A DNA stretch of 64,000 bases, from contig JBHIAH010000001.1 in assembly GCA_046758505.1 (NCBI GenBank), positions 64,001-128,000 on the forward strand, read 5' to 3'. Both the position numbers and the translations under genes were made by a program. Below, one piece after another: positions 1 through 64,000 of this stretch; position 1 is the stretch's first letter; each line of letters begins with the position of its first letter. A model generated the notes under the pieces. That model searched no databases. It was not told the DNA's origin and worked only from the letters and a program-made list of their open reading frames with translations. Source of the DNA: Candidatus Methylomirabilales bacterium. GTDB lineage: Bacteria; Methylomirabilota; Methylomirabilia; Methylomirabilales; CSP1-5.

Positions 1-355
1 CCATCTGGCTATACCCGTCCTCCCCGATCCCGATCCCCGCGTGAGTCCCCACGATCTTTACGTTGGCGTGGTTGTACGCGAGCGAGACCCGGATCGTCTC
101 GAAACGTCCCGCTACAAAACTGGCAAACGTGCAGAGAAAGGGGATCCACCCCTCGAGGGCCAGGCCGGTCCCGATCCCGATCATGTTGGCCTCGGCCACC
201 CCGACGTTGAAGGATCGGTCAGGATATTTTTCCACGAACTTTACCGTGTTGGTCGACTTGGCCAGGTCGGCATTGATGACGACGACCCGATCGTTCTTAG
301 CCGCGACCTTGAGCAAGGCCTCGCCGAAGGCAACCCGTGTGGCCTTTCCCCCCAT
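1..355 (-). CDS. Transketolase, C-terminal (pyrimidine-binding) subunit, truncated by window edge
   Basis: Not in ORF track. Manual translation MGGKATRVAFGEALLKVAAKNDRVVVINADLAKST...FNVGVAEANMIG...GTHAGIGIGEDGYSQM; SD GAGGAG upstream; follows the N-terminal subunit gene. Confidence 0.92.
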   Translation of the reverse strand, partial: MGGKATRVAFGEALLKVAAKNDRVVVINADLAKSTNTVKFVEKYPDRSFNVGVAEANMIGIGTGLALEGWIPFLCTFASFVAGRFETIRVSLAYNHANVKIVGTHAGIGIGEDGYSQM

Positions 356-370
356 TGTCCACTCCTCGTA

Positions 371-633
371 GACCGATGACCGGTGTCCGACGACCGGCGA
401 CAGTGTAACCGGATCACGGTTCATAGTTCATGGTTCACGGCAAAAGCCGGATCCTGAATTTCCGAACCATGAACCGTTAACCATGAAACATGGGCTATTC
501 CCTATCAGCCGTGAACCCTCTAGCGTAAACTATGAACCGACTAGCCGTAACCTAGGTCCAATACCCAACACCTAATACCCGATACGCAATACCCTGATTG
601 CGGACGGCTGATTACTGACCGCTGATTGCGACT
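371..633. repeat. Mosaic of degenerate heptamer arrays (GACCGAT-, GGTTCAY/RTGAACC-, AATACCC-, TGATTGC-type)
   Basis: e.g. ggatcac ggttcat agttcat ggttcac (411-438) with complementary arm ccgaacc atgaacc gttaacc atgaaac (462-489); aataccc aacacct aataccc gatacgc aataccc (560-594). Confidence 0.88.
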
Positions 634-638
634 CCCCC

Positions 639-1487
639 TCAGAGGGGTGCGGCTAAGATTTCCTGAATGGCGCGCTCGCCCTGTTCCCGATTGGGTGCTT
701 TGCCGTGCCAGTCAGGATTGTTCTCCATGAAGGATACGCCCTTCCCCTTGACCGTGTCGGCGATGATGACGGTCGGCCTGCCCGTGACCGCTTCGGCTTG
801 CTCGAGTGCTTCCAGGACCGCGCGGATGTCGTGCCCATCGATATGGATGACATGCCAGCCGAAGGCCTCCCACTTGGCCCGGAAAGGTTCAAGGGCCAGG
901 GTCCGCTCGACAAAGTCGTCATTCTGGATCCCGTTCCGATCCACGACGGCGCATAGGTGGTCCAGTTCGTACTTCGGGGCGAGCATCGCCGCTTCCCAGA
1001 CCTGGCCGGCCTGGCACTCTCCGTCCCCGAGCAATGCGTAGACCCGGTACGTCTTCCGGGCCAATCGCCCCGCCAGCGCCATCCCAATGGCGATGGAGAG
1101 GCCCTGGCCCAGGGAGCCGGCGGCCGCCTCGACACCCGGGAGCCGCGCACCGGGCTCCCCCGGATACGGATGGCCCTGTAGGCGACTCCCCAGCTTCCGC
1201 AAGGTCAGGAGCTCCGCCGCCGGAAAGTACCCCGCCTTGGCCAATCCGGCGTACAGGACCGGGCAGCAATGGCCCTTGGAGAGGACAAAACGGTCCCGGT
1301 CGAGCCAGAAGGGATTATCGGCGCGGTGGCGCATCTTGTGGAAGAGGAGGGCGGTGACGATCTCGGTGGCGGAAAGGGACCCACCCGGATGCCCCGATCC
1401 GGCCTCGGTGAGCATCCGGATGATGTCGACCCGGATCTCTTGGGCGATCTTTTTCAGGTGCTGGATTTCGACGGTTGCCTGGGGCAT
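639..1487 (-). CDS. Transketolase, N-terminal (TPP-binding) subunit
   Basis: GSGHPGGSLS, DRFVLSKGH, LQGHP, GSLGQG, GDGE...N TPP motif, KGKGV, WHGK. Confidence 0.95.
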   Translation of the reverse strand: MPQATVEIQHLKKIAQEIRVDIIRMLTEAGSGHPGGSLSATEIVTALLFHKMRHRADNPFWLDRDRFVLSKGHCCPVLYAGLAKAGYFPAAELLTLRKLGSRLQGHPYPGEPGARLPGVEAAAGSLGQGLSIAIGMALAGRLARKTYRVYALLGDGECQAGQVWEAAMLAPKYELDHLCAVVDRNGIQNDDFVERTLALEPFRAKWEAFGWHVIHIDGHDIRAVLEALEQAEAVTGRPTVIIADTVKGKGVSFMENNPDWHGKAPNREQGERAIQEILAAPL

Positions 1488-1694
1488 GAGACCTCCGGAA
1501 AATCCGCTCCATTGTCTCCACGCGGGTGAGAGCTGTCAACAAAAATGAGAAGGAGGACCGCCCCAAGAGTGCCCGTCAGGCCAACGGCTGGGAACACGTT
1601 GCGAAGGGAATCGGGGACCGGGGGCGTACTTCCACCTCTTGCGAGGACTTGTACGATCTGGTACCCTAGATTCAAGAGCGAACGAGGAGGAACA

Positions 1695-2228
1695 ATGGCT
1701 ATCCTGAAAATTGCCCAAATGGGGAATCCGGTGCTCCGCCGCCGGGCCGAGCCGGTGCCGGTCCAGTCGATCAAGTCGCCGATTCTGCAGAAATTCATCG
1801 AGGACATGATCGAGACCATGCGCGAGTATAACGGCATCGGGTTGGCCGCGCCCCAGGTCCACGAATCGCTCCAGGTTCTGGTCATCGAGGCCCAGGAGAA
1901 CCCTCGCTATCCCCAGGCACCCAATATTCCCCTCACGATCCTCATCAATCCACGGGTGGAGCCTGTAAGCGACGAGGTGGAAGAGGACTGGGAAGGGTGC
2001 CTCAGCATCCCGGACATCCGTGGAAAGGTCCCCCGGCATCGCGAGGTGCGGGTCCGGGCCTACGATCGGGGGGGCAAAGAGCTCGACTTTTCTACCAAGG
2101 ATTTTTTCGCCCGGGTGATCCAGCATGAACACGATCACCTGCAGGGCATTCTCTTCCCGGACCGCATGCCGAAGCTCGATACGCTAACATTCATGCCCGA
2201 GTACCACCGGTACTGGGCAAACGAGTAA
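1695..2228 (+). CDS. def: Peptide deformylase
   Basis: GIGLAAPQV, EGCLS, QHEHDHLQG motifs; SD GAGGAGG before ATG 1695. Confidence 0.96.
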   Translation: MAILKIAQMGNPVLRRRAEPVPVQSIKSPILQKFIEDMIETMREYNGIGLAAPQVHESLQVLVIEAQENPRYPQAPNIPLTILINPRVEPVSDEVEEDWEGCLSIPDIRGKVPRHREVRVRAYDRGGKELDFSTKDFFARVIQHEHDHLQGILFPDRMPKLDTLTFMPEYHRYWANE

Positions 2229-2248
2229 CGGCGAAAAGGGAGCCTCCC

Positions 2249-2626
2249 GTGGGACAGGACGGCAAGACGATCCTGGCCTTCATTCCAGATCTCTTTTTTT
2301 CCACCAGGATTCGGGATACGGCAACACATCTGGGGCATCGGGCAACGCTCTCCCGCACGACGGATGATCTTATCCAGAAGGCGCAGGAGCTCTCTCCGGC
2401 CCTCCTGATTGTGGACCTGACCGCCGAGGGGATAAGCCTCGAAGGGCCACTGATGCATCTGCGAGCTGCAGCCGAGACCGTCCCCGTCCTCGCCTTCACC
2501 ACGCATGCCGCCTGGAAGCAGACGGCACCCCTGCACGGTCTCTGCAGCCAGGTGGTGACCAAAGAAGCCCTCGCCCGCGACCTTCCCGCGCTCCTGGGGA
2601 AGTACCTCGGCGGAGCGACCCCCTAA
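2249..2626 (+). CDS. Small CheY/receiver-like protein
   Basis: 125 aa alpha/beta pattern (ILAFIPDLFF...LLIVDL...VLAF); operonic between def and the GcvT-like gene. Confidence 0.6.
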   Translation: MGQDGKTILAFIPDLFFSTRIRDTATHLGHRATLSRTTDDLIQKAQELSPALLIVDLTAEGISLEGPLMHLRAAAETVPVLAFTTHAAWKQTAPLHGLCSQVVTKEALARDLPALLGKYLGGATP

Positions 2627-2641
2627 TCGGGGTAAGAAAGC

Positions 2642-3724
2642 ATGACACACCGAAGCCGCCTCTATGACCTCCATCAATCCCTCGGGGCCGCCTTTCGAGA
2701 CCAGGGCGGATGGGCGCTTCCCGATCGCTACCAGGACCCGGTCCAGGAACACCGCGCGGTTCGTGAAGCGGTGGGCGTGCTCGACCTTTCCTTCCGGACC
2801 CTGTATCGCGTCACCGGCGCCGACCGCACCCGGTTCCTGAACGGAATGCTCACCAATGACCTCAGCAAGCTCGAGGAGGGCCAGGGCTGCTACGCCTGCA
2901 TCCTGACCCCTCAGGGCAAGATCGTGGCTGACCTCGAGGTGTACGCCCTGCGCGACTGCCACCTTTTGGAGTTGGATGCTCGGTGGAAGGAGGGGGCGCT
3001 GGATCACCTGAACAAATATGTCATTGCCGACGACGTCACCTTCGAGGAGCTGGACCATTACACCCTGCTGGCCGTGCAAGGACCGGGGGCACCGATCCTC
3101 CTGGGACGCGTCCTGCCCGGCGCCAGCCTGCCGGGCGAGGAACAACGATGTGTCGAGGTGACCCTCGACAATCACGTCTGCCGGGTGATCCGGGCCTCGA
3201 TCACAGGAGAGGACGGATACAAGCTCGCAACTCCCCAAGACAGGGCCGAAGTCGTGTGGCAGACTTTTCAAGAGGGGGGCGCCACCCCGGCGGGGATGGC
3301 CGCGCTGAACAGCCTTCGGCTGGAGGCCGGCATTCCTTGGTTCGGCGTGGATTTTAACGAAGGAAACTTTCCCCAAGAGGCGGGGATTGAAGACAAGGCG
3401 GTCAGCTTCACCAAGGGATGCTACATTGGGCAGGAGTTCGTCATCCGGATCGCCCACCGGGGGCATGTCAACCGGCGGACCTCGGGGCTGACCATCGGGC
3501 ATGAACCGATCCCCCGCCCGGGGGACCGGGTCCTGCACGGGGACAAAGAGGTGGGGCACATTACCAGCGCCGCCCTCTCCCCCACCCTCGGAACGATTGT
3601 TGCCTTGGGGATGCTGCGGCGTGAGTCCCAGGAGCCGGGGACGGTCGTTCACGTCGAGAGCCAGGGAGAGCGTCGCCCCGCCGAAGTCACCCCCCTCCCC
3701 TTCTACCGCCGCCACGCCGGGTGA
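2642..3724 (+). CDS. GcvT/YgfZ-family folate-binding aminomethyltransferase-like protein
   Basis: GcvT-like N-terminus (EHRAVREAVGVLDLS), LRLEAG, KGCYIGQE signature. Confidence 0.9.
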   Translation: MTHRSRLYDLHQSLGAAFRDQGGWALPDRYQDPVQEHRAVREAVGVLDLSFRTLYRVTGADRTRFLNGMLTNDLSKLEEGQGCYACILTPQGKIVADLEVYALRDCHLLELDARWKEGALDHLNKYVIADDVTFEELDHYTLLAVQGPGAPILLGRVLPGASLPGEEQRCVEVTLDNHVCRVIRASITGEDGYKLATPQDRAEVVWQTFQEGGATPAGMAALNSLRLEAGIPWFGVDFNEGNFPQEAGIEDKAVSFTKGCYIGQEFVIRIAHRGHVNRRTSGLTIGHEPIPRPGDRVLHGDKEVGHITSAALSPTLGTIVALGMLRRESQEPGTVVHVESQGERRPAEVTPLPFYRRHAG

Positions 3725-3853
3725 CGGAGGGAGATGACCGCCGACCGCTGATTGTTTTCTTGCGGGGTGGTGTGGCACTCACGGCAGAGTCCAAAAGCAA
3801 CGAACGTCGGCCCGCCGGAAGTATCATCTGGACACAGGAGGGTAAAGATCACG

Positions 3854-4171
3854 ATGCTCTACTACATGGTTGAATTTGATCCCCGGCCCGGCGTCAACCG
3901 GACGCAGGTCACCCAGGCCTACCGGAAATTCGTCCATCACTTTCAGGGGACTTTCCCCACGATCAAGTTCATCGGCTTTTTTGCCCGGGATATTCTCCTC
4001 GGTTCACGTCCCCAGTATTTTGCCCTGTGGGAGGTCCCGAATTACGCCACCCTCGACGCCTGGAAGCGGGCTTTCTCTGCCGACAAGGAGGGTCGGAATG
4101 TCAGCAATGAGCTCAACGAGCTCGGCATGAACTGGGATGCCAAGATGGTGTCCAAAATCAACTTGGAATAA
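3854..4171 (+). CDS. Hypothetical protein, probable ferredoxin-like (dimeric alpha/beta barrel) fold
   Basis: MLYYMVEFD... 105 aa; SD GGAGG upstream; WEVPNYATLDAW pattern. Confidence 0.65.
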   Translation: MLYYMVEFDPRPGVNRTQVTQAYRKFVHHFQGTFPTIKFIGFFARDILLGSRPQYFALWEVPNYATLDAWKRAFSADKEGRNVSNELNELGMNWDAKMVSKINLE

Positions 4172-4317
4172 GCCGTCAGCGGTCCGCTGTCAGCAGTCAG
4201 CAGAACACGTGCTAACAACTGCCAGCCGTGAGCGTCTAAGAGTTGAAGGCTGATTGCTGGCAGCTGAATGCTGATGGCTCAGGAGCGGCGTTTGCCGACG
4301 GCCGACTGCTGACAGCC
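4172..4317. repeat. GTCAGCN heptamer array with complementary GCTGAY arm
   Basis: cgtcagc ggtccgc tgtcagc agtcagc ... gctgatt gctggca gctgaat gctgatg ... gccgacg gccgact gctgaca. Confidence 0.82.
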
Positions 4318-4333
4318 AAGTGAGAGGTGACTC

Positions 4334-5314
4334 ATGAATTATCTCCGGAAATCAGACTGGGCGATTCCGGAACGAGATGCAACGCCCGAGTCGCTTTTCT
4401 TTAGCCGCCGGCGCTTCCTGATGGGTACGTTCGGGGTGCTGGCAGGCGGCATCGGAGGAGGAAACGCGCTTGCTGCCGCCGCCGAAAAGACGTCCAAGGC
4501 GCCAAAGGACCGAACCCTTGGCCTGTACCCCGCGGCGAGGAATCCGCGTTTCACGCTGGATCGACCGCTGACGGAAAAATCCGTTGCCGCCACCTACAAC
4601 AACTATTATGAGTTCGGAAGTGGCAAGACGGTCCACGTGCTTTGCCAGCGCCTGAGGACGCGACCCTGGCAGGTGCGCGTCACAGGCCTCGTTCGAAAGC
4701 CCCGCGTGTTCGACATCGACGCCCTGATCCGCTCCATGCCGCTTGAGGAGCGCCTCTACCGCTTCCGATGCGTCGAGGCGTGGGCGATGGCGGTCCCCTG
4801 GACCGGCTTCCCGTTCTCGGCCCTCATGAAGGTCGTCGAACCCACGAGCGAAGCGCGGTTCGTGAAGCTCACGACGTTCCTCGACCGCTCGGTGGCGTAC
4901 GGCCAGCTCCGGTTCTGGTATCCATGGCCGTACGTGGAAGGATTGACCATGGAAGAGGCGATGAACGAACTTGCCATCCTGGCCACCGGCATTTACGGGA
5001 AGCCGTTGCCCAAGCAGCACGGGGCGCCCCTGCGCCTGGTGGTCCCTTGGAAGTACGGCTTCAAGAACATCAAGTCCATCGTTGCGATCGAGTTTGTCAA
5101 GGAGCGTCCGAAGAGTTTTTGGGAAATTCTGGGTCCCGACGAGTACGGTTTCTGGGCCAACGTGAACCCCGAGTTCCCCCACCCGCGGTGGTCCCAGGCG
5201 ACCGAGCGTATGATCGGCACGGATGAGCGGCGCCCCACCCAGATCTTCAACGGGTACGGCAAGTGGGTCGCGTCCCTGTACCCGAACGTCACCGACCGCC
5301 GCTATTTTATGTAA
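4334..5314 (+). CDS. msrP: Protein-methionine-sulfoxide reductase catalytic subunit (Mo-MPT, Tat-exported)
   Basis: SRRRFL twin-arginine signal, YNNYYEFG, RFRCVEAW, GAPLRLVVPWKYGFK, YGFWANVNP...HPRWSQA. Confidence 0.95.
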   Translation: MNYLRKSDWAIPERDATPESLFFSRRRFLMGTFGVLAGGIGGGNALAAAAEKTSKAPKDRTLGLYPAARNPRFTLDRPLTEKSVAATYNNYYEFGSGKTVHVLCQRLRTRPWQVRVTGLVRKPRVFDIDALIRSMPLEERLYRFRCVEAWAMAVPWTGFPFSALMKVVEPTSEARFVKLTTFLDRSVAYGQLRFWYPWPYVEGLTMEEAMNELAILATGIYGKPLPKQHGAPLRLVVPWKYGFKNIKSIVAIEFVKERPKSFWEILGPDEYGFWANVNPEFPHPRWSQATERMIGTDERRPTQIFNGYGKWVASLYPNVTDRRYFM

Positions 5315-5323
5315 ACCCGCCGC

Positions 5324-5387
5324 AGTCAGCCGTCAGCTATCAGCCATCAGCACAACCGTGATAGCCGCCAGCGGTCACCCATCGGCA
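5324..5387. repeat. NTCAGC heptamer array
   Basis: agtcagc cgtcagc tatcagc catcagc ... cgccagc ggtcacc catcggc. Confidence 0.75.
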
Positions 5388-5679
5388 GGGCCGGGGCGAG
5401 TCGGCCCTCGCTTCGCCTGATGAGGCTGGACGGGCTCTTCGGCTGTTGGCGCCGGTGCTGAACTGGAACATGAGTCAAGCGGAGACTTGACCCCTTTGCG
5501 TGACCCCTTTGCGCCCCCTTTGCGATGATGCGGTAGCCCGGTCGCAAACACGCCGCGACGACCCACCATGCGCCACTGGTTAGAAATCGTAATGTAAAAT
5601 TCTTACGATATCAAAGTCTGGCCGCGAATTTCCCACCCAGTTTGGCCCCCACCGGGGGCATGGGAGACGAAGGAGTGGG

Positions 5680-6330
5680 TCATCGCGCTCCCTTCCGCGC
5701 GGCCGGTTCTGCCAGCAGAGCCTCGATGAGCGCCCGGACCTGGGCGGTGCTCCAATCTCGGGGTCCAATGGCCAGAGCGACAGCCCGTCCGTCCCGGCCG
5801 ATCAGGAAGGTGGTCGGCAGGCCGATAACTCCGTACGACACCTGGATCGCTCCGCTCGGGTCCAAGACAAGAGGAAAGGTCAGGCCCAGTTCCCTGGCAT
5901 ACTGCTGGATGGCCCGTCTCCCCTCGCGGACGTTAATCCCCAGGACCGTGAAGCCCTGCACTGCGAGCTCACGGTGCAGTTGCTCGAACATCGGCATCTC
6001 GGGCCGGCACTCCTGGCACCAGGTGGCCCAGAAGGTCAGGAGGACGACTCTCCCCTGCAGCCCAGCCAGCGAAACCGTCTCGCCTTCCGCAGTGCGGCCA
6101 CCGAAGTCAGGAGGTTTCGTGCCGGGAGGATAGCCGGATAGGTTGAGGGTCCCCAGCAGGTCCGTTGCAGCCGGCTGGCCTACCGCCGGAGTGCTGAGAA
6201 TGGCCACAAGGGCAACGAGCACCCACGCCAGCACATGTCTCCCAGGCGGCACCGGCAGATACCGCTCCCTTCTTTCCGTCACCGGCTCGCCGAGCTGCCA
6301 CATCGCCAGATCGCGCATGACCCTGCCCAT
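5680..6330 (-). CDS. TlpA/ResA-family thiol-disulfide oxidoreductase (CxxC), exported or membrane-anchored; start uncertain
   Basis: FWATWCQECRPEMP, GLPTTFLI cis-Pro loop, hydrophobic N-terminal segment. Confidence 0.88.
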   Translation of the reverse strand: MGRVMRDLAMWQLGEPVTERRERYLPVPPGRHVLAWVLVALVAILSTPAVGQPAATDLLGTLNLSGYPPGTKPPDFGGRTAEGETVSLAGLQGRVVLLTFWATWCQECRPEMPMFEQLHRELAVQGFTVLGINVREGRRAIQQYARELGLTFPLVLDPSGAIQVSYGVIGLPTTFLIGRDGRAVALAIGPRDWSTAQVRALIEALLAEPAARKGAR

Positions 6331-6365
6331 CCCCTTCGCCTCGGCGTTCCGGTCGCAAGCACCCC

Positions 6366-6929
6366 TTAGGGCTTTCCCGCGATTTCCCGGACCGCCTTCA
6401 GGATCGGTTCGGCGGGAAAGACTTCCTTGATCGAGGGGACCCACTTCCCCCGGACGATCCCCTGTTTATCTATGAGGAAGAACGACCGCCGTGAAAACTC
6501 TCGCCCTGGGTTTCCGAGACGCTGGACGACGCCGTAACTATGAATGACCTTCAGGTTCGGATGGTCGCTGAGGACCGGGTACGGCAGCTTGAGGGACTCC
6601 GCAAACGTCTTCTGTGCAAACTTGTTGTCCGCGTTGATCCCGAGAATCTGGACGTTCAGGTCCTGGAACTTCTGGTAGTTGACCTTCCTGGTCAACAGGT
6701 TCTTCGCTCACGTCGGGCCGAAAACGGCGACGAAGAACTCGACAAGGACAAGCTTCTTCCCCCGGAACTCGCTCAGGCTGACCTTCCCTCCGGTCGTGCT
6801 GGGGAGCGTGAAGTCCGGCGCCTGCTCACCGACCTCTAGTGCCGTGGCCACACCGGGTAGACTCAGCACGCCGGCCAGCAGCACGCCTAACAGAAACAGG
6901 CTTCTCGTTTGTTTTGTTGGCATACTCAT
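6366..6929 (-). CDS. Secreted peroxiredoxin-like (AhpC/TSA) selenoprotein, Sec at TGA 6708-6710
   Basis: Track ORFs 6708-6947 and 6366-6695 form one frame: ...VGEQAPDFTL...VEFFVAVFGPT-U-AKNLLTRKVNYQKFQDLNVQILGINAD...LPYPVLSD...SRRSFFLIDKQGIVR. TGA aligns with the peroxidatic Cys; signal peptide; SD AAAGGAG. Confidence 0.88.
6678..6696 (-). promoter_or_regulatory. Candidate bacterial SECIS hairpin of the peroxiredoxin gene
   Basis: UGA + 11 nt + GUUGACC-AGGAA-GGUCAAC (perfect 7-bp stem, G-containing loop). Confidence 0.8.
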
Positions 6930-7494
6930 CTGTCCATCTCCTTTCATTAAAGGACAACGCCTTTACAACCTCAGATACAGGTTCCCCTGCGTTTTGCCTC
7001 CGTGGCTATCTGGCCACCTCCTCTCTGCAACGCACAACGCATTCACAACCTCCCCGGGCCTCGTCCCGGTTCCCTCGCCGATGGTCCGGCGGAAATGCGG
7101 ACGAGCCGATCGGCTCGATATAACACCTCCGGCGCGACCGTGACCCCACGGCCAAAGGTCGTAATGGCTTGCGCCTCGGGCCACATCCTGCCAGAAGCTC
7201 ATCGACCCTGGACCGCCTGGAGGAGGACCATCTTTACCGGTGAGGCGCCCCGCGGTAATTCAGTTCTCTGCTTGGTTCCCTTCTCAAAAGGAAAACGCCC
7301 TCCGGGCCGTGCTTCGCCCGAGAAGGCGTCTGGGTGCTTGGTGCGCCAACGATTGTGCCCTAGGTGGGCTAAGGACTGTGCCTATCCCGGTTCCATTAGT
7401 AGTACCCGGTGGCAGCTAAGGGTTGATAGCTGAGTGATCTCTTTACCGACCAACCATGCCACGACCCAAGGATCGCTACGAGAGCCAAGATACT

Positions 7495-7530
7495 ATGACT
7501 TAGGTCAGACGTTTGTCTGATCTAAATCAT
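7495..7530. promoter_or_regulatory. AT-rich 16-bp inverted repeat, candidate operator
   Basis: ATGACTTAGGTCAGAC-gttt-GTCTGATCTAAATCAT, 14/16 complementary. Confidence 0.5.
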
Positions 7531-7662
7531 CCTATATCCAAAGGGCGTACCCCCCGTCAAGCCCAAACTGAGGGGGAAAGGGGGACGTTCTACCTTTTCG
7601 TTCGCAAATACGCTCGTTCTGAATCTTGTCTAACCTGAGACGATTCCCGTCGGTGCAGCTTG

Positions 7663-9000
7663 TCAGAGGCGGATGGCGACGTAGCGGACGAGGAAGAGGG
7701 CGGCGAAGAGATAGAGGGGCCAGGGGATGCGGTGCCACTGGCGCGACACGATCTTTAGAAAGACGAACGCGATAAAACCGAAAGCGATCCCCTCCGTGAT
7801 GCTGAAGGTGAGCGGCATCATGATCATCGTGAGAAAGGCCGGAATCGCCTCGCTGTAATCGCTCCAGGGAATCTCTCGCACATTTTTCACCATCATGCTC
7901 CCCACCAGAATCAGGGCCGGAGCGGTGACGGGATAGAGGACCGTCCCAGCCGGCGTCTGATGCCCTCCCCCGACCATCCGGACGAGCGGGAAAAAGAAGA
8001 GCGAGGCCAGAAAGAGGGCCGCGGTGACGATATTCGCGAGGCCCGACCGTCCCCCGGCGGCGACGCCCGCCGCACTTTCGATGTAGCTTGTGACGGTGGA
8101 CGTCCCGAGCAGCCCCCCGCCCACGGTCCCCATGGCATCCGCCAAGAGGGCCCCTTTCGCCCTGGGAAGCGTGCCGTCCTTCAGAAAGCCCGCCTGCTGG
8201 CTCACCCCGATCAACGTCCCCACGGTGTCGAAGAGGTCCAACAGGAAGAAGACAAAGATGACGGTCACCAGTCCCAGTTGGAAGGCCCCGGCAATATCCA
8301 ACTGGAGGAACGTGGGGGCAAGCGAGGGGGGGAGGCTCACCAGCCCCTGGTACCGGATCAACCCCGCGGCGAGTCCGACCAGTGTCGACGCCCCCATCCC
8401 CCACAGGATCGCGCCCTTGACCCCCAACACCAACAAGACCGAGATCGTCCCTATGCCGAACAGGGCCAGCAGCACTGGCGGATTCTTCAGGTTGCCCAAG
8501 CCAACGAGGGTCCCGGGAGCGTCCACCACGATCCCGGACCACTCCAGACCGACAAGGGCGATCAACAGGCCGATGCCGACTGCGATCGCCTGCTTGAGCG
8601 AGTCCGGCACGGCATGGATAACCGCCTCTCGCAAACCGAAACATGAAAGGAAAACAAATATGCTCCCGGAGATGAAGACCGCCCCCAGGGCCACCTGCCA
8701 CGGCACCTTCATCCCCAGCACGACCGTATATGCAAAGAAGAAGTTGTGGCCCATGGCGGGCGCCAGGGCGATGGGATAGTTGGCGAAGAAGGCCATCAAA
8801 ATAGTCGCCAGCGCGCTGGAGAGGCAGGTGGCGACCAGGACGGCGCCGAAATCCATCCCCGCGGCCTGCAGCACGGTCGGCTGGACCACGATGATGTACG
8901 CCATGGTCATGAAGGTGGTGGCGCCTGCGAGGACTTCGGTGCGGACGTCGGTGCCCAGCTCGGCGAGCTTGAACCAGTGTTCGAGCATCCCCTTTCCCAC
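7663..9000 (-). CDS. NCS2/AzgA-type purine (guanine/hypoxanthine/adenine) permease
   Basis: TEVLAGATTFMTMAYII, PIALAPAMG, DLFDTVGT, TSYIESAAGVAAGGRSGL; many TM helices. Confidence 0.94.
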   Translation of the reverse strand: MGKGMLEHWFKLAELGTDVRTEVLAGATTFMTMAYIIVVQPTVLQAAGMDFGAVLVATCLSSALATILMAFFANYPIALAPAMGHNFFFAYTVVLGMKVPWQVALGAVFISGSIFVFLSCFGLREAVIHAVPDSLKQAIAVGIGLLIALVGLEWSGIVVDAPGTLVGLGNLKNPPVLLALFGIGTISVLLVLGVKGAILWGMGASTLVGLAAGLIRYQGLVSLPPSLAPTFLQLDIAGAFQLGLVTVIFVFFLLDLFDTVGTLIGVSQQAGFLKDGTLPRAKGALLADAMGTVGGGLLGTSTVTSYIESAAGVAAGGRSGLANIVTAALFLASLFFFPLVRMVGGGHQTPAGTVLYPVTAPALILVGSMMVKNVREIPWSDYSEAIPAFLTMIMMPLTFSITEGIAFGFIAFVFLKIVSRQWHRIPWPLYLFAALFLVRYVAIRL

Positions 9001-9017
9001 TCGCAGCAGCGAAGTCG

Positions 9018-9431
<414 letters not shown>

Positions 9432-9582
9432 TCACGCGCCTCCCCCCGCGCTTCCAACTGCTGGCGCAGGATTTCCTCTCGACCACAGCACCGAATGGCA
9501 CCCATCCGGGCTGCGCGGTCCCTCGCGAGGCCGTTGGAGCCGGGCGAGTACCGGTTCCTCGGTTTCCGTAGATTGTGCCGTC

Positions 9583-10680
9583 CTAGCGGGAGCCCCGAGG
9601 GGGGCGCCGGATCCTGACGCGGGGCGCGATCTGCGTCCAGATCCGGGGATCTTCCTGACCGATCACCCATGCGGAAAAGCCCCGAAGCTTATACGCGTGG
9701 ACCAGCTCGAGCTTGGCTTGAAAGCTCCGGACGTCCTCGTACCAGACCTCATGTTCCACCCCGTCAGCCTGGAAGCGGAACCAGGGGACCTGCCGGACCG
9801 CATCCCATCCCGCCACAACACCGGAACGGTGAAGCATCGGCACGACCTCCGGAAAGCCGCCGTAGCCACCCCGACCCCCCTCGCTATTCCAGCTCCGAAA
9901 GTACAGGGGGATTCCCAACGAGAGCTTTGCGGCCGGGACCTCGCCGACCGCATACGCGAGGACCCGCTCCATCCACGGCACGCCCGCCACCGGTCCGGGA
10001 GGGGTGACCCCGCTGTGCTGGTCATAAGTCATCACCGAGAGGAAGTCCGCCGCCCGGGACAGGGTGGCATAGTCGAAGACCCCGGCCCAGTGAGCCCAGG
10101 AGGATTCGGAATAATCCTCGGGACGATCCGAGTGCTTGGCCACCACCGCCACGCTCAGCTTACGCCCCCGCCGGTGAAACTGCCGCGCAACCTCCTCGAC
10201 AAAGAGGTTATAGCGATGCCGATACGACGCATGGATATTCTCGAAGTCCAACTGGATACCCCAGTAGCCATCCCGAGTGGTGTAATACAGCAGATATCGG
10301 ATGGCGCGCTGCATCTTGGAGGGATCGTCGAGGACCGCATGGATCACCTCCTGGTTAAAACCTGGATTGATGACCAGGGGCATCACCGCAACCCGTTGCT
10401 CGCGGGCAGCCTTCAGCAGCTCCGGGTTGACCTCTCCAAAGACAAAACCCTCTCGGTCCATCACGAAGACCTGGGGGGCGATGATGCTGATCCGATTCAG
10501 ATGGGTGAGCGCCGAGACGAGCGCCGGGGGTCTTTCCACATAGTAGAAGAGGGTGGCGGCACGGGAGCGAGCCAGGAGCGGGACCGGCAGCGTGACGAGG
10601 ATGATCCCGATAAGGGGAAAAACCGCGGCCCTGATTCCCCTGCTCCTGAAACAGGCCCGGGACTTTCGTGGGCTCCCCAT
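9583..10680 (-). CDS. Glycoside hydrolase family 18 (chitinase/peptidoglycan hydrolase-like), exported
   Basis: GIQLDFE catalytic motif, VMTYDQH, LGIPLY, VWYED, GFSAWVIGQED; signal peptide. Confidence 0.88.
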   Translation of the reverse strand: MGSPRKSRACFRSRGIRAAVFPLIGIILVTLPVPLLARSRAATLFYYVERPPALVSALTHLNRISIIAPQVFVMDREGFVFGEVNPELLKAAREQRVAVMPLVINPGFNQEVIHAVLDDPSKMQRAIRYLLYYTTRDGYWGIQLDFENIHASYRHRYNLFVEEVARQFHRRGRKLSVAVVAKHSDRPEDYSESSWAHWAGVFDYATLSRAADFLSVMTYDQHSGVTPPGPVAGVPWMERVLAYAVGEVPAAKLSLGIPLYFRSWNSEGGRGGYGGFPEVVPMLHRSGVVAGWDAVRQVPWFRFQADGVEHEVWYEDVRSFQAKLELVHAYKLRGFSAWVIGQEDPRIWTQIAPRVRIRRPPRGSR

Positions 10681-10691
10681 CCCCGATCTCC

Positions 10692-11078
10692 CTAGACATG
10701 CACGATGGAGACTCCAGCCGAGAGAACCTTGTGGGTCGGGCAGCGGGTGGCGATCTCTTTGAGCCGCCTCTCCTCTTCCCCACCAAGTCCCCCCTCGAGT
10801 TCAATACGCAGTTCGATGCGCGAGATGACCCCGTGTGTATCTTTCTCCGCATCAAGCCGGATCTCGACCTGTCCCGGGTCCCATCCCTTTCGCTGCGCAT
10901 ACATGCGCAGGGTGACGCCAACTCACGTTCCCAACGCCCCGAGGAGCAACAATGGTGGGCTCGGCCCCGCGTCGTCTCCTCCCAGCGTTGTCGGTTCGTC
11001 CGCCACGACTCTGTGTTCCCCGATCAGGGCCTCGTGCTGGAGATTTCGCAGAGACCGAACGATCACATCGCCACGCAT
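10692..11078 (-). CDS. OsmC/Ohr-family selenoprotein, Sec at TGA 10923-10925
   Basis: One frame across track ORFs 10923-11147 and 10692-10904: MRGDV...[42 protein letters not shown]...IATRCPTHKVL. TGA at first catalytic Cys, second Cys retained; SD GGAGGAGG. Confidence 0.9.
10893..10910 (-). promoter_or_regulatory. Candidate SECIS hairpin of the OsmC gene
   Basis: UGA + 12 nt + CUGCGCA-UGUA-UGCGCAG. Confidence 0.78.
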
Positions 11079-11179
11079 CGCCTCCTCCGGTGTCCAAAAG
11101 CCTTTGACAAGGTCATGCCTGGGGACTAGACTTTTGCACCATACCACTGGTGCGGTTCATCCGCAAGGAAGGGGAAACC

Positions 11180-12667
11180 ATGGCGAGAGCCAAGCGCGAA
11201 ACAAAACCGACGACCCTCGGAGCCCTGAAGCGGAGCCATTTCACCGAGGCCCGCTATGGGCAGAGAACCGTCAAGGAAGAGATGCGGGAAAACGTGCTTC
11301 GCATGTTGGAGGCAGGCGAGCTTCTCTTTCCCGGGATCGTAGGATATGACGAGACCGTGATCCCCCAGATCGTCAACGCCATCCTTTCGAGACACCACAT
11401 GATCCTCCTCGGGCTCAGAGGGCAGGCCAAGAGCCGAATCCTCCGCGGCCTCACGGCCTTTCTGGATGAAGAGATCCCGACCATCGACGGGTGCGAGATT
11501 CACGACAGCCCGTACGCGCCCCTCTGCGCTGCCTGCCGGCAGAAACTCGCCGCGATGGGAGATGAGACACCCATCACCTTCGTTCCCCGAGATCGCCGCT
11601 ACGTCGAGAAACTGGCGACCCCGGATGTGACGGTGGCTGATCTCATCGGCGATATCGACCCGATCCGGGCCGCCCGGTCGGGCCTTGATCTCAGCAGTCC
11701 CCTGACCATCCACTTCGGCCTCCTGCCCCGGGCCAACCGAGGCATCTGTGCCATTAACGAGCTCCCGGACCTCGCCGCCAAGGTGCAGGTCGCCCTGTTC
11801 AACATCATGCAGGAGGGAGACGTTCAGATCAAAGGCTACCCCGTCCGCCTCCCCCTCGATGTCTGCCTGGTTTTTGCGGCCAATCCCGAGGACTACACCG
11901 CCCGAGGCAAGATCATCACCCCCCTGCGGGACCGCGTCGGCTCCGAGATTCGGACGCACTACCCCCTGACCATTGAGGACGGGATGGCCATCACCACGCA
12001 GGAGGCCTGGCTCAGCCGAAATGAGGACAAGCTGCATATCCCGCTTTACGTCTTTGAGATCGTCGAGCGGATCGCCTTTCTCGCGCGGGAGAGCAAGTAC
12101 ATCGACAAGCGGTCAGGGGTGAGCCAGCGCCTTTCCATCACCTGCATGGAAAATGTCGTATCCAACGCGGAGCGCCGTGCCATCCTGAACCGGGAAAAGC
12201 GGATCGTCCCGCGCCCCGCCGACATCCACGCCGCGCTTCCAGCCATCACTGGAAAGCTGGAGCTCGAGTACGAGGGAGAGCTGCGTGGAGCCGACACCAT
12301 TGCGAGGGGGCTCGTCCACGAGGCCATTGGAGAGACGTTCGCGGGCCGCCTGAGCCTGACAGACTGCCTGCCGATCGTGGAGTGGTTCAACCAGGGAGGC
12401 GAGATCCGCTTTGGTGATACCATGACGTCCGAGGGAGCCCTGCGGGCCGTTCAGAAGATCCCGCCGCTCTTGCTGGCCGCCAAGCAGCTCAAGCTGGGAG
12501 AGCAACCTGAATCCCTCGTCTCCGGCTGTGAGTTCATCCTCGAGGGGCTGCATGCCCTGCAAAAGATCAACCGGAGCGAGGAACGAGGCTACTTCGTCGA
12601 GCGGCGCGCGAGCGAGGCCCCTCCGGCAGAGCGCGAGGCAGGCCAACGCGGCCGCTATTACAACTGA
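11180..12667 (+). CDS. AAA+ ATPase, Mg-chelatase ChlI/MoxR-like
   Basis: Variant Walker A GLRGQAKS, LIGDIDPI, ANRGICAINELPDL, ANPEDYTARG, LRDR. Confidence 0.88.
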   Translation: MARAKRETKPTTLGALKRSHFTEARYGQRTVKEEMRENVLRMLEAGELLFPGIVGYDETVIPQIVNAILSRHHMILLGLRGQAKSRILRGLTAFLDEEIPTIDGCEIHDSPYAPLCAACRQKLAAMGDETPITFVPRDRRYVEKLATPDVTVADLIGDIDPIRAARSGLDLSSPLTIHFGLLPRANRGICAINELPDLAAKVQVALFNIMQEGDVQIKGYPVRLPLDVCLVFAANPEDYTARGKIITPLRDRVGSEIRTHYPLTIEDGMAITTQEAWLSRNEDKLHIPLYVFEIVERIAFLARESKYIDKRSGVSQRLSITCMENVVSNAERRAILNREKRIVPRPADIHAALPAITGKLELEYEGELRGADTIARGLVHEAIGETFAGRLSLTDCLPIVEWFNQGGEIRFGDTMTSEGALRAVQKIPPLLLAAKQLKLGEQPESLVSGCEFILEGLHALQKINRSEERGYFVERRASEAPPAEREAGQRGRYYN

Positions 12668-12670
12668 GTA

Positions 12671-12872
12671 GGGTTCATGGTTGAGGGTTCAGAGTCAGAG
12701 ACCTTGGCTCTTACGATGAACCAGTTGGACGGTTCAAGGTTGAGGGGTCAGGGATAGGGATTCTGGCTCTTGCCATGAACCAGATGGCGCAGAGTTGAGG
12801 GTTCAGGGTTGAGAGTTCAGGGATGAAGACTTTGGCTTTTACCCTGAGCTATGAACCATGAACCATGAACCG
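12671..12872. repeat. Three tandem ~60-90 bp units: GGTTCAN/GGTTGAG array + core GAYYYTGGCTYTTRCS + ATGAACC arm
   Basis: Cores gaccttggctcttacg (12700), gattctggctcttgcc (12759), gactttggcttttacc (12828); ends atgaacc x3. Confidence 0.88.
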
Positions 12873-12877
12873 GTTTT

Positions 12878-14131
12878 ATGGGGACGATTCGATATTCCAA
12901 ATGGATCGGGCGGGCGGGCGGCGGTCTGAGTGCGGAGGAGCTGCTGGAGGAGCTGGCGGACTATCTCCTCCACAGCGGCTATGCTTCCTCCTACCATTAC
13001 GACCCCGAGGGAGACCGCAGCCTTCAGGATCTCGAGGCCGCGATTCTCCAGGCCCTCCTCGAGCAGGGAGAGGTTGATCCCCAGGACTTCGAGCGGTGGC
13101 TGGAGAGCCCTGAGTTTCGGGAGCAGTCCGAGCTGTCGGAGCTTCTCAAGACCCTCGTAGAGCGCCTGATCGAAGAGGGCTACATCACGGTGGAGCGGCC
13201 GGGACGGGCGGACGATGACCTGGACATCCGGGGCTATGTCGGTGAGTTCGGTCCCGAGGCGAGCCAGGCCCGATTCGAGATCACCAACAAGGCACTCGAC
13301 TTTCTGGGCTATAAGACCTTGAAGGACCTTCTGGGCGCCCTGGGCAAGAGCGATCTCGGCCGCCACGATACGCGGGAACTTTCCACGGGGGTCGAGGCCG
13401 CGCTCCCCCCGAAACCGTATGAGTTTGGCGACACCTTCAACCTGGATGTGACGGGAACCTTGCTCAACGCTGTCGAACGGCAAGGCCTTGCGGTCCCGAT
13501 CGAGGTGGAGCACCAGGACCTTGTGGTCCGACAGTCGGAGTACCAGAGCTCCTGCGCCACGGTCCTCCTCCTCGACTGCAGTCACAGCATGATCCTCTAT
13601 GGTGAGGACCGGTTTACCCCCGCAAAACGCGTCGCGCTCGCGTTGTCTCACCTGATCCAAACCCAGTACCCCGGCGACAGCCTCCATGTGGTCCTCTTCC
13701 ACGATTCCGCCGAGGAGATCCCCTTGAGCCGCCTCGCGCGGGTCACCATCGGCCCCTACCACACCAACACCAAAGCCGGATTCATGCTGGCCCAGCAGAT
13801 CTTGGCCCGGGAGCGCACGGATATGCGGCAGATCGTCATGATCACCGACGGCAAACCCTCGGCCATCACACTGCCCGACGGACGGATTTACAAGAACCCC
13901 ATGGGGCTAGACCCTTGGATTATCCATGAGACCTTTCGGGAGGTGGTGGGATGCCGCCGGGCCAGGATACTCATCAACACCTTCATGCTTGCCCGGGACT
14001 ATGACCTGGTCGCCTTTGTCCAGAAGGTCACCGAGATCGCCCGGGGGAAGGCGTACTTTACCACCCCCTATACCCTCGGCCAATATCTTTTCATGGACTA
14101 CATGTCCAAGAAGCTCCGCACCATCCACTAA
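12878..14131 (+). CDS. VWA domain protein (partner of the upstream AAA+ ATPase)
   Basis: MIDAS DCSHS, TNT, ITDGKP. Confidence 0.9.
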
Positions 14132-14488
14132 AGCAAACCCTCTGCCTTCCCCAAGTGGTGCGGGGCCCCCTCCCATGAGGGTGGGAGACGTGACGGCTCG
14201 GGACCTTTGCCCGAACCACGCCGCGGGCTTTCACACATCCCGGAGCACAAAAAAATTGGGAACCGGGCAGATGCCACCCATCCCCGTCATACCGTCAAAT
14301 TTCATCAACTACTTGCACGGTACCAGGATGCGAGGAAGCTATCCCCAATGGGGAGAACGAGGGTCCTGAACTCCCCCGTCCGGTATGCGCCCTTGAGGTG
14401 GAGTGGGGTGTAAAATTTACCGGGGAGACCTGCCCTTCGAGTTACCCTCCTTTGCCCCGTACACCCCCTGATTCAACATCTCCAGTTA

Positions 14489-14545
14489 AATCAATAGGTT
14501 CCAGCTCTCTCCTCCCACAGTTCCAGGTCTGGCACGGACATTGCC
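14489..14545 (+). promoter_or_regulatory. Sigma54 -24/-12 promoter with upstream IHF-like site
   Basis: TGGCAC-ggaca-TTGC at 14530-14544; AATCAAtaggTTC at 14489-14501 (one mismatch to WATCAANNNNTTR). Confidence 0.68.
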
Positions 14546-14613
14546 GTTACAGAGTAAGGTCTTCTACGCTACAGCCACCGCGAGGCTCGGGCCATCTGGA
14601 CGGGAGGAGAGAG

Positions 14614-14802
14614 ATGGAGTGGGTGAAGCTACCCCACGAACGCCCTTGCGAGACGTGTGGAGCGGCTTTCCAGCGCTGGGTTCGCTCGATGGGGGATGGG
14701 CAGCGGGCCGTTGAAGTCACCTTCTGCCCGTTTTGCTCCCTCGAGGTGAAAAGGATGGTCGAGACGGAAGTTCTGGACACATCCCGCCCCGCCCTCTGCT
14801 GA
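14614..14802 (+). CDS. Small CxxC...CxxC (Zn-finger-like) protein
   Basis: MEWVKLPHERPCETCG...FCPFC; strong SD GGAGGAG; directly downstream of the sigma54 site. Confidence 0.6.
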   Translation: MEWVKLPHERPCETCGAAFQRWVRSMGDGQRAVEVTFCPFCSLEVKRMVETEVLDTSRPALC

Positions 14803-15142
14803 GTCGTCTTCCACTGCAGTGAGTGTATCCTCGAGCCGCCTCCGCGCGGCGGGAAGCCCACCAGGCTGATCCGCGAGAGCGCCGCCTTCCGCCCTGGGGA
14901 TGCTTCAGTTGCCTGACTTCCCCGTTCAGATCCCTGCCAATCCGAAATCCCCAGATACGAATTGAGCCCCAAACCCCGGACGGGCTGACCGTGTGGGCTC
15001 GCCAATGATGGGCCGGACCCGGCTAAAGGCAAGGTCGCACTGCGGGCACCGGTGGATTATCACCATCAGGTTCGGCCGTCCATCAAAACCCTGGGGGGGG
15101 CCGGTCAACGGGACCCCGCGACCGAGGAGGCCGCTGGCACCG

Positions 15143-15856
15143 ATGTTGCAACCTGAAAGGGGTATGCGCCAACGACTGCTAAGATGCCCCATCCAAGTCC
15201 CAGTACTCTTCAAGAGACTGGACCGGCAGGAGCCAGCCCAGACGGGCAATGGCTGGACCGAAGACCTGGGAGAAGGGGGTGCCTGTCTAAAGCTCCCGAC
15301 CCCCCTCCTCATGGGTTGCCGCCTGGGCCTCGTCATTTTCACCGAGCCAGACGTCGTCGAAGCCGAGGCGCGTGTGTTATGGGTGCGACCGGGGGGCCAT
15401 CGCGCTTTTTACTTTCATGGCGTGGAATTCCTCAACCTCACACCCGCGTATTACGAGGCCCTTCTCAAGGCTTTGGCCCCCGAGAAGTGCTCGGAAAAGC
15501 GGGGATACCACCGCTTTCCTCTCAGCCTCCGGATCTCGTGCCAAGCGATCAAGACGGATACCCCTCCCCTGGAAGGTCAAATCGGGAACATCAGCCGAGG
15601 GGGAGCAATGATCTTCCTTCCCGAGCAGCTCCTCCCGCACACCGAGGTCGAGATCACCCTGGTCGCTCCCCGAACAGAGCGAATTCTCGGGAAGGTGCGA
15701 TGGGTACTCGATTCGAAAGATGATTTTGGACTCTTCGGCCACGGGATCGAATTCCTCCAGGGACCCCTCGAAAACGAACGCTTCTTGAGTCTCTTCTCCG
15801 ACGCTCTCGCCGAGGAAAGCTCGGACGCCCATGCGGCGGAGAGAGAGCCGGCCTAA
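15143..15856 (+). CDS. Tandem PilZ-domain protein
   Basis: Two repeats with R-rich motif plus D/NxSxxG-like motif (RQRLLR...DLGEGG; KRGYHR...NISRGG), each ending in HG[VI]EF. Confidence 0.85.
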   Translation: MLQPERGMRQRLLRCPIQVPVLFKRLDRQEPAQTGNGWTEDLGEGGACLKLPTPLLMGCRLGLVIFTEPDVVEAEARVLWVRPGGHRAFYFHGVEFLNLTPAYYEALLKALAPEKCSEKRGYHRFPLSLRISCQAIKTDTPPLEGQIGNISRGGAMIFLPEQLLPHTEVEITLVAPRTERILGKVRWVLDSKDDFGLFGHGIEFLQGPLENERFLSLFSDALAEESSDAHAAEREPA

Positions 15857-16204
15857 CCCCCTCTCCCCCCTCTCTTGACTTCGGTCTCCCCCTTTGGTAG
15901 ATGGTCTAGGGGGTGGTTTTGTTTCCCCAAATGCTCGCGGTGTACTCGCGGCTCCCGGTGCAGGGGCGCCGTTCCCCGCAACACGCAACAGGATAGCCGC
16001 CGATAGAGAACCGGCCAGCACGACCTTGGAGCGCCCGACGGCATACACCGGTGGGCGGGGGAGCCACCCGTCGAGCCGCCCGGGTGGCGTAATCGGATCG
16101 GCTATCTCCGCGGGCGGTGGACCCACCAGGAACTCCTCGATACGAATCTCTCCATCACCTCGTTTGGCGAGGATGAGGCGGGGGAACTGTAAAAAGGAGA
16201 CATC

Positions 16205-17245
16205 ATGCGCAACGAACCGATCCGTGTGGGAGTCGTGGGCGCGGGAGCCAACACGTGCCTCACGCACATCCCCGGGCTCAAAGCCATTCAGGGCGTGGAG
16301 ATCGTCAGCGTGGCCAACCGCAGCCGCGAGTCGGGTGAGCGTGTGGCCCGGGAGTTCGGCATCTCAACGGTGTACGACAACTGGTTAGAGCTGGTGGAGG
16401 CCGACGACACCGATGCCATCTGCATCGGCACATGGCCCTACCTGCACTGCCCCGTGACCCTGGCGGCGCTCGAGAGCGGCAAGCATGTCCTGTGCGAAGC
16501 GCGGATGGCGATGAATGCGGCAGAGGCGCATGCCATGCTGGAGGCGGCCCGGCAGGACCCCCACCTGGTCACCCAGGTGGTTCCCGCCCCGCATACCCTG
16601 GCCATCGACGGCACCATCCAAAAGCTCATCGCCCATGGCTACCTCGGGGAGGTTTTGGCAGTGGAGATTCGGGCGGTACAGACCACCTTCGCGGACCGGG
16701 AGTCCCCCCCGCACTGGCGGCAAGAGGCGGACCTCAGCGGCTTCAACACCCTGACAATGGGTATCTGGTACGAGGCGATGATGCGCTGGGTGGGTCCTGC
16801 GAGCCGGGTAATGGCCATGACCAAGGTGTGTGTCCCCCAGCGAAAGGACCTGACCGGCCTCCTCCAGACGGTGACCATCCCCGACCATGTGGATATCATC
16901 GCCACTCTGGCATGTGGAGCGATTGCGCACCTCCGCTTCAGCGCCGTCACAGGCCTGGCGCCGACCAACGAGGTATGGCTTTTCGGCACCGAGGGGACGT
17001 TGAGACTGGATACTTCCACCCTCGAGCTGTACGGGGGACGGCGGCGAGACACAGCCCAGCAAAAGATTGTGATACCCCCGGAGGAGCAGGGACGCTGGCG
17101 GGTGGAGGAGGAATTTATCAATGCGATCCGGGGCAAGGAAAAGATCACGCGCACCAGCTTCGAGGACGGGGTCCGCTACATGGAGTTTACCGAGGCGGCG
17201 ATCCGAAGCGCCCAGTCGGGCCAGGCCATCAGCTTGCCCCTATAG
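16205..17245 (+). CDS. Gfo/Idh/MocA-family oxidoreductase
   Basis: IRVGVVGAG, GKHVLCEARMA. Confidence 0.92.
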   Translation: MRNEPIRVGVVGAGANTCLTHIPGLKAIQGVEIVSVANRSRESGERVAREFGISTVYDNWLELVEADDTDAICIGTWPYLHCPVTLAALESGKHVLCEARMAMNAAEAHAMLEAARQDPHLVTQVVPAPHTLAIDGTIQKLIAHGYLGEVLAVEIRAVQTTFADRESPPHWRQEADLSGFNTLTMGIWYEAMMRWVGPASRVMAMTKVCVPQRKDLTGLLQTVTIPDHVDIIATLACGAIAHLRFSAVTGLAPTNEVWLFGTEGTLRLDTSTLELYGGRRRDTAQQKIVIPPEEQGRWRVEEEFINAIRGKEKITRTSFEDGVRYMEFTEAAIRSAQSGQAISLPL

Positions 17246-17346
17246 CCTTCTTCACTCCAACACCCCCCACCCCGGATAAAGAAGCGTGGTACGAAAGATC
17301 CGGAGCGCCGTGAGTCACTGCCGCTCATCAAAAGGAGGACCGAGGA

Positions 17347-18042
17347 ATGAAGCTGCTGTCGGTGAACGTATCGCTGCCAAAGGAGATTCCATATGAGGGA
17401 AGGACGACCACGACCGGTATTTTCAAGGAACCGGTAGACGGCCGCGTGATGCTTCGAGCATTGCATCTCGACGGGGATGGGCAGGCCGACCTCAAAGCGC
17501 ACGGGGGGATCCACAAAGCGGTCTACGTCTACTCGATAGAGCACTACGAGTACTGGAAGCGCGAGCTGGGGCGAACGGATTTTACTTTTGGGCAGTTCGG
17601 CGAGAATTTCACCGTCAAGGGAATGCCGGACGACGCAATTCATGTCGGCGACCAGTTTCACGTGGGCAGCGCACTCGTCGAAGTGACCCAGCCGCGCGTC
17701 CCGTGCTTCAAGCTCGGCCTCAAAATGGGATTGGCGCAATTCCCCAAGCTGTTTTTGGCGAGCGGCCGCCCGGGCTTTTACCTGCGCGTCCTGAAAGAAG
17801 GCGAGGTGGGCGCGGGTGATACCATGGAACGCATCACGGTTGAGCCCCACCACATGACGGTGCAGGAGGTGTGCCGCCTCCTCTACTTCGATCCGAAGAA
17901 CCTGGAGGGGGCCAGAAAGGCGCTGCGCATCCAGGCACTCTCGCCCGGATGGCGGCAATCCTTTGAAGAACGATTGAGCAAGGCCGGAGTCCCGATTGAG
18001 CGCGGCGAGGAAGCCACAGAGGAAAAGTGCTGCGGGCCGTAA
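17347..18042 (+). CDS. MOSC domain protein (YiiM-like) with 3-alpha domain
   Basis: TGIFKEPV, DGDGQADLKAHGG..KAVY, FGENF, TQPRVPCFKL, GFYLRVL. Confidence 0.93.
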   Translation: MKLLSVNVSLPKEIPYEGRTTTTGIFKEPVDGRVMLRALHLDGDGQADLKAHGGIHKAVYVYSIEHYEYWKRELGRTDFTFGQFGENFTVKGMPDDAIHVGDQFHVGSALVEVTQPRVPCFKLGLKMGLAQFPKLFLASGRPGFYLRVLKEGEVGAGDTMERITVEPHHMTVQEVCRLLYFDPKNLEGARKALRIQALSPGWRQSFEERLSKAGVPIERGEEATEEKCCGP

Positions 18043-18076
18043 CGCGTGACCGCTCCTGCTCAGTCACCCGTGAGGG

Positions 18077-18460
18077 TTAGGGGCGGGCGTACTCGTCCTC
18101 GGTCACCTCGTCCATCCACTGGGTGTCTCCCCCCGTGGTGACCGCGAAATGAACCATGGCGCTACTGGGTCCTGCCCCGTGCCAGTGCTTTTCCCCAGGC
18201 GCGAAGTAGACAACGTCTCCGGGAGCAATCTCGATCGCCGACTCCCCCGATTTCTGAACCCGCCCGGTCCCACTCACGACATAGAGCGTCTGCTCACCAC
18301 CGTGTGCATGCCACTGCGTCCGGGCCCCGGGCTCGAAAAATACCAGGTACACCCGCATGCCCGCGGGCCGTTGGGCCCTGAGCAGCGCTTCAACCCACGC
18401 CGTGCCCGTAAATCGCTCCCCCCGTCGGGCCTCGCTATCCTGTGCCCGAATCACCTCCAT
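18077..18460 (-). CDS. Cupin domain protein
   Basis: FEPGARTQWHAH..EQTL; PGDVV..PGEKHWHGA. Confidence 0.9.
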   Translation of the reverse strand: MEVIRAQDSEARRGERFTGTAWVEALLRAQRPAGMRVYLVFFEPGARTQWHAHGGEQTLYVVSGTGRVQKSGESAIEIAPGDVVYFAPGEKHWHGAGPSSAMVHFAVTTGGDTQWMDEVTEDEYARP

Positions 18461-18570
18461 GAGATCCTCCTTCACCATGGCCCCAGGCCAGCCCGTCCCC
18501 GGCAAAATAGCGCGGTGCACATCATCGCCGATGGTGCCGTACAGCCGCGCACGTTCCCCTCATGACCCCT

Positions 18571-19299
18571 TCAGACCTTCTGTGCAAAGATGAACAGCGT
18601 ATCTCCACCACCAAGAATTGCATCACTGCTGGTTTCGGAAATCCAATATCGTTCACGCGCGTCTTCCGGCCAGAGCCTGTTGTACACGCGGATAAGCCAC
18701 ACCAGCGGCCTAAGGAACACTTGCCTCCTTTTCTTTTTCCCGGTGCTGATTTCTGTAATTCGAAGACGCGCATGCTCGAGGGCGAATTTGAGGAGTGTGA
18801 ACCCAAGCGGCGTCAAATGCATTTCAGTTATTTTCCCCCGATATTTTTCCCTGAACGCGTGCTGCGACACTGGCTTGGTAAACGATCCCGTGACGAGAAA
18901 TTTCAGTCGCCGCTCAATGTTCACATAATTCGGCGTCGTCATAATCAGCGTTCCACCCGGCTTCAGCACCCGCGAAACCTCGCGGACGGCGTTATAGGGA
19001 TTCTCCGTATGCTCGATGCCCTCCAAAAAGCACACGTAATCAAATTGCCGGTCACCATAGGGTATCCTCGCATTCAAGTCACCCCGGTCCACCGCGAGTT
19101 CATCGACCGAAAACTGTGTCGGGTCTATATCGCAGCACGTCACGTCAAATTGTAAATCGACTAGCCGTTTTGCGAGTGCGCCGTAACCCGTTGGAATATC
19201 AAGCACCTTTCCCCGCGGCTTCTCTGCAAGGTATGCAAGCACCTTTTCGTGAATACCCTCTCTTCCACGCGGAATGGTTTGTCGCGGTTGTGCACCCAT
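18571..19299 (-). CDS. Class I SAM-dependent methyltransferase
   Basis: VLDIPTGYG, FDYVCFLEGIEH, RVLKPGG..TTPN. Confidence 0.9.
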   Translation of the reverse strand: MGAQPRQTIPRGREGIHEKVLAYLAEKPRGKVLDIPTGYGALAKRLVDLQFDVTCCDIDPTQFSVDELAVDRGDLNARIPYGDRQFDYVCFLEGIEHTENPYNAVREVSRVLKPGGTLIMTTPNYVNIERRLKFLVTGSFTKPVSQHAFREKYRGKITEMHLTPLGFTLLKFALEHARLRITEISTGKKKRRQVFLRPLVWLIRVYNRLWPEDARERYWISETSSDAILGGGDTLFIFAQKV

Positions 19300-19407
19300 C
19301 TCAAAACGGAACCGGCCCTCCGGCCAACCGAGGCAGGAGAAGGCATCTGGTTGTTGAAAGGTTCACCGCATCACGCACGGGTCCCGGGGCGTCGATCGGC
19401 AGGCCTC

Positions 19408-19782
19408 TCAGAAGCCGGGGACCGCGAAGCTTCCCGGACCTCCCCCGCTCGGCCCCAGCGTGTACTCGATGACCGTAATGCTGAGGACCTCGGGGGGATC
19501 TGTCCTAGGCTCGCGCAGATAGCGCACGTAGACCCGTTGTCCGGTTTGCAGCGCGTCCACCGTCGAGATAGCGGGACCTCTCACCGACGTGAACGCCGCG
19601 ATCTTCAGCCAGTATTCCTCCGCGTCCGGTTTGGCCGCGACGACGATCAACCCCTGCTCCCTCTCGATCTGGACAATGCGCCCCCGGAGGTCACCGACCC
19701 GGCCAGGGGGAGATTTTGACGCGGCACAGGCGCTCCCGATGAGACCCACAAGGACCACGCACACCGTACCCTTTACGCGCAC
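19408..19782 (-). CDS. Hypothetical lipoprotein (beta-rich)
   Basis: Signal peptide with lipobox-like IGSAC; LQTGQRVYVRY pattern. Confidence 0.65.
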   Translation of the reverse strand: MRVKGTVCVVLVGLIGSACAASKSPPGRVGDLRGRIVQIEREQGLIVVAAKPDAEEYWLKIAAFTSVRGPAISTVDALQTGQRVYVRYLREPRTDPPEVLSITVIEYTLGPSGGGPGSFAVPGF

Positions 19783-19851
19783 GACACCCTCCCCGGCGAT
19801 GCTTCATCGCATGCAATTGTGGGACATCGGAGAACCTGCTATCATCCTGTC

Positions 19852-22560
19852 ATGCTAGCAGCCGGGACCATCTCAGTCCAGTTTTTCGAGACCGCAGTCC
19901 ATTGTCACGACCGGGTCGCCCTGCAGACCAAGCGAGAGGGCGGCTACGTTCGCTGGCTCTACGGCGAGATCGCGGATCAGGTTCATCGCCTCGCGACGTT
20001 CCTCCGCCGGCTCGAGATCGCCCCCGGAGATCGGGTCGCCCTCTTTGCCGAGAACCGACCGGAGTGGTGCGTGGCCTATCTCGGGATTGTGGCCGCGGGA
20101 GCCACCGCGGTCCCCCTCGATGCGCAACTCGGGGAACAGGAACTCGAGTCCGTCCTCCGTCACTCCGAGAGCCGAGCCGTTGTCGTCTCGGAGGCCGGCC
20201 TGACCAAGGTGCACCCCCTCGTTGCTCGCCTTCCTCTCGCCCCCGAGGTCATTCTGCTCGATGCAAAGGCCGCACCCGGGGTGCACGTCCTGGCCGAGAT
20301 CCTGAAGCATACCCCCAAGGATCCGCTCCCTGCACCCACACCGGAGGGGATTGCGTCGATCCTGTACACCTCGGGGACCACCGGAACACCGAAAGGTGTG
20401 ATGCTGAGCCACCGCAACTTTCTGTCGAACTTCTCCGCCGTGCGGGAGCTGAAGGTCTGCGGACCCGAGGACAATCTCCTGGCCCTCCTCCCGCTCCACC
20501 ACGTGTACCCGTTTATGATCTCCCTGGTGACCCCCCTCCTCTGCGGGGCCCGGGTCACGTTCCTGCAAAGCCTGAAGCCTCCCGACCTGCTCGCGTGTAT
20601 GCGGGAGACCGGAGTCACGATCCTGGTCGGAGTCCCGCAGCTTCTGGCGCTTCTCCATCGAGGAATTTTTCAGGAAGTCAACAAGCGGTCCTGGCCGCTT
20701 CGCGTGCTCTTTGACCTCCTCCTGGGTCTCGCCGGCGCCGCACAACAGTATCTGGGAAGGAACACCGGTCGTGTCCTGTTCCCCCAGATCCATCGTCGCT
20801 TCGGCGGCAGGCTCCGCGTCCTGACGAGTGGCGGAGCCAAACTCGAGCCGGCGGTCGGCCGAGACTTGTGCCGCCTCGGCTTCACCGTCCTCGAAGGGTA
20901 CGGCCTCACCGAGACTTCACCGGTCGTCACGTTCTCTCCGGCGGATCGACCCCGGTACGAGTCGGTCGGCGTGCCGCTCCCCGGGGTCCGCGTCCGGATC
21001 ATGGAGCCGGATCCAAGCGGAGTCGGCGAGATCGCCGTCCAGGGTCCCAATGTGATGCACGGCTACTTCAAGGATCCCGAGGGAACCGCCCAGAGCTTCC
21101 GGGACGGCTGGTTCCTCTCGGGGGACCTCGGGTATCTCGATGGCGACGGATATCTCTATATCGCCGGACGGCTCAAGGAGGTCATCGTCCTCCCGTCGGG
21201 GAAAAACATCTACCCCGAAGACGTGGAGGCTGACTTCTTGAAGAGCCCCTTTATCAAGGAGATCTGCCTGGTGGGGACCGAGGAGCCTGCCGGGGGGTTG
21301 ACCGCCCTGGTCGTTCCCAACTTCGAGCACCTGAAGGCCCAACGGATCGCCAACGTCGAAGACACCATACGATGGGATGTGGAGAATGTCTCCCGCAATC
21401 TCCCGGCGTACAAGCGTCCGACGCGGCTGCACATCGTGAAGGACGCCTTTCCCAGGACCCGTCTCGGCAAGATTCAACGGCACCTCGTCCGCCAGATGTA
21501 TCTCCAAGAGGAGGTTGTGCGGGCCGACGTGGATGAGGGGGTTGCTCCCTCCGAAACGGACCAGGCCCTGTGGGAGAGCCCGGTCACCCGCACGATCATC
21601 ACCTCGCTCCCGGTCCTCACCCGCAAGAAGCAAGGAATCCGCCTCGACGATAATCTGGAACTGGACCTCGGTCTCGATTCGTTGTCCCGGATCGAGCTCC
21701 TGGTGGCCCTCGAGGAATCGTTCGGCATCGACCTCCCGGCGGACACCGGGCCCGAGCTGTTTACGGTGCGAGATGTCGTGCGCAAGGTGCAGGAGTGTCT
21801 CGGGGAGCACGCCAAGACCGCCGAGGCGACGCGGGCGGCGCGGCGCCCCCCCTGGAGCGAGATCCTGGCCGGGGAGCCCCCTGAAGCGGTCCAGGCGGAA
21901 ATCGCGGCGGGCAAGAAACCCTGGGCGCTCTTCGTCACGTTTCTTTCTCGCGCGCTCCTCCACCTCGTCTTCCGGCTCTTCTGCCGCCTTCGTGTCCACG
22001 GGTTCACTCATGTGCCGGATCGAGGTCCCTACCTCATCACCCCGAACCATGCGAGCTACGTCGATGCCTTCGCCCTCGGGGTTGCCCTTCCCCTCAGGAT
22101 GGTCCGCCATCTGCACTTTCTGGGCTTTCAGCAATTTTTCCAGAATCCGGTCAGCGCCATGTTCGGCCGGGCGTTTCGGGTCATTCACGTGGATGCCGAG
22201 GCCTACCTTTTCCAAGCCCTCCGAGCGGCGGCCCATGTCCTACGGCAGGGCGAGACCCTCTGTATCTTTCCCGAGGGGGCCCGCTCCATCGACGGGGAGA
22301 TCAAACCCTTCAAGAAAGGGGGAGCCATCCTGGCCAAGGAGCTGAACCTCCCCCTGCTCCCGACCCGGATCATCGGCTCCTTCGAGATTTGGCCCCGCGG
22401 GAGAAGACTTCCCCGGCCCCATCCCCTGGTGATCATCTTTGGTCCCCCGGTCACCGTCGAGGAGCTGCTCGCCCAGGAGCCAATCCCGCCCGGCGCGGAT
22501 CTCTACCAAGTCATTGCCGCGCGCCTCCGCGACCGGGTCGCCGCCCTGGCAGCCGAATGA
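19852..22560 (+). CDS. Fusion: long-chain acyl-AMP ligase + acyl carrier domain + PlsC-type acyltransferase
   Basis: YTSGTTGTPKG, EGYGLTET, SGDLG; ACP motif DLGLDSL; NHASYVD (HX4D) and IFPEGARS. Confidence 0.92.
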   Translation: MLAAGTISVQFFETAVHCHDRVALQTKREGGYVRWLYGEIADQVHRLATFLRRLEIAPGDRVALFAENRPEWCVAYLGIVAAGATAVPLDAQLGEQELESVLRHSESRAVVVSEAGLTKVHPLVARLPLAPEVILLDAKAAPGVHVLAEILKHTPKDPLPAPTPEGIASILYTSGTTGTPKGVMLSHRNFLSNFSAVRELKVCGPEDNLLALLPLHHVYPFMISLVTPLLCGARVTFLQSLKPPDLLACMRETGVTILVGVPQLLALLHRGIFQEVNKRSWPLRVLFDLLLGLAGAAQQYLGRNTGRVLFPQIHRRFGGRLRVLTSGGAKLEPAVGRDLCRLGFTVLEGYGLTETSPVVTFSPADRPRYESVGVPLPGVRVRIMEPDPSGVGEIAVQGPNVMHGYFKDPEGTAQSFRDGWFLSGDLGYLDGDGYLYIAGRLKEVIVLPSGKNIYPEDVEADFLKSPFIKEICLVGTEEPAGGLTALVVPNFEHLKAQRIANVEDTIRWDVENVSRNLPAYKRPTRLHIVKDAFPRTRLGKIQRHLVRQMYLQEEVVRADVDEGVAPSETDQALWESPVTRTIITSLPVLTRKKQGIRLDDNLELDLGLDSLSRIELLVALEESFGIDLPADTGPELFTVRDVVRKVQECLGEHAKTAEATRAARRPPWSEILAGEPPEAVQAEIAAGKKPWALFVTFLSRALLHLVFRLFCRLRVHGFTHVPDRGPYLITPNHASYVDAFALGVALPLRMVRHLHFLGFQQFFQNPVSAMFGRAFRVIHVDAEAYLFQALRAAAHVLRQGETLCIFPEGARSIDGEIKPFKKGGAILAKELNLPLLPTRIIGSFEIWPRGRRLPRPHPLVIIFGPPVTVEELLAQEPIPPGADLYQVIAARLRDRVAALAAE

Positions 22561-22635
22561 CCCCTTTCGCTTTGCAGCCTCCCTACCCGTATAGTATCCT
22601 AAGGAACACCTGATCCTCGATCAAGGAGGGAACCG

Positions 22636-23784
22636 GTGGTCCAACGGGACCGGATGCGAGACCGTTTCCTGACGCTCGTCCGCATGAACAGCCCTTCGCG
22701 GAAGGAACGGGAGCTGGCGACACATCTCAAGGAGGACCTGATCCGCCTCGGGGCCGAGGTGCACTTTGACCAGGCGGAACGGATGGTCGGTGGATCGGTG
22801 GGAAATCTCATCGCCCGCATCCCTGCAACCCACCCGGGCGCGGCTCCCTTCCTGCTCTGTGCCCACATGGACACCGTCGCCCCCACCGAAGGGATCACGC
22901 CCCAGCCGGCGGAGCACATCATCACAAGCGACGGGTCCACGATCCTCGGGGCGGATGACAAGAGCGGCATCGCCATCATCTGTGAGGTGCTTCGCGTCCT
23001 CCGGGAGGCAAAAATCCCCCACGGAGAGATCGAGATCGTCTTTACCATCTGCGAAGAGATCGGCCTTCAGGGGGCGAGGCATCTGGATGTCTCCCAGCTC
23101 CACGCCCGCACCGGCCTCGTCCTGGACAGCAGCAATCCCGATCACCTGATCACCCGGGCGCCGGCCGCCAACCGGCTGCAGGTTACCCTCAGGGGTCTCG
23201 AAGCCCACGCCGGGGTCTGCCCGGAGAGGGGGATCAATGCGATCCGGATCGCCAGTGAGGCCATCGCGGCAATGCGGCTCGGCCGCCTCGACGAGGAGAC
23301 GACGGCCAACATCGGGATCATCGGTGGCGGCAGCGCCATCAACATCATCCCCAGCGCCGTCACGGTCCAGGGAGAGGCGCGGAGCCACGACGAGGGCAAA
23401 CTCAAGGCCCAAACCGAACACATGGTCCACTGCTTCAAGGAGGCGGCGGCACGCCACGCACTTACCCTGGACGGCGTGACACAGCGGGGCCAGGTGGCCT
23501 GCCGGGTCCAGCGGGACTACGATCGGCTCTTCATCCCGGAGGGGGCCCGGATCGTCCAGCTTGTTCGCGAGGCCGCCCGCGCCCTCGGGCGCGAGATCAC
23601 CCTCTGGCGGACGGGCGGAGCCTCCGACGCCAACATCCTCTGCGCCAAGGGGCTCGAAGTCGCCAACGTGGGGACGGGGCAGCAGGAGGTCCACACGGTG
23701 CGGGAGCGGTTGGTGCTCGACGACATGGTGCGATCCGCACAACTCGTCCTCGAAACGCTGAAGCGGCACGCGGGTGGCATCTAA
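22636..23784 (+). CDS. M20 family peptidase T-like metallohydrolase
   Basis: AHMDTV, LGADDKSG, CEEIG, GGASDAN, HT. Confidence 0.92.
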   Translation: MVQRDRMRDRFLTLVRMNSPSRKERELATHLKEDLIRLGAEVHFDQAERMVGGSVGNLIARIPATHPGAAPFLLCAHMDTVAPTEGITPQPAEHIITSDGSTILGADDKSGIAIICEVLRVLREAKIPHGEIEIVFTICEEIGLQGARHLDVSQLHARTGLVLDSSNPDHLITRAPAANRLQVTLRGLEAHAGVCPERGINAIRIASEAIAAMRLGRLDEETTANIGIIGGGSAINIIPSAVTVQGEARSHDEGKLKAQTEHMVHCFKEAAARHALTLDGVTQRGQVACRVQRDYDRLFIPEGARIVQLVREAARALGREITLWRTGGASDANILCAKGLEVANVGTGQQEVHTVRERLVLDDMVRSAQLVLETLKRHAGGI

Positions 23785-23816
23785 GGCCAGGGCGATCCGA
23801 AGGGGAGGCGAGTCAC

Positions 23817-24218
23817 ATGTACACGGTGACCAGCATCATGAAGAGCCCGGTGGTGCGCATCGAAGCCACCAAGTCGGTGACGGAGGCCCTGCACCGGATG
23901 CAGGAGAAAGGGATCTCAAGTATCCTGGTCACCCCGACGGCGCCCGGGGAGTCCATCGGGATCATGACCAAGCGGGACATCATCTCCAAGGTGGTCTCCC
24001 AGGGAAAAGACCCCGAGAAGCTCAAGGTCCGGGACGTCATGACCTCGGGGCTCATCACGGTCCCCCCCGACTGCCCCCTCCGGGATGCGGCCACGATGAT
24101 GACGGAGAAGGGGATCCGGCGGGTCCTGGTGAGTCATGGGGACGACATCATTGGGATCGTCAGCGACACCGACGTTTTCCGGGCGGTGGAGGAGGCGGGA
24201 TGGGGGCTGGATTACTGA
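23817..24218 (+). CDS. CBS-pair protein
   Basis: Two CBS motifs (GIMTKRDI; GIVSDTDV). Confidence 0.9.
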   Translation: MYTVTSIMKSPVVRIEATKSVTEALHRMQEKGISSILVTPTAPGESIGIMTKRDIISKVVSQGKDPEKLKVRDVMTSGLITVPPDCPLRDAATMMTEKGIRRVLVSHGDDIIGIVSDTDVFRAVEEAGWGLDY

Positions 24219-24634
24219 GATCGTTCCTCGACGATATCCACAAAGGCCGCCAGGATATCCGTCTCGGTGATGATGCCCACCAGGAGGTCTCCTTGGACCA
24301 CGGGAAGTCCCCCAACCTGGCGTTCGAGGAGAAGGCGGGCCGCATCGGCGATCGAGGTCTCTGGGGTGACCGTGAATAGCCGTTTTGTCATGATCTCCCG
24401 CACCGAGAGCTTCTCGAGTGCGTCGTACGGATCCTCCCCTCGGGGGCCCACCGTGACCGCCGACGGAAAGACCAGCCGGATGTCCCGGTCCGTCACGATG
24501 CCGACGAGCCTCCCATCCTCGACCACCGGGAGGTGGCGGATCTGGTGTTCCCGCAGCAGTCCCCAGGCGGTCCGCACGCTATCCGAGGGACCGACCAGGA
24601 CCAATGCCGTCTTCATCCGCTCGCCGACCTGCAC
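24212..24634 (-). CDS. CBS-pair protein (AcuB-like), convergent with the previous gene
   Basis: IRHLPVV..GIVTDRDI; GLPVV..GIITETDI. Confidence 0.9.
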   Translation of the reverse strand: MQVGERMKTALVLVGPSDSVRTAWGLLREHQIRHLPVVEDGRLVGIVTDRDIRLVFPSAVTVGPRGEDPYDALEKLSVREIMTKRLFTVTPETSIADAARLLLERQVGGLPVVQGDLLVGIITETDILAAFVDIVEERSQ

Positions 24635-24884
24635 GCCGCCAGCTCACATCTCGTCGATGCCCTGAACCCCGCTGCCGCAGCCTCTCCTCGTTTGTCGCAT
24701 AAGATAGCAGTCGGTTTCAGCAGGGTCAAGCACGCCAAGGCGGGTGAACCAGGCTCCCGGGGACCGCCCGGCTCCCTCAGACCTTGCGTCCCTCCGCGCG
24801 ATCCGGTATGCTGATTCGGAAATCGCCGGTCCGCGTTAGCCTCAGGCCGGAACCCGAGGCGGCTTGCACTCCCGGCCATATATC

Positions 24885-25487
24885 ATGGACGTTCAGCATC
24901 AACGGATTCTGGATTATCTCGTCGGCTCCTGGCGGGAGCGGTTCAACCTGATCCCGGCGATGGAGGTCTCCGAGGCCTTTCAGCTGCCGACGGCCGAGAC
25001 CCTGAGGGTCTTGGAAGAGATGGCAACGGACGGCCTGGTAGAGCTGCACCGGCAGCAGGCGGGTCCTGCGGATCCGGGGGTGCTCGGCTACTCTGTCTCG
25101 GAAACGTTTCGGGCAACCTACGTTCTCCCGTCCCGATCGATTTTGAAGGACCGCTTCGAAGAGACGAAGCAGGATTTCGGCCCCTTCAAGAACCTCCTCT
25201 ATCAAGGCGTGAGTCAGGACGAACTCTTTCGATTCCGCCCGACCATCCTCGATCAGTACCGGCAGAACCCGGATATCGAGGTGAAGCCAGATCTCATTGT
25301 GACCAAGCGGGCGGCGCTGAAGCGGGACAATGTTCAACCGGTATACGTCCGCTACCGATGGGCCACCGGGCTGTCCGGTGACCGCTACATCATGGTCAAC
25401 CTCTGGGACCTGGCGGAGCTCAGCCAACAAGAACAGGCCGCCTGGGCCCGCGACGCACTCCAGGAACCGAGAGGGGTCGGTGCGTGA
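24885..25487 (+). CDS. Hypothetical protein
   Basis: 200 aa ORF with host-like codon usage, overlapping the next gene start. Confidence 0.7.
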   Translation: MDVQHQRILDYLVGSWRERFNLIPAMEVSEAFQLPTAETLRVLEEMATDGLVELHRQQAGPADPGVLGYSVSETFRATYVLPSRSILKDRFEETKQDFGPFKNLLYQGVSQDELFRFRPTILDQYRQNPDIEVKPDLIVTKRAALKRDNVQPVYVRYRWATGLSGDRYIMVNLWDLAELSQQEQAAWARDALQEPRGVGA

Positions 25488-26184
25488 ACGGCTGCTCGCC
25501 TGGTCAGAGGGAGAGCACCTGGACGGGGTGCTCCACCTTCCAGGACCGGGGAGGTGGCCCTGCGTCATTGCCGCCCACGGCCTCCTCAGCACGAAGGCGA
25601 GCGATAAATATCTCCTGTTGGAAACACAGCTGACGCAGGCGGGCTTCGCCTGTCTCCGTTTCGACTTCCGAGGCTGTGGACAGAGCGGCGGGACGCTGAA
25701 GGATACAACTGTCGGTGGCCGGATCCGCGATCTGCGGGCCATCCTCACGCACCTCCGGGAGCACCAGGCGCTGGAGCAGCCCTTCTTCCTCGTCGGGAGC
25801 AGCCTGGGAGGCTACGTCGCCCTCTATATCGCCGTCGAGGCACCCCAGGTGATGGCAACGGCACTCTGGGCAACGCCCGCACACCTCCGAGATCTCCAGG
25901 GCCGGAGGGACTCCCTCATGGCCCACGGGCTCGGGGCACCCTTCTTCCAAGAGCTCTCACAGGGGACGATTGCCGAGGCCCCTGCCGCACCGCCGGGGTG
26001 CTTGATTATCCATGGGGAACAGGACGAGCTGGTCCCCTGCCATCATGCCCGAACCCTGTACGAACGAGCCAAAGAGCCCAAGGCCCTCGAGATCCTTCCG
26101 GGAGCAGACCACCGCCTCACCGATCCCGAAGACCGGGAGCGGGCCGTCCAATTGACCATCGCCTGGTTCAAGAGGTACCTATGA
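25480..26184 (+). CDS. Alpha/beta hydrolase
   Basis: AHG, FDFRGCGQS, GSSLGG nucleophile elbow, HGEQDELV, GADH. Confidence 0.9.
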   Translation: MRERLLAWSEGEHLDGVLHLPGPGRWPCVIAAHGLLSTKASDKYLLLETQLTQAGFACLRFDFRGCGQSGGTLKDTTVGGRIRDLRAILTHLREHQALEQPFFLVGSSLGGYVALYIAVEAPQVMATALWATPAHLRDLQGRRDSLMAHGLGAPFFQELSQGTIAEAPAAPPGCLIIHGEQDELVPCHHARTLYERAKEPKALEILPGADHRLTDPEDRERAVQLTIAWFKRYL

Positions 26185-26762
26185 TCGAGAAGGAGCAGAT
26201 CCGCCGCCTTCTCACCGGTCGGCGGAGACAGTCGCTCTCGCCCCAGGGAAAGCGGCGGGCCGCGGTTCTGATCCCGCTTTACAAGGACAAGGAAGGGTTT
26301 CAGATCCTCCTCATCAAGCGGACAGAGCATGTCAGGACGCATCAAGGGCAGATCGCCTTTCCTGGGGGGACCTGGCATCCGGACGATCCGAATCCCACCG
26401 CGACGGCCCTGAGAGAGGCTCATGAGGAGATGGGCATCCGTCCCGAGGATGTGGAGGTGTTGGGGGAGCTGGATGATGCCTCCACCGCCACCTCCAACTT
26501 CCTCATCACCCCCGTGGTCGGAGTCATCCCCCCACGGTATCCGTTCCAGATCAACGCGGGGGAGATCGCCGATCTTCTCTCGCTTCCCCTGGAGACCCTG
26601 CGGGATCCCTCTGCCTTCCACGAAGAGACCTGGGAGAGGAGGGAAGGGGGCCGGGTCCAGGTCTTCGTCCGCCGCGAGGGGCCTCACATCATTTGGGGGG
26701 CGACGGCCAGGATCCTACGCCACCTTGGGGGGATCCTCTTCGCTGCCCCCGCGGGACCCTGA
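26181..26762 (+). CDS. Nudix CoA pyrophosphatase
   Basis: AAVLIPL, HQGQIAFPGG...ALREAHEEMG, IWGATA. Confidence 0.92.
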   Translation: MIEKEQIRRLLTGRRRQSLSPQGKRRAAVLIPLYKDKEGFQILLIKRTEHVRTHQGQIAFPGGTWHPDDPNPTATALREAHEEMGIRPEDVEVLGELDDASTATSNFLITPVVGVIPPRYPFQINAGEIADLLSLPLETLRDPSAFHEETWERREGGRVQVFVRREGPHIIWGATARILRHLGGILFAAPAGP

Positions 26763-26912
26763 TGTTACCCCCCCTCCCCCCGCAGAACGACATTTCGGTT
26801 GAACCAAGCGCGAAGTTCCTTTACAATGCTATCCCTGACCGTACTGACCGATACCCGTGACAGCCGCGGTCCACGCGGTGACTGCGTGCTTCCAGGCTCA
26901 GGCGGGGCCGAC

Positions 26913-27923
26913 ATGAACGCGCACCACCCAGAACCAGAGATCCCGAGAGATGCGGTCCAAAAACGGCGGCGGAGGCGACGGCGTCTTATCCTTGCCTTGG
27001 GGATCGTCGGCCTCCTCGGTTCGACCGTCGTACTCTCGTGGAACCATATGGTAAGCCAGGGTACCCGCAGTGCGCTGTTTGACCGGAAGGGGGACTTGAT
27101 CTCGGCGTTGCCGCTCCCGGCGGCTCCTCCCAGCCCCGAGAGGGCTCAGGACCTCCTGCTTACCAGCTCCACGGGGCTCACGGCCAAGGTCCGCCTCCTC
27201 TCCTCCGCAGAAGGCAAGCTGCTTCCCGGCGTCATTCTGCTCGATGGGATCAAGCAGGGAAGACGGGTGGTGGACTATCCGGCCATCGAGGAAATCAACA
27301 AGCACGCCGTGGTGATGTCGATGGACTATCCCTTGGTATGGGGCAAGAAGTTCAGCGGATGGGACATCCTCCCCGCGTTGGTCACTTTCCGCCAGGCCGC
27401 CCTCGATTCCGTCAGCAGCGTGCTCTTGATGGTCGATTACCTCGAGAGCCGCCCCGACGTCGATAAAGACCGCATCATCCTGGTGGGGACGAGCTTCGGA
27501 GCCCCCGTGGCAGTCATTGCGGGCGCCATCGATTACCGGCCATCGGCCGTGGCCGTCCTGTACGGTGGTGGGAAGCTAGGAGACCTTATTACCCACAACC
27601 TCCGTCGAAGCGGTCGCCTCGGCCGGACCGCGATCCCCCGCCCTGCGGCGGGCTTCTTTGGCCGAGCGATCGCAGCAGCGCTGACCCCCCTCGAGCCGAC
27701 CCGCTATGCCCCTCTCATCGCACCCCGGCCGCTCTTACTGATCAGCGGGGCCGACGACGAGCTGATCCCGCGAGACAGCGTCTTGGCCTTGTACAGGGCG
27801 GCCAGGCCCCCCAAGGACCTCTGGTGGATCCACTCCAAGCACCTCAGACCAAAGCAGCAGGATCTGATGCGGACGCTGATCCGTCAGCTCAACCAGTGGT
27901 TTCAAAGAAAACACCTCCTCTAA
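26913..27923 (+). CDS. Membrane-anchored alpha/beta hydrolase (esterase/peptidase-like)
   Basis: N-terminal TM; DVDKDRIILVGTSFG; GADDELIP; H near C-terminus. Confidence 0.8.
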   Translation: MNAHHPEPEIPRDAVQKRRRRRRRLILALGIVGLLGSTVVLSWNHMVSQGTRSALFDRKGDLISALPLPAAPPSPERAQDLLLTSSTGLTAKVRLLSSAEGKLLPGVILLDGIKQGRRVVDYPAIEEINKHAVVMSMDYPLVWGKKFSGWDILPALVTFRQAALDSVSSVLLMVDYLESRPDVDKDRIILVGTSFGAPVAVIAGAIDYRPSAVAVLYGGGKLGDLITHNLRRSGRLGRTAIPRPAAGFFGRAIAAALTPLEPTRYAPLIAPRPLLLISGADDELIPRDSVLALYRAARPPKDLWWIHSKHLRPKQQDLMRTLIRQLNQWFQRKHLL

Positions 27924-27933
27924 GGCTCTGCTG

Positions 27934-28644
27934 ATGATCCATCTCCTCCTGTTCGATGTGGACGGAACCCTCATCCATACGGGGGGGGCGGGAGTTCGGT
28001 CGTTTCAAAGGACGTTCCGCGAGCTGTTCGGGATCGAGGCGGTCACAGAGGGAATTCGGTTCCACGGCCGGACCGATCTGGAGATCACCGAGGACATCTG
28101 TGCTGCCAGGCTCGGCCGGTCCCCCACGCCGGAGGAGATCGAAGCGATCTGCAGCCGGTATCTCACCCACCTGCGAGAGGAAGTGCGTCTGTCACCGGGC
28201 TACCGGATCATGCCGGGACTCCCCGGCCTCCTGGAGACGCTTTGCGGTCGGGCCGATGTCCGGTTAGGCCTGGCCACCGGCAATCTCGAAGGTGCAGCCC
28301 GGGTCAAGCTGGGTCGGGCCGATCTGAACCGCTACTTTTCCTTTGGGGGATTTGCTTCCGACGCGAAGGACCGAACCGCGCTGATTCACAAGGCTATTGA
28401 GCGGGGTCAGACCCTCGTGGGCCGATCGCAACACGGGATCCAGGCCATAGTCATCGGCGACACCGATCTCGATATCGCCTGTGGCCGAGAAGCAGGCGCG
28501 ACCACTGTGGCCGTCGCAACCGGCGGTGACTCGTGGGAGACCCTGCTTCAGGCGGCGCCCGACCACCTGCTGAAGGACCTGAGCCACCCCGAAGAGTTGC
28601 TGGCGATCCTCAGCGACTCCCCCGAACCATCCCGCCGCGGCTGA
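27934..28644 (+). CDS. HAD-family hydrolase
   Basis: LFDVDGTL, LATGN, IGDT..D. Confidence 0.92.
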   Translation: MIHLLLFDVDGTLIHTGGAGVRSFQRTFRELFGIEAVTEGIRFHGRTDLEITEDICAARLGRSPTPEEIEAICSRYLTHLREEVRLSPGYRIMPGLPGLLETLCGRADVRLGLATGNLEGAARVKLGRADLNRYFSFGGFASDAKDRTALIHKAIERGQTLVGRSQHGIQAIVIGDTDLDIACGREAGATTVAVATGGDSWETLLQAAPDHLLKDLSHPEELLAILSDSPEPSRRG

Positions 28645-28859
28645 AGCCTCAGGGGACCCGAGCCCGTTCGGAAGCACGTTGCTGTCCGCCCGGGTCCGGG
28701 CGGTTTCGGGATGGGGGATGTTCCCGCCCCCTCGGCACTACGCCCAGAGCGTGGGATGGGGATCCTTCCTGCTCATGACGGCGGGGAAAACCCGAGGGAG
28801 GAGAAGCCTGGGGGAAAGGCGCGAGCGTTGCGAGATTTCGGCGTAGCGTCGTGCCGCCC

Positions 28860-29663
28860 TCAACCGACGATGTCCTCCCCGCCATCGACACCAACCACGT
28901 TGCCCGTCATCCATTGCGTCTCCGGTTGGCTCAGGACCACGATCCCGGCCGCCACATCGGCGGGGGTCGTCAGACGGTGAAACGGATTCCGCTCTCTGGC
29001 GACCTCGATCATCTTCTCGTGGCCGGGGATCTTGCGGAGGGCCGGGGTGTCGGTCACCCCGGCACGGACGGCATTGACAGCAATTCCCATCGGCGCCAGT
29101 TCCAGCGCCAGCTGTCGAACATGCGACTCCAAGGCGGCCTTGGCGGCGGAGACGGCACCATAGGTCGGCCAGACTCGCTGTCCGCCCGAGCTCGTCATGG
29201 CAAAGACCCTCCCCCCCTCCTGCATCAGTCTTCGCCCAACCAGATCTTGGACCCAGTAGACGAGACTGTGCGCCATCACATCCACCGTCATATCCATCTG
29301 GGGTTTCGTAATGGCTTCGGCGGGGTTCGCTGCGATGAAGGGCTTCAGGGTCCCAAAGGCCAGCGAGTGGAGGAGGACCTTGACCCCCCCCTCCTCACCC
29401 CGTTCCTTCAGGACCTTTTCCATCCGATCCAACGCCTCCCGGCGCTTCTCCTCGTCGGCGGCGTTCATATTGAAGAAATGGGCCTCCCGCCCCATCCCCC
29501 GGATCTCCCCCACGATTCGCTCCACATTGGCCAGGGTGGCTTTTCGATCCATGTGCACTCCGAAGATATGCATTCCGGCTCGCGCCAGGGCCAGACCCGT
29601 AGCCTCTCCGAAGCCGCTCGACGCGCCCAGCACCACAGCCCAACCGCTCAACCGCTCGCTCAC
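28860..29663 (-). CDS. SDR oxidoreductase, enoyl-ACP reductase (FabL/FabI)-like
   Basis: GASSGFG, YGAVSAAKAALE, VNAVRAGVTDT, VDGG. Confidence 0.88.
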   Translation of the reverse strand: MSERLSGWAVVLGASSGFGEATGLALARAGMHIFGVHMDRKATLANVERIVGEIRGMGREAHFFNMNAADEEKRREALDRMEKVLKERGEEGGVKVLLHSLAFGTLKPFIAANPAEAITKPQMDMTVDVMAHSLVYWVQDLVGRRLMQEGGRVFAMTSSGGQRVWPTYGAVSAAKAALESHVRQLALELAPMGIAVNAVRAGVTDTPALRKIPGHEKMIEVARERNPFHRLTTPADVAAGIVVLSQPETQWMTGNVVGVDGGEDIVG

Positions 29664-29840
29664 TATTTCCTCCCTTCGCTGCGCTTCCACTCGATCTCCA
29701 CACGGCAAATGGCGCAGGGATTCTACCCTAAGAGCGTTTGGGATTCAACGTTGAAACAGGCAACAACGTTCCCGTTTGACACCGAGGAAAAAGAACGGTA
29801 AAATTTTGCCCTCCACGCCACACCGTTCTGGAGGCGGTCC

Positions 29841-30560
29841 ATGCGTCGTGTTTTTCTGTTGGCCCTGATCCTTGCCTGCGCCGTCTTCCCCTGGAAGCGG
29901 GGCGACGCGACCGAGCGTCTCGGGGTCATTCCTGAATCTCTCCTCCGCGATTCTACCTCCCAGGAAATCCGAGAGGTTGTCGAGGGGGCGTCCTACGTCG
30001 GGGAGAAGAAGGGGGTGATCTTCAAGGGGCACCGGGCGGTCTACGAGTACCTCCTGAACCATCTCGACTTCGCCTCCCAGCTCGGCCGGGTCCTGGATCT
30101 TTCCGATTACGCCGTCGAGCAGACGGGAGCCCGGGGCTACGAGGCCACCACCCCCCGGGGGGGATGGGCTCACCTCCAGGTGATCTATGCCGAGGGTGAG
30201 AAGCGGGTGGTCCTCGCCCGTGGGAGATACGGCCGGGCGGTGGTCGTGCTCGATTACACCTCCTTCAATCGCGAGGGGGAGAGTTACATCCTCAGTGACC
30301 TGTACGGGTACGTCCGGGCGGATAACCCCATCCTCGATCTTCTCCTGGGCCTCTTCGGGGGGATCTTGAGTCATCGGGTCAACAAGATCTTCAGCAGTGT
30401 CGCCGAATTGAGCGAGCGCGCCTATACGGCCCCAGCCACCTTCTACGCGGAGCTCCTTCGTCACCCGGAGCTTCCCGCCCACCACCGCCTCGAGTTTGCA
30501 GAGATCCTGAATCGAGCCTCGCATGGCGAGGCTCGGGCGTTTTACGTTTCGCCCACCTGA
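29841..30560 (+). CDS. Hypothetical exported protein
   Basis: Signal peptide MRRVFLLALILACA; SD GGAGG. Confidence 0.72.
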   Translation: MRRVFLLALILACAVFPWKRGDATERLGVIPESLLRDSTSQEIREVVEGASYVGEKKGVIFKGHRAVYEYLLNHLDFASQLGRVLDLSDYAVEQTGARGYEATTPRGGWAHLQVIYAEGEKRVVLARGRYGRAVVVLDYTSFNREGESYILSDLYGYVRADNPILDLLLGLFGGILSHRVNKIFSSVAELSERAYTAPATFYAELLRHPELPAHHRLEFAEILNRASHGEARAFYVSPT

Positions 30561-30666
30561 GCATCTCTCCTAAAGAGGTCTTTGCGGCTCACATCGTTGT
30601 CGCGTCAGCTGAGGTCTGCATCCCGGCCCGCTGAAGAACGGACCCGCTGAGGCGTTCGTCCCACAC

Positions 30667-31512
30667 CTACTCTACAAAATCAAGCTCGACCGGCCGGGGC
30701 AAGATCCCGCTTTCGAATCCCCGCTGCAGCAGTCTCTTCACCGCCCGCCGTCCCTCCGGTCCGTAGGACAGGGTTAGCTCATTCACATACATACCGACGA
30801 AGGTATCCGTAGAGGACCGGTCCATCCCGCGACCAAAATCCATGGCGTAACTGAGGGCCTCGTGCCGATGCAGGAGGGCGTACTGAATGCCGGCTTGGAG
30901 GAAATGGGCAATCTGCCGCATCCGGGCCCCTCCCAGGTCCCGCCGGACCGCGTTCACGCCCAGCGGCAGCGGGAGTCCCGTCTCGTCATGCCACCAGGCT
31001 CCCAGGTCCAGGCTGTTTACCAGCCCGTGCTCCTGATACGTGAGCTGCCCCTCGTGGATGATCAGGCCTGCGTCGTACCTCCCCTCGGCCACCGCTCCGA
31101 GGATCTGGTCGAAGGGGAGGACGGCGTACGGAAACTCCCCCAGGCAGACCCGCAGGGTGAGAAAGGCGGTGGTGAGGGTCCCGGGGATCGCGATGGTTTC
31201 CCGTCGGAGATCATCAGGGCTGAGAGGTTTCCGCGAGACCAGGATCGGCCCATACCGCTGCCCCATGCTGGCACCGTGGGGGAGCAGGGCATACTTGTCG
31301 GCCACATACGCGTACGCATGGAGCGACAGGGCAGTCACGGGAAGCCTCCCCTCCATCGCCCAGCGGTTCAGGGTCTCGATATCCCGCAGCACGTGGCGGA
31401 ACACGAGGTCGCCCGTCTCGAGCTTCCCCGCCGTGAGGGCGTAAAACATGAAGGCATCGTCCGGGTCCGGACTGTGCCCCACCTCGATAACCATTCGCGG
31501 TTCATGGTTCAT
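30667..31512 (-). CDS. mqnD: 1,4-dihydroxy-6-naphthoate synthase (futalosine menaquinone pathway); start 31512 or 31494
   Basis: HSPDPDDAFMFYAL, DIETLN, GLIIHEGQLTY, LPLPLG, FVGMYVNE. Confidence 0.92.
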   Translation of the reverse strand: MNHEPRMVIEVGHSPDPDDAFMFYALTAGKLETGDLVFRHVLRDIETLNRWAMEGRLPVTALSLHAYAYVADKYALLPHGASMGQRYGPILVSRKPLSPDDLRRETIAIPGTLTTAFLTLRVCLGEFPYAVLPFDQILGAVAEGRYDAGLIIHEGQLTYQEHGLVNSLDLGAWWHDETGLPLPLGVNAVRRDLGGARMRQIAHFLQAGIQYALLHRHEALSYAMDFGRGMDRSSTDTFVGMYVNELTLSYGPEGRRAVKRLLQRGFESGILPRPVELDFVE

Positions 31513-31525
31513 GGTTCACCGTCCA
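31495..31525. repeat. GGTTCAT heptamer array overlapping the mqnD start
   Basis: ggttcat ggttcat ggttcac cgtccat. Confidence 0.78.
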
Positions 31526-31537
31526 TGATTCGGTTCC

Positions 31538-31730
31538 AACAGCACCTGCAGGCCCCGCGCGCCTGGCCTCCCGCGGCGACCCTGGTCGGCGGCTTACGCC
31601 CTGGGTCCCTCCGTGTTCACGCTCCGTGCAGCAACCATGGGCACGAATCGCGCCTCGGTTTCCCAGGCCGTCGCCTGCCGGGGGGCCCCGCCGCTTCCGG
31701 CAATGTCGCTCGGGGCCTGCAGGTGCTGCC
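31538..31730 (-). ncRNA. Candidate ~190-nt rod-like structured RNA or palindromic element, family unknown
   Basis: 18-bp perfect terminal inverted repeat (31540-31557 / 31711-31728) plus nested helices to an apical loop; mismatches are G-U pairs on the minus strand. Confidence 0.55.
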
Positions 31731-31968
31731 CAAGAACAAGATAAATTCCTCAGGAGCATCGGATCTCTTCGGGAGGGCGAGGGGAGCTGGGCCTGGACCC
31801 GGCGGAACCTGGTTTGCGGGCGGCCGGGGTTCCGCCGCCGGAGCGGAGCGCAGGTGGGGGTGGCCGTCCTGGGCACCGAGTGGAAAACACCGCGCGTAAC
31901 GAAAATCTCTCGACACAGGCACCCGTGGAATTTTTTCGCCGACGCAGGCTGGTCCCTGAGCCGCCCCG

Positions 31969-32685
31969 TCACCTTACCGTGTCGCCGGGCTTCAGCTCAA
32001 TCACCCTGAGCCCCCGGATCCCCTTGGTCAGCTGCCTCAGCTTCGCCGGAGTCCCGGTGAGCGGCGGGAAGGTCCCGTAGTGCATCGGAATGACCCACTT
32101 GGGCTTCAGGAGTCTACAGGCGTATGCCGCCTCTTTCGGGGACATAGTAAAGAGATCTCCGATAGGGAGAAAACAGAGCTGTGGCTCATAGAGCGCCGCG
32201 ATGAGCCGCATGTCCCCGAAGACCTGGGTGTCCCCTGCGTGGTAGAAGGTAAAGCCGTTTTCCAGGGTGACGACGTACCCGGCAGGATCCCCGCCGTACA
32301 CGAGGCGGCCCTCTTCATCCTGGATCCCCGAGCTGTGGAAGGCCTGGACCATGGTCACTGAAACGCCCTCCACCCGCTGGGTCCCGCCCATGTTCATGGG
32401 AAGGGTATTCCCGACTCCCCGGCTCTCGAGGAACGCGGCGATTTCGAAGATCGCCACGACCTTCGGGTTGTGGCGCTTGGCGAGGGCGGCCGCATCGGTC
32501 ATGTGGTCAAAGTGGCCGTGGGTGATCAGCATGAGATCAATCTTGTCGACCGTCTTGAGACGCTCGGGACAGGCGGGATTTCCCATGACCCAGGGATCAA
32601 TCAGAATATGGAGTCCCTTGGGAGTGACAACCTTGAACGTGCTGTGTCCGTACCAGGTGATGGTACAATCTCTTTTGAGCACCAT
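31969..32685 (-). CDS. Metallo-beta-lactamase-fold hydrolase (UPF0173-like)
   Basis: ITWYGHS, THGHFDH, YHAGDT, LPIGD, IPMHYGTF. Confidence 0.93.
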   Translation of the reverse strand: MVLKRDCTITWYGHSTFKVVTPKGLHILIDPWVMGNPACPERLKTVDKIDLMLITHGHFDHMTDAAALAKRHNPKVVAIFEIAAFLESRGVGNTLPMNMGGTQRVEGVSVTMVQAFHSSGIQDEEGRLVYGGDPAGYVVTLENGFTFYHAGDTQVFGDMRLIAALYEPQLCFLPIGDLFTMSPKEAAYACRLLKPKWVIPMHYGTFPPLTGTPAKLRQLTKGIRGLRVIELKPGDTVR

Positions 32686-32880
32686 GGTCAACCTCCCTTT
32701 TTAAGAACATTGGAATAAGATCGATCCTCCCAGAGAAAGAAAGGCAGGCCGAGTCTTGCACAAACACGCCTCAATATCAATAGATCCACCGGGAAAGTGG
32801 AGCGAAACCAATCCTCTCCCTGGCGCGTCCCAGGGGTGAGGGCAAATTGGCCGAATGAGCTGGATGTCAGCGAGGGAGGA

Positions 32881-34635
32881 TCAAGGGACGTCGACCAGCA
32901 AGGGAACGATCTGGCCGGTCTTGACCTGGAGGAGCCCGCGCTCCCTGAGCCTCAGGGCCGGGATCGCGGTGAAGGTGAGCGCTTGCAGTGTCAGGAGGGG
33001 GTCCGGAAGCGTTGAACCCAGATCCTTGACCGCCCGTTTAATGCGGCCCATTTTCTCCGCCAGGATCGGGACCGGCTCTTCGCTGATGATCCCCCCAATG
33101 GGCATCGGCAACTCCTCCACGACCGCCCCGTCGGCCGCGACCACAAAGCCGCCGCCGATCTCCACCAGGCGGTTCAGCGCCAAAGCGATATCTGGATCGG
33201 CCACCCCGAGGGCCACCAGGTTGCTGACATCGAACGAGAGGCTCGAGGCCACCGCCCCGTGCCGCAGGCCGAATCCCGTGACGAACCCCACCGTCCTCTG
33301 TCCGAGCCCCTGCCGGTCGAACACGGCGGCCTTCAGCACATCCCTCTGGGGCTCCGCGATCACCGCCCGCTCCTCGACCGGCAAGGACAGGCTGATCTCC
33401 CGGGTCAGGATGGGACCGGCAATACCCACCACCCTCACCTTGGTCCAGCCGCCCAAACGGTCCGCCGGGACCTTCAGATCCTCCGGCGTGAGCCGTTGCG
33501 GCAGGTCAGGCCTGGGGAGGGCTTCCCACAGTCGAGGGTTTGCCTTGATCTCTACCAGGCTCTTCCCCTCCCGCGCGACCACCCTGCCTCTGCTGATCAC
33601 CAGCTCGGGCTCGATCCGCCTCAGATCCGGAACCACCAAGAGGTTGGCGTACTTTCCCGGTCCGATGCCCCCCACCAGGTGGTCGAGCCCGAAGTGTTCC
33701 GCGCAGTTCAGCGTGGCCGCCCGCACGGCCCAAACCGGATCCAGACCGACCTCGATCACCCGCCGGACCGCATGGTCCATGCTGCCACGACTGAGGAGGT
33801 CATCGGGCCAGACGGTATCAGTGACCAGGATCAGGCGCCGGAGATCGACCCCCGAGAGGATCACCTCACGCAAGGCGCCCAGGTCCTGACGGACCGAGCC
33901 CTCCCGGACCATCGTATGCAACCCAAGGCGAATCCGCTCGACCACCTCCTCCGCCGTGATCGGCTCGTGGCAGGAGCCGATCCCGAGGCCAACGAATTGC
34001 TGGAGCTTCCACCCGCGGGCCCCGGCGCCGTGCCCCTCGACCTGTTTTCGGAGGAAGTGGGCCTTTTCGATCAAGGGGATCAGCTCGGGCGGAGACTTCA
34101 CCGCACGATGCCAGTAGATCTCCCCAAGCCCGAGGACCAGGGGGTGCTCCAAGAGATCCGCCACCTCCGCCGCCCCGATGACCGGCTGCCCGTCCCCCCG
34201 GTCAGAGCAGAGCAGAGAGATAGAAGGCGCCGTCGTGTAGACCAGGATGGGCAACTCTTCCAGCCCTGCGAGGAAGGCCCGGAAGGCCGCCGCGCCACCC
34301 ACGTTCGCCGCATGGACCAACTCGGTGATGACCGTGGTCAGACCCTGCGGGATGGCCACATGCAGAAACTCGTGGAGGCTCTGTACATTATCGAGGTGGG
34401 TGTGCCCCTCGACCAGTCCGGGAATGAGATACTTATCTTTCGCGTCGAGGATCTCGGTTTCGGGGCCGACGATATGGTCCAGATCGGGGCCCATGGCGCA
34501 AATCCGCTCCCCCTGAACGGCCACTCCCCACCCTCCCAGGAGCTCCCCGCTGTAAACATTGAGAAGCGTACCGCCCCGGACGATCAGGTCCGCCGGCCCT
34601 GTTATTCCCCCCTCCGCGGCGACCGTCTTCGCCAC
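32881..34635 (-). CDS. ade: Adenine deaminase (amidohydrolase with C-terminal domain)
   Basis: PGLVEGHTHLD, EGHG, HEP, REGS, ATLNCAEHFGL, LPMPIGGIIS, IPALRL. Confidence 0.82.
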   Translation of the reverse strand: MAKTVAAEGGITGPADLIVRGGTLLNVYSGELLGGWGVAVQGERICAMGPDLDHIVGPETEILDAKDKYLIPGLVEGHTHLDNVQSLHEFLHVAIPQGLTTVITELVHAANVGGAAAFRAFLAGLEELPILVYTTAPSISLLCSDRGDGQPVIGAAEVADLLEHPLVLGLGEIYWHRAVKSPPELIPLIEKAHFLRKQVEGHGAGARGWKLQQFVGLGIGSCHEPITAEEVVERIRLGLHTMVREGSVRQDLGALREVILSGVDLRRLILVTDTVWPDDLLSRGSMDHAVRRVIEVGLDPVWAVRAATLNCAEHFGLDHLVGGIGPGKYANLLVVPDLRRIEPELVISRGRVVAREGKSLVEIKANPRLWEALPRPDLPQRLTPEDLKVPADRLGGWTKVRVVGIAGPILTREISLSLPVEERAVIAEPQRDVLKAAVFDRQGLGQRTVGFVTGFGLRHGAVASSLSFDVSNLVALGVADPDIALALNRLVEIGGGFVVAADGAVVEELPMPIGGIISEEPVPILAEKMGRIKRAVKDLGSTLPDPLLTLQALTFTAIPALRLRERGLLQVKTGQIVPLLVDVP

Positions 34636-34709
34636 CTGAAGCCCCCCCCCAAGAAAAAAAGACCCCCGGGACCCGCACAAATTGTTCCACGTCCCATGGG
34701 GTGCGCTTT

Positions 34710-35195
34710 TCAGTTCAGCATGCCGATCAGGCGGTGGAGCTCCCGCCGGGCCCCCTGATGATCCGGATCATACTCCAAGGCTTTCCGGACCTCGGCAACG
34801 GCCTTCGCAATTTCTCCCTTTCGGGCATACAGACGGCCCAGATTGATATGAGGGTAGTGTCGGGGTTCGTACCGCTTGGCCTCCATGGCCTTCAAGAGCC
34901 AGGGGACGGCCTCGTCATACTCCCCCCTTTCCATCATATAGACCCCGATGTCGTTATACGGGTTCCCGAAATCGGGATCGATCTGGATGGCGATCTCGCA
35001 CTCCTGGATCGCCTCATCGATCCTTCCCTGAAAGCTGTACGCCCACCCGAGAAAGGTGTGGGCCTCAGCGGTGGGATAGAACTCGATGGAGCGGCGGTAG
35101 TTCTCGATCGCGGCATCCAGATCACCCTTCATCTGATGCCGGTACCCTTCCTGGAAGAAAAACTCTGCCTGTTCGAGACCGGCGGGATCCGTCAT
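34710..35195 (-). CDS. Tetratricopeptide repeat protein
   Basis: About four TPR motifs (AHTFLGWAYS, PYNDIGVY, PHINLGRLY). Confidence 0.9.
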   Translation of the reverse strand: MTDPAGLEQAEFFFQEGYRHQMKGDLDAAIENYRRSIEFYPTAEAHTFLGWAYSFQGRIDEAIQECEIAIQIDPDFGNPYNDIGVYMMERGEYDEAVPWLLKAMEAKRYEPRHYPHINLGRLYARKGEIAKAVAEVRKALEYDPDHQGARRELHRLIGMLN

Positions 35196-35282
35196 CGCCT
35201 TGCCCCCCTCTGCCGACTGCACAGGGCCTGCGTCTCATCGTCAAGTACCATAGAGCTCACATGCTGTCAAGGCGGGTGTCGC

Positions 35283-36497
35283 TTATGGGTGCGCGGCGAC
35301 CGCGATCCGCTCGAGCACCGGCGGGTGAGTGTAGAGGAGGAGGACGGCCCAGCGGGGCGGCGTGATGTCGGCCAGGTTGGACCGAGCCAGGTCCACCTCC
35401 ACCTTGACGTAGGCCTCGGGGTTTCCCGAAAGCTCGAGCGCCGCGTGGTCCGCCTGGCGCTCGAACCCGCGCGAGATGGCGTTCTGCAGCGGCAGCGTCA
35501 CGAGGCTCAGGATGAAGAGGACCAGAACGAGCAAGGGCAGCCCGGCGGGGTCCGCGGGATGGACAAGGAGATGTTGAGCGGTCCCCCATCGGAGAACGAG
35601 GGCGGCGATGCCGAGCCCCAGGAAGAGGGCCAGGATCGAGAGCCCCACCCCCTTCCAGATGTGGTGATGGATCCGGTGGCCCATCTCATGGGCTAACACC
35701 ACCTCCACCTCCTCGGGAGAGGCGCGCTCGAGGAGCGTGTCGTACAGGACAATGCGCTTGGTCCGGCCGAAGCCAGTGACATAGGCATTGCCCTTCACCG
35801 TCCTTCGGCTCGCATCCGCCTCCAGCACCTGCCCCACGGCAATGCCGGCCCGATCCGCCAGCTTCAAGACCCGACCCTTGAGATCAGCATCCGTGAGTGG
35901 CGTGAAGGTGTAGAAAAGGGGATCGATGACGATCGGAGCCAGAAAGGTAAGTAGGAGAATCAGCCCCCCCACGACGCCCGTTGCTGGAAGGAACCAACGC
36001 GAGGGGTCACGCCGGATGAACAGATAGAAGACATTCACCGTCAGCAAAAGCAACACCCCCTGGACGAACAGTCCCTTGGCCCAGTCCTGGAACCATCCCC
36101 CGAGCCCATGGGTGGAGAGGCCATACGAGTGCTCCCGAATGTACCCGCCGTACACGTCGAGCGGGAGGAGAATAAACCGGAAGAGGAGCAGAAGGCAGGC
36201 CGCATACAGGGTCAGGGTGAGCCAGGGGCGATGGCCGGCCCAGGCCGCGCTGAGGTCCCGCAGGGTTCGAGTGGCGGGGGTGAAGGTAAACAGAAGGAAG
36301 AAGGCAAGCGTAATGGCGCTGCGGACGCCAAAGAGGAGATACCGCCCCTGCATGTAGCTTTTGCCCCGCGCGATCTCCTGTGGGGTAAAGTACCGGAGCG
36401 CGACCTCATTCGCCGGCACCGCACTGCCGCCGAGGCCCGCAGTCGTCAGCAAGAGCCCCAGGCAAAGGACGCCGATGGCGGCCGAGAGGATACGCAT
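35283..36497 (-). CDS. M48 (Ste24-like) membrane metallopeptidase
   Basis: NAYVTGFG..KRIVLYDTL, LAHEMGH, ERQAD, THPP..ERI. Confidence 0.93.
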   Translation of the reverse strand: MRILSAAIGVLCLGLLLTTAGLGGSAVPANEVALRYFTPQEIARGKSYMQGRYLLFGVRSAITLAFFLLFTFTPATRTLRDLSAAWAGHRPWLTLTLYAACLLLLFRFILLPLDVYGGYIREHSYGLSTHGLGGWFQDWAKGLFVQGVLLLLTVNVFYLFIRRDPSRWFLPATGVVGGLILLLTFLAPIVIDPLFYTFTPLTDADLKGRVLKLADRAGIAVGQVLEADASRRTVKGNAYVTGFGRTKRIVLYDTLLERASPEEVEVVLAHEMGHRIHHHIWKGVGLSILALFLGLGIAALVLRWGTAQHLLVHPADPAGLPLLVLVLFILSLVTLPLQNAISRGFERQADHAALELSGNPEAYVKVEVDLARSNLADITPPRWAVLLLYTHPPVLERIAVAAHP

Positions 36498-36692
36498 TGA
36501 AGTCACTCCGCGGCAACGAGATATACGGACTGTCGCTGAGTGTACCTTCATTCTTCAACAGTGGCAAGTCCGCCAGGACCGCGTCCGGGCTACGGCGCTT
36601 TCACGCTCCACACACCCCCCGTGATGATATAATCTACCGTTCAGGCCCGAGGGCCTGACCCCACGATTGGGCAAATCGGGCGAGGGCCTCCT

Positions 36693-38738
36693 ATGCGTGT
36701 CAACATAAAGCGATTCAGCTTTACGGCAATCCTGCTCTCGGCATCGACGATCCATGTGGCCGGAGCGACGGTTACTCCAATGGCCGCGTCGGGCCCTTGC
36801 GCCAATTCCAACACCTTTCTGATCGGGAGCGGAATTTACGACATCACAGGACCCGCAGCCGAATTGGGCATGATGGGCTATGCCCGCCTGGGCCAGAAAA
36901 CGGCCGGGATCCACACGCGTCTCTGGTCGCGGGCCTTCGTCATCGCGTCCCCCTGCAACAATAACCGTGTCGTCCTGGTCACTGCGGATCTGGGAATACT
37001 CAGCCAGGCAGTGGCGCAAGGGGTCGTCGAACAGCTGGAGCACACCTTTGGTGACCTGTATACCGATCAGAACGTGTTGCTGAGCGCTACCCATACGCAC
37101 TCCGGACCGGGAGGCTATTCCCACTACGCGCTTTACAACCTGACCATCTTCGGTTTTGATCGGCAAAATTTTCGTACCGTCGTCGACGGGATCTATCAGT
37201 CCATCGTCCGCGCGCACGACAACCTCGCAGAAGGAACCATTACGATGGCCACCGGTGAGCTCCTCGACGCCAGTATCAATCGTTCCCCCGTGGCCTATGC
37301 ACAAAATCCCGCAGCCGAGCTGGCAGTGCACCCTTTCGATACCGACAAGGTGATGACCCTCTTGAAGCTGGAAAAGCTCCACGGCCGGGAGATCGGCAGC
37401 ATCAACTGGTTTCCCGTCCACGCCACATCAATGGGGAACGACAATACGCTCATCAGCGGCGACAATAAGGGGTATGCCGCCTACCTATTCGAGAAACGGA
37501 AGGCAACGGACTACACGGCAGGTGAAACCTTTGTGGCAGCCTTTGCGCAAAGTAACGAAGGAGACGTGTCTCCCAACATTTTTGGAGGGACCGATGGCGG
37601 GGGTGCCACTGACTTCGAAAGCACCCAGATTTCAGGTCAACAGCAGTTCGCCAAAGCACTAGAGCTTTATAACGGTGCGACGGAGTTGCTTACCGGAGGG
37701 GTGGATTCCCGCCATACTTACCTCACAATGGATGAGGTGTCTGTGGCGCCAGCGTTCACCGGCGGTGTTGATCGCCGCACGTGTCCCGCCGCGATCGGCA
37801 TTTCGATGCTGGCAGGTGCCGAGGAGGGCCCCGGCTTTGGTGAGGAAGGGTGGACCTGCCAAGAGATAGAGGATTTCTTTGGTGCATTCACGTGCGCAGG
37901 GCTGACCACCGCCTGCCAAGGTGAAAAGCCGATTGCGCTGGAAACGGGTACGCAGGAGCCCTTTCCATGGACGCCGGAGGTGCTGCCGTTTCACATCATC
38001 ACGATCGGCAAGCTGGCTCTGGTCGGTGTTCCCTTCGAGATGACCACGATGGCCGGACGACGCCTGCGCAGGACGGTGGAAGCTCAATTAGCGCCGGCGG
38101 GCATCGATACCGTGGTTATCGCCGGATTGGCCAACGCATATGCAGGCTACGTGGCGACGCGAGAAGGGTACAGCGTCCAGCACTACGAAGGGGCATCGAC
38201 ACATTTCGGCCCCTGGACGCTGGCAGCGCTGCAGCAAGAGTTCGACCGCCTCGCCTCAGCCCTCAGGGAAGGTTTCGACGTGGATCCCGGCCCCACGCCG
38301 AGAGACTTACGTTGTTGTCAGCACACCGTGCTCACCGGTGTGGTCTTTGACGACAAGCCGTTGTTCAAGCGCTTCGGAAGTGTTCACAAACACGCAAAAC
38401 GATCGTACACTCGCGGGGAGACCGTCACGGTCATCTTCTGGGGCGGACACCCCAGGAACAACTTGAAAATTCAGGACACGTATCTCGAGGTGCAGCGCAG
38501 GATGAAGAGATCCTGGGTAACTGTCGCCACTGACCTGGATTGGGAGACTAAGTACCGGTGGCAGCGGGTTCCCTGCCCCCCCACGTTTGCCTGCTCATAT
38601 GTCACGGTCGAGTGGGAAATTCCCGAGGGTGCAGCGGGGGGATCGTACCGCATTCGGCACTACGGCCACTGGAAATCCGGCTGGAACGCAAGCATCCATC
38701 CATACACGGGAACCTCACGCATCTTCACAGTCCAGTAA
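36693..38738 (+). CDS. Neutral/alkaline ceramidase, secreted
   Basis: DITGP, ATHTHSGPGG, WFPVHATSM, SGDNKG, EGDVSPN, PFEMTTMAGRRLR, YEGASTHFGP, C-terminal Ig-like domain (YRIRHYG). Confidence 0.93.
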   Translation: MRVNIKRFSFTAILLSASTIHVAGATVTPMAASGPCANSNTFLIGSGIYDITGPAAELGMMGYARLGQKTAGIHTRLWSRAFVIASPCNNNRVVLVTADLGILSQAVAQGVVEQLEHTFGDLYTDQNVLLSATHTHSGPGGYSHYALYNLTIFGFDRQNFRTVVDGIYQSIVRAHDNLAEGTITMATGELLDASINRSPVAYAQNPAAELAVHPFDTDKVMTLLKLEKLHGREIGSINWFPVHATSMGNDNTLISGDNKGYAAYLFEKRKATDYTAGETFVAAFAQSNEGDVSPNIFGGTDGGGATDFESTQISGQQQFAKALELYNGATELLTGGVDSRHTYLTMDEVSVAPAFTGGVDRRTCPAAIGISMLAGAEEGPGFGEEGWTCQEIEDFFGAFTCAGLTTACQGEKPIALETGTQEPFPWTPEVLPFHIITIGKLALVGVPFEMTTMAGRRLRRTVEAQLAPAGIDTVVIAGLANAYAGYVATREGYSVQHYEGASTHFGPWTLAALQQEFDRLASALREGFDVDPGPTPRDLRCCQHTVLTGVVFDDKPLFKRFGSVHKHAKRSYTRGETVTVIFWGGHPRNNLKIQDTYLEVQRRMKRSWVTVATDLDWETKYRWQRVPCPPTFACSYVTVEWEIPEGAAGGSYRIRHYGHWKSGWNASIHPYTGTSRIFTVQ

Positions 38739-38786
38739 GGAGACGCGCCCCACGCAACATCACTCACGGCGTGGCTCGCGCTTCTT

Positions 38787-40964
38787 CTACCAAGCAAAAG
38801 GACCTCTGGGGCCGTGCCGCGTTTCGTCGCCGGCCCACCAGAGGACTCTCTTTTCAGGAGCCCGAACCGGCTGGGAAAGATCGCCAGGACCTCCCGAAGG
38901 ACGGAGAATGTTATACGGCGAATGAGGTGGAGTGACTTCTTTCACCCATCCGGGATCCCGCCCTCGCCGCTCCTGCCTGTCCCAATTGCCGGTCCAGCCG
39001 ACGTAGTGAAAGAAGGCCGGGTGCGCCGTCTCAATGGGGACCAATTGGTCTTCGGTGGGAAACCATCTAAGGCCGGTCCCCGTAAAGGCATCGCGAAGGT
39101 AGATGTCAACGAGGATCAGCGGCGGGAGCGCGGTCACGGACTCCAGAGTAGACTGCAGGACACCGGGAACGGGAGAGGATCCGTGGCTCCGCCCCGCGAT
39201 GAACATGACGGGATGGGTGGCGTTGGGGTTGTCATTGTCAAAGCTCCAGTAGGCGTGTTTCGCCCTGAACGTTTTCGCCGGCGTCTGATAAGAAGGCTTT
39301 GCATACGGATCGGCACCCGCTTCGTATAGGAAGATGTTGTCCAACTCTGACGAGCGGGGCCGCCCAAAAAATTGGAATTCCTGGGGTTCCGTAAATCCGC
39401 GGTCCTTGATCGTCCCCGCCTTTCCGATCACGTAGAGCGGCATCCCATGCATGCCCCCGGTGACCAGGCTCGCCGTCTTGCCGTGATCGCTTGTATAGAC
39501 CCGAATGGTCGTCTGATCTCCTTCGTGTCGGGTAATGAACTCGCTGGTCCCGAAGGGGCCGGGGATATTATCGCCGTCCTCCCAGTTCGCGTCCCAGGAG
39601 TTCCACATCTGATAGACGATCTCGTACTCGTCGTCAATACCGTCCCCGTCGGCATCATAGGGGTAAACCGCATAGTAGAGCTTCCAACCCGGGTTGGGTG
39701 CCCGATAGAACTCCGTCAATTCGAAATCGACGTCCCACAGGTCTCTACCGTCGTTCCGGTCAACGTGGCAGTCGTAGTAGCGTTCTTCAATTTCCCCGAA
39801 GAACGGAATAGGCGAAAAAAGCTCATCGCAACCCAATCGGTCCCCAAACGTAGCGGGGGAAAGGCCCATGTTATGGTTAGCATTGTTGGAGTCGACCTGA
39901 TGACGATACTGTGGGTGGGGAACATCGCGGTAGTCGAGGAGCGCGCCTTGATCTCTCTCGGCGTCCTGATGGAAGTTCTCCCAGCTCAGGTAGTCCACCC
40001 CTACCATTTGATGGCTGAAGATCATTAACTCTTCTTCAGTATACGTCCCTGCTCTCTTGACATTGCTCAGTTGAGGACCACCTTCCCATCGGAAGCTCGC
40101 CAAGTCCGCATTGTCCATGATCCACTCAATGCTGACTGGCCAGTAAATCTCCGAAGCGTCAAAGACCAAAAGGGGACGATGCCGTAACGCCGCCTCACGC
40201 GCATCGATCCCGTCGATGTGCCTCGTGCGCCGATTTGCCCTTTCGGAAATATCGTTATGCTTCACCTCTCGCTCTTCAAGAATCCGCCTGCAGCCTTGAA
40301 AGGTGTTGACTCGGGCGTAAAGCTCATACTCGTAGGGGGCGTCGAAGGAGAGGGGATAATCGTCGATTTCGACAAACTGCAGCTTGCCGGTGCGGTTGGC
40401 AGGAATCACGGCAACGTCCCTGCCACTCTCCCTGATGATGTATTCCTCGACGTCCGAAGCAGAGGCCTCCGGAGGCACATCCACGAGAATCTTCAGCCCG
40501 GTATCTGTGGAAGAGAAGTCCTGCGGGATGATGTTGTGAAAATAGGGACCCACGACCGGCGCCGGGGAGGTCGGCGCCGCCACGTCGATGGTGAAGGATT
40601 CCGAATCTTGGCCCATGTTGCCATTGCACGGACTCCCTGGCGGCGTGGGGGCGGTGGCGTGCACGACGACCTGAAAGGGCTCGCAAATCAAGTCAGCATC
40701 TGGAATCCAGCTGATCTTGCCACTGTTCGTAATCGTCATCCCTGGGGGTGCCTTGGTCAGGTCAAACGAGACTCCCCCCATCCAGCACGTTTCGTCTTTT
40801 ACGCGGAAGGTAGCCTGATACTGAAAGTGCCTGTTGGCCTGGGCTGCTTGGTCATCGATCGGGTCGATGACAAAGAGTGGTGGCCTCGCCGTCGCCTCCA
40901 TAGGAAGAACGATAGCAGCGGCGAAGACCAGACCAAGGGCGCTCACTCTGGCAAAATGTCTCAT
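38787..40964 (-). CDS. Large secreted hypothetical protein: putative Ig (He_PIG-like) domain + Vps62/NPP1-like domain
   Basis: Signal peptide; APPGMTITNSGKISWIP; HRPLLVFDASEIYWPVS; DADGDGIDD; RHEGD; GRSHGS. Confidence 0.7.
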   Translation of the reverse strand: MRHFARVSALGLVFAAAIVLPMEATARPPLFVIDPIDDQAAQANRHFQYQATFRVKDETCWMGGVSFDLTKAPPGMTITNSGKISWIPDADLICEPFQVVVHATAPTPPGSPCNGNMGQDSESFTIDVAAPTSPAPVVGPYFHNIIPQDFSSTDTGLKILVDVPPEASASDVEEYIIRESGRDVAVIPANRTGKLQFVEIDDYPLSFDAPYEYELYARVNTFQGCRRILEEREVKHNDISERANRRTRHIDGIDAREAALRHRPLLVFDASEIYWPVSIEWIMDNADLASFRWEGGPQLSNVKRAGTYTEEELMIFSHQMVGVDYLSWENFHQDAERDQGALLDYRDVPHPQYRHQVDSNNANHNMGLSPATFGDRLGCDELFSPIPFFGEIEERYYDCHVDRNDGRDLWDVDFELTEFYRAPNPGWKLYYAVYPYDADGDGIDDEYEIVYQMWNSWDANWEDGDNIPGPFGTSEFITRHEGDQTTIRVYTSDHGKTASLVTGGMHGMPLYVIGKAGTIKDRGFTEPQEFQFFGRPRSSELDNIFLYEAGADPYAKPSYQTPAKTFRAKHAYWSFDNDNPNATHPVMFIAGRSHGSSPVPGVLQSTLESVTALPPLILVDIYLRDAFTGTGLRWFPTEDQLVPIETAHPAFFHYVGWTGNWDRQERRGRDPGWVKEVTPPHSPYNILRPSGGPGDLSQPVRAPEKRVLWWAGDETRHGPRGPFAW

Positions 40965-41134
40965 CACTCTCCCCCCTGCCCGTAGGGAACACGCCGGGGA
41001 AAAAATAAATGCCTGTGTAACCACTTGTCAATATGCAATGTTTGCATACCTAGCCCCCTGAAAGCATCGGTGGGGGATGTAAGTGCCTGTGCCGCAAGGC
41101 CCGGACCATGCCGACAGGCGAGATAGGATGGGTG

Positions 41135-41175
41135 AAAATAAAAACGCCCCCGGGGCCCTTCGTGGCCCCAGGGGC
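41135..41175 (-). terminator. Intrinsic terminator downstream of ligA
   Basis: Minus strand GCCCCTGGGGCC-acgaag-GGCCCCGGGGGC-GTTTTTATTTT. Confidence 0.8.
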
Positions 41176-41250
41176 AAGGAGTGTCTCGCTCACCTCCGGG
41201 TATCTTCCCTGTCCCCTCCGGGGGTTCCTTCCACAAGTTAGCCGCGGGCA

Positions 41251-43287
<2,037 letters not shown>

Positions 43288-43448
43288 TCAACCAGCCCTC
43301 GTCTTCCTGAGTATACCCAGACTCTCGCGGCCAGCGCAACGCCTGCACAGGCCCCTCTCTCCCCCCAAGGCGAAATCCAGCATAAATATTGCAGTGGCTC
43401 CCCTGGGGAACGGCACACCAGACAGAATGTGAGGAGGATCTTCGCTCC

Positions 43449-44198
43449 ATGACCGAAAGACGCCCGCAAATGCTCAGTTGGACCTATGTCGTATATAGCA
43501 TCCTTGTCATCGCGATGACCGTCTTTCTCTTGCATGGAAGGGCCCCGATAACGGACAGGAACGTGACGGCGGTCGAGATGGCCCTCTTGCTCCCGGGTAT
43601 AATTCTCTACTTGCCGTTACTGCTTCTCTCCGGCGGCGTCCACTGGAGCCTCCTCCCGTTTTGGGCGCGCATGCCACTGTGGGGGGCCCTGAACGTCCTC
43701 GGATACCTGGCAATTCCCGTGGCAACCCAGGGGATATTCGGGTCGTGGCAACAATGGAAAGCGTCCGGCAAGCAGGGAAGTTTCTGGCTCGAGATGCTTA
43801 GGCGACCATCAGTTCTGATAGCGGCTGGCGTACTTTGCATGTTGTTGGGCCTGAATGGAGTCCTCCAAATCCGGCGGGACATATCCGGCCCCACGGATTA
43901 CGCGAATGTCGTGTTGGGTCCGTTGGCGGCCATCGGTTTTTGGTGCCTCGCGTACTACCTGTACCGGTACGGCACGGTGACCGGACTTCATGGTAAGTCG
44001 CTCCCGGCCTGGACGCGATGGGCCGTACCACTGGCGGCGGTTATCGGCGCGATGGTGGGGGGAGGACTCGCCTATGGGGAGGTCAGGATCCTCCGCTGGA
44101 GTCCTGCCGCTGCTGGTATACTGGCCGTGACCGTCACAGTTGTCACAGTAGCTGTGGTTTTGACCCTCTTCCACGTGATGCGAAAGCACACCAAGTGA
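43449..44198 (+). CDS. Hypothetical polytopic membrane protein
   Basis: About seven hydrophobic segments; SD GAGGAGG. Confidence 0.7.
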   Translation: MTERRPQMLSWTYVVYSILVIAMTVFLLHGRAPITDRNVTAVEMALLLPGIILYLPLLLLSGGVHWSLLPFWARMPLWGALNVLGYLAIPVATQGIFGSWQQWKASGKQGSFWLEMLRRPSVLIAAGVLCMLLGLNGVLQIRRDISGPTDYANVVLGPLAAIGFWCLAYYLYRYGTVTGLHGKSLPAWTRWAVPLAAVIGAMVGGGLAYGEVRILRWSPAAAGILAVTVTVVTVAVVLTLFHVMRKHTK

Positions 44199-44357
44199 AT
44201 GCCTCACACAGTCCCAAGATATACTGGGACATGGGGGTCAGGCCTGCGATTTGCTATTTGGTGGGGAGTATTTGTCGGAAGGGCGTCGGAGCACGGGGAA
44301 GAAGGGAAGGCGGAAAAGGATCATCACGTGAAAGGCTAAGGGGTCTCGAAGCGCACT

Positions 44358-44996
44358 CTACCGGACTGTGACAGGCACGATGGTAGAGTAACGGCCATAA
44401 CTGACGACAACCATCGTCTTGCCCCGCCCCACGCCCGTCACGAGACCGGTTCTATCGACCGTTACGACGCCAGGATTACTGGAACTAAAGCGTGTCCGCG
44501 AAGACTCGGTGATGTCCTTCGCCGTCCCATCGTCAAAAGTCCCCGTCACGATAAGGGGGATTTGGGATCCCAGTCGCCTCAAGAAGATCCGCCCAGGACT
44601 CACTCGCAATGCGGTCAGCTTCGCCGAGGTTTCTATATCAATGGTCACCGCCTTTGAAAAGATCCCGCCCTCGCGACCGGTCCGGCCAAGCGCACTGATT
44701 TTTTTGGTCCCGATAAGATCCACCGGGATCTGAACCGGAAACTCATACGGAGGAGCAAATTTGGGCCGGGAAATTCCGAGATCTTCACCGATGATTTGAA
44801 TCGCGGCAAAAGACGCACCCTCAGCGACCTGGACGACGACGGTGATGGTCTGCCCTGCGGCCACAATAGTACCGTCCACAGGAGCAACAATGTGAAGCGA
44901 GTCGGATTTCTGCTGAGCCTGACTGTGAGGAGTATAGCTTAGGCTAAGAAGGAATAGCAGGCAGAGCCACGTATATCGCGCAGACATGGATTTCAT
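44358..44996 (-). CDS. Secreted protein with Ig-like domains (C-terminal Big_2-like)
   Basis: Signal peptide; FSSSNPGVVTVDRTGLVTGVGRGKTMVVVSY. Confidence 0.78.
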   Translation of the reverse strand: MKSMSARYTWLCLLFLLSLSYTPHSQAQQKSDSLHIVAPVDGTIVAAGQTITVVVQVAEGASFAAIQIIGEDLGISRPKFAPPYEFPVQIPVDLIGTKKISALGRTGREGGIFSKAVTIDIETSAKLTALRVSPGRIFLRRLGSQIPLIVTGTFDDGTAKDITESSRTRFSSSNPGVVTVDRTGLVTGVGRGKTMVVVSYGRYSTIVPVTVR

Positions 44997-45212
44997 TTGA
45001 CCCGCGCCTATCCAATCGGCTCATTGCTCCTTCTTGTCATTTAACACATTCTCGGCTCCTCCGCAAGGATGGGACCAGGATGAGCCTTAGCCGATCTCCG
45101 ACAGCCCGGGGGAACCGCAGCCGATGCGGGGGCTCCGGGCTGTAGTGCGCTGGTGCCGCGGGAGGGGTGCACGGGAGGAGCCTCAGGTGCTCGCCATCAC
45201 TGAAAAATCCCC

Positions 45213-45241
45213 TTGACATTTGGAAGGGCCGGAGCTAAATT
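45213..45241 (+). promoter_or_regulatory. Sigma70 promoter of the pyr operon
   Basis: TTGACA-17 nt-TAAATT. Confidence 0.75.
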
Positions 45242-45248
45242 ATAGTTG

Positions 45249-45281
45249 CCTTTTAAGCGGGCCCGGCGAGGCTCGCAAAGG
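45249..45281 (+). promoter_or_regulatory. PyrR-binding loop (pyr attenuator)
   Basis: CCUUUUAA-GCGGGC-CCGGCGAG-GCUCGC-AAAGG matches the UUUAA and CCNGNGAGGYU pattern; lies upstream of pyrR. Confidence 0.85.
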
Positions 45282-45320
45282 AGCGCAGATGAAGTATCCA
45301 ATTGTAGAGTGCAGGATGCG

Positions 45321-46033
<713 letters not shown>

Positions 46034-46060
46034 ACATGGTGATCGATGGGCGGAGCACAG

Positions 46061-46993
46061 ATGGCGCTGAAACGGAAAGACCTGTTGACGATCCGGGAAC
46101 TGGAGCCGGAGGAGATCCATCTCGTCCTGGAGACCGCCGACTCGATGAAAGAAATCGCCTCCCGCGAGATCAAGAAGGTCCCCGCGCTCCGGGGGAAGAC
46201 CGTGATCAACCTCTTCTACGAGCCGAGCACCCGGACCCGGACCTCTTTCGAGATCGCCGGCAAGTGGCTCAGTGCGGACGTGGTCAATATCGCCACTTCC
46301 GCCTCGTCCGTCACTAAGGGCGAGTCGCTCCTCGATACCGGCAAGACCCTGCAGGCCATGCGCCCGGATGTGGTGGTGATCCGCCACCCGGTCCCGGGGG
46401 CACCCAAGATGCTGGCCGATCGCCTTCCAGCCTCGATCATCAACGCCGGGGACGGGGCCCATGAGCACCCCACTCAGGCCCTCCTCGACCTCTTCACCAT
46501 CCGCGAGCGTCTGGGACGCTTGGACGGACTCAGGGTTGCCATCGTGGGAGACATCAGCCACAGCCGCGTCGCGCGATCCGGCATTCGGGCCATGCGCAAA
46601 GTGGGGATGGAGGTGCGCGTGGCGGGACCGGCCACGCTCCTGCCGCGCTTTTCAGAGCAGCTCGGGGTCCAGGCCACCACCGATGTGGAAACCGCCATTG
46701 CCGATGCCGATGTCATCATGATGCTTCGGATCCAACGGGAGCGGCAGGGCCCGACCCTGCTCCCCTCGCTTCGCGAGTACAGCCGCCTCTTCGGCCTCAC
46801 CGTCGAGCGCTTGAAGAAGGCCAAGGAGGAGGTCCTGATCATGCACCCGGGGCCGATCAACCGGGGGGTAGAGATCGCCCCGGAGGTGGCCGACGGCCCG
46901 TACAGCCTCATTCTCGATCAGGTCACCAACGGGGTGGCCATTCGCATGGGCTTGCTGTACCTCTTGACCGGCGGGCAGGGGAGCGAGCGCTGA
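46061..46993 (+). CDS. pyrB: Aspartate carbamoyltransferase catalytic subunit
   Basis: [34 protein letters not shown]. Confidence 0.97.
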
Positions 46994-46994
46994 G

Positions 46995-47075
46995 ATGGTT
47001 CAGCGTTCATGGTTGAGGGTTCAGAGTTCAGAGATAGAGATTCTGGCTCTTACCATGAACTGTGAACCGTGAACC
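46995..47075. repeat. Palindromic heptamer element with conserved core between pyrB and pyrC
   Basis: ggttcag cgttcat ggttgag ggttcag agttcag - gattctggctcttacc (47039-47054) - atgaact gtgaacc gtgaacc. Confidence 0.88.
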
Positions 47076-47089
47076 AATCGGAGAGTGAG

Positions 47090-48433
47090 ATGCAATTGTT
47101 GATCACTGGAGGGCGAGTGATCGATCCGGCCAGCGGGATCGATGACACCCTCGATATCCTGGTCGAGGGTGGGCAGATCCTTCAGGTGGAAAAAAGCGTT
47201 CAGGGTTCAGGGTTCAGGGTTCAGGGGAAGAAGAACAAAAAGCCAGGGAACCAGGACCTATCAAGTACGCATGTCAATCGTGTGATTGATGCCGCCGGCA
47301 AAGTGGTCGTGCCGGGCCTGATTGACATGCACGTCCATCTCCGGGAGCCGGGACGAGAAGACGAGGAGACCATCGCCTCCGGAACCGCAGCTGCCGCCCG
47401 GGGCGGATTCACCTCGATCTGCTGCATGCCGAATACCGAGCCGGTCAACGACACCGCCTCGGTCACCGAATACATCCGGGAGCAGGCCCAAAAGGTCGGG
47501 CGCACGCACGTTTTTCCCATCGGATGTATCTCGCGAGCGCAGCGAGGCCAAGAGCTGGCGGAGATCGGGGACCTCGTCGCGGCCGGGTGCGTCGGGCTCT
47601 CCGACGACGGCAAGCCGGTCGTCGATGCCGACCTCATGCGCCGGGCGATGGAGTACGCCACCATGTTCGACGTCCCGCTGCTCCCTCACTGCGAGGATCT
47701 CTCCCTCTCCGCCGGGGGGAGCATGCACGAGGGGCGCGTGAGCACCGAACTAGGACTCAAGGGGATCCCTGCTCCCGCCGAAGCGGTCATGGTGGCAAGA
47801 GACATCTTGCTGAGCGAGTACACCGGGGCCCGCCTCCACATCTGTCACGTGAGCACCGCCGAATCGGTCCGTCTTATCCGGGAGGCCCGGGCACGGGGGG
47901 CGCGTGTGAGCGGCGAGGCAACCCCGCACCACCTGATCCTCACCGACGAGGCCGTCCGGGGCTTCGACACCAACGCCAAGATGAATCCCCCCCTCCGCGC
48001 GGCGGAGGACGTGACCGCGCTCCGGGAGGCACTCATCGACGGAACCATCGAGGTGATTGCTACTGATCACGCCCCCCATGCCCGCTCCGAGAAAGAGATG
48101 GAATTCGATTACGCTCCCTTTGGCATCATTGGGCTCGGGACGGCCCTCGGCCTCATCCTCACCGAGTTCTATCACAGCCGCCTCCTCACCCTTCCCATGA
48201 TCGTCGAGCGCATGGCAGCGGCCCCCGCCCGAATCCTCAAGCTTAAGCACAAGGGGACCCTGGCCCCCGGTGCCGATGCGGACATCACGCTCATCAATCC
48301 GAACCAGGAGTGGATCGTCGAGGAGCAGGGATTGCATTCCAAGAGCAACAACTCCCCCTTCATCGGTTGGAAGCTCAAGGGGAGAGCGGTGATGACGCTC
48401 GTGGCCGGGCAGGTGGTCTGGGAGACGCCATGA
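47090..48433 (+). CDS. pyrC: Dihydroorotase (contains in-frame repeat-derived insertion)
   Basis: [33 protein letters not shown]. Confidence 0.96.
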
Positions 48434-49695
48434 AGCCCGCAATGCTGGCCCTCGCAGACGGCACCACCTTTGAGGGGACCGCCTTCGGTGCGGAAGGGGA
48501 GTGTGTCGGCGAGGTCGTCTTCAACACGGCCATGACCGGCTACCAGGAGATCCTCACCGATCCCTCATACAAGGGGCAGATCGTCTGCATGACTTATCCC
48601 CTCATCGGTAACTACGGGATCAACCTTGAGGACATCGAGTCCCGGCGCCCCTTCGTGGAAGGGTTTATCGTCAAGGAGGGGTCTCCGTACCCCAGCAACT
48701 GGCGTAAAGCCCAATCGCTCGACGCGTACCTCAAGGAATGGGGGATCGTGGGCATTCAGGGAATCGACACGCGTGCCCTCACCAAGCATATCCGGGACGA
48801 GGGTGCGATGGAAGGGGTGATCTCGACGGTCGACCTTTCTGCCCAAGGCCTCATCGCGAAGGCACGATCCTCTCCCGGTCTTATTGGGCGCGATCTGGTC
48901 ACCGAGGTCACCTGTGCCGAGCCCTTCCGATGGTGGCAGGGTGCGTGGCGCTGGCCCCATGGCTATCTCGATGACCGCGGACCGACGGCCGACGACCGCG
49001 AAGCCCCGAAAACCCAGCTCGACCTCTTCGGTCATCGGTCATCGGTCACCGGTCATCGCTTTCGAGTGGTGGCCATAGACTGCGGCATCAAATACAACAT
49101 CCTCCGAGAGCTGGTGAGCACCGGTTGCGATGTGGTGGTGGTCCCGGCTTCAACCCCCGCCGACGAGATCCTCGCCTCTGACCCGGATGGCATCTTTCTC
49201 AGCAACGGTCCCGGGGACCCCGAAGGAGTTCCATACCTCGTCGAGACGACCCGACAATTACTAGGCAGACGGCCGATCTTCGGGATCTGTCTCGGGCATC
49301 AGATCCTGGGGCTCGCCCTGGGCGGCCGGACGTATAAACTCAAATTCGGCCATCATGGGGCGAACCATCCGGTCAAGGAGGTTCACACCGGGAAGGTCGA
49401 GATCACGACCCAGAATCACGGCTTTGCGGTCGACATCGACGCCTTCCCGGGCGAAGACGTCGAGCTCACCCACGTCAACTTAAACGACGGGACCGTTGAA
49501 GGCATGCGGCACACCCGACTCCCCCTCTTCTCCGTCCAGTACCATCCCGAGGCCTCCCCGGGTCCCCATGACTCGCGGTACCTCTTTCAGCGTTTTGTAG
49601 CCTTGATGAACCAGGAGCACGGCACGCGAGAGCCGGTGGAGCTGCCCGGGGGCGAGCGAACCCGGGTCCGCCAGCGCGAAGACATCACCATATGA
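48430..49695 (+). CDS. carA: Carbamoyl-phosphate synthase small subunit (contains in-frame hairpin insertion)
   Basis: [43 protein letters not shown] overlap with pyrC. Confidence 0.96.
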
Positions 49696-49704
49696 ACAAC
49701 CGGG

Positions 49705-49840
49705 CAGTTGTCAGCATTTGGCAGACAGCACAAATAAACTGAAGCCGACAGCGGACAGCGGACAACTAGATAACGATAGCTGATTGCTGATCGCTCACCG
49801 CTGACAGATGTTTTCATCGGTCGTCGGTCACCGGTCACTA
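49705..49840. repeat. Heptamer arrays (GCTGAYN and CGGTCRY types) between carA and the 4-OT gene
   Basis: gccgaca gcggaca gcggaca ... gctgatt gctgatc gctcacc gctgaca ... cggtcgt cggtcac cggtcac. Confidence 0.82.
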
Positions 49841-49853
49841 CGAGGAGGGAGCC

Positions 49854-50039
49854 ATGCCAGTCGTACACATCCACATGCTCGAAGGGCGCAGCGTCGAGCA
49901 GAAAAAGAAGCTGGCCGAGGCCGTCACTGCCGCCTTGGTCAACATCGCCAAAACCACCCCAGAGGCGGTTACCATCGTCATCGACGATTATCCGCGGACC
50001 AGCTGGGCCAAGGGTGGCAAGCTCATGGCCGACCAGTAG
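49854..50039 (+). CDS. 4-oxalocrotonate tautomerase family protein
   Basis: N-terminal Pro, EGRSVEQKKKL, WAKGG; 61 aa; SD GAGGAGG. Confidence 0.92.
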   Translation: MPVVHIHMLEGRSVEQKKKLAEAVTAALVNIAKTTPEAVTIVIDDYPRTSWAKGGKLMADQ

Positions 50040-50066
50040 GAACGGGTAACCGGGGCACGTACTGCA

Positions 50067-53334
<3,268 letters not shown>

Positions 53335-53345
<11 letters not shown>

Positions 53346-54249
53346 GATGCACTCCCTCCGCCAGATCCAGCCGGACTACTTCCTCCAGCGCTTTGTATCG
53401 CCCCCCATGGCCTTTCAGCCTGGGCAGTTCGTCATGGTCAAGCCCTCGGGATCGCTCGATCCCTTCCTGCCAAGGGCCTATAGCATCCTGAGAGTCCAGC
53501 GCCACATGACGGGGAGGAGAGGGAAGCGGGAAGACGTGGTGGAGATCCTCTATAAGGTGTTGGGAAAGGGGACCACCGCGCTTTCGCGCCTCAAGCCCGG
53601 CGATCGGGTGGACCTGCTGGGCCCGCTGGGAAATGGCTATCGCGTGCCGCAGGACCTCACCACGGCCCTGCTGGTAGCGGGAGGAATCGGGGTGCCCCCG
53701 GTCGTCGCGCTCGCTGAACGGCTGGCCGGTTCACAGTTCCCGGTTCACAGTTCAGGGCAAGGAAAAGCTGGACTTCGGTCGTCGGTCGTCGGTCGTCCCA
53801 AAGTGGTGGCCTTTATCGGGGGCAAATCGTCGACCGATGTTTTGTGTCTCACCGACCTTCGAAAGGCAGGAGCCGCGCTTCAGGTGGCCACCGAAGATGG
53901 CAGCCTCGGGCACCAGGGGCTTGTGACCGATCTCCTCGAATCGTATGTGCGGTCATCGGTCAACGGACTTCGGTTAACGGTTTATGCATGCGGTCCTCAC
54001 GCGATGCTTCACGCCGTTGCTCGGATCGCCGAGCGATTCCAAATCCCCTGCCAGGTTTCCCTGGAGGCCCACATGGCGTGCGGCTTCGGGGCCTGTATGG
54101 GGTGCGTTATACCAGTTCAGAGTTCAGAGTTGAGAGTTGAGAGTTCGAGACAAACTATGAACCGTGAACCGTCAACCATGAACCAGCGGAGCTATAAGTT
54201 GTGTTGTAAGGATGGGCCGGCCTTCGACGCCTCGGAGATTGTCTGGTGA
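53335..54249 (+). CDS. pyrK: Dihydroorotate dehydrogenase electron transfer subunit (three repeat-derived segments); start GTG 53335 or ATG 53347
   Basis: [41 protein letters not shown]...CKDGP. Confidence 0.93.
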
Positions 54250-55262
54250 GTGCGGGCCAGAAAAAGCGTTCACGGTTCACGGTTCACGGTTCACGGAAAA
54301 AGGGAAGCCGTCGTCGGTCGTCGGTCACCGGTCGTCGGTCGTCGCTCCGTCGTCCGGACCTGGCCGTAGAGATTGCCGGGATCCGATTGAAAAACCCGGT
54401 GATGACCGCCTCCGGCACCTTCGGGTACGGGACCGAGTTTACCCCCTTCTTCGATCTCAACGCGTTAGGCGCCATCATTGTGAAGACGGTGACCATGCAT
54501 CCGCGACTGGGAAACCCACCCCCCCGGATCGTGGAGACGCCGGCGGGGATGCTCAACTCGATTGGGCTCCAGAATGTCGGAATCGACGCCTTTTGCCAGC
54601 AGAAGCTCCCGTTCCTCCGAACGCTGGCCACTCCGCTCGTGGTGAACATCGCGGGAAAGTCAGTCGAGGAGTTCGCCGACCTGGCCAAGCGTCTCTCGGA
54701 CGCCGAGGGAGTGGCCGGGGTCGAACTCAATATCTCCTGCCCGAATGTGGCCGGGGGGCTCGATTTCGGCACCGATCCGCGCCTCACGTATGCAGTGGTG
54801 AGGGCGGTCCGGCAAACCACCCCCCTGCCCATCGTCCCCAAGCTCTCTCCGAATGTGACCGATATTACCGTGATCGCCCGGGCCGCCGCCGATGCGGGGG
54901 CGGATGCTCTCTCGCTGATCAACACCATCGTCGGCATGGCCATCGACGTTCGCAGCCGGAAAGCCACACTCCCCGGAGCCACCGGGGGTCTCTCCGGCCC
55001 AGCCATCCGCCCCATCGCGGTCCGAATGGTCTGGGAGGTCGCCCAGGCGGTACAACTCCCCCTCATCGGCATCGGGGGGATCACGACGGGCGAAGACGCC
55101 GTAGAGTTCCTCCTTGCCGGAGCCAGCGCAGTCCAGGTGGGGACTGCCAATTTCCTCGACCCGCTGGCACCCATGAAGGTCCTGGCAGGCATCGAGGATT
55201 ATCTTGGCCGCCACGGCCTTGACAGCGTGACCGATGTGATCGGGGCCGCCACCCCCCCCTGA
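54246..55262 (+). CDS. pyrD: Dihydroorotate dehydrogenase B catalytic subunit with repeat-encoded N-terminal extension
   Basis: LKNPVMTASGTFG, ELNISCPN, KLSPNVTDI, GGLSG; GTGA overlap with pyrK. Confidence 0.95.
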   Translation: MSAGQKKRSRFTVHGSRKKGSRRRSSVTGRRSSLRRPDLAVEIAGIRLKNPVMTASGTFGYGTEFTPFFDLNALGAIIVKTVTMHPRLGNPPPRIVETPAGMLNSIGLQNVGIDAFCQQKLPFLRTLATPLVVNIAGKSVEEFADLAKRLSDAEGVAGVELNISCPNVAGGLDFGTDPRLTYAVVRAVRQTTPLPIVPKLSPNVTDITVIARAAADAGADALSLINTIVGMAIDVRSRKATLPGATGGLSGPAIRPIAVRMVWEVAQAVQLPLIGIGGITTGEDAVEFLLAGASAVQVGTANFLDPLAPMKVLAGIEDYLGRHGLDSVTDVIGAATPP

Positions 55263-55398
55263 CCCCCCGACCCGGCGAGGATCCCCAGCACGGAAGACGG
55301 TGCCAGGTTTCTCCGTTACCTTATCAAAGGGAAAAGGCAGAGGAGAACGAGCGGGCGTTGGCTGGAGCCCGGCCCTGGCACCCCAGAAGGAGGAAACC

Positions 55399-55842
55399 AT
55401 GATCAGCGGCAAGGCATCTCACGTGGGAGAAGTGATCGTCGCCCGATTTGAGCACGGAGAGGATCTGTTCGCGTCGCTCGAAAAGATTTGCCGCGAACAG
55501 GATATCAAGAACGGTGTGATCCTGACGGGCTTTGGCTCGATCGATCGTGCCCATTTCCTCGGGGCCAGCTCCCCCGCCTGGCCCGATCTCGAGTTCTACC
55601 GCGCCCGGCACGAAGAAGGGCTCGAGATCCTGGCGATCTCGGGGGTGATCGCCGATTACGAGGTCCACGCCCACATGGTCCTCTCCAACGAGGACCGGGC
55701 CATGGGCGGGCACATCGAGCCGGGCTGCCGGATCCTGACCCTGTGTGAACTGGTCATCGCGAAGCTCGACGGAATCCGATTGAAGCGGCTCCCCGATCCA
55801 GAACTGAAGCAGAACTTGCTGCAGGTCGTCGCCTCGGACTAA
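55399..55842 (+). CDS. PPC/DUF296 domain protein
   Basis: ARFEHGEDL, GFGSI, EILAISG, HAH, GGH. Confidence 0.88.
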   Translation: MISGKASHVGEVIVARFEHGEDLFASLEKICREQDIKNGVILTGFGSIDRAHFLGASSPAWPDLEFYRARHEEGLEILAISGVIADYEVHAHMVLSNEDRAMGGHIEPGCRILTLCELVIAKLDGIRLKRLPDPELKQNLLQVVASD

Positions 55843-55845
55843 AGC

Positions 55846-55960
55846 AGTCCACAGTCCAATGTCCGACGTCCAAGGTCCAAGACCGCCGAGAAAAAACAGC
55901 CCCAGGGACAGGAAGTGTTGAGAGCTGAGAGACTGGACTTTGGACCTTGGACTTTGGACT
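55846..55960. repeat. Palindromic NGTCCRN heptamer element between convergent genes
   Basis: agtccac agtccaa tgtccga cgtccaa ggtccaa ... tggactt tggacct tggactt tggact. Confidence 0.88.
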
Positions 55961-55967
55961 AAATGAC

Positions 55968-56753
55968 CTAGGTGCCGAAGCGACGCTTGCGCTGCTGATA
56001 ATTACGGATGGCTCGGAGAAGATCGATCTTTCGAAACGCGGGCCAGCAGGCGTCACAGAAATAGAACTCGCTGTAGGCGCTCTGCCAGAGGAGGAAGCCG
56101 GAGAGGCGCACCTCGCCGCTCGTCCGGACGATGAGATCCGGATCGGGAAGATCATACATATACAGATACTTGCCGATCTCTTCGGGTGTGATTTCTTCCG
56201 CAACCTGCGCGAGGGCAGCCCCCCGCCGTTCCCGATCCCTCAAGAGCTGCTTTACCGCATCGGCGATCTCTTGTCTTCCCCCGTACCCCACGGCGATATT
56301 GAGGCAAAAGTTATTGTAGGCATGGGTGGCCTCCTGCGCGTGCGCGATGGCCGCCTGGAGAGATGGGGGCAAAAGTTCCAGCTGGCCCACCGCCCGGACC
56401 CGGACCCCCTTCCGATGAATCTTCGGATCCACCGCCACGGCTCGCAGCTTTGACTCGATGAGATCCAGGAGGCGGTTCAGTTCCCCGTGAGGGCGGGAAA
56501 GATTTTCAGTGGAGAGAACATAGATGGTGATGATCCGGATCTGCAGCTGCTCCAGCCAATCCAACACCTGCTCCAACTTGTCCGCCCCCAGCCGGTGTCC
56601 CTCAAGCGGATCCGCAAAGCCGAGTTCCCGGGCATAGCGCCGGTTGCCATCCAGGATGAGGCCGATGTGCGTGGGTAACACCCCCCGCTGGACCTCGCGA
56701 AGGAGTCGACGCTCGTAGAACCGGTACAAGAGAGAGATCGGATCACACATCAT
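55968..56753 (-). CDS. uppS: cis-Isoprenyl transferase (UppS family, possibly short-chain type)
   Basis: HIGLILDGNRR, STENLSR, YGGRQEI, DLIVRTSGEVRLSGFLLWQ, RRFG. Confidence 0.9.
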   Translation of the reverse strand: MMCDPISLLYRFYERRLLREVQRGVLPTHIGLILDGNRRYARELGFADPLEGHRLGADKLEQVLDWLEQLQIRIITIYVLSTENLSRPHGELNRLLDLIESKLRAVAVDPKIHRKGVRVRAVGQLELLPPSLQAAIAHAQEATHAYNNFCLNIAVGYGGRQEIADAVKQLLRDRERRGAALAQVAEEITPEEIGKYLYMYDLPDPDLIVRTSGEVRLSGFLLWQSAYSEFYFCDACWPAFRKIDLLRAIRNYQQRKRRFGT

Positions 56754-56796
56754 CGGGACACTCCCATCGATGCCTCACCGGCACCACGTCGGGTAC

Positions 56797-57696
56797 CTAG
56801 GGGGTGCCGGTGGATCCTCGCTGGACCAGGACCACGCCCGTTACCACCAGGCCACCACCCATCACCTGCGGCCAATCCAGCGCTTCCCCGAGGAAGAATA
56901 AACCCGCGCCCGCGGCCACCACCGGCTCCATCGTGCTCATGATGCTGACCTGCGTGGCGGGGAGGTAGGTAAGCCCGAAGGTGTACAACGCAAAGGGAAG
57001 CACGGTGCCACCCGCAGCAATGAGGAAGAAGATCCCCCACAGGCGAAGGGAATACCCTTCCGAGACGAGGAGCCACGGAGGGGTCAACGCCCACCAGAAC
57101 AGGGTGGCAAACGCATACGCATACACCAGGAGCGTCCAGGAGGGAATCCGCGCCACGGCCCGCTTCGTCAACAGCGTGTACGCCGCAAAGGCGCACGCCG
57201 AAAGAAGCCCGCTGATCAGGCCGGGAAGATTCAACTGGAACGAAGTCGAATCATATCCCTTCACCATCAGAAAGCAGCCGCCGACGGCGAGGGCCAAGGC
57301 GAGCACAGTCATCCACGTCAGTCGCTCTCCCAAGAAGAAAACCGAGGCCAGCGCAACCAGGATCGGAGCCATGTACTGGAGGAGGATGGCCGTGGCCACC
57401 GTGGTCAGGCTGATCGTGTAATAGTAGGTGAAGTTCGCCATAGCCAGTCCGGCCACCCCCAACAGGGCGGCCACGGGTACCTCTTTCAGGGGCAGATACA
57501 GCTGTCGCTGGTCGCAGACGAGGACCCCCACAATCAGGACAAAGAGGGCGAGGGTCGAGCGAATGGCGGTGAGAGACAGCGGACCGACTTCCCCGGCGGT
57601 GAAGAGATACCGGGCCAGTGTGCCCATGAGCCCCCAGGCCGTCGCCGCGCCGAGGACGAACAGCGAACCTTTCACACGGCCTTTCCATGCGGTCAT
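56797..57696 (-). CDS. EamA/DMT family transporter
   Basis: About ten TMs in two EamA repeats; EPV motif. Confidence 0.92.
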   Translation of the reverse strand: MTAWKGRVKGSLFVLGAATAWGLMGTLARYLFTAGEVGPLSLTAIRSTLALFVLIVGVLVCDQRQLYLPLKEVPVAALLGVAGLAMANFTYYYTISLTTVATAILLQYMAPILVALASVFFLGERLTWMTVLALALAVGGCFLMVKGYDSTSFQLNLPGLISGLLSACAFAAYTLLTKRAVARIPSWTLLVYAYAFATLFWWALTPPWLLVSEGYSLRLWGIFFLIAAGGTVLPFALYTFGLTYLPATQVSIMSTMEPVVAAGAGLFFLGEALDWPQVMGGGLVVTGVVLVQRGSTGTP

Positions 57697-58235
57697 GGGC
57701 CTTTTTTGAGGAGTTCCTCCAGGACCGCCGTCAGACTCTCCAACTTCATGCGTCCCCGCGCGATGGCGGCCACGGTTCCGTCCCGGGCAAGGAGAAATGT
57801 GGTCGGCGTCCCCTGAATACCATACAGCCGGGCGATCCGGTCCCCCTGATCATACCCGACGGCGTAGGAAATCCCTCGCTCTTGCACGAACTTCCGAGAC
57901 TGCTCTTCCTTATCCCAGATATTGACGCCGAGGAAGTTTACCCCTCGGTCCTTGAACATCTCGTACGCCTTGATCAGCACGGGAGACTCCCGCTGACAGT
58001 GGGGTCACCACGAGGCCCAGAAGTTCAGCAACAGCACCTTTCCTCGAAAGTCTGCGAGGTGAACTTGCTCCCCCGAAAAGAGGGTCAGGCCAAAATCCGG
58101 CGCTGCGCTCCCCACGGCCACCGGGGCGACAGCGGGGTCGGCCAGACTCACCGGAACCTCCCCCCAGAGGAGGCCCACCGCAACCAGGAGCCCGAGGGTC
58201 ATGCGCCCTGCTCTACCGCCTTTGGCGTGTTTCAT
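57693..58235 (-). CDS. TlpA-family thiol-disulfide oxidoreductase selenoprotein (UxxC), Sec at TGA 58005-58007
   Basis: One frame: ...APDFGL...GKVLLLNFWASW-U-PHC-QRESPVL...GTPTTFLL; signal peptide; SD GAAGGAG. Confidence 0.92.
57974..57996 (-). promoter_or_regulatory. Candidate SECIS hairpin of the TlpA gene
   Basis: UGA + 8 nt + UCAGC-GGGA-GUC-UCCC-(GU bulge)-GCUGA. Confidence 0.72.
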
Positions 58236-58326
58236 CGGGTTCTCCTTCCACAGACAGGGTTTCAAGTGTGGGAGGGTACCACATAAGTCTCTGCTCCACA
58301 ATGAAAATTGGCCTGCGGGTTTCGGC

Positions 58327-58354
58327 TTGACAGGCCCCCCCCTCCCACTATAGT
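58327..58354 (+). promoter_or_regulatory. Sigma70 promoter of the aminotransferase-serA-hisZ-purA operon
   Basis: TTGACA-16 nt-TATAGT. Confidence 0.7.
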
Positions 58355-58542
58355 GTACCGCTTGGCCGGGACACGGCCCCCCCAAGGGTCGGAGGGTCGG
58401 TGCCCGCGCGCGGTCGCCATGCCTAAGAAGCTACCAAGCCGAAGACACCCTCATTTCCCCGTATCGGGGTGACGCACCCCTCCTGCGGGTACGATCAAGG
58501 TTTATTCCCCCCGCTCCAACCCCTTGGACAGGAGAGGCTCGA

Positions 58543-59703
58543 ATGAAGAAACCGCACCTTTTTGCCCCCGGCCCGAGCCCCGTCCCCCCGGAGGCGTTAC
58601 TGACAATGGCCCGTCCCATCCTTCACCACCGGGCCCCGGAGTTCGAGACGCTCCTCGCCGAGGTGCGGGAGGACCTCAAGGCCCTGTTCCAGACGACAGA
58701 AGAGGTCCTGCTCTTCACCGCTTCGGGGACCGGGGGGATGGAGGGGGCGGTGGTCAACACGCTGTCGCCGGGCGAGAAGGCACTGGTGATCCGCAGTGGA
58801 AAGTTTGGAGAGCGGTGGGGAGAGATCTGTCAGGCCTACGGCATCCCCTTCACACCCGTCGACGTTCCCTACGGGAAGGCGGTGGACCCCGGGCTCATCG
58901 CCGCCGCCCTCAGGAAGGATCCTGATGTTGCTGCGGTCTTCAGCACCCATAGCGAAACCTCGACGGGAGTCCTCCACGACATCCAGGCCATCGCCGAGGT
59001 TGTCCGCAAGACCCCGACCCTCCTCGTGGTGGATGCGATTACCAGTCTAGGGGTCGTGGACCTCCCCGTGGATGCCTGGGGCGTGGACGTGGTGGTCGCC
59101 GGCTCCCAGAAGGCTCTGATGCTGCCACCCGGGCTCACCATGGTCGGGGTCAGCCAAAAGGCGTGGGCGGTGGTGGAGAAGGCTCGACTCCCAAAGTACT
59201 ACTTTGACTTTGCCGCCGAGCGAAAGAATCTGCTCAAGAACCAGTCGCACTTTACCCCGGCCGTCTCGCTGGTGGTTGGGCTTCGAGAGACCCTCAGGAT
59301 GATCCTGAGCGAGGGGCTTCCTCATGTCTTTCAGCGCCACGACCGGCTCGCAGCCGCCATGCGCTCCGGCGTCACCGCCCTGGGCCTGGACCTCTTTGCC
59401 GAGCGACCGAGCCCCGCGGTCACTGCGGTGAAGGTCCCCCCAGGCATCGACGGCGGGGCGATTGTGAAGACGCTTCGGGCAAAACACGGGGTAACCATTG
59501 CAGGCGGTCAGGGATCGCTGAAGGGGAAGATCTTCCGGGTGGCGACGATGGGGTACGCAGACGCGTCCGATGTGGCCGTCGCCCTCTCGGCGCTGGAACT
59601 GACGCTCGCGGAGCTGGGGTACCCGGTCAAACTGGGCGAAGGCACCCGGGCTGCCCAGGAAGTCCTGGCAGGCATGTCGGATGTGCAGAGTCCGAGGTCC
59701 TAG
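58543..59703 (+). CDS. Class V PLP aminotransferase (alanine-glyoxylate/serine-pyruvate type, likely SerC substitute)
   Basis: PGPSPV, SGTGGME, HSETSTG, VDAITS, GSQKALMLPPG; adjacent to serA. Confidence 0.92.
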   Translation: MKKPHLFAPGPSPVPPEALLTMARPILHHRAPEFETLLAEVREDLKALFQTTEEVLLFTASGTGGMEGAVVNTLSPGEKALVIRSGKFGERWGEICQAYGIPFTPVDVPYGKAVDPGLIAAALRKDPDVAAVFSTHSETSTGVLHDIQAIAEVVRKTPTLLVVDAITSLGVVDLPVDAWGVDVVVAGSQKALMLPPGLTMVGVSQKAWAVVEKARLPKYYFDFAAERKNLLKNQSHFTPAVSLVVGLRETLRMILSEGLPHVFQRHDRLAAAMRSGVTALGLDLFAERPSPAVTAVKVPPGIDGGAIVKTLRAKHGVTIAGGQGSLKGKIFRVATMGYADASDVAVALSALELTLAELGYPVKLGEGTRAAQEVLAGMSDVQSPRS

Positions 59704-59750
59704 CCTTCACCCCTTCGCGACGTTGGACGTTGGATCTCGGACGTGGGACA
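59675..59750. repeat. NGTCCRN heptamer element overlapping the aminotransferase stop
   Basis: tgtcgga tgtgcag agtccga ggtccta ... ttggacg ttggatc tcggacg tgggaca. Confidence 0.7.
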
Positions 59751-59766
59751 TAACAGGGAGAGACCG

Positions 59767-61347
59767 ATGCGCGTCTTAGTCAGTGACGCCCTTTCGACCA
59801 GGGGCCTCGAGGTGCTCCGCCAGCACCCAGGCATCCAGGCTGATGTCCGCCCAAAGATCCCACCCGAGGAGCTCATGCAGGTGATCGATCAGTACGATGC
59901 CCTGATCGTGCGGAGCGCTACCAAGGTGACCGCCGACGTGATCCAGGCTGGGAAGCAGCTCAAGGTCATCGGTCGGGCCGGCGTCGGGGTGGACAACGTC
60001 GATGTCGAGGCAGCCACCGCCCAGGGGGTCGTAGTGATGAACACCCCAACCGGCAACACCATCACCACCGCCGAGCACTCCATTTCCCTCCTCCTGGCCC
60101 TCTCGAAAAATATTCCCCAGGCGGCGGCCTCCCTGCAGGGGGGGCGATGGGAGAAGGGGAAGTTCCTGAACGTCGAGCTTTACAACAAAACCCTGGGGAT
60201 CATCGGGTTGGGGCGGATCGGCTCAGAGGTCGCCAAACGGGCCAAGGGCTTTGCCATGCGCGTCATCGCGTATGATCCCTTCATCTCGGCCGACGTGGCG
60301 AACCGCATCGGCGTCGAGCTTGTCGATCTGGATGCGCTTTACCGGCAGGCAGACTTCATCACCATTCACGTCCCGCTCGGCCCCGACACCCATCATATGA
60401 TTAACCGAGAGACCATCGGTCTGATGAAGCGGGGAATCCGGATCATCAACTGCGCCCGCGGAGGCGTGGTGGACGAGGAGGCCCTCTACGAGGCCATGGT
60501 GAGCGGCCACGTGGGGGGCGCTGCCTGTGACGTCTTTGAAAACGAGCCGAGCATTTCGAACCCGCTCCTCTCCCTGGAGAACTTCATCGGCACTCCCCAC
60601 CTGGGGGCCGCCACCGCCGAGGCCCAGGAGAACGTGGCCGTCGCCATCGCCCAGCAAGTGGTGGAGTACCTCACCACGGGCGTGATCCGGAACTCGGTGA
60701 ATACCCCCTCCATCGAGCCGGAACTCTTGGCCAAGATCCAGCCCTATCTGACCTTATCGGAGAAGCTGGGGCGGCTCGACTCGCAGCTTGCCGAGGGGCG
60801 CTTCCAGGAGATCCGGATCGCATACACCGGGGAGGTCGCGAACTACGACACCTCGCCCCTCACGGCGGCAGTGGTCAAGGGGGTGCTCGACCCGATCACG
60901 TCCGGCACCATCAACATCGTCAACGCCCCCGCCTTTGCCCGGCAGCGCGGGATCCGTGTCGTCGAGTCCAAGAGCAGCCAGGAAGAGAACTACGCGAGCC
61001 TCATCTCGGTCATCATCCAAACCGACCGAGGGCAGAGCCACGTGGCCGGGACCCTGTTCAGCCGGCGGGAGCCCCGCGTGGTCCGGATCGACGAATTCTC
61101 CCTTGAGGCAGTTCCAGAGGGGTACCTCCTCATCTTTTCCAACCTGGACGTCCCGGGAGTGATCGGGAAGATCGGCACCATTCTTGGGCAAAATCAGGTC
61201 AACATCGCCGGGATGGTCCTCGGCCGAGAGAAGCAGGGCGGCCAGGCGGTTTCCGTCGTGAACGTCGACAGCCCGATCCCCACCCCAGTCCTCGACCAGA
61301 TCCGCCAGATGCCCAACATCGTGTACGCCAAGGTGGTGAAAGTCTGA
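59767..61347 (+). CDS. serA: D-3-phosphoglycerate dehydrogenase (long form, ASB + ACT)
   Basis: GRAGVGVDNVD, GLGRIG, NCARGG, DVFENEP, PHLGA, ACT DVPGVIG. Confidence 0.96.
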   Translation: MRVLVSDALSTRGLEVLRQHPGIQADVRPKIPPEELMQVIDQYDALIVRSATKVTADVIQAGKQLKVIGRAGVGVDNVDVEAATAQGVVVMNTPTGNTITTAEHSISLLLALSKNIPQAAASLQGGRWEKGKFLNVELYNKTLGIIGLGRIGSEVAKRAKGFAMRVIAYDPFISADVANRIGVELVDLDALYRQADFITIHVPLGPDTHHMINRETIGLMKRGIRIINCARGGVVDEEALYEAMVSGHVGGAACDVFENEPSISNPLLSLENFIGTPHLGAATAEAQENVAVAIAQQVVEYLTTGVIRNSVNTPSIEPELLAKIQPYLTLSEKLGRLDSQLAEGRFQEIRIAYTGEVANYDTSPLTAAVVKGVLDPITSGTINIVNAPAFARQRGIRVVESKSSQEENYASLISVIIQTDRGQSHVAGTLFSRREPRVVRIDEFSLEAVPEGYLLIFSNLDVPGVIGKIGTILGQNQVNIAGMVLGREKQGGQAVSVVNVDSPIPTPVLDQIRQMPNIVYAKVVKV

Positions 61348-61348
61348 G

Positions 61349-62644
61349 GTGATCCCCACCGCCATTCCCAAAGGGGTACGCGTTCTCTCCCCGGCCGAGG
61401 CAGCCCGCCTCAGATGGGTCGAGAAGACGCTTCTCTCCGTCTTTCAGCGCTGGGGTTTTCGGGAAGTCCTGACCCCCACCTTCGAATATCTCGACGTCTT
61501 CGCCCACGGGGCGGGGGATGTGGTTGAAGGAAAGGCCTTCAAGTTCGTGGACCGACAGACCGGGCTTCTCCTGGCGCTGCGGCCTGATCTGACCCCCCAG
61601 GTGGCGCGGATGGTCGCTGCCACCATGCGGCATCATCCCCTCCCGCTCCGGCTCGCGTACTCCACCTCGGTCTTCCGCCACGAGGAGCCCCAGGCAGGAC
61701 GGCAGCGGGAGTTCTTTCAGGCCGGCGTTGAGCTGATCGGCTCGGACCGGCCCGAGGCAGATGCCGAGATGATCGCCATGGCGGTCGAGGGATGCCAGGA
61801 GGCCGGGCTCCAACGTTTCCAGATCGACGTCGGCCAGGTAGAGTACCTCCGGGGGATGCTCAACGCGCTCAACCCGTCGCCCGAACTCCGCCGAAAGATC
61901 GTTTCCGCCCTCCGACGCAAGGACGCGTTGGAGCTCGAACTCACCCTGAAGCCGCTCCAGGCCGAGGCGAGATTGAAAGAGGGGATCCTGAATCTGACCA
62001 CCCTGTACGGGGACGAAGCGGTCCTGGAACAGGCGAAGGCGTGGGCCGTCACCGAGCAGTCCCGGGTGGCTCTCGAGAACCTGATCGACGTCTACGCAGT
62101 CCTCAAGACCTATGGTCTGGCCGAGCACATCATCATCGATTTGGGCGAGACGTATGCCTTCGACTACCACACCGGGGTCGTCTTTCAGGTCTTCACCGAG
62201 TCGCTCGGCTACCCCATCGGTGGAGGCGGGCGCTACGATAACCTGATCGGCCGGTTCGGCTACCCCTGTCCCGCCACCGGGTTCGCCTTCGAGCTGGAGA
62301 AGGTTCTCGGCGCCCTGGAGGCAGAGGGAATCCTGCCGGCGGATCAAGGGCCGGACTTCCTCATCATCGATTTCAATCCGGACAAGCGCCAGGCCCTTCA
62401 CATCGCCCGGGCCCTGCGGGGCAAGGGCTACGCTGTAGCCAGGGACATCATCCGGCGCGACCTCGAGGGGTCGCTCGACTATGCCCGAGTGAGCGCGATC
62501 CCCCGCGCTCTCATCCTAGGCCTCGATGGAATGCCCGGGGATACCATGTCCCTGCGAGATCTTACGAGAGGGACTGAGACAACCTTCTCTATTCCGGAGT
62601 TTATCCAGCGCGTCAGGGATGGGACACTCCAATGGCCAACGTGA
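61349..62644 (+). CDS. hisZ: ATP phosphoribosyltransferase regulatory subunit
   Basis: HisRS-like: LRPDLTPQVAR, REFFQAGVELIG, YHTGVVF, GGGRYDNL, ATGFAF; upstream of purA. Confidence 0.9.
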   Translation: MIPTAIPKGVRVLSPAEAARLRWVEKTLLSVFQRWGFREVLTPTFEYLDVFAHGAGDVVEGKAFKFVDRQTGLLLALRPDLTPQVARMVAATMRHHPLPLRLAYSTSVFRHEEPQAGRQREFFQAGVELIGSDRPEADAEMIAMAVEGCQEAGLQRFQIDVGQVEYLRGMLNALNPSPELRRKIVSALRRKDALELELTLKPLQAEARLKEGILNLTTLYGDEAVLEQAKAWAVTEQSRVALENLIDVYAVLKTYGLAEHIIIDLGETYAFDYHTGVVFQVFTESLGYPIGGGGRYDNLIGRFGYPCPATGFAFELEKVLGALEAEGILPADQGPDFLIIDFNPDKRQALHIARALRGKGYAVARDIIRRDLEGSLDYARVSAIPRALILGLDGMPGDTMSLRDLTRGTETTFSIPEFIQRVRDGTLQWPT

Positions 62645-63936
62645 TCGTGGTCGGCACGCAGTGGGGGGACGAGGGCAAGGGAAAGGTCGTTGACACCATC
62701 AGCGAATCCTTCGACGCCGTGGCCCGGTATCAGGGGGGGAACAACGCGGGACACACCGTGGTGGTGGGCAACGAAAAGGTGATCCTCCACCTCGTTCCCT
62801 CGGGCATCCTTCGGAAAGGGAAGACCTGCATCCTCGGAAACGGCGTGGTGGTCGATCTCCCGGGCCTCACCCATGAACTCAACCAGCTCCGCCGCCTGGC
62901 TGTGAACGCCGAGGGACATCTGTTCATCGGGAAAAACGCCCACCTGGTCCTCCCCTACCACAAGATCCTGGACCACGAGCGGGAGAGGGACGCCGCCCGA
63001 CCCATCGGGACCACCGGACGCGGGATCGGTCCCGCGTACGCCGATAAGGTCGCCAGAGTGGGGATCCGCATCGGCGATCTCTTCGACCCGGCCCTGTTCC
63101 GCGAGCGACTGCGCGCCAATCTGGCCGAGAAGCAGGCCCGCGCCACGAAAGAGAGTGCGCTGCACACCCTCGATCCCGAGGCCGTCTTTGACGAGCAGAT
63201 GGCCCACTTCCGCGAAGTCGAGGCCTTTCTGGTCGACGCCTCGGCGGTCCTGAACCGGATGATCGACGAGGGAAAGAAGATCCTGTTTGAGGGGGCGCAG
63301 GGCACCCTCTTGGATGTGGACCTGGGGACGTACCCGTATGTGACCTCGAGCAGCGCCACAGCCGGAGGGGCCTGCATCGGCACCGGGGTCGGCCCGACCC
63401 GGGTTGACGGGGTCCTGGGCGTCATCAAGGCCTACACAACGCGGGTGGGGGAAGGGCCGTTCCCCACCGAGCTCAGAGATAACATCGCCGAGGAACTCCG
63501 CAAGCGCGGAGGAGAGTACGGGGCCACCACAGGCAGACCCAGGCGATGCGGGTGGCTCGACGCGATTGCCCTTCGCTATGCCATCCAGGTGAACGGCCTC
63601 AGTACGTTGGCGCTGACAAAGCTGGACGTCTTGGATCCGTTCCCGGTACTCCGGATCTGCCGCGCCTATCGCTACCGGGGTCACACCCTGGAGGATTTCC
63701 CCAACGAGACTGATATCCTGACGGAATGCCAGCCGGTCTACGAGGAGATCGAGGGGTGGCAGGAAAGCACGGTCGGGCGCACCTCGATCGCGGAACTGAC
63801 CCAGGAGTGCCGCGCCTTTCTAGACCGGCTCGAGGCCATCCTCGGTATCAACATCTCCATCATCTCCACGGGCCCCGAGCGGGACCAGACCATCCTCCTC
63901 CCCACCCCCACCTTGAAGCAGTGGGGCCTGGTGTAG
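62632..63936 (+). CDS. purA: Adenylosuccinate synthetase
   Basis: QWGDEGKGK, GGNNAGHT, GTTGRGIGPAY, EGAQG, GATTGRPRRCGW. Confidence 0.98.
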   Translation: MANVIVVGTQWGDEGKGKVVDTISESFDAVARYQGGNNAGHTVVVGNEKVILHLVPSGILRKGKTCILGNGVVVDLPGLTHELNQLRRLAVNAEGHLFIGKNAHLVLPYHKILDHERERDAARPIGTTGRGIGPAYADKVARVGIRIGDLFDPALFRERLRANLAEKQARATKESALHTLDPEAVFDEQMAHFREVEAFLVDASAVLNRMIDEGKKILFEGAQGTLLDVDLGTYPYVTSSSATAGGACIGTGVGPTRVDGVLGVIKAYTTRVGEGPFPTELRDNIAEELRKRGGEYGATTGRPRRCGWLDAIALRYAIQVNGLSTLALTKLDVLDPFPVLRICRAYRYRGHTLEDFPNETDILTECQPVYEEIEGWQESTVGRTSIAELTQECRAFLDRLEAILGINISIISTGPERDQTILLPTPTLKQWGLV

Positions 63937-63992
63937 TTCACGGTTCACAGCCAATAACCAGCAGTCAGCAGCCAGCTGTCAGCCGTCGGCAA
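63935..63992. repeat. Heptamer arrays downstream of purA
   Basis: agttcac ggttcac ... accagca gtcagca gccagct gtcagcc gtcggca. Confidence 0.75.
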
Positions 63993-64000
63993 CCAATTCA

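What the first reader, a model, noticed from the sequence alone, without database searches (positions are those of the whole stretch)
371..63992. Dispersed family of 7-nt-period palindromic repeat elements
Seen: more than 15 loci carry degenerate heptamer arrays, often a forward arm, a spacer and a reverse-complement arm forming a long imperfect hairpin. Loci include 371-633, 4172-4317, 5324-5387, 12671-12872, 31495-31525, 45916-46033, 46995-47075, 49705-49840, 55846-55960, 59675-59750, 63935+, plus intragenic copies. At least five sequence flavours occur (GGTTCAN, GGTCRTC, NGTCAGC, NGTCCRN, GGTATTG), and they tend to keep a GT at a fixed phase of the 7-nt period. They cluster at junctions of core operons (tkt, pyr, ser/pur) and are not seen in 36.7-41 kb or 43.4-45 kb. 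Established: cyanobacterial STRR heptamers, REP/BIME elements and Rickettsia palindromic elements are loose analogues. Inference: an actively generated element, perhaps spread by a trans-acting factor or recognised as RNA structure. No candidate mobiliser gene is in this window.
Basis: partly seen in the sequence, partly recalled or inferred. Interest (0 to 1): 0.82.

Follow-up and report, generated by a model that had tools for sequence, protein, structure and literature searches.

The report
Seven-base repeat arms overwritten in place
Hundreds of mirror-image pairs of 7-base repeats fill this bacterium's gene spacers and protein loops; they are likely gene-less copies of a small cassette built around a four-helix-bundle gene, and at the same site in related species each arm appears in a different repeat word at almost the same length, which suggests an undescribed arm-by-arm overwriting process.

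Summary
Real. Period-7 arrays number 22 in the window (0 in 50 shuffles) and 504 genome-wide (2-3 in shuffles). They fall into six main words and pair as left-then-right inverted arms (96 vs 2). Several lie in frame in pyrC, carA, pyrK and pyrD. Relatives' four-helix-bundle (PF05635) genes, the 23S rRNA intervening-sequence protein family, carry arms of the same words; one related family had neither gene (0 of 4 genomes) nor arrays (0 in 88 kb). This genome keeps one broken copy, outside the window. This scan found the cassette link before, on many other genomes and elsewhere in this one; I retested it. Added here: at orthologous protein loops the length stays fixed while the left and right arms change word independently (11 of 12 genus genomes at 31-32 codons, four left words, three right words). 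Spacers are mostly unique, there is no target duplication, and folding shows no preference for the transcribed strand. Best reading: arms are copied over old arms or loop DNA from donor arms; the enzyme is unknown. Y1 transposase and reverse transcriptase genes do not track the arrays. I did not find the link or the overwriting in print.

The parts
371..401 (.). Left-type arm, word B (GACCGAY)
408..493 (.). Complete gene-less hairpin, word A (GTTCA / TGAAC arms), between the transketolase genes
   Evidence: (z -4.6); 639-1487 matches transketolase
558..630 (.). Two right-type arms, word F (CCAATAC) then a C-like word
4169..4317 (.). Hairpin of word C plus an extra arm, upstream of msrP
   Evidence: z -4.7
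5320..5387 (.). Left arm of word C with a decayed right arm
   Evidence: z -0.8
12672..12872 (.). Two tandem 59-nt small word-A hairpins and a full word-A hairpin; the small ones resemble 46997-47077 by eye
31488..31529 (.). Single word-A arm
45936..46038 (.). Word-A hairpin at pyrR-pyrB; word B, word C or nothing in relatives
46997..47077 (.). Word-A hairpin at pyrB-pyrC; word B, B+D or nothing in relatives
47189..47233 (+). Single word-A arm in frame in pyrC
48969..49060 (+). Word-B hairpin in frame in carA; spacer encodes QLDLF, kept while the arms differ among relatives
49705..49840 (.). Composite locus (C and B arms) between carA and the tautomerase gene; absent in G003 and G006
53727..53797 (+). 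Chimeric pair in frame in pyrK: word-A left arm, word-B right arm
53950..53980 (+). Short word-B arm in frame in pyrK
54108..54188 (+). Word-A hairpin in frame in pyrK; word C in G011 and G012, no insert in several other families
54265..54356 (+). Chimeric pair (A left, B right) in the predicted N-terminal extension of pyrD
55845..55960 (.). Word-E hairpin (GTCC / GGAC) between convergent genes
   Evidence: z -3.8
59675..59749 (.). Decayed word-E hairpin upstream of serA
   Evidence: (z -0.2)
63936..63991 (.). Short A arm and C left arm after purA; right arms lie just past the window end

Best explanation
The arrays are likely gene-less derivatives of a cassette in which a PF05635 four-helix-bundle gene sits between two inverted arms of about four to five heptamers, and they likely spread and turn over arm by arm, a donor arm being copied over an older arm or over unconstrained loop or spacer DNA at almost the same length. 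Shown: the architecture, the shared words, the co-occurrence with the gene, and constant-length, arm-independent word changes at orthologous sites. Inferred: that the change is templated from donor arms; that the protein (a pentamer by its solved relative 2GSC) binds its own word, perhaps one heptamer per subunit; that successive cassettes left the different words. Unknown: the catalytic enzyme; a host repair or replication enzyme acting on single-stranded or cruciform DNA fits the lack of strand preference best.
For: All six main words resemble, by eye, arms beside PF05635 genes of relatives (A L061/L046, B L039, C L036/L055, E L048, F L034, D-like L043). Among 77 of 80 outside loci with usable flanks, 19 have period-7 arrays on both sides (single-flank controls 1 of 77 and 2 of 69); 11 of 19 are inverted matches against 2.1 in shuffled pairs. 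Period tracks protein subfamily: 25 of 30 period 6, 22 of 34 period 7, 10 of 12 none. Family f4: no PF05635 in 0 of 4 genomes, no word-A triple, 0 arrays in 88 kb against 1.1 and 3.7 per 10 kb in G018 and G016. Both of the 2 loaded sites (of 15 tried) whose flanks map side by side in G000 hold gene-less arrays of another word there. Overwriting: in one ABC-auxiliary loop 11 of 12 genus genomes have 31-32 codons with four left and three right words; G005, G008 and G013 share the right arm and most of the spacer but have three different left arms. topA loop: 11 of 13 family rows are 34-36 codons, as B/B or A/A, and the two longer rows are B/A. carA: the QL-x-LF spacer is kept in 12 of 12 parsed rows; G020 and G027 have mismatched arms, four units against four in register; G021 and G016 have a similar-length loop without repeats. 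Mixed-word neighbours keep left-then-right order, 37 vs 8. The two arms of one hairpin are no more alike than random pairs (0.25 vs 0.29 +/- 0.03, 55 of 57 word-A units).
Against: No catalytic partner was found. G000's only PF05635 gene is broken and its arm word is minor in the genome (15 two-unit matches), so the dominant words have no resident gene. G030 (99% complete), G004 and G008 have word-A arrays but no PF05635 match. The f4 contrast is one lineage. 58 of 77 outside loci lack period-7 arrays on both flanks. Several words differ by single-base steps (GTTCA, GTCCA, GTCCG, GACCG), so mutation plus homogenisation could mimic some swaps. Fixed length inside proteins could reflect selection. 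Some sites are plain insertions. Binding is untested.
Confidence: 0.58

Rival explanations
1. Independent simple-sequence repeats: polymerase slippage makes heptamer runs locally, point mutation and homogenisation drift the word, and permissive loops and spacers keep them.
For: Slippage is the published hypothesis for heptamer excess (PMC4692102, passages). Some words are one base apart; unit number varies.
Against: A few words are shared by hundreds of loci; left-then-right order is 96 vs 2 (88 vs 2 without word B, whose polarity I set from the data); the words match PF05635 flanks; a 63%-GC genome's relative family shows none.
Confidence: 0.14
2. Whole-unit non-autonomous transposons (MITE or REP type) moved in trans, for example by the Y1/RAYT-like transposases.
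For: 12 PF01797 genes in G000. Some spacers are shared: 18 pairs score >=24 against 0 shuffled, one pair (C38:414, C92:9067) is nearly identical. Nested and empty sites exist.
Against: 49 of 70 spacers are unclustered, and the two larger clusters rest on nested arm sequence. No excess of flanking direct repeats in 96 units. None of 12 Y1 genes has heptamer arms at its ends, and PF01797 was not found in array-rich G001, G003, G004 (92-97% complete). Whole-unit insertion does not explain one-arm swaps around a conserved spacer.
Confidence: 0.12
3. Scars: each hairpin is a full cassette that lost its gene by deletion between the arms.
For: Two G000 gene-less sites are loaded with the gene in G009 and G006.
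Against: At both sites the word differs. A profile search of all six frames finds no PF05635 remnant besides C116 (next best E 5.6). A full gene with a stop could hardly have sat inside carA or topA, and the carA spacer is older than the arms.
Confidence: 0.1
4. Host regulatory RNA structures, such as RNase III sites that tune operon mRNA levels, kept by selection.
For: Arrays sit in 236 of 1575 co-directional or convergent junctions against 6 of 190 divergent ones, and rise from 20 to 81 of 351 across codon-score quartiles (my own rough gene calls). RNase III cuts the Coxiella IVS stem at its first heptamer (PMC4990558).
Against: No sense-strand folding preference; arms are not matched to each other; chimeric, single-arm and empty versions occur at the same site.
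Confidence: 0.06

Closest known systems
ORF-bearing 23S rRNA intervening sequences (S23p / PF05635), e.g. Coxiella (PMC4990558; passages and Discussion read)
   Same: PF05635 gene between inverted arms; tandem heptamers upstream of the ORF with strain-variable number; mobility suspected, mechanism unknown.
   Different: Here outside rRNA, at gene junctions and in protein loops; nearly all copies lack the gene; many words; arms change one at a time.
Heptamer repeats of Xanthomonas and Nostoc (PMC4692102, passages) and Beggiatoaceae (PMC4679880, abstract, outline and term search); cyanobacterial STRR (recalled)
   Same: Dispersed 7-nt arrays, mostly intergenic; inverted pairs and between-species variation in Xanthomonas.
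   Different: One word per study against six or more here; explained there by slippage, quadruplexes or regulation; I saw no link to PF05635 in what I read.
Rickettsia palindromic elements (as summarised in PMC10969869, passages)
   Same: Palindromic DNA in frame in unrelated housekeeping genes.
   Different: RPEs are ~150-bp units with a conserved peptide; these are periodic, have mostly unique spacers and swap arms.
Diversity-generating retroelements (Avd; PMC10053308 and 10.1101/2023.10.23.563531, passages)
   Same: Avd is structurally like PF05635 (4DWL vs 2GSC), a pentamer whose five subunits contact one RNA stem-loop; DGRs overwrite a target with a template copy.
   Different: No reverse transcriptase found in G000 or in 21 of 31 genomes; no template/variable repeat pair or adenine mutagenesis was looked for.
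REP/BIME with RAYT (recalled; search listing only)
   Same: Hundreds of mostly extragenic palindromes; Y1 genes present.
   Different: The Y1 genes here have their own short inverted ends, not heptamer arms.

Membership tests
23S rRNA intervening sequence with S23p | Located in 23S rRNA | tested here: not met
   Window loci lie among protein genes; no Rfam match at gathering score
23S rRNA intervening sequence with S23p | PF05635 ORF between inverted arms | tested here: not met
   Window hairpins lack it; met only by the broken G000:C116 copy and by relatives' loci
23S rRNA intervening sequence with S23p | Excised by RNase III | not testable with these tools
   No RNA run was listed
MITE | Target-site duplication | tested here: not met
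   Shared flank words >=4 nt in 17 of 96 units against about 21 in shuffled pairs; unit ends are approximate
MITE | Copies homologous over their whole length | tested here: not met
   49 of 70 spacers unclustered; a few shared
REP/RAYT | Repeats flank the Y1 transposase gene | tested here: not met
   0 of 12
Rickettsia palindromic elements | In-frame palindromes in conserved genes | tested here: met
   pyrC, carA, pyrK, topA, a His-biosynthesis gene, a P-type ATPase
Rickettsia palindromic elements | Conserved ~150-bp unit encoding a conserved peptide | tested here: not met
   Units 60-120 nt with different words and spacers
Diversity-generating retroelement | Reverse transcriptase in the element or genome | tested here: not met
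   PF00078 not found in G000 (96.8% complete), found in 10 of 31 genomes
Diversity-generating retroelement | Template/variable repeats with adenine-specific change | not tested
   No call examined it
Dispersed bacterial heptamer repeats (Xanthomonas/STRR type) | Many short period-7 arrays, largely intergenic, often as inverted pairs | tested here: met

The most novel reading that the evidence does not exclude
A new kind of selfish system: a small Avd-like pentamer recognises its own 6-8-base word and drives homing that overwrites short stretches of host DNA, including rival arms and protein loops, at constant length, so rival cassettes compete for the same sites and repeatedly recode loops of essential proteins. 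It would unify unexplained bacterial heptamer repeats with 23S intervening sequences.
Probability: 0.35. Interest if true: 0.9.

Novelty: new variant of a known kind. Interest (0 to 1): 0.7.

Why it matters
The excess of heptamer repeats in bacteria and the origin and mobility of ORF-bearing 23S intervening sequences are both open questions in the papers I read. One cassette family could explain both. The constant-length arm swaps give a precise, testable signature and a route by which loops of essential proteins are rewritten in blocks.

Tried and rejected
RNA evidence: no RNA holder was listed for window 45400-55200; this says nothing about expression, and no reads were laid. GxxExxY (PF13366) as cargo: not found in G000. 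Other genes bracketed by matching arms in G000: none printed by the motif test; the two gene-holding long pairs were not followed up. Y1 transposases and reverse transcriptases as mobilisers: no association. Sense-strand folding preference: none. An apparent strong dissimilarity of paired arms (0.115 vs 0.206) shrank to a non-significant difference with a second unit definition. The P-type ATPase loop set mixes paralogues and is not used as evidence. Rows not parsed: 5 genomes for carA, 1 for topA. No tree was built, so the number of independent swaps is not counted. No structure or complex prediction was run.
Full report
Observation. The window is G000:C1:64001-128000. Earlier notes and a record title place the genome in NC10/Methylomirabilota. 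A period scan finds 22 period-7 arrays in the window against none in 50 shuffles, and 504 in the genome against 2-3. At a looser cut-off there are 701 arrays in 395 clusters. Of these, 547 fall into six words and 154 do not. Arms are mostly 4-6 units. Same-word neighbours in opposite orientation read left then right in 96 of 98 cases; I set word B's polarity from the data, and without B it is 88 of 90. Nine of 12 window loci fold far better than shuffles.

Location. With my own rough gene calls, arrays occupy 15% of co-directional and convergent junctions and 3% of divergent ones. That fits either a link to transcription or selection against promoter damage. 23 arrays lie well inside called genes, among them pyrC, carA, topA, His-biosynthesis genes and a P-type ATPase; pyrK has three further loops.

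Link to the four-helix-bundle gene. G000 has one PF05635 match, outside the window, with an internal stop and inverted heptamer-like arms. 23 of 31 related genomes have the family, and the flanks printed for 29 loci include arms resembling all six words (by eye; several minus-strand rows printed reversed). In 77 outside loci, 19 have period-7 arrays on both flanks and 22 have period-6 arrays; the period follows the protein subfamily. Family f4 shows no gene in four genomes and no arrays in 88 kb; it is a single lineage. Three genomes have arrays without a detected gene, so the arrays either outlast the gene or do not need it. The nearest solved structure is 2GSC, which a cited title describes as five four-helix bundles and which resembles the DGR protein Avd. 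Avd's five subunits contact one RNA stem-loop. The Coxiella 23S intervening sequence has tandem heptamers before its S23p ORF. This scan had noted the cassette link in 109 findings, once in this genome; I had seen the C116 locus first and tested the link independently.

How the arrays change. Gene junctions of the pyr operon are empty, or hold words A, B, C or D, in different relatives. The in-frame loops are more telling. In the ABC-auxiliary gene, 11 of 12 genus genomes keep 31-32 codons while the left arm takes four words and the right arm three. G000 and G005 share the left arm (97%) but not the right (45%); G005, G008 and G013 share the right arm with three different left arms. Genus g8 has 32-34 codons there with no visible repeats. 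topA shows B/B, A/A and B/A versions. In carA the QL-x-LF spacer persists in all 12 parsed rows across several families while the arms differ. G020 and G027 carry four units of different words in the same register, each with a non-matching right arm, and G021 and G016 have a similar-length loop without repeats. Mixed-word pairs in G000 keep the left-right order (37 vs 8). So arms behave as separately replaceable modules that substitute for existing sequence, although plain insertions also occur.

What does not fit other models. Spacers are mostly unique, with a few copied units. There is no target duplication. Paired arms are not mirror copies of each other at the variable positions, which argues against local inverted duplication. 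Hairpins are not more stable on the sense strand. The 12 Y1 transposase genes have their own ends and were not found in three array-rich genomes. Reverse transcriptase was not found in G000 and occurs in 10 of 31 genomes; one lies beside a cassette, next to cas1.

Mechanism. I commit, at 0.58, to gene-less derivatives of the PF05635 cassette that turn over by templated, arm-by-arm overwriting. The anatomy and the swaps are shown. Templating, word-specific binding by the pentamer and the role of successive cassettes are inferred. The enzyme is unknown; a DNA-level host process fits better than an RNA intermediate, which I put at about 0.2. Selection on loop length and stepwise drift between similar words remain real alternatives.

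Literature. Dispersed heptamer arrays with inverted pairs are in print (PMC4692102, passages; PMC4679880, abstract, outline and term search), as are in-frame palindromes (PMC10969869, passages). Searches pairing heptamer terms with four-helix-bundle, TIGR02436, S23p, Xcc0516, STRR or Methylomirabilis terms listed nothing that, by title or abstract start, describes the cassette outside rRNA or arm replacement. The library lacks most subscription journals, and I opened no supplements.

Verdict. A real, genome-wide element; known as a repeat class, apparently undescribed in print as a cassette system; new variant of a known kind, interest 0.7.

Noticed in passing
L282:1225-3621 (G027:C28): A heptamer-armed PF05635 cassette sits between a reverse transcriptase gene and cas1.
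   Followed up: partly
window 49005-49030 (carA loop): QL-x-LF peptide conserved in 12 of 12 parsed CarA loops; it resembles the beta-clamp-binding motif (recalled, untested).
   Followed up: no
G000:C14, C3, C13, C31, C35, C70, C28, C6, C9, C25 (coordinates): Twelve Y1/RAYT-like genes, each bounded by its own short inverted ends, the 3' copy at or beside the stop codon.
   Followed up: partly
L014, L018, L008, L229, L235: A second, non-periodic palindrome (CTTCGRCRAGCTCAG core) is inserted in frame inside heptamer loops in relatives; 7 copies in G000.
   Followed up: no
L112, L117, L127, L136, L157: A PF05635 subfamily has hexamer arms (25 of 30 loci), and another, often next to a tRNA-like sequence, mostly has none.
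   Followed up: partly
G000:C2:117248, C113:1345-1610, L059: An 8-base word forms hairpins nested inside word-C hairpins and also flanks a PF05635 gene in G009.
   Followed up: no
window 54246-54400: pyrD may start at a GTG overlapping the pyrK stop, giving a repeat-derived N-terminal extension whose frame is open in 8 parsed genomes.
   Followed up: partly
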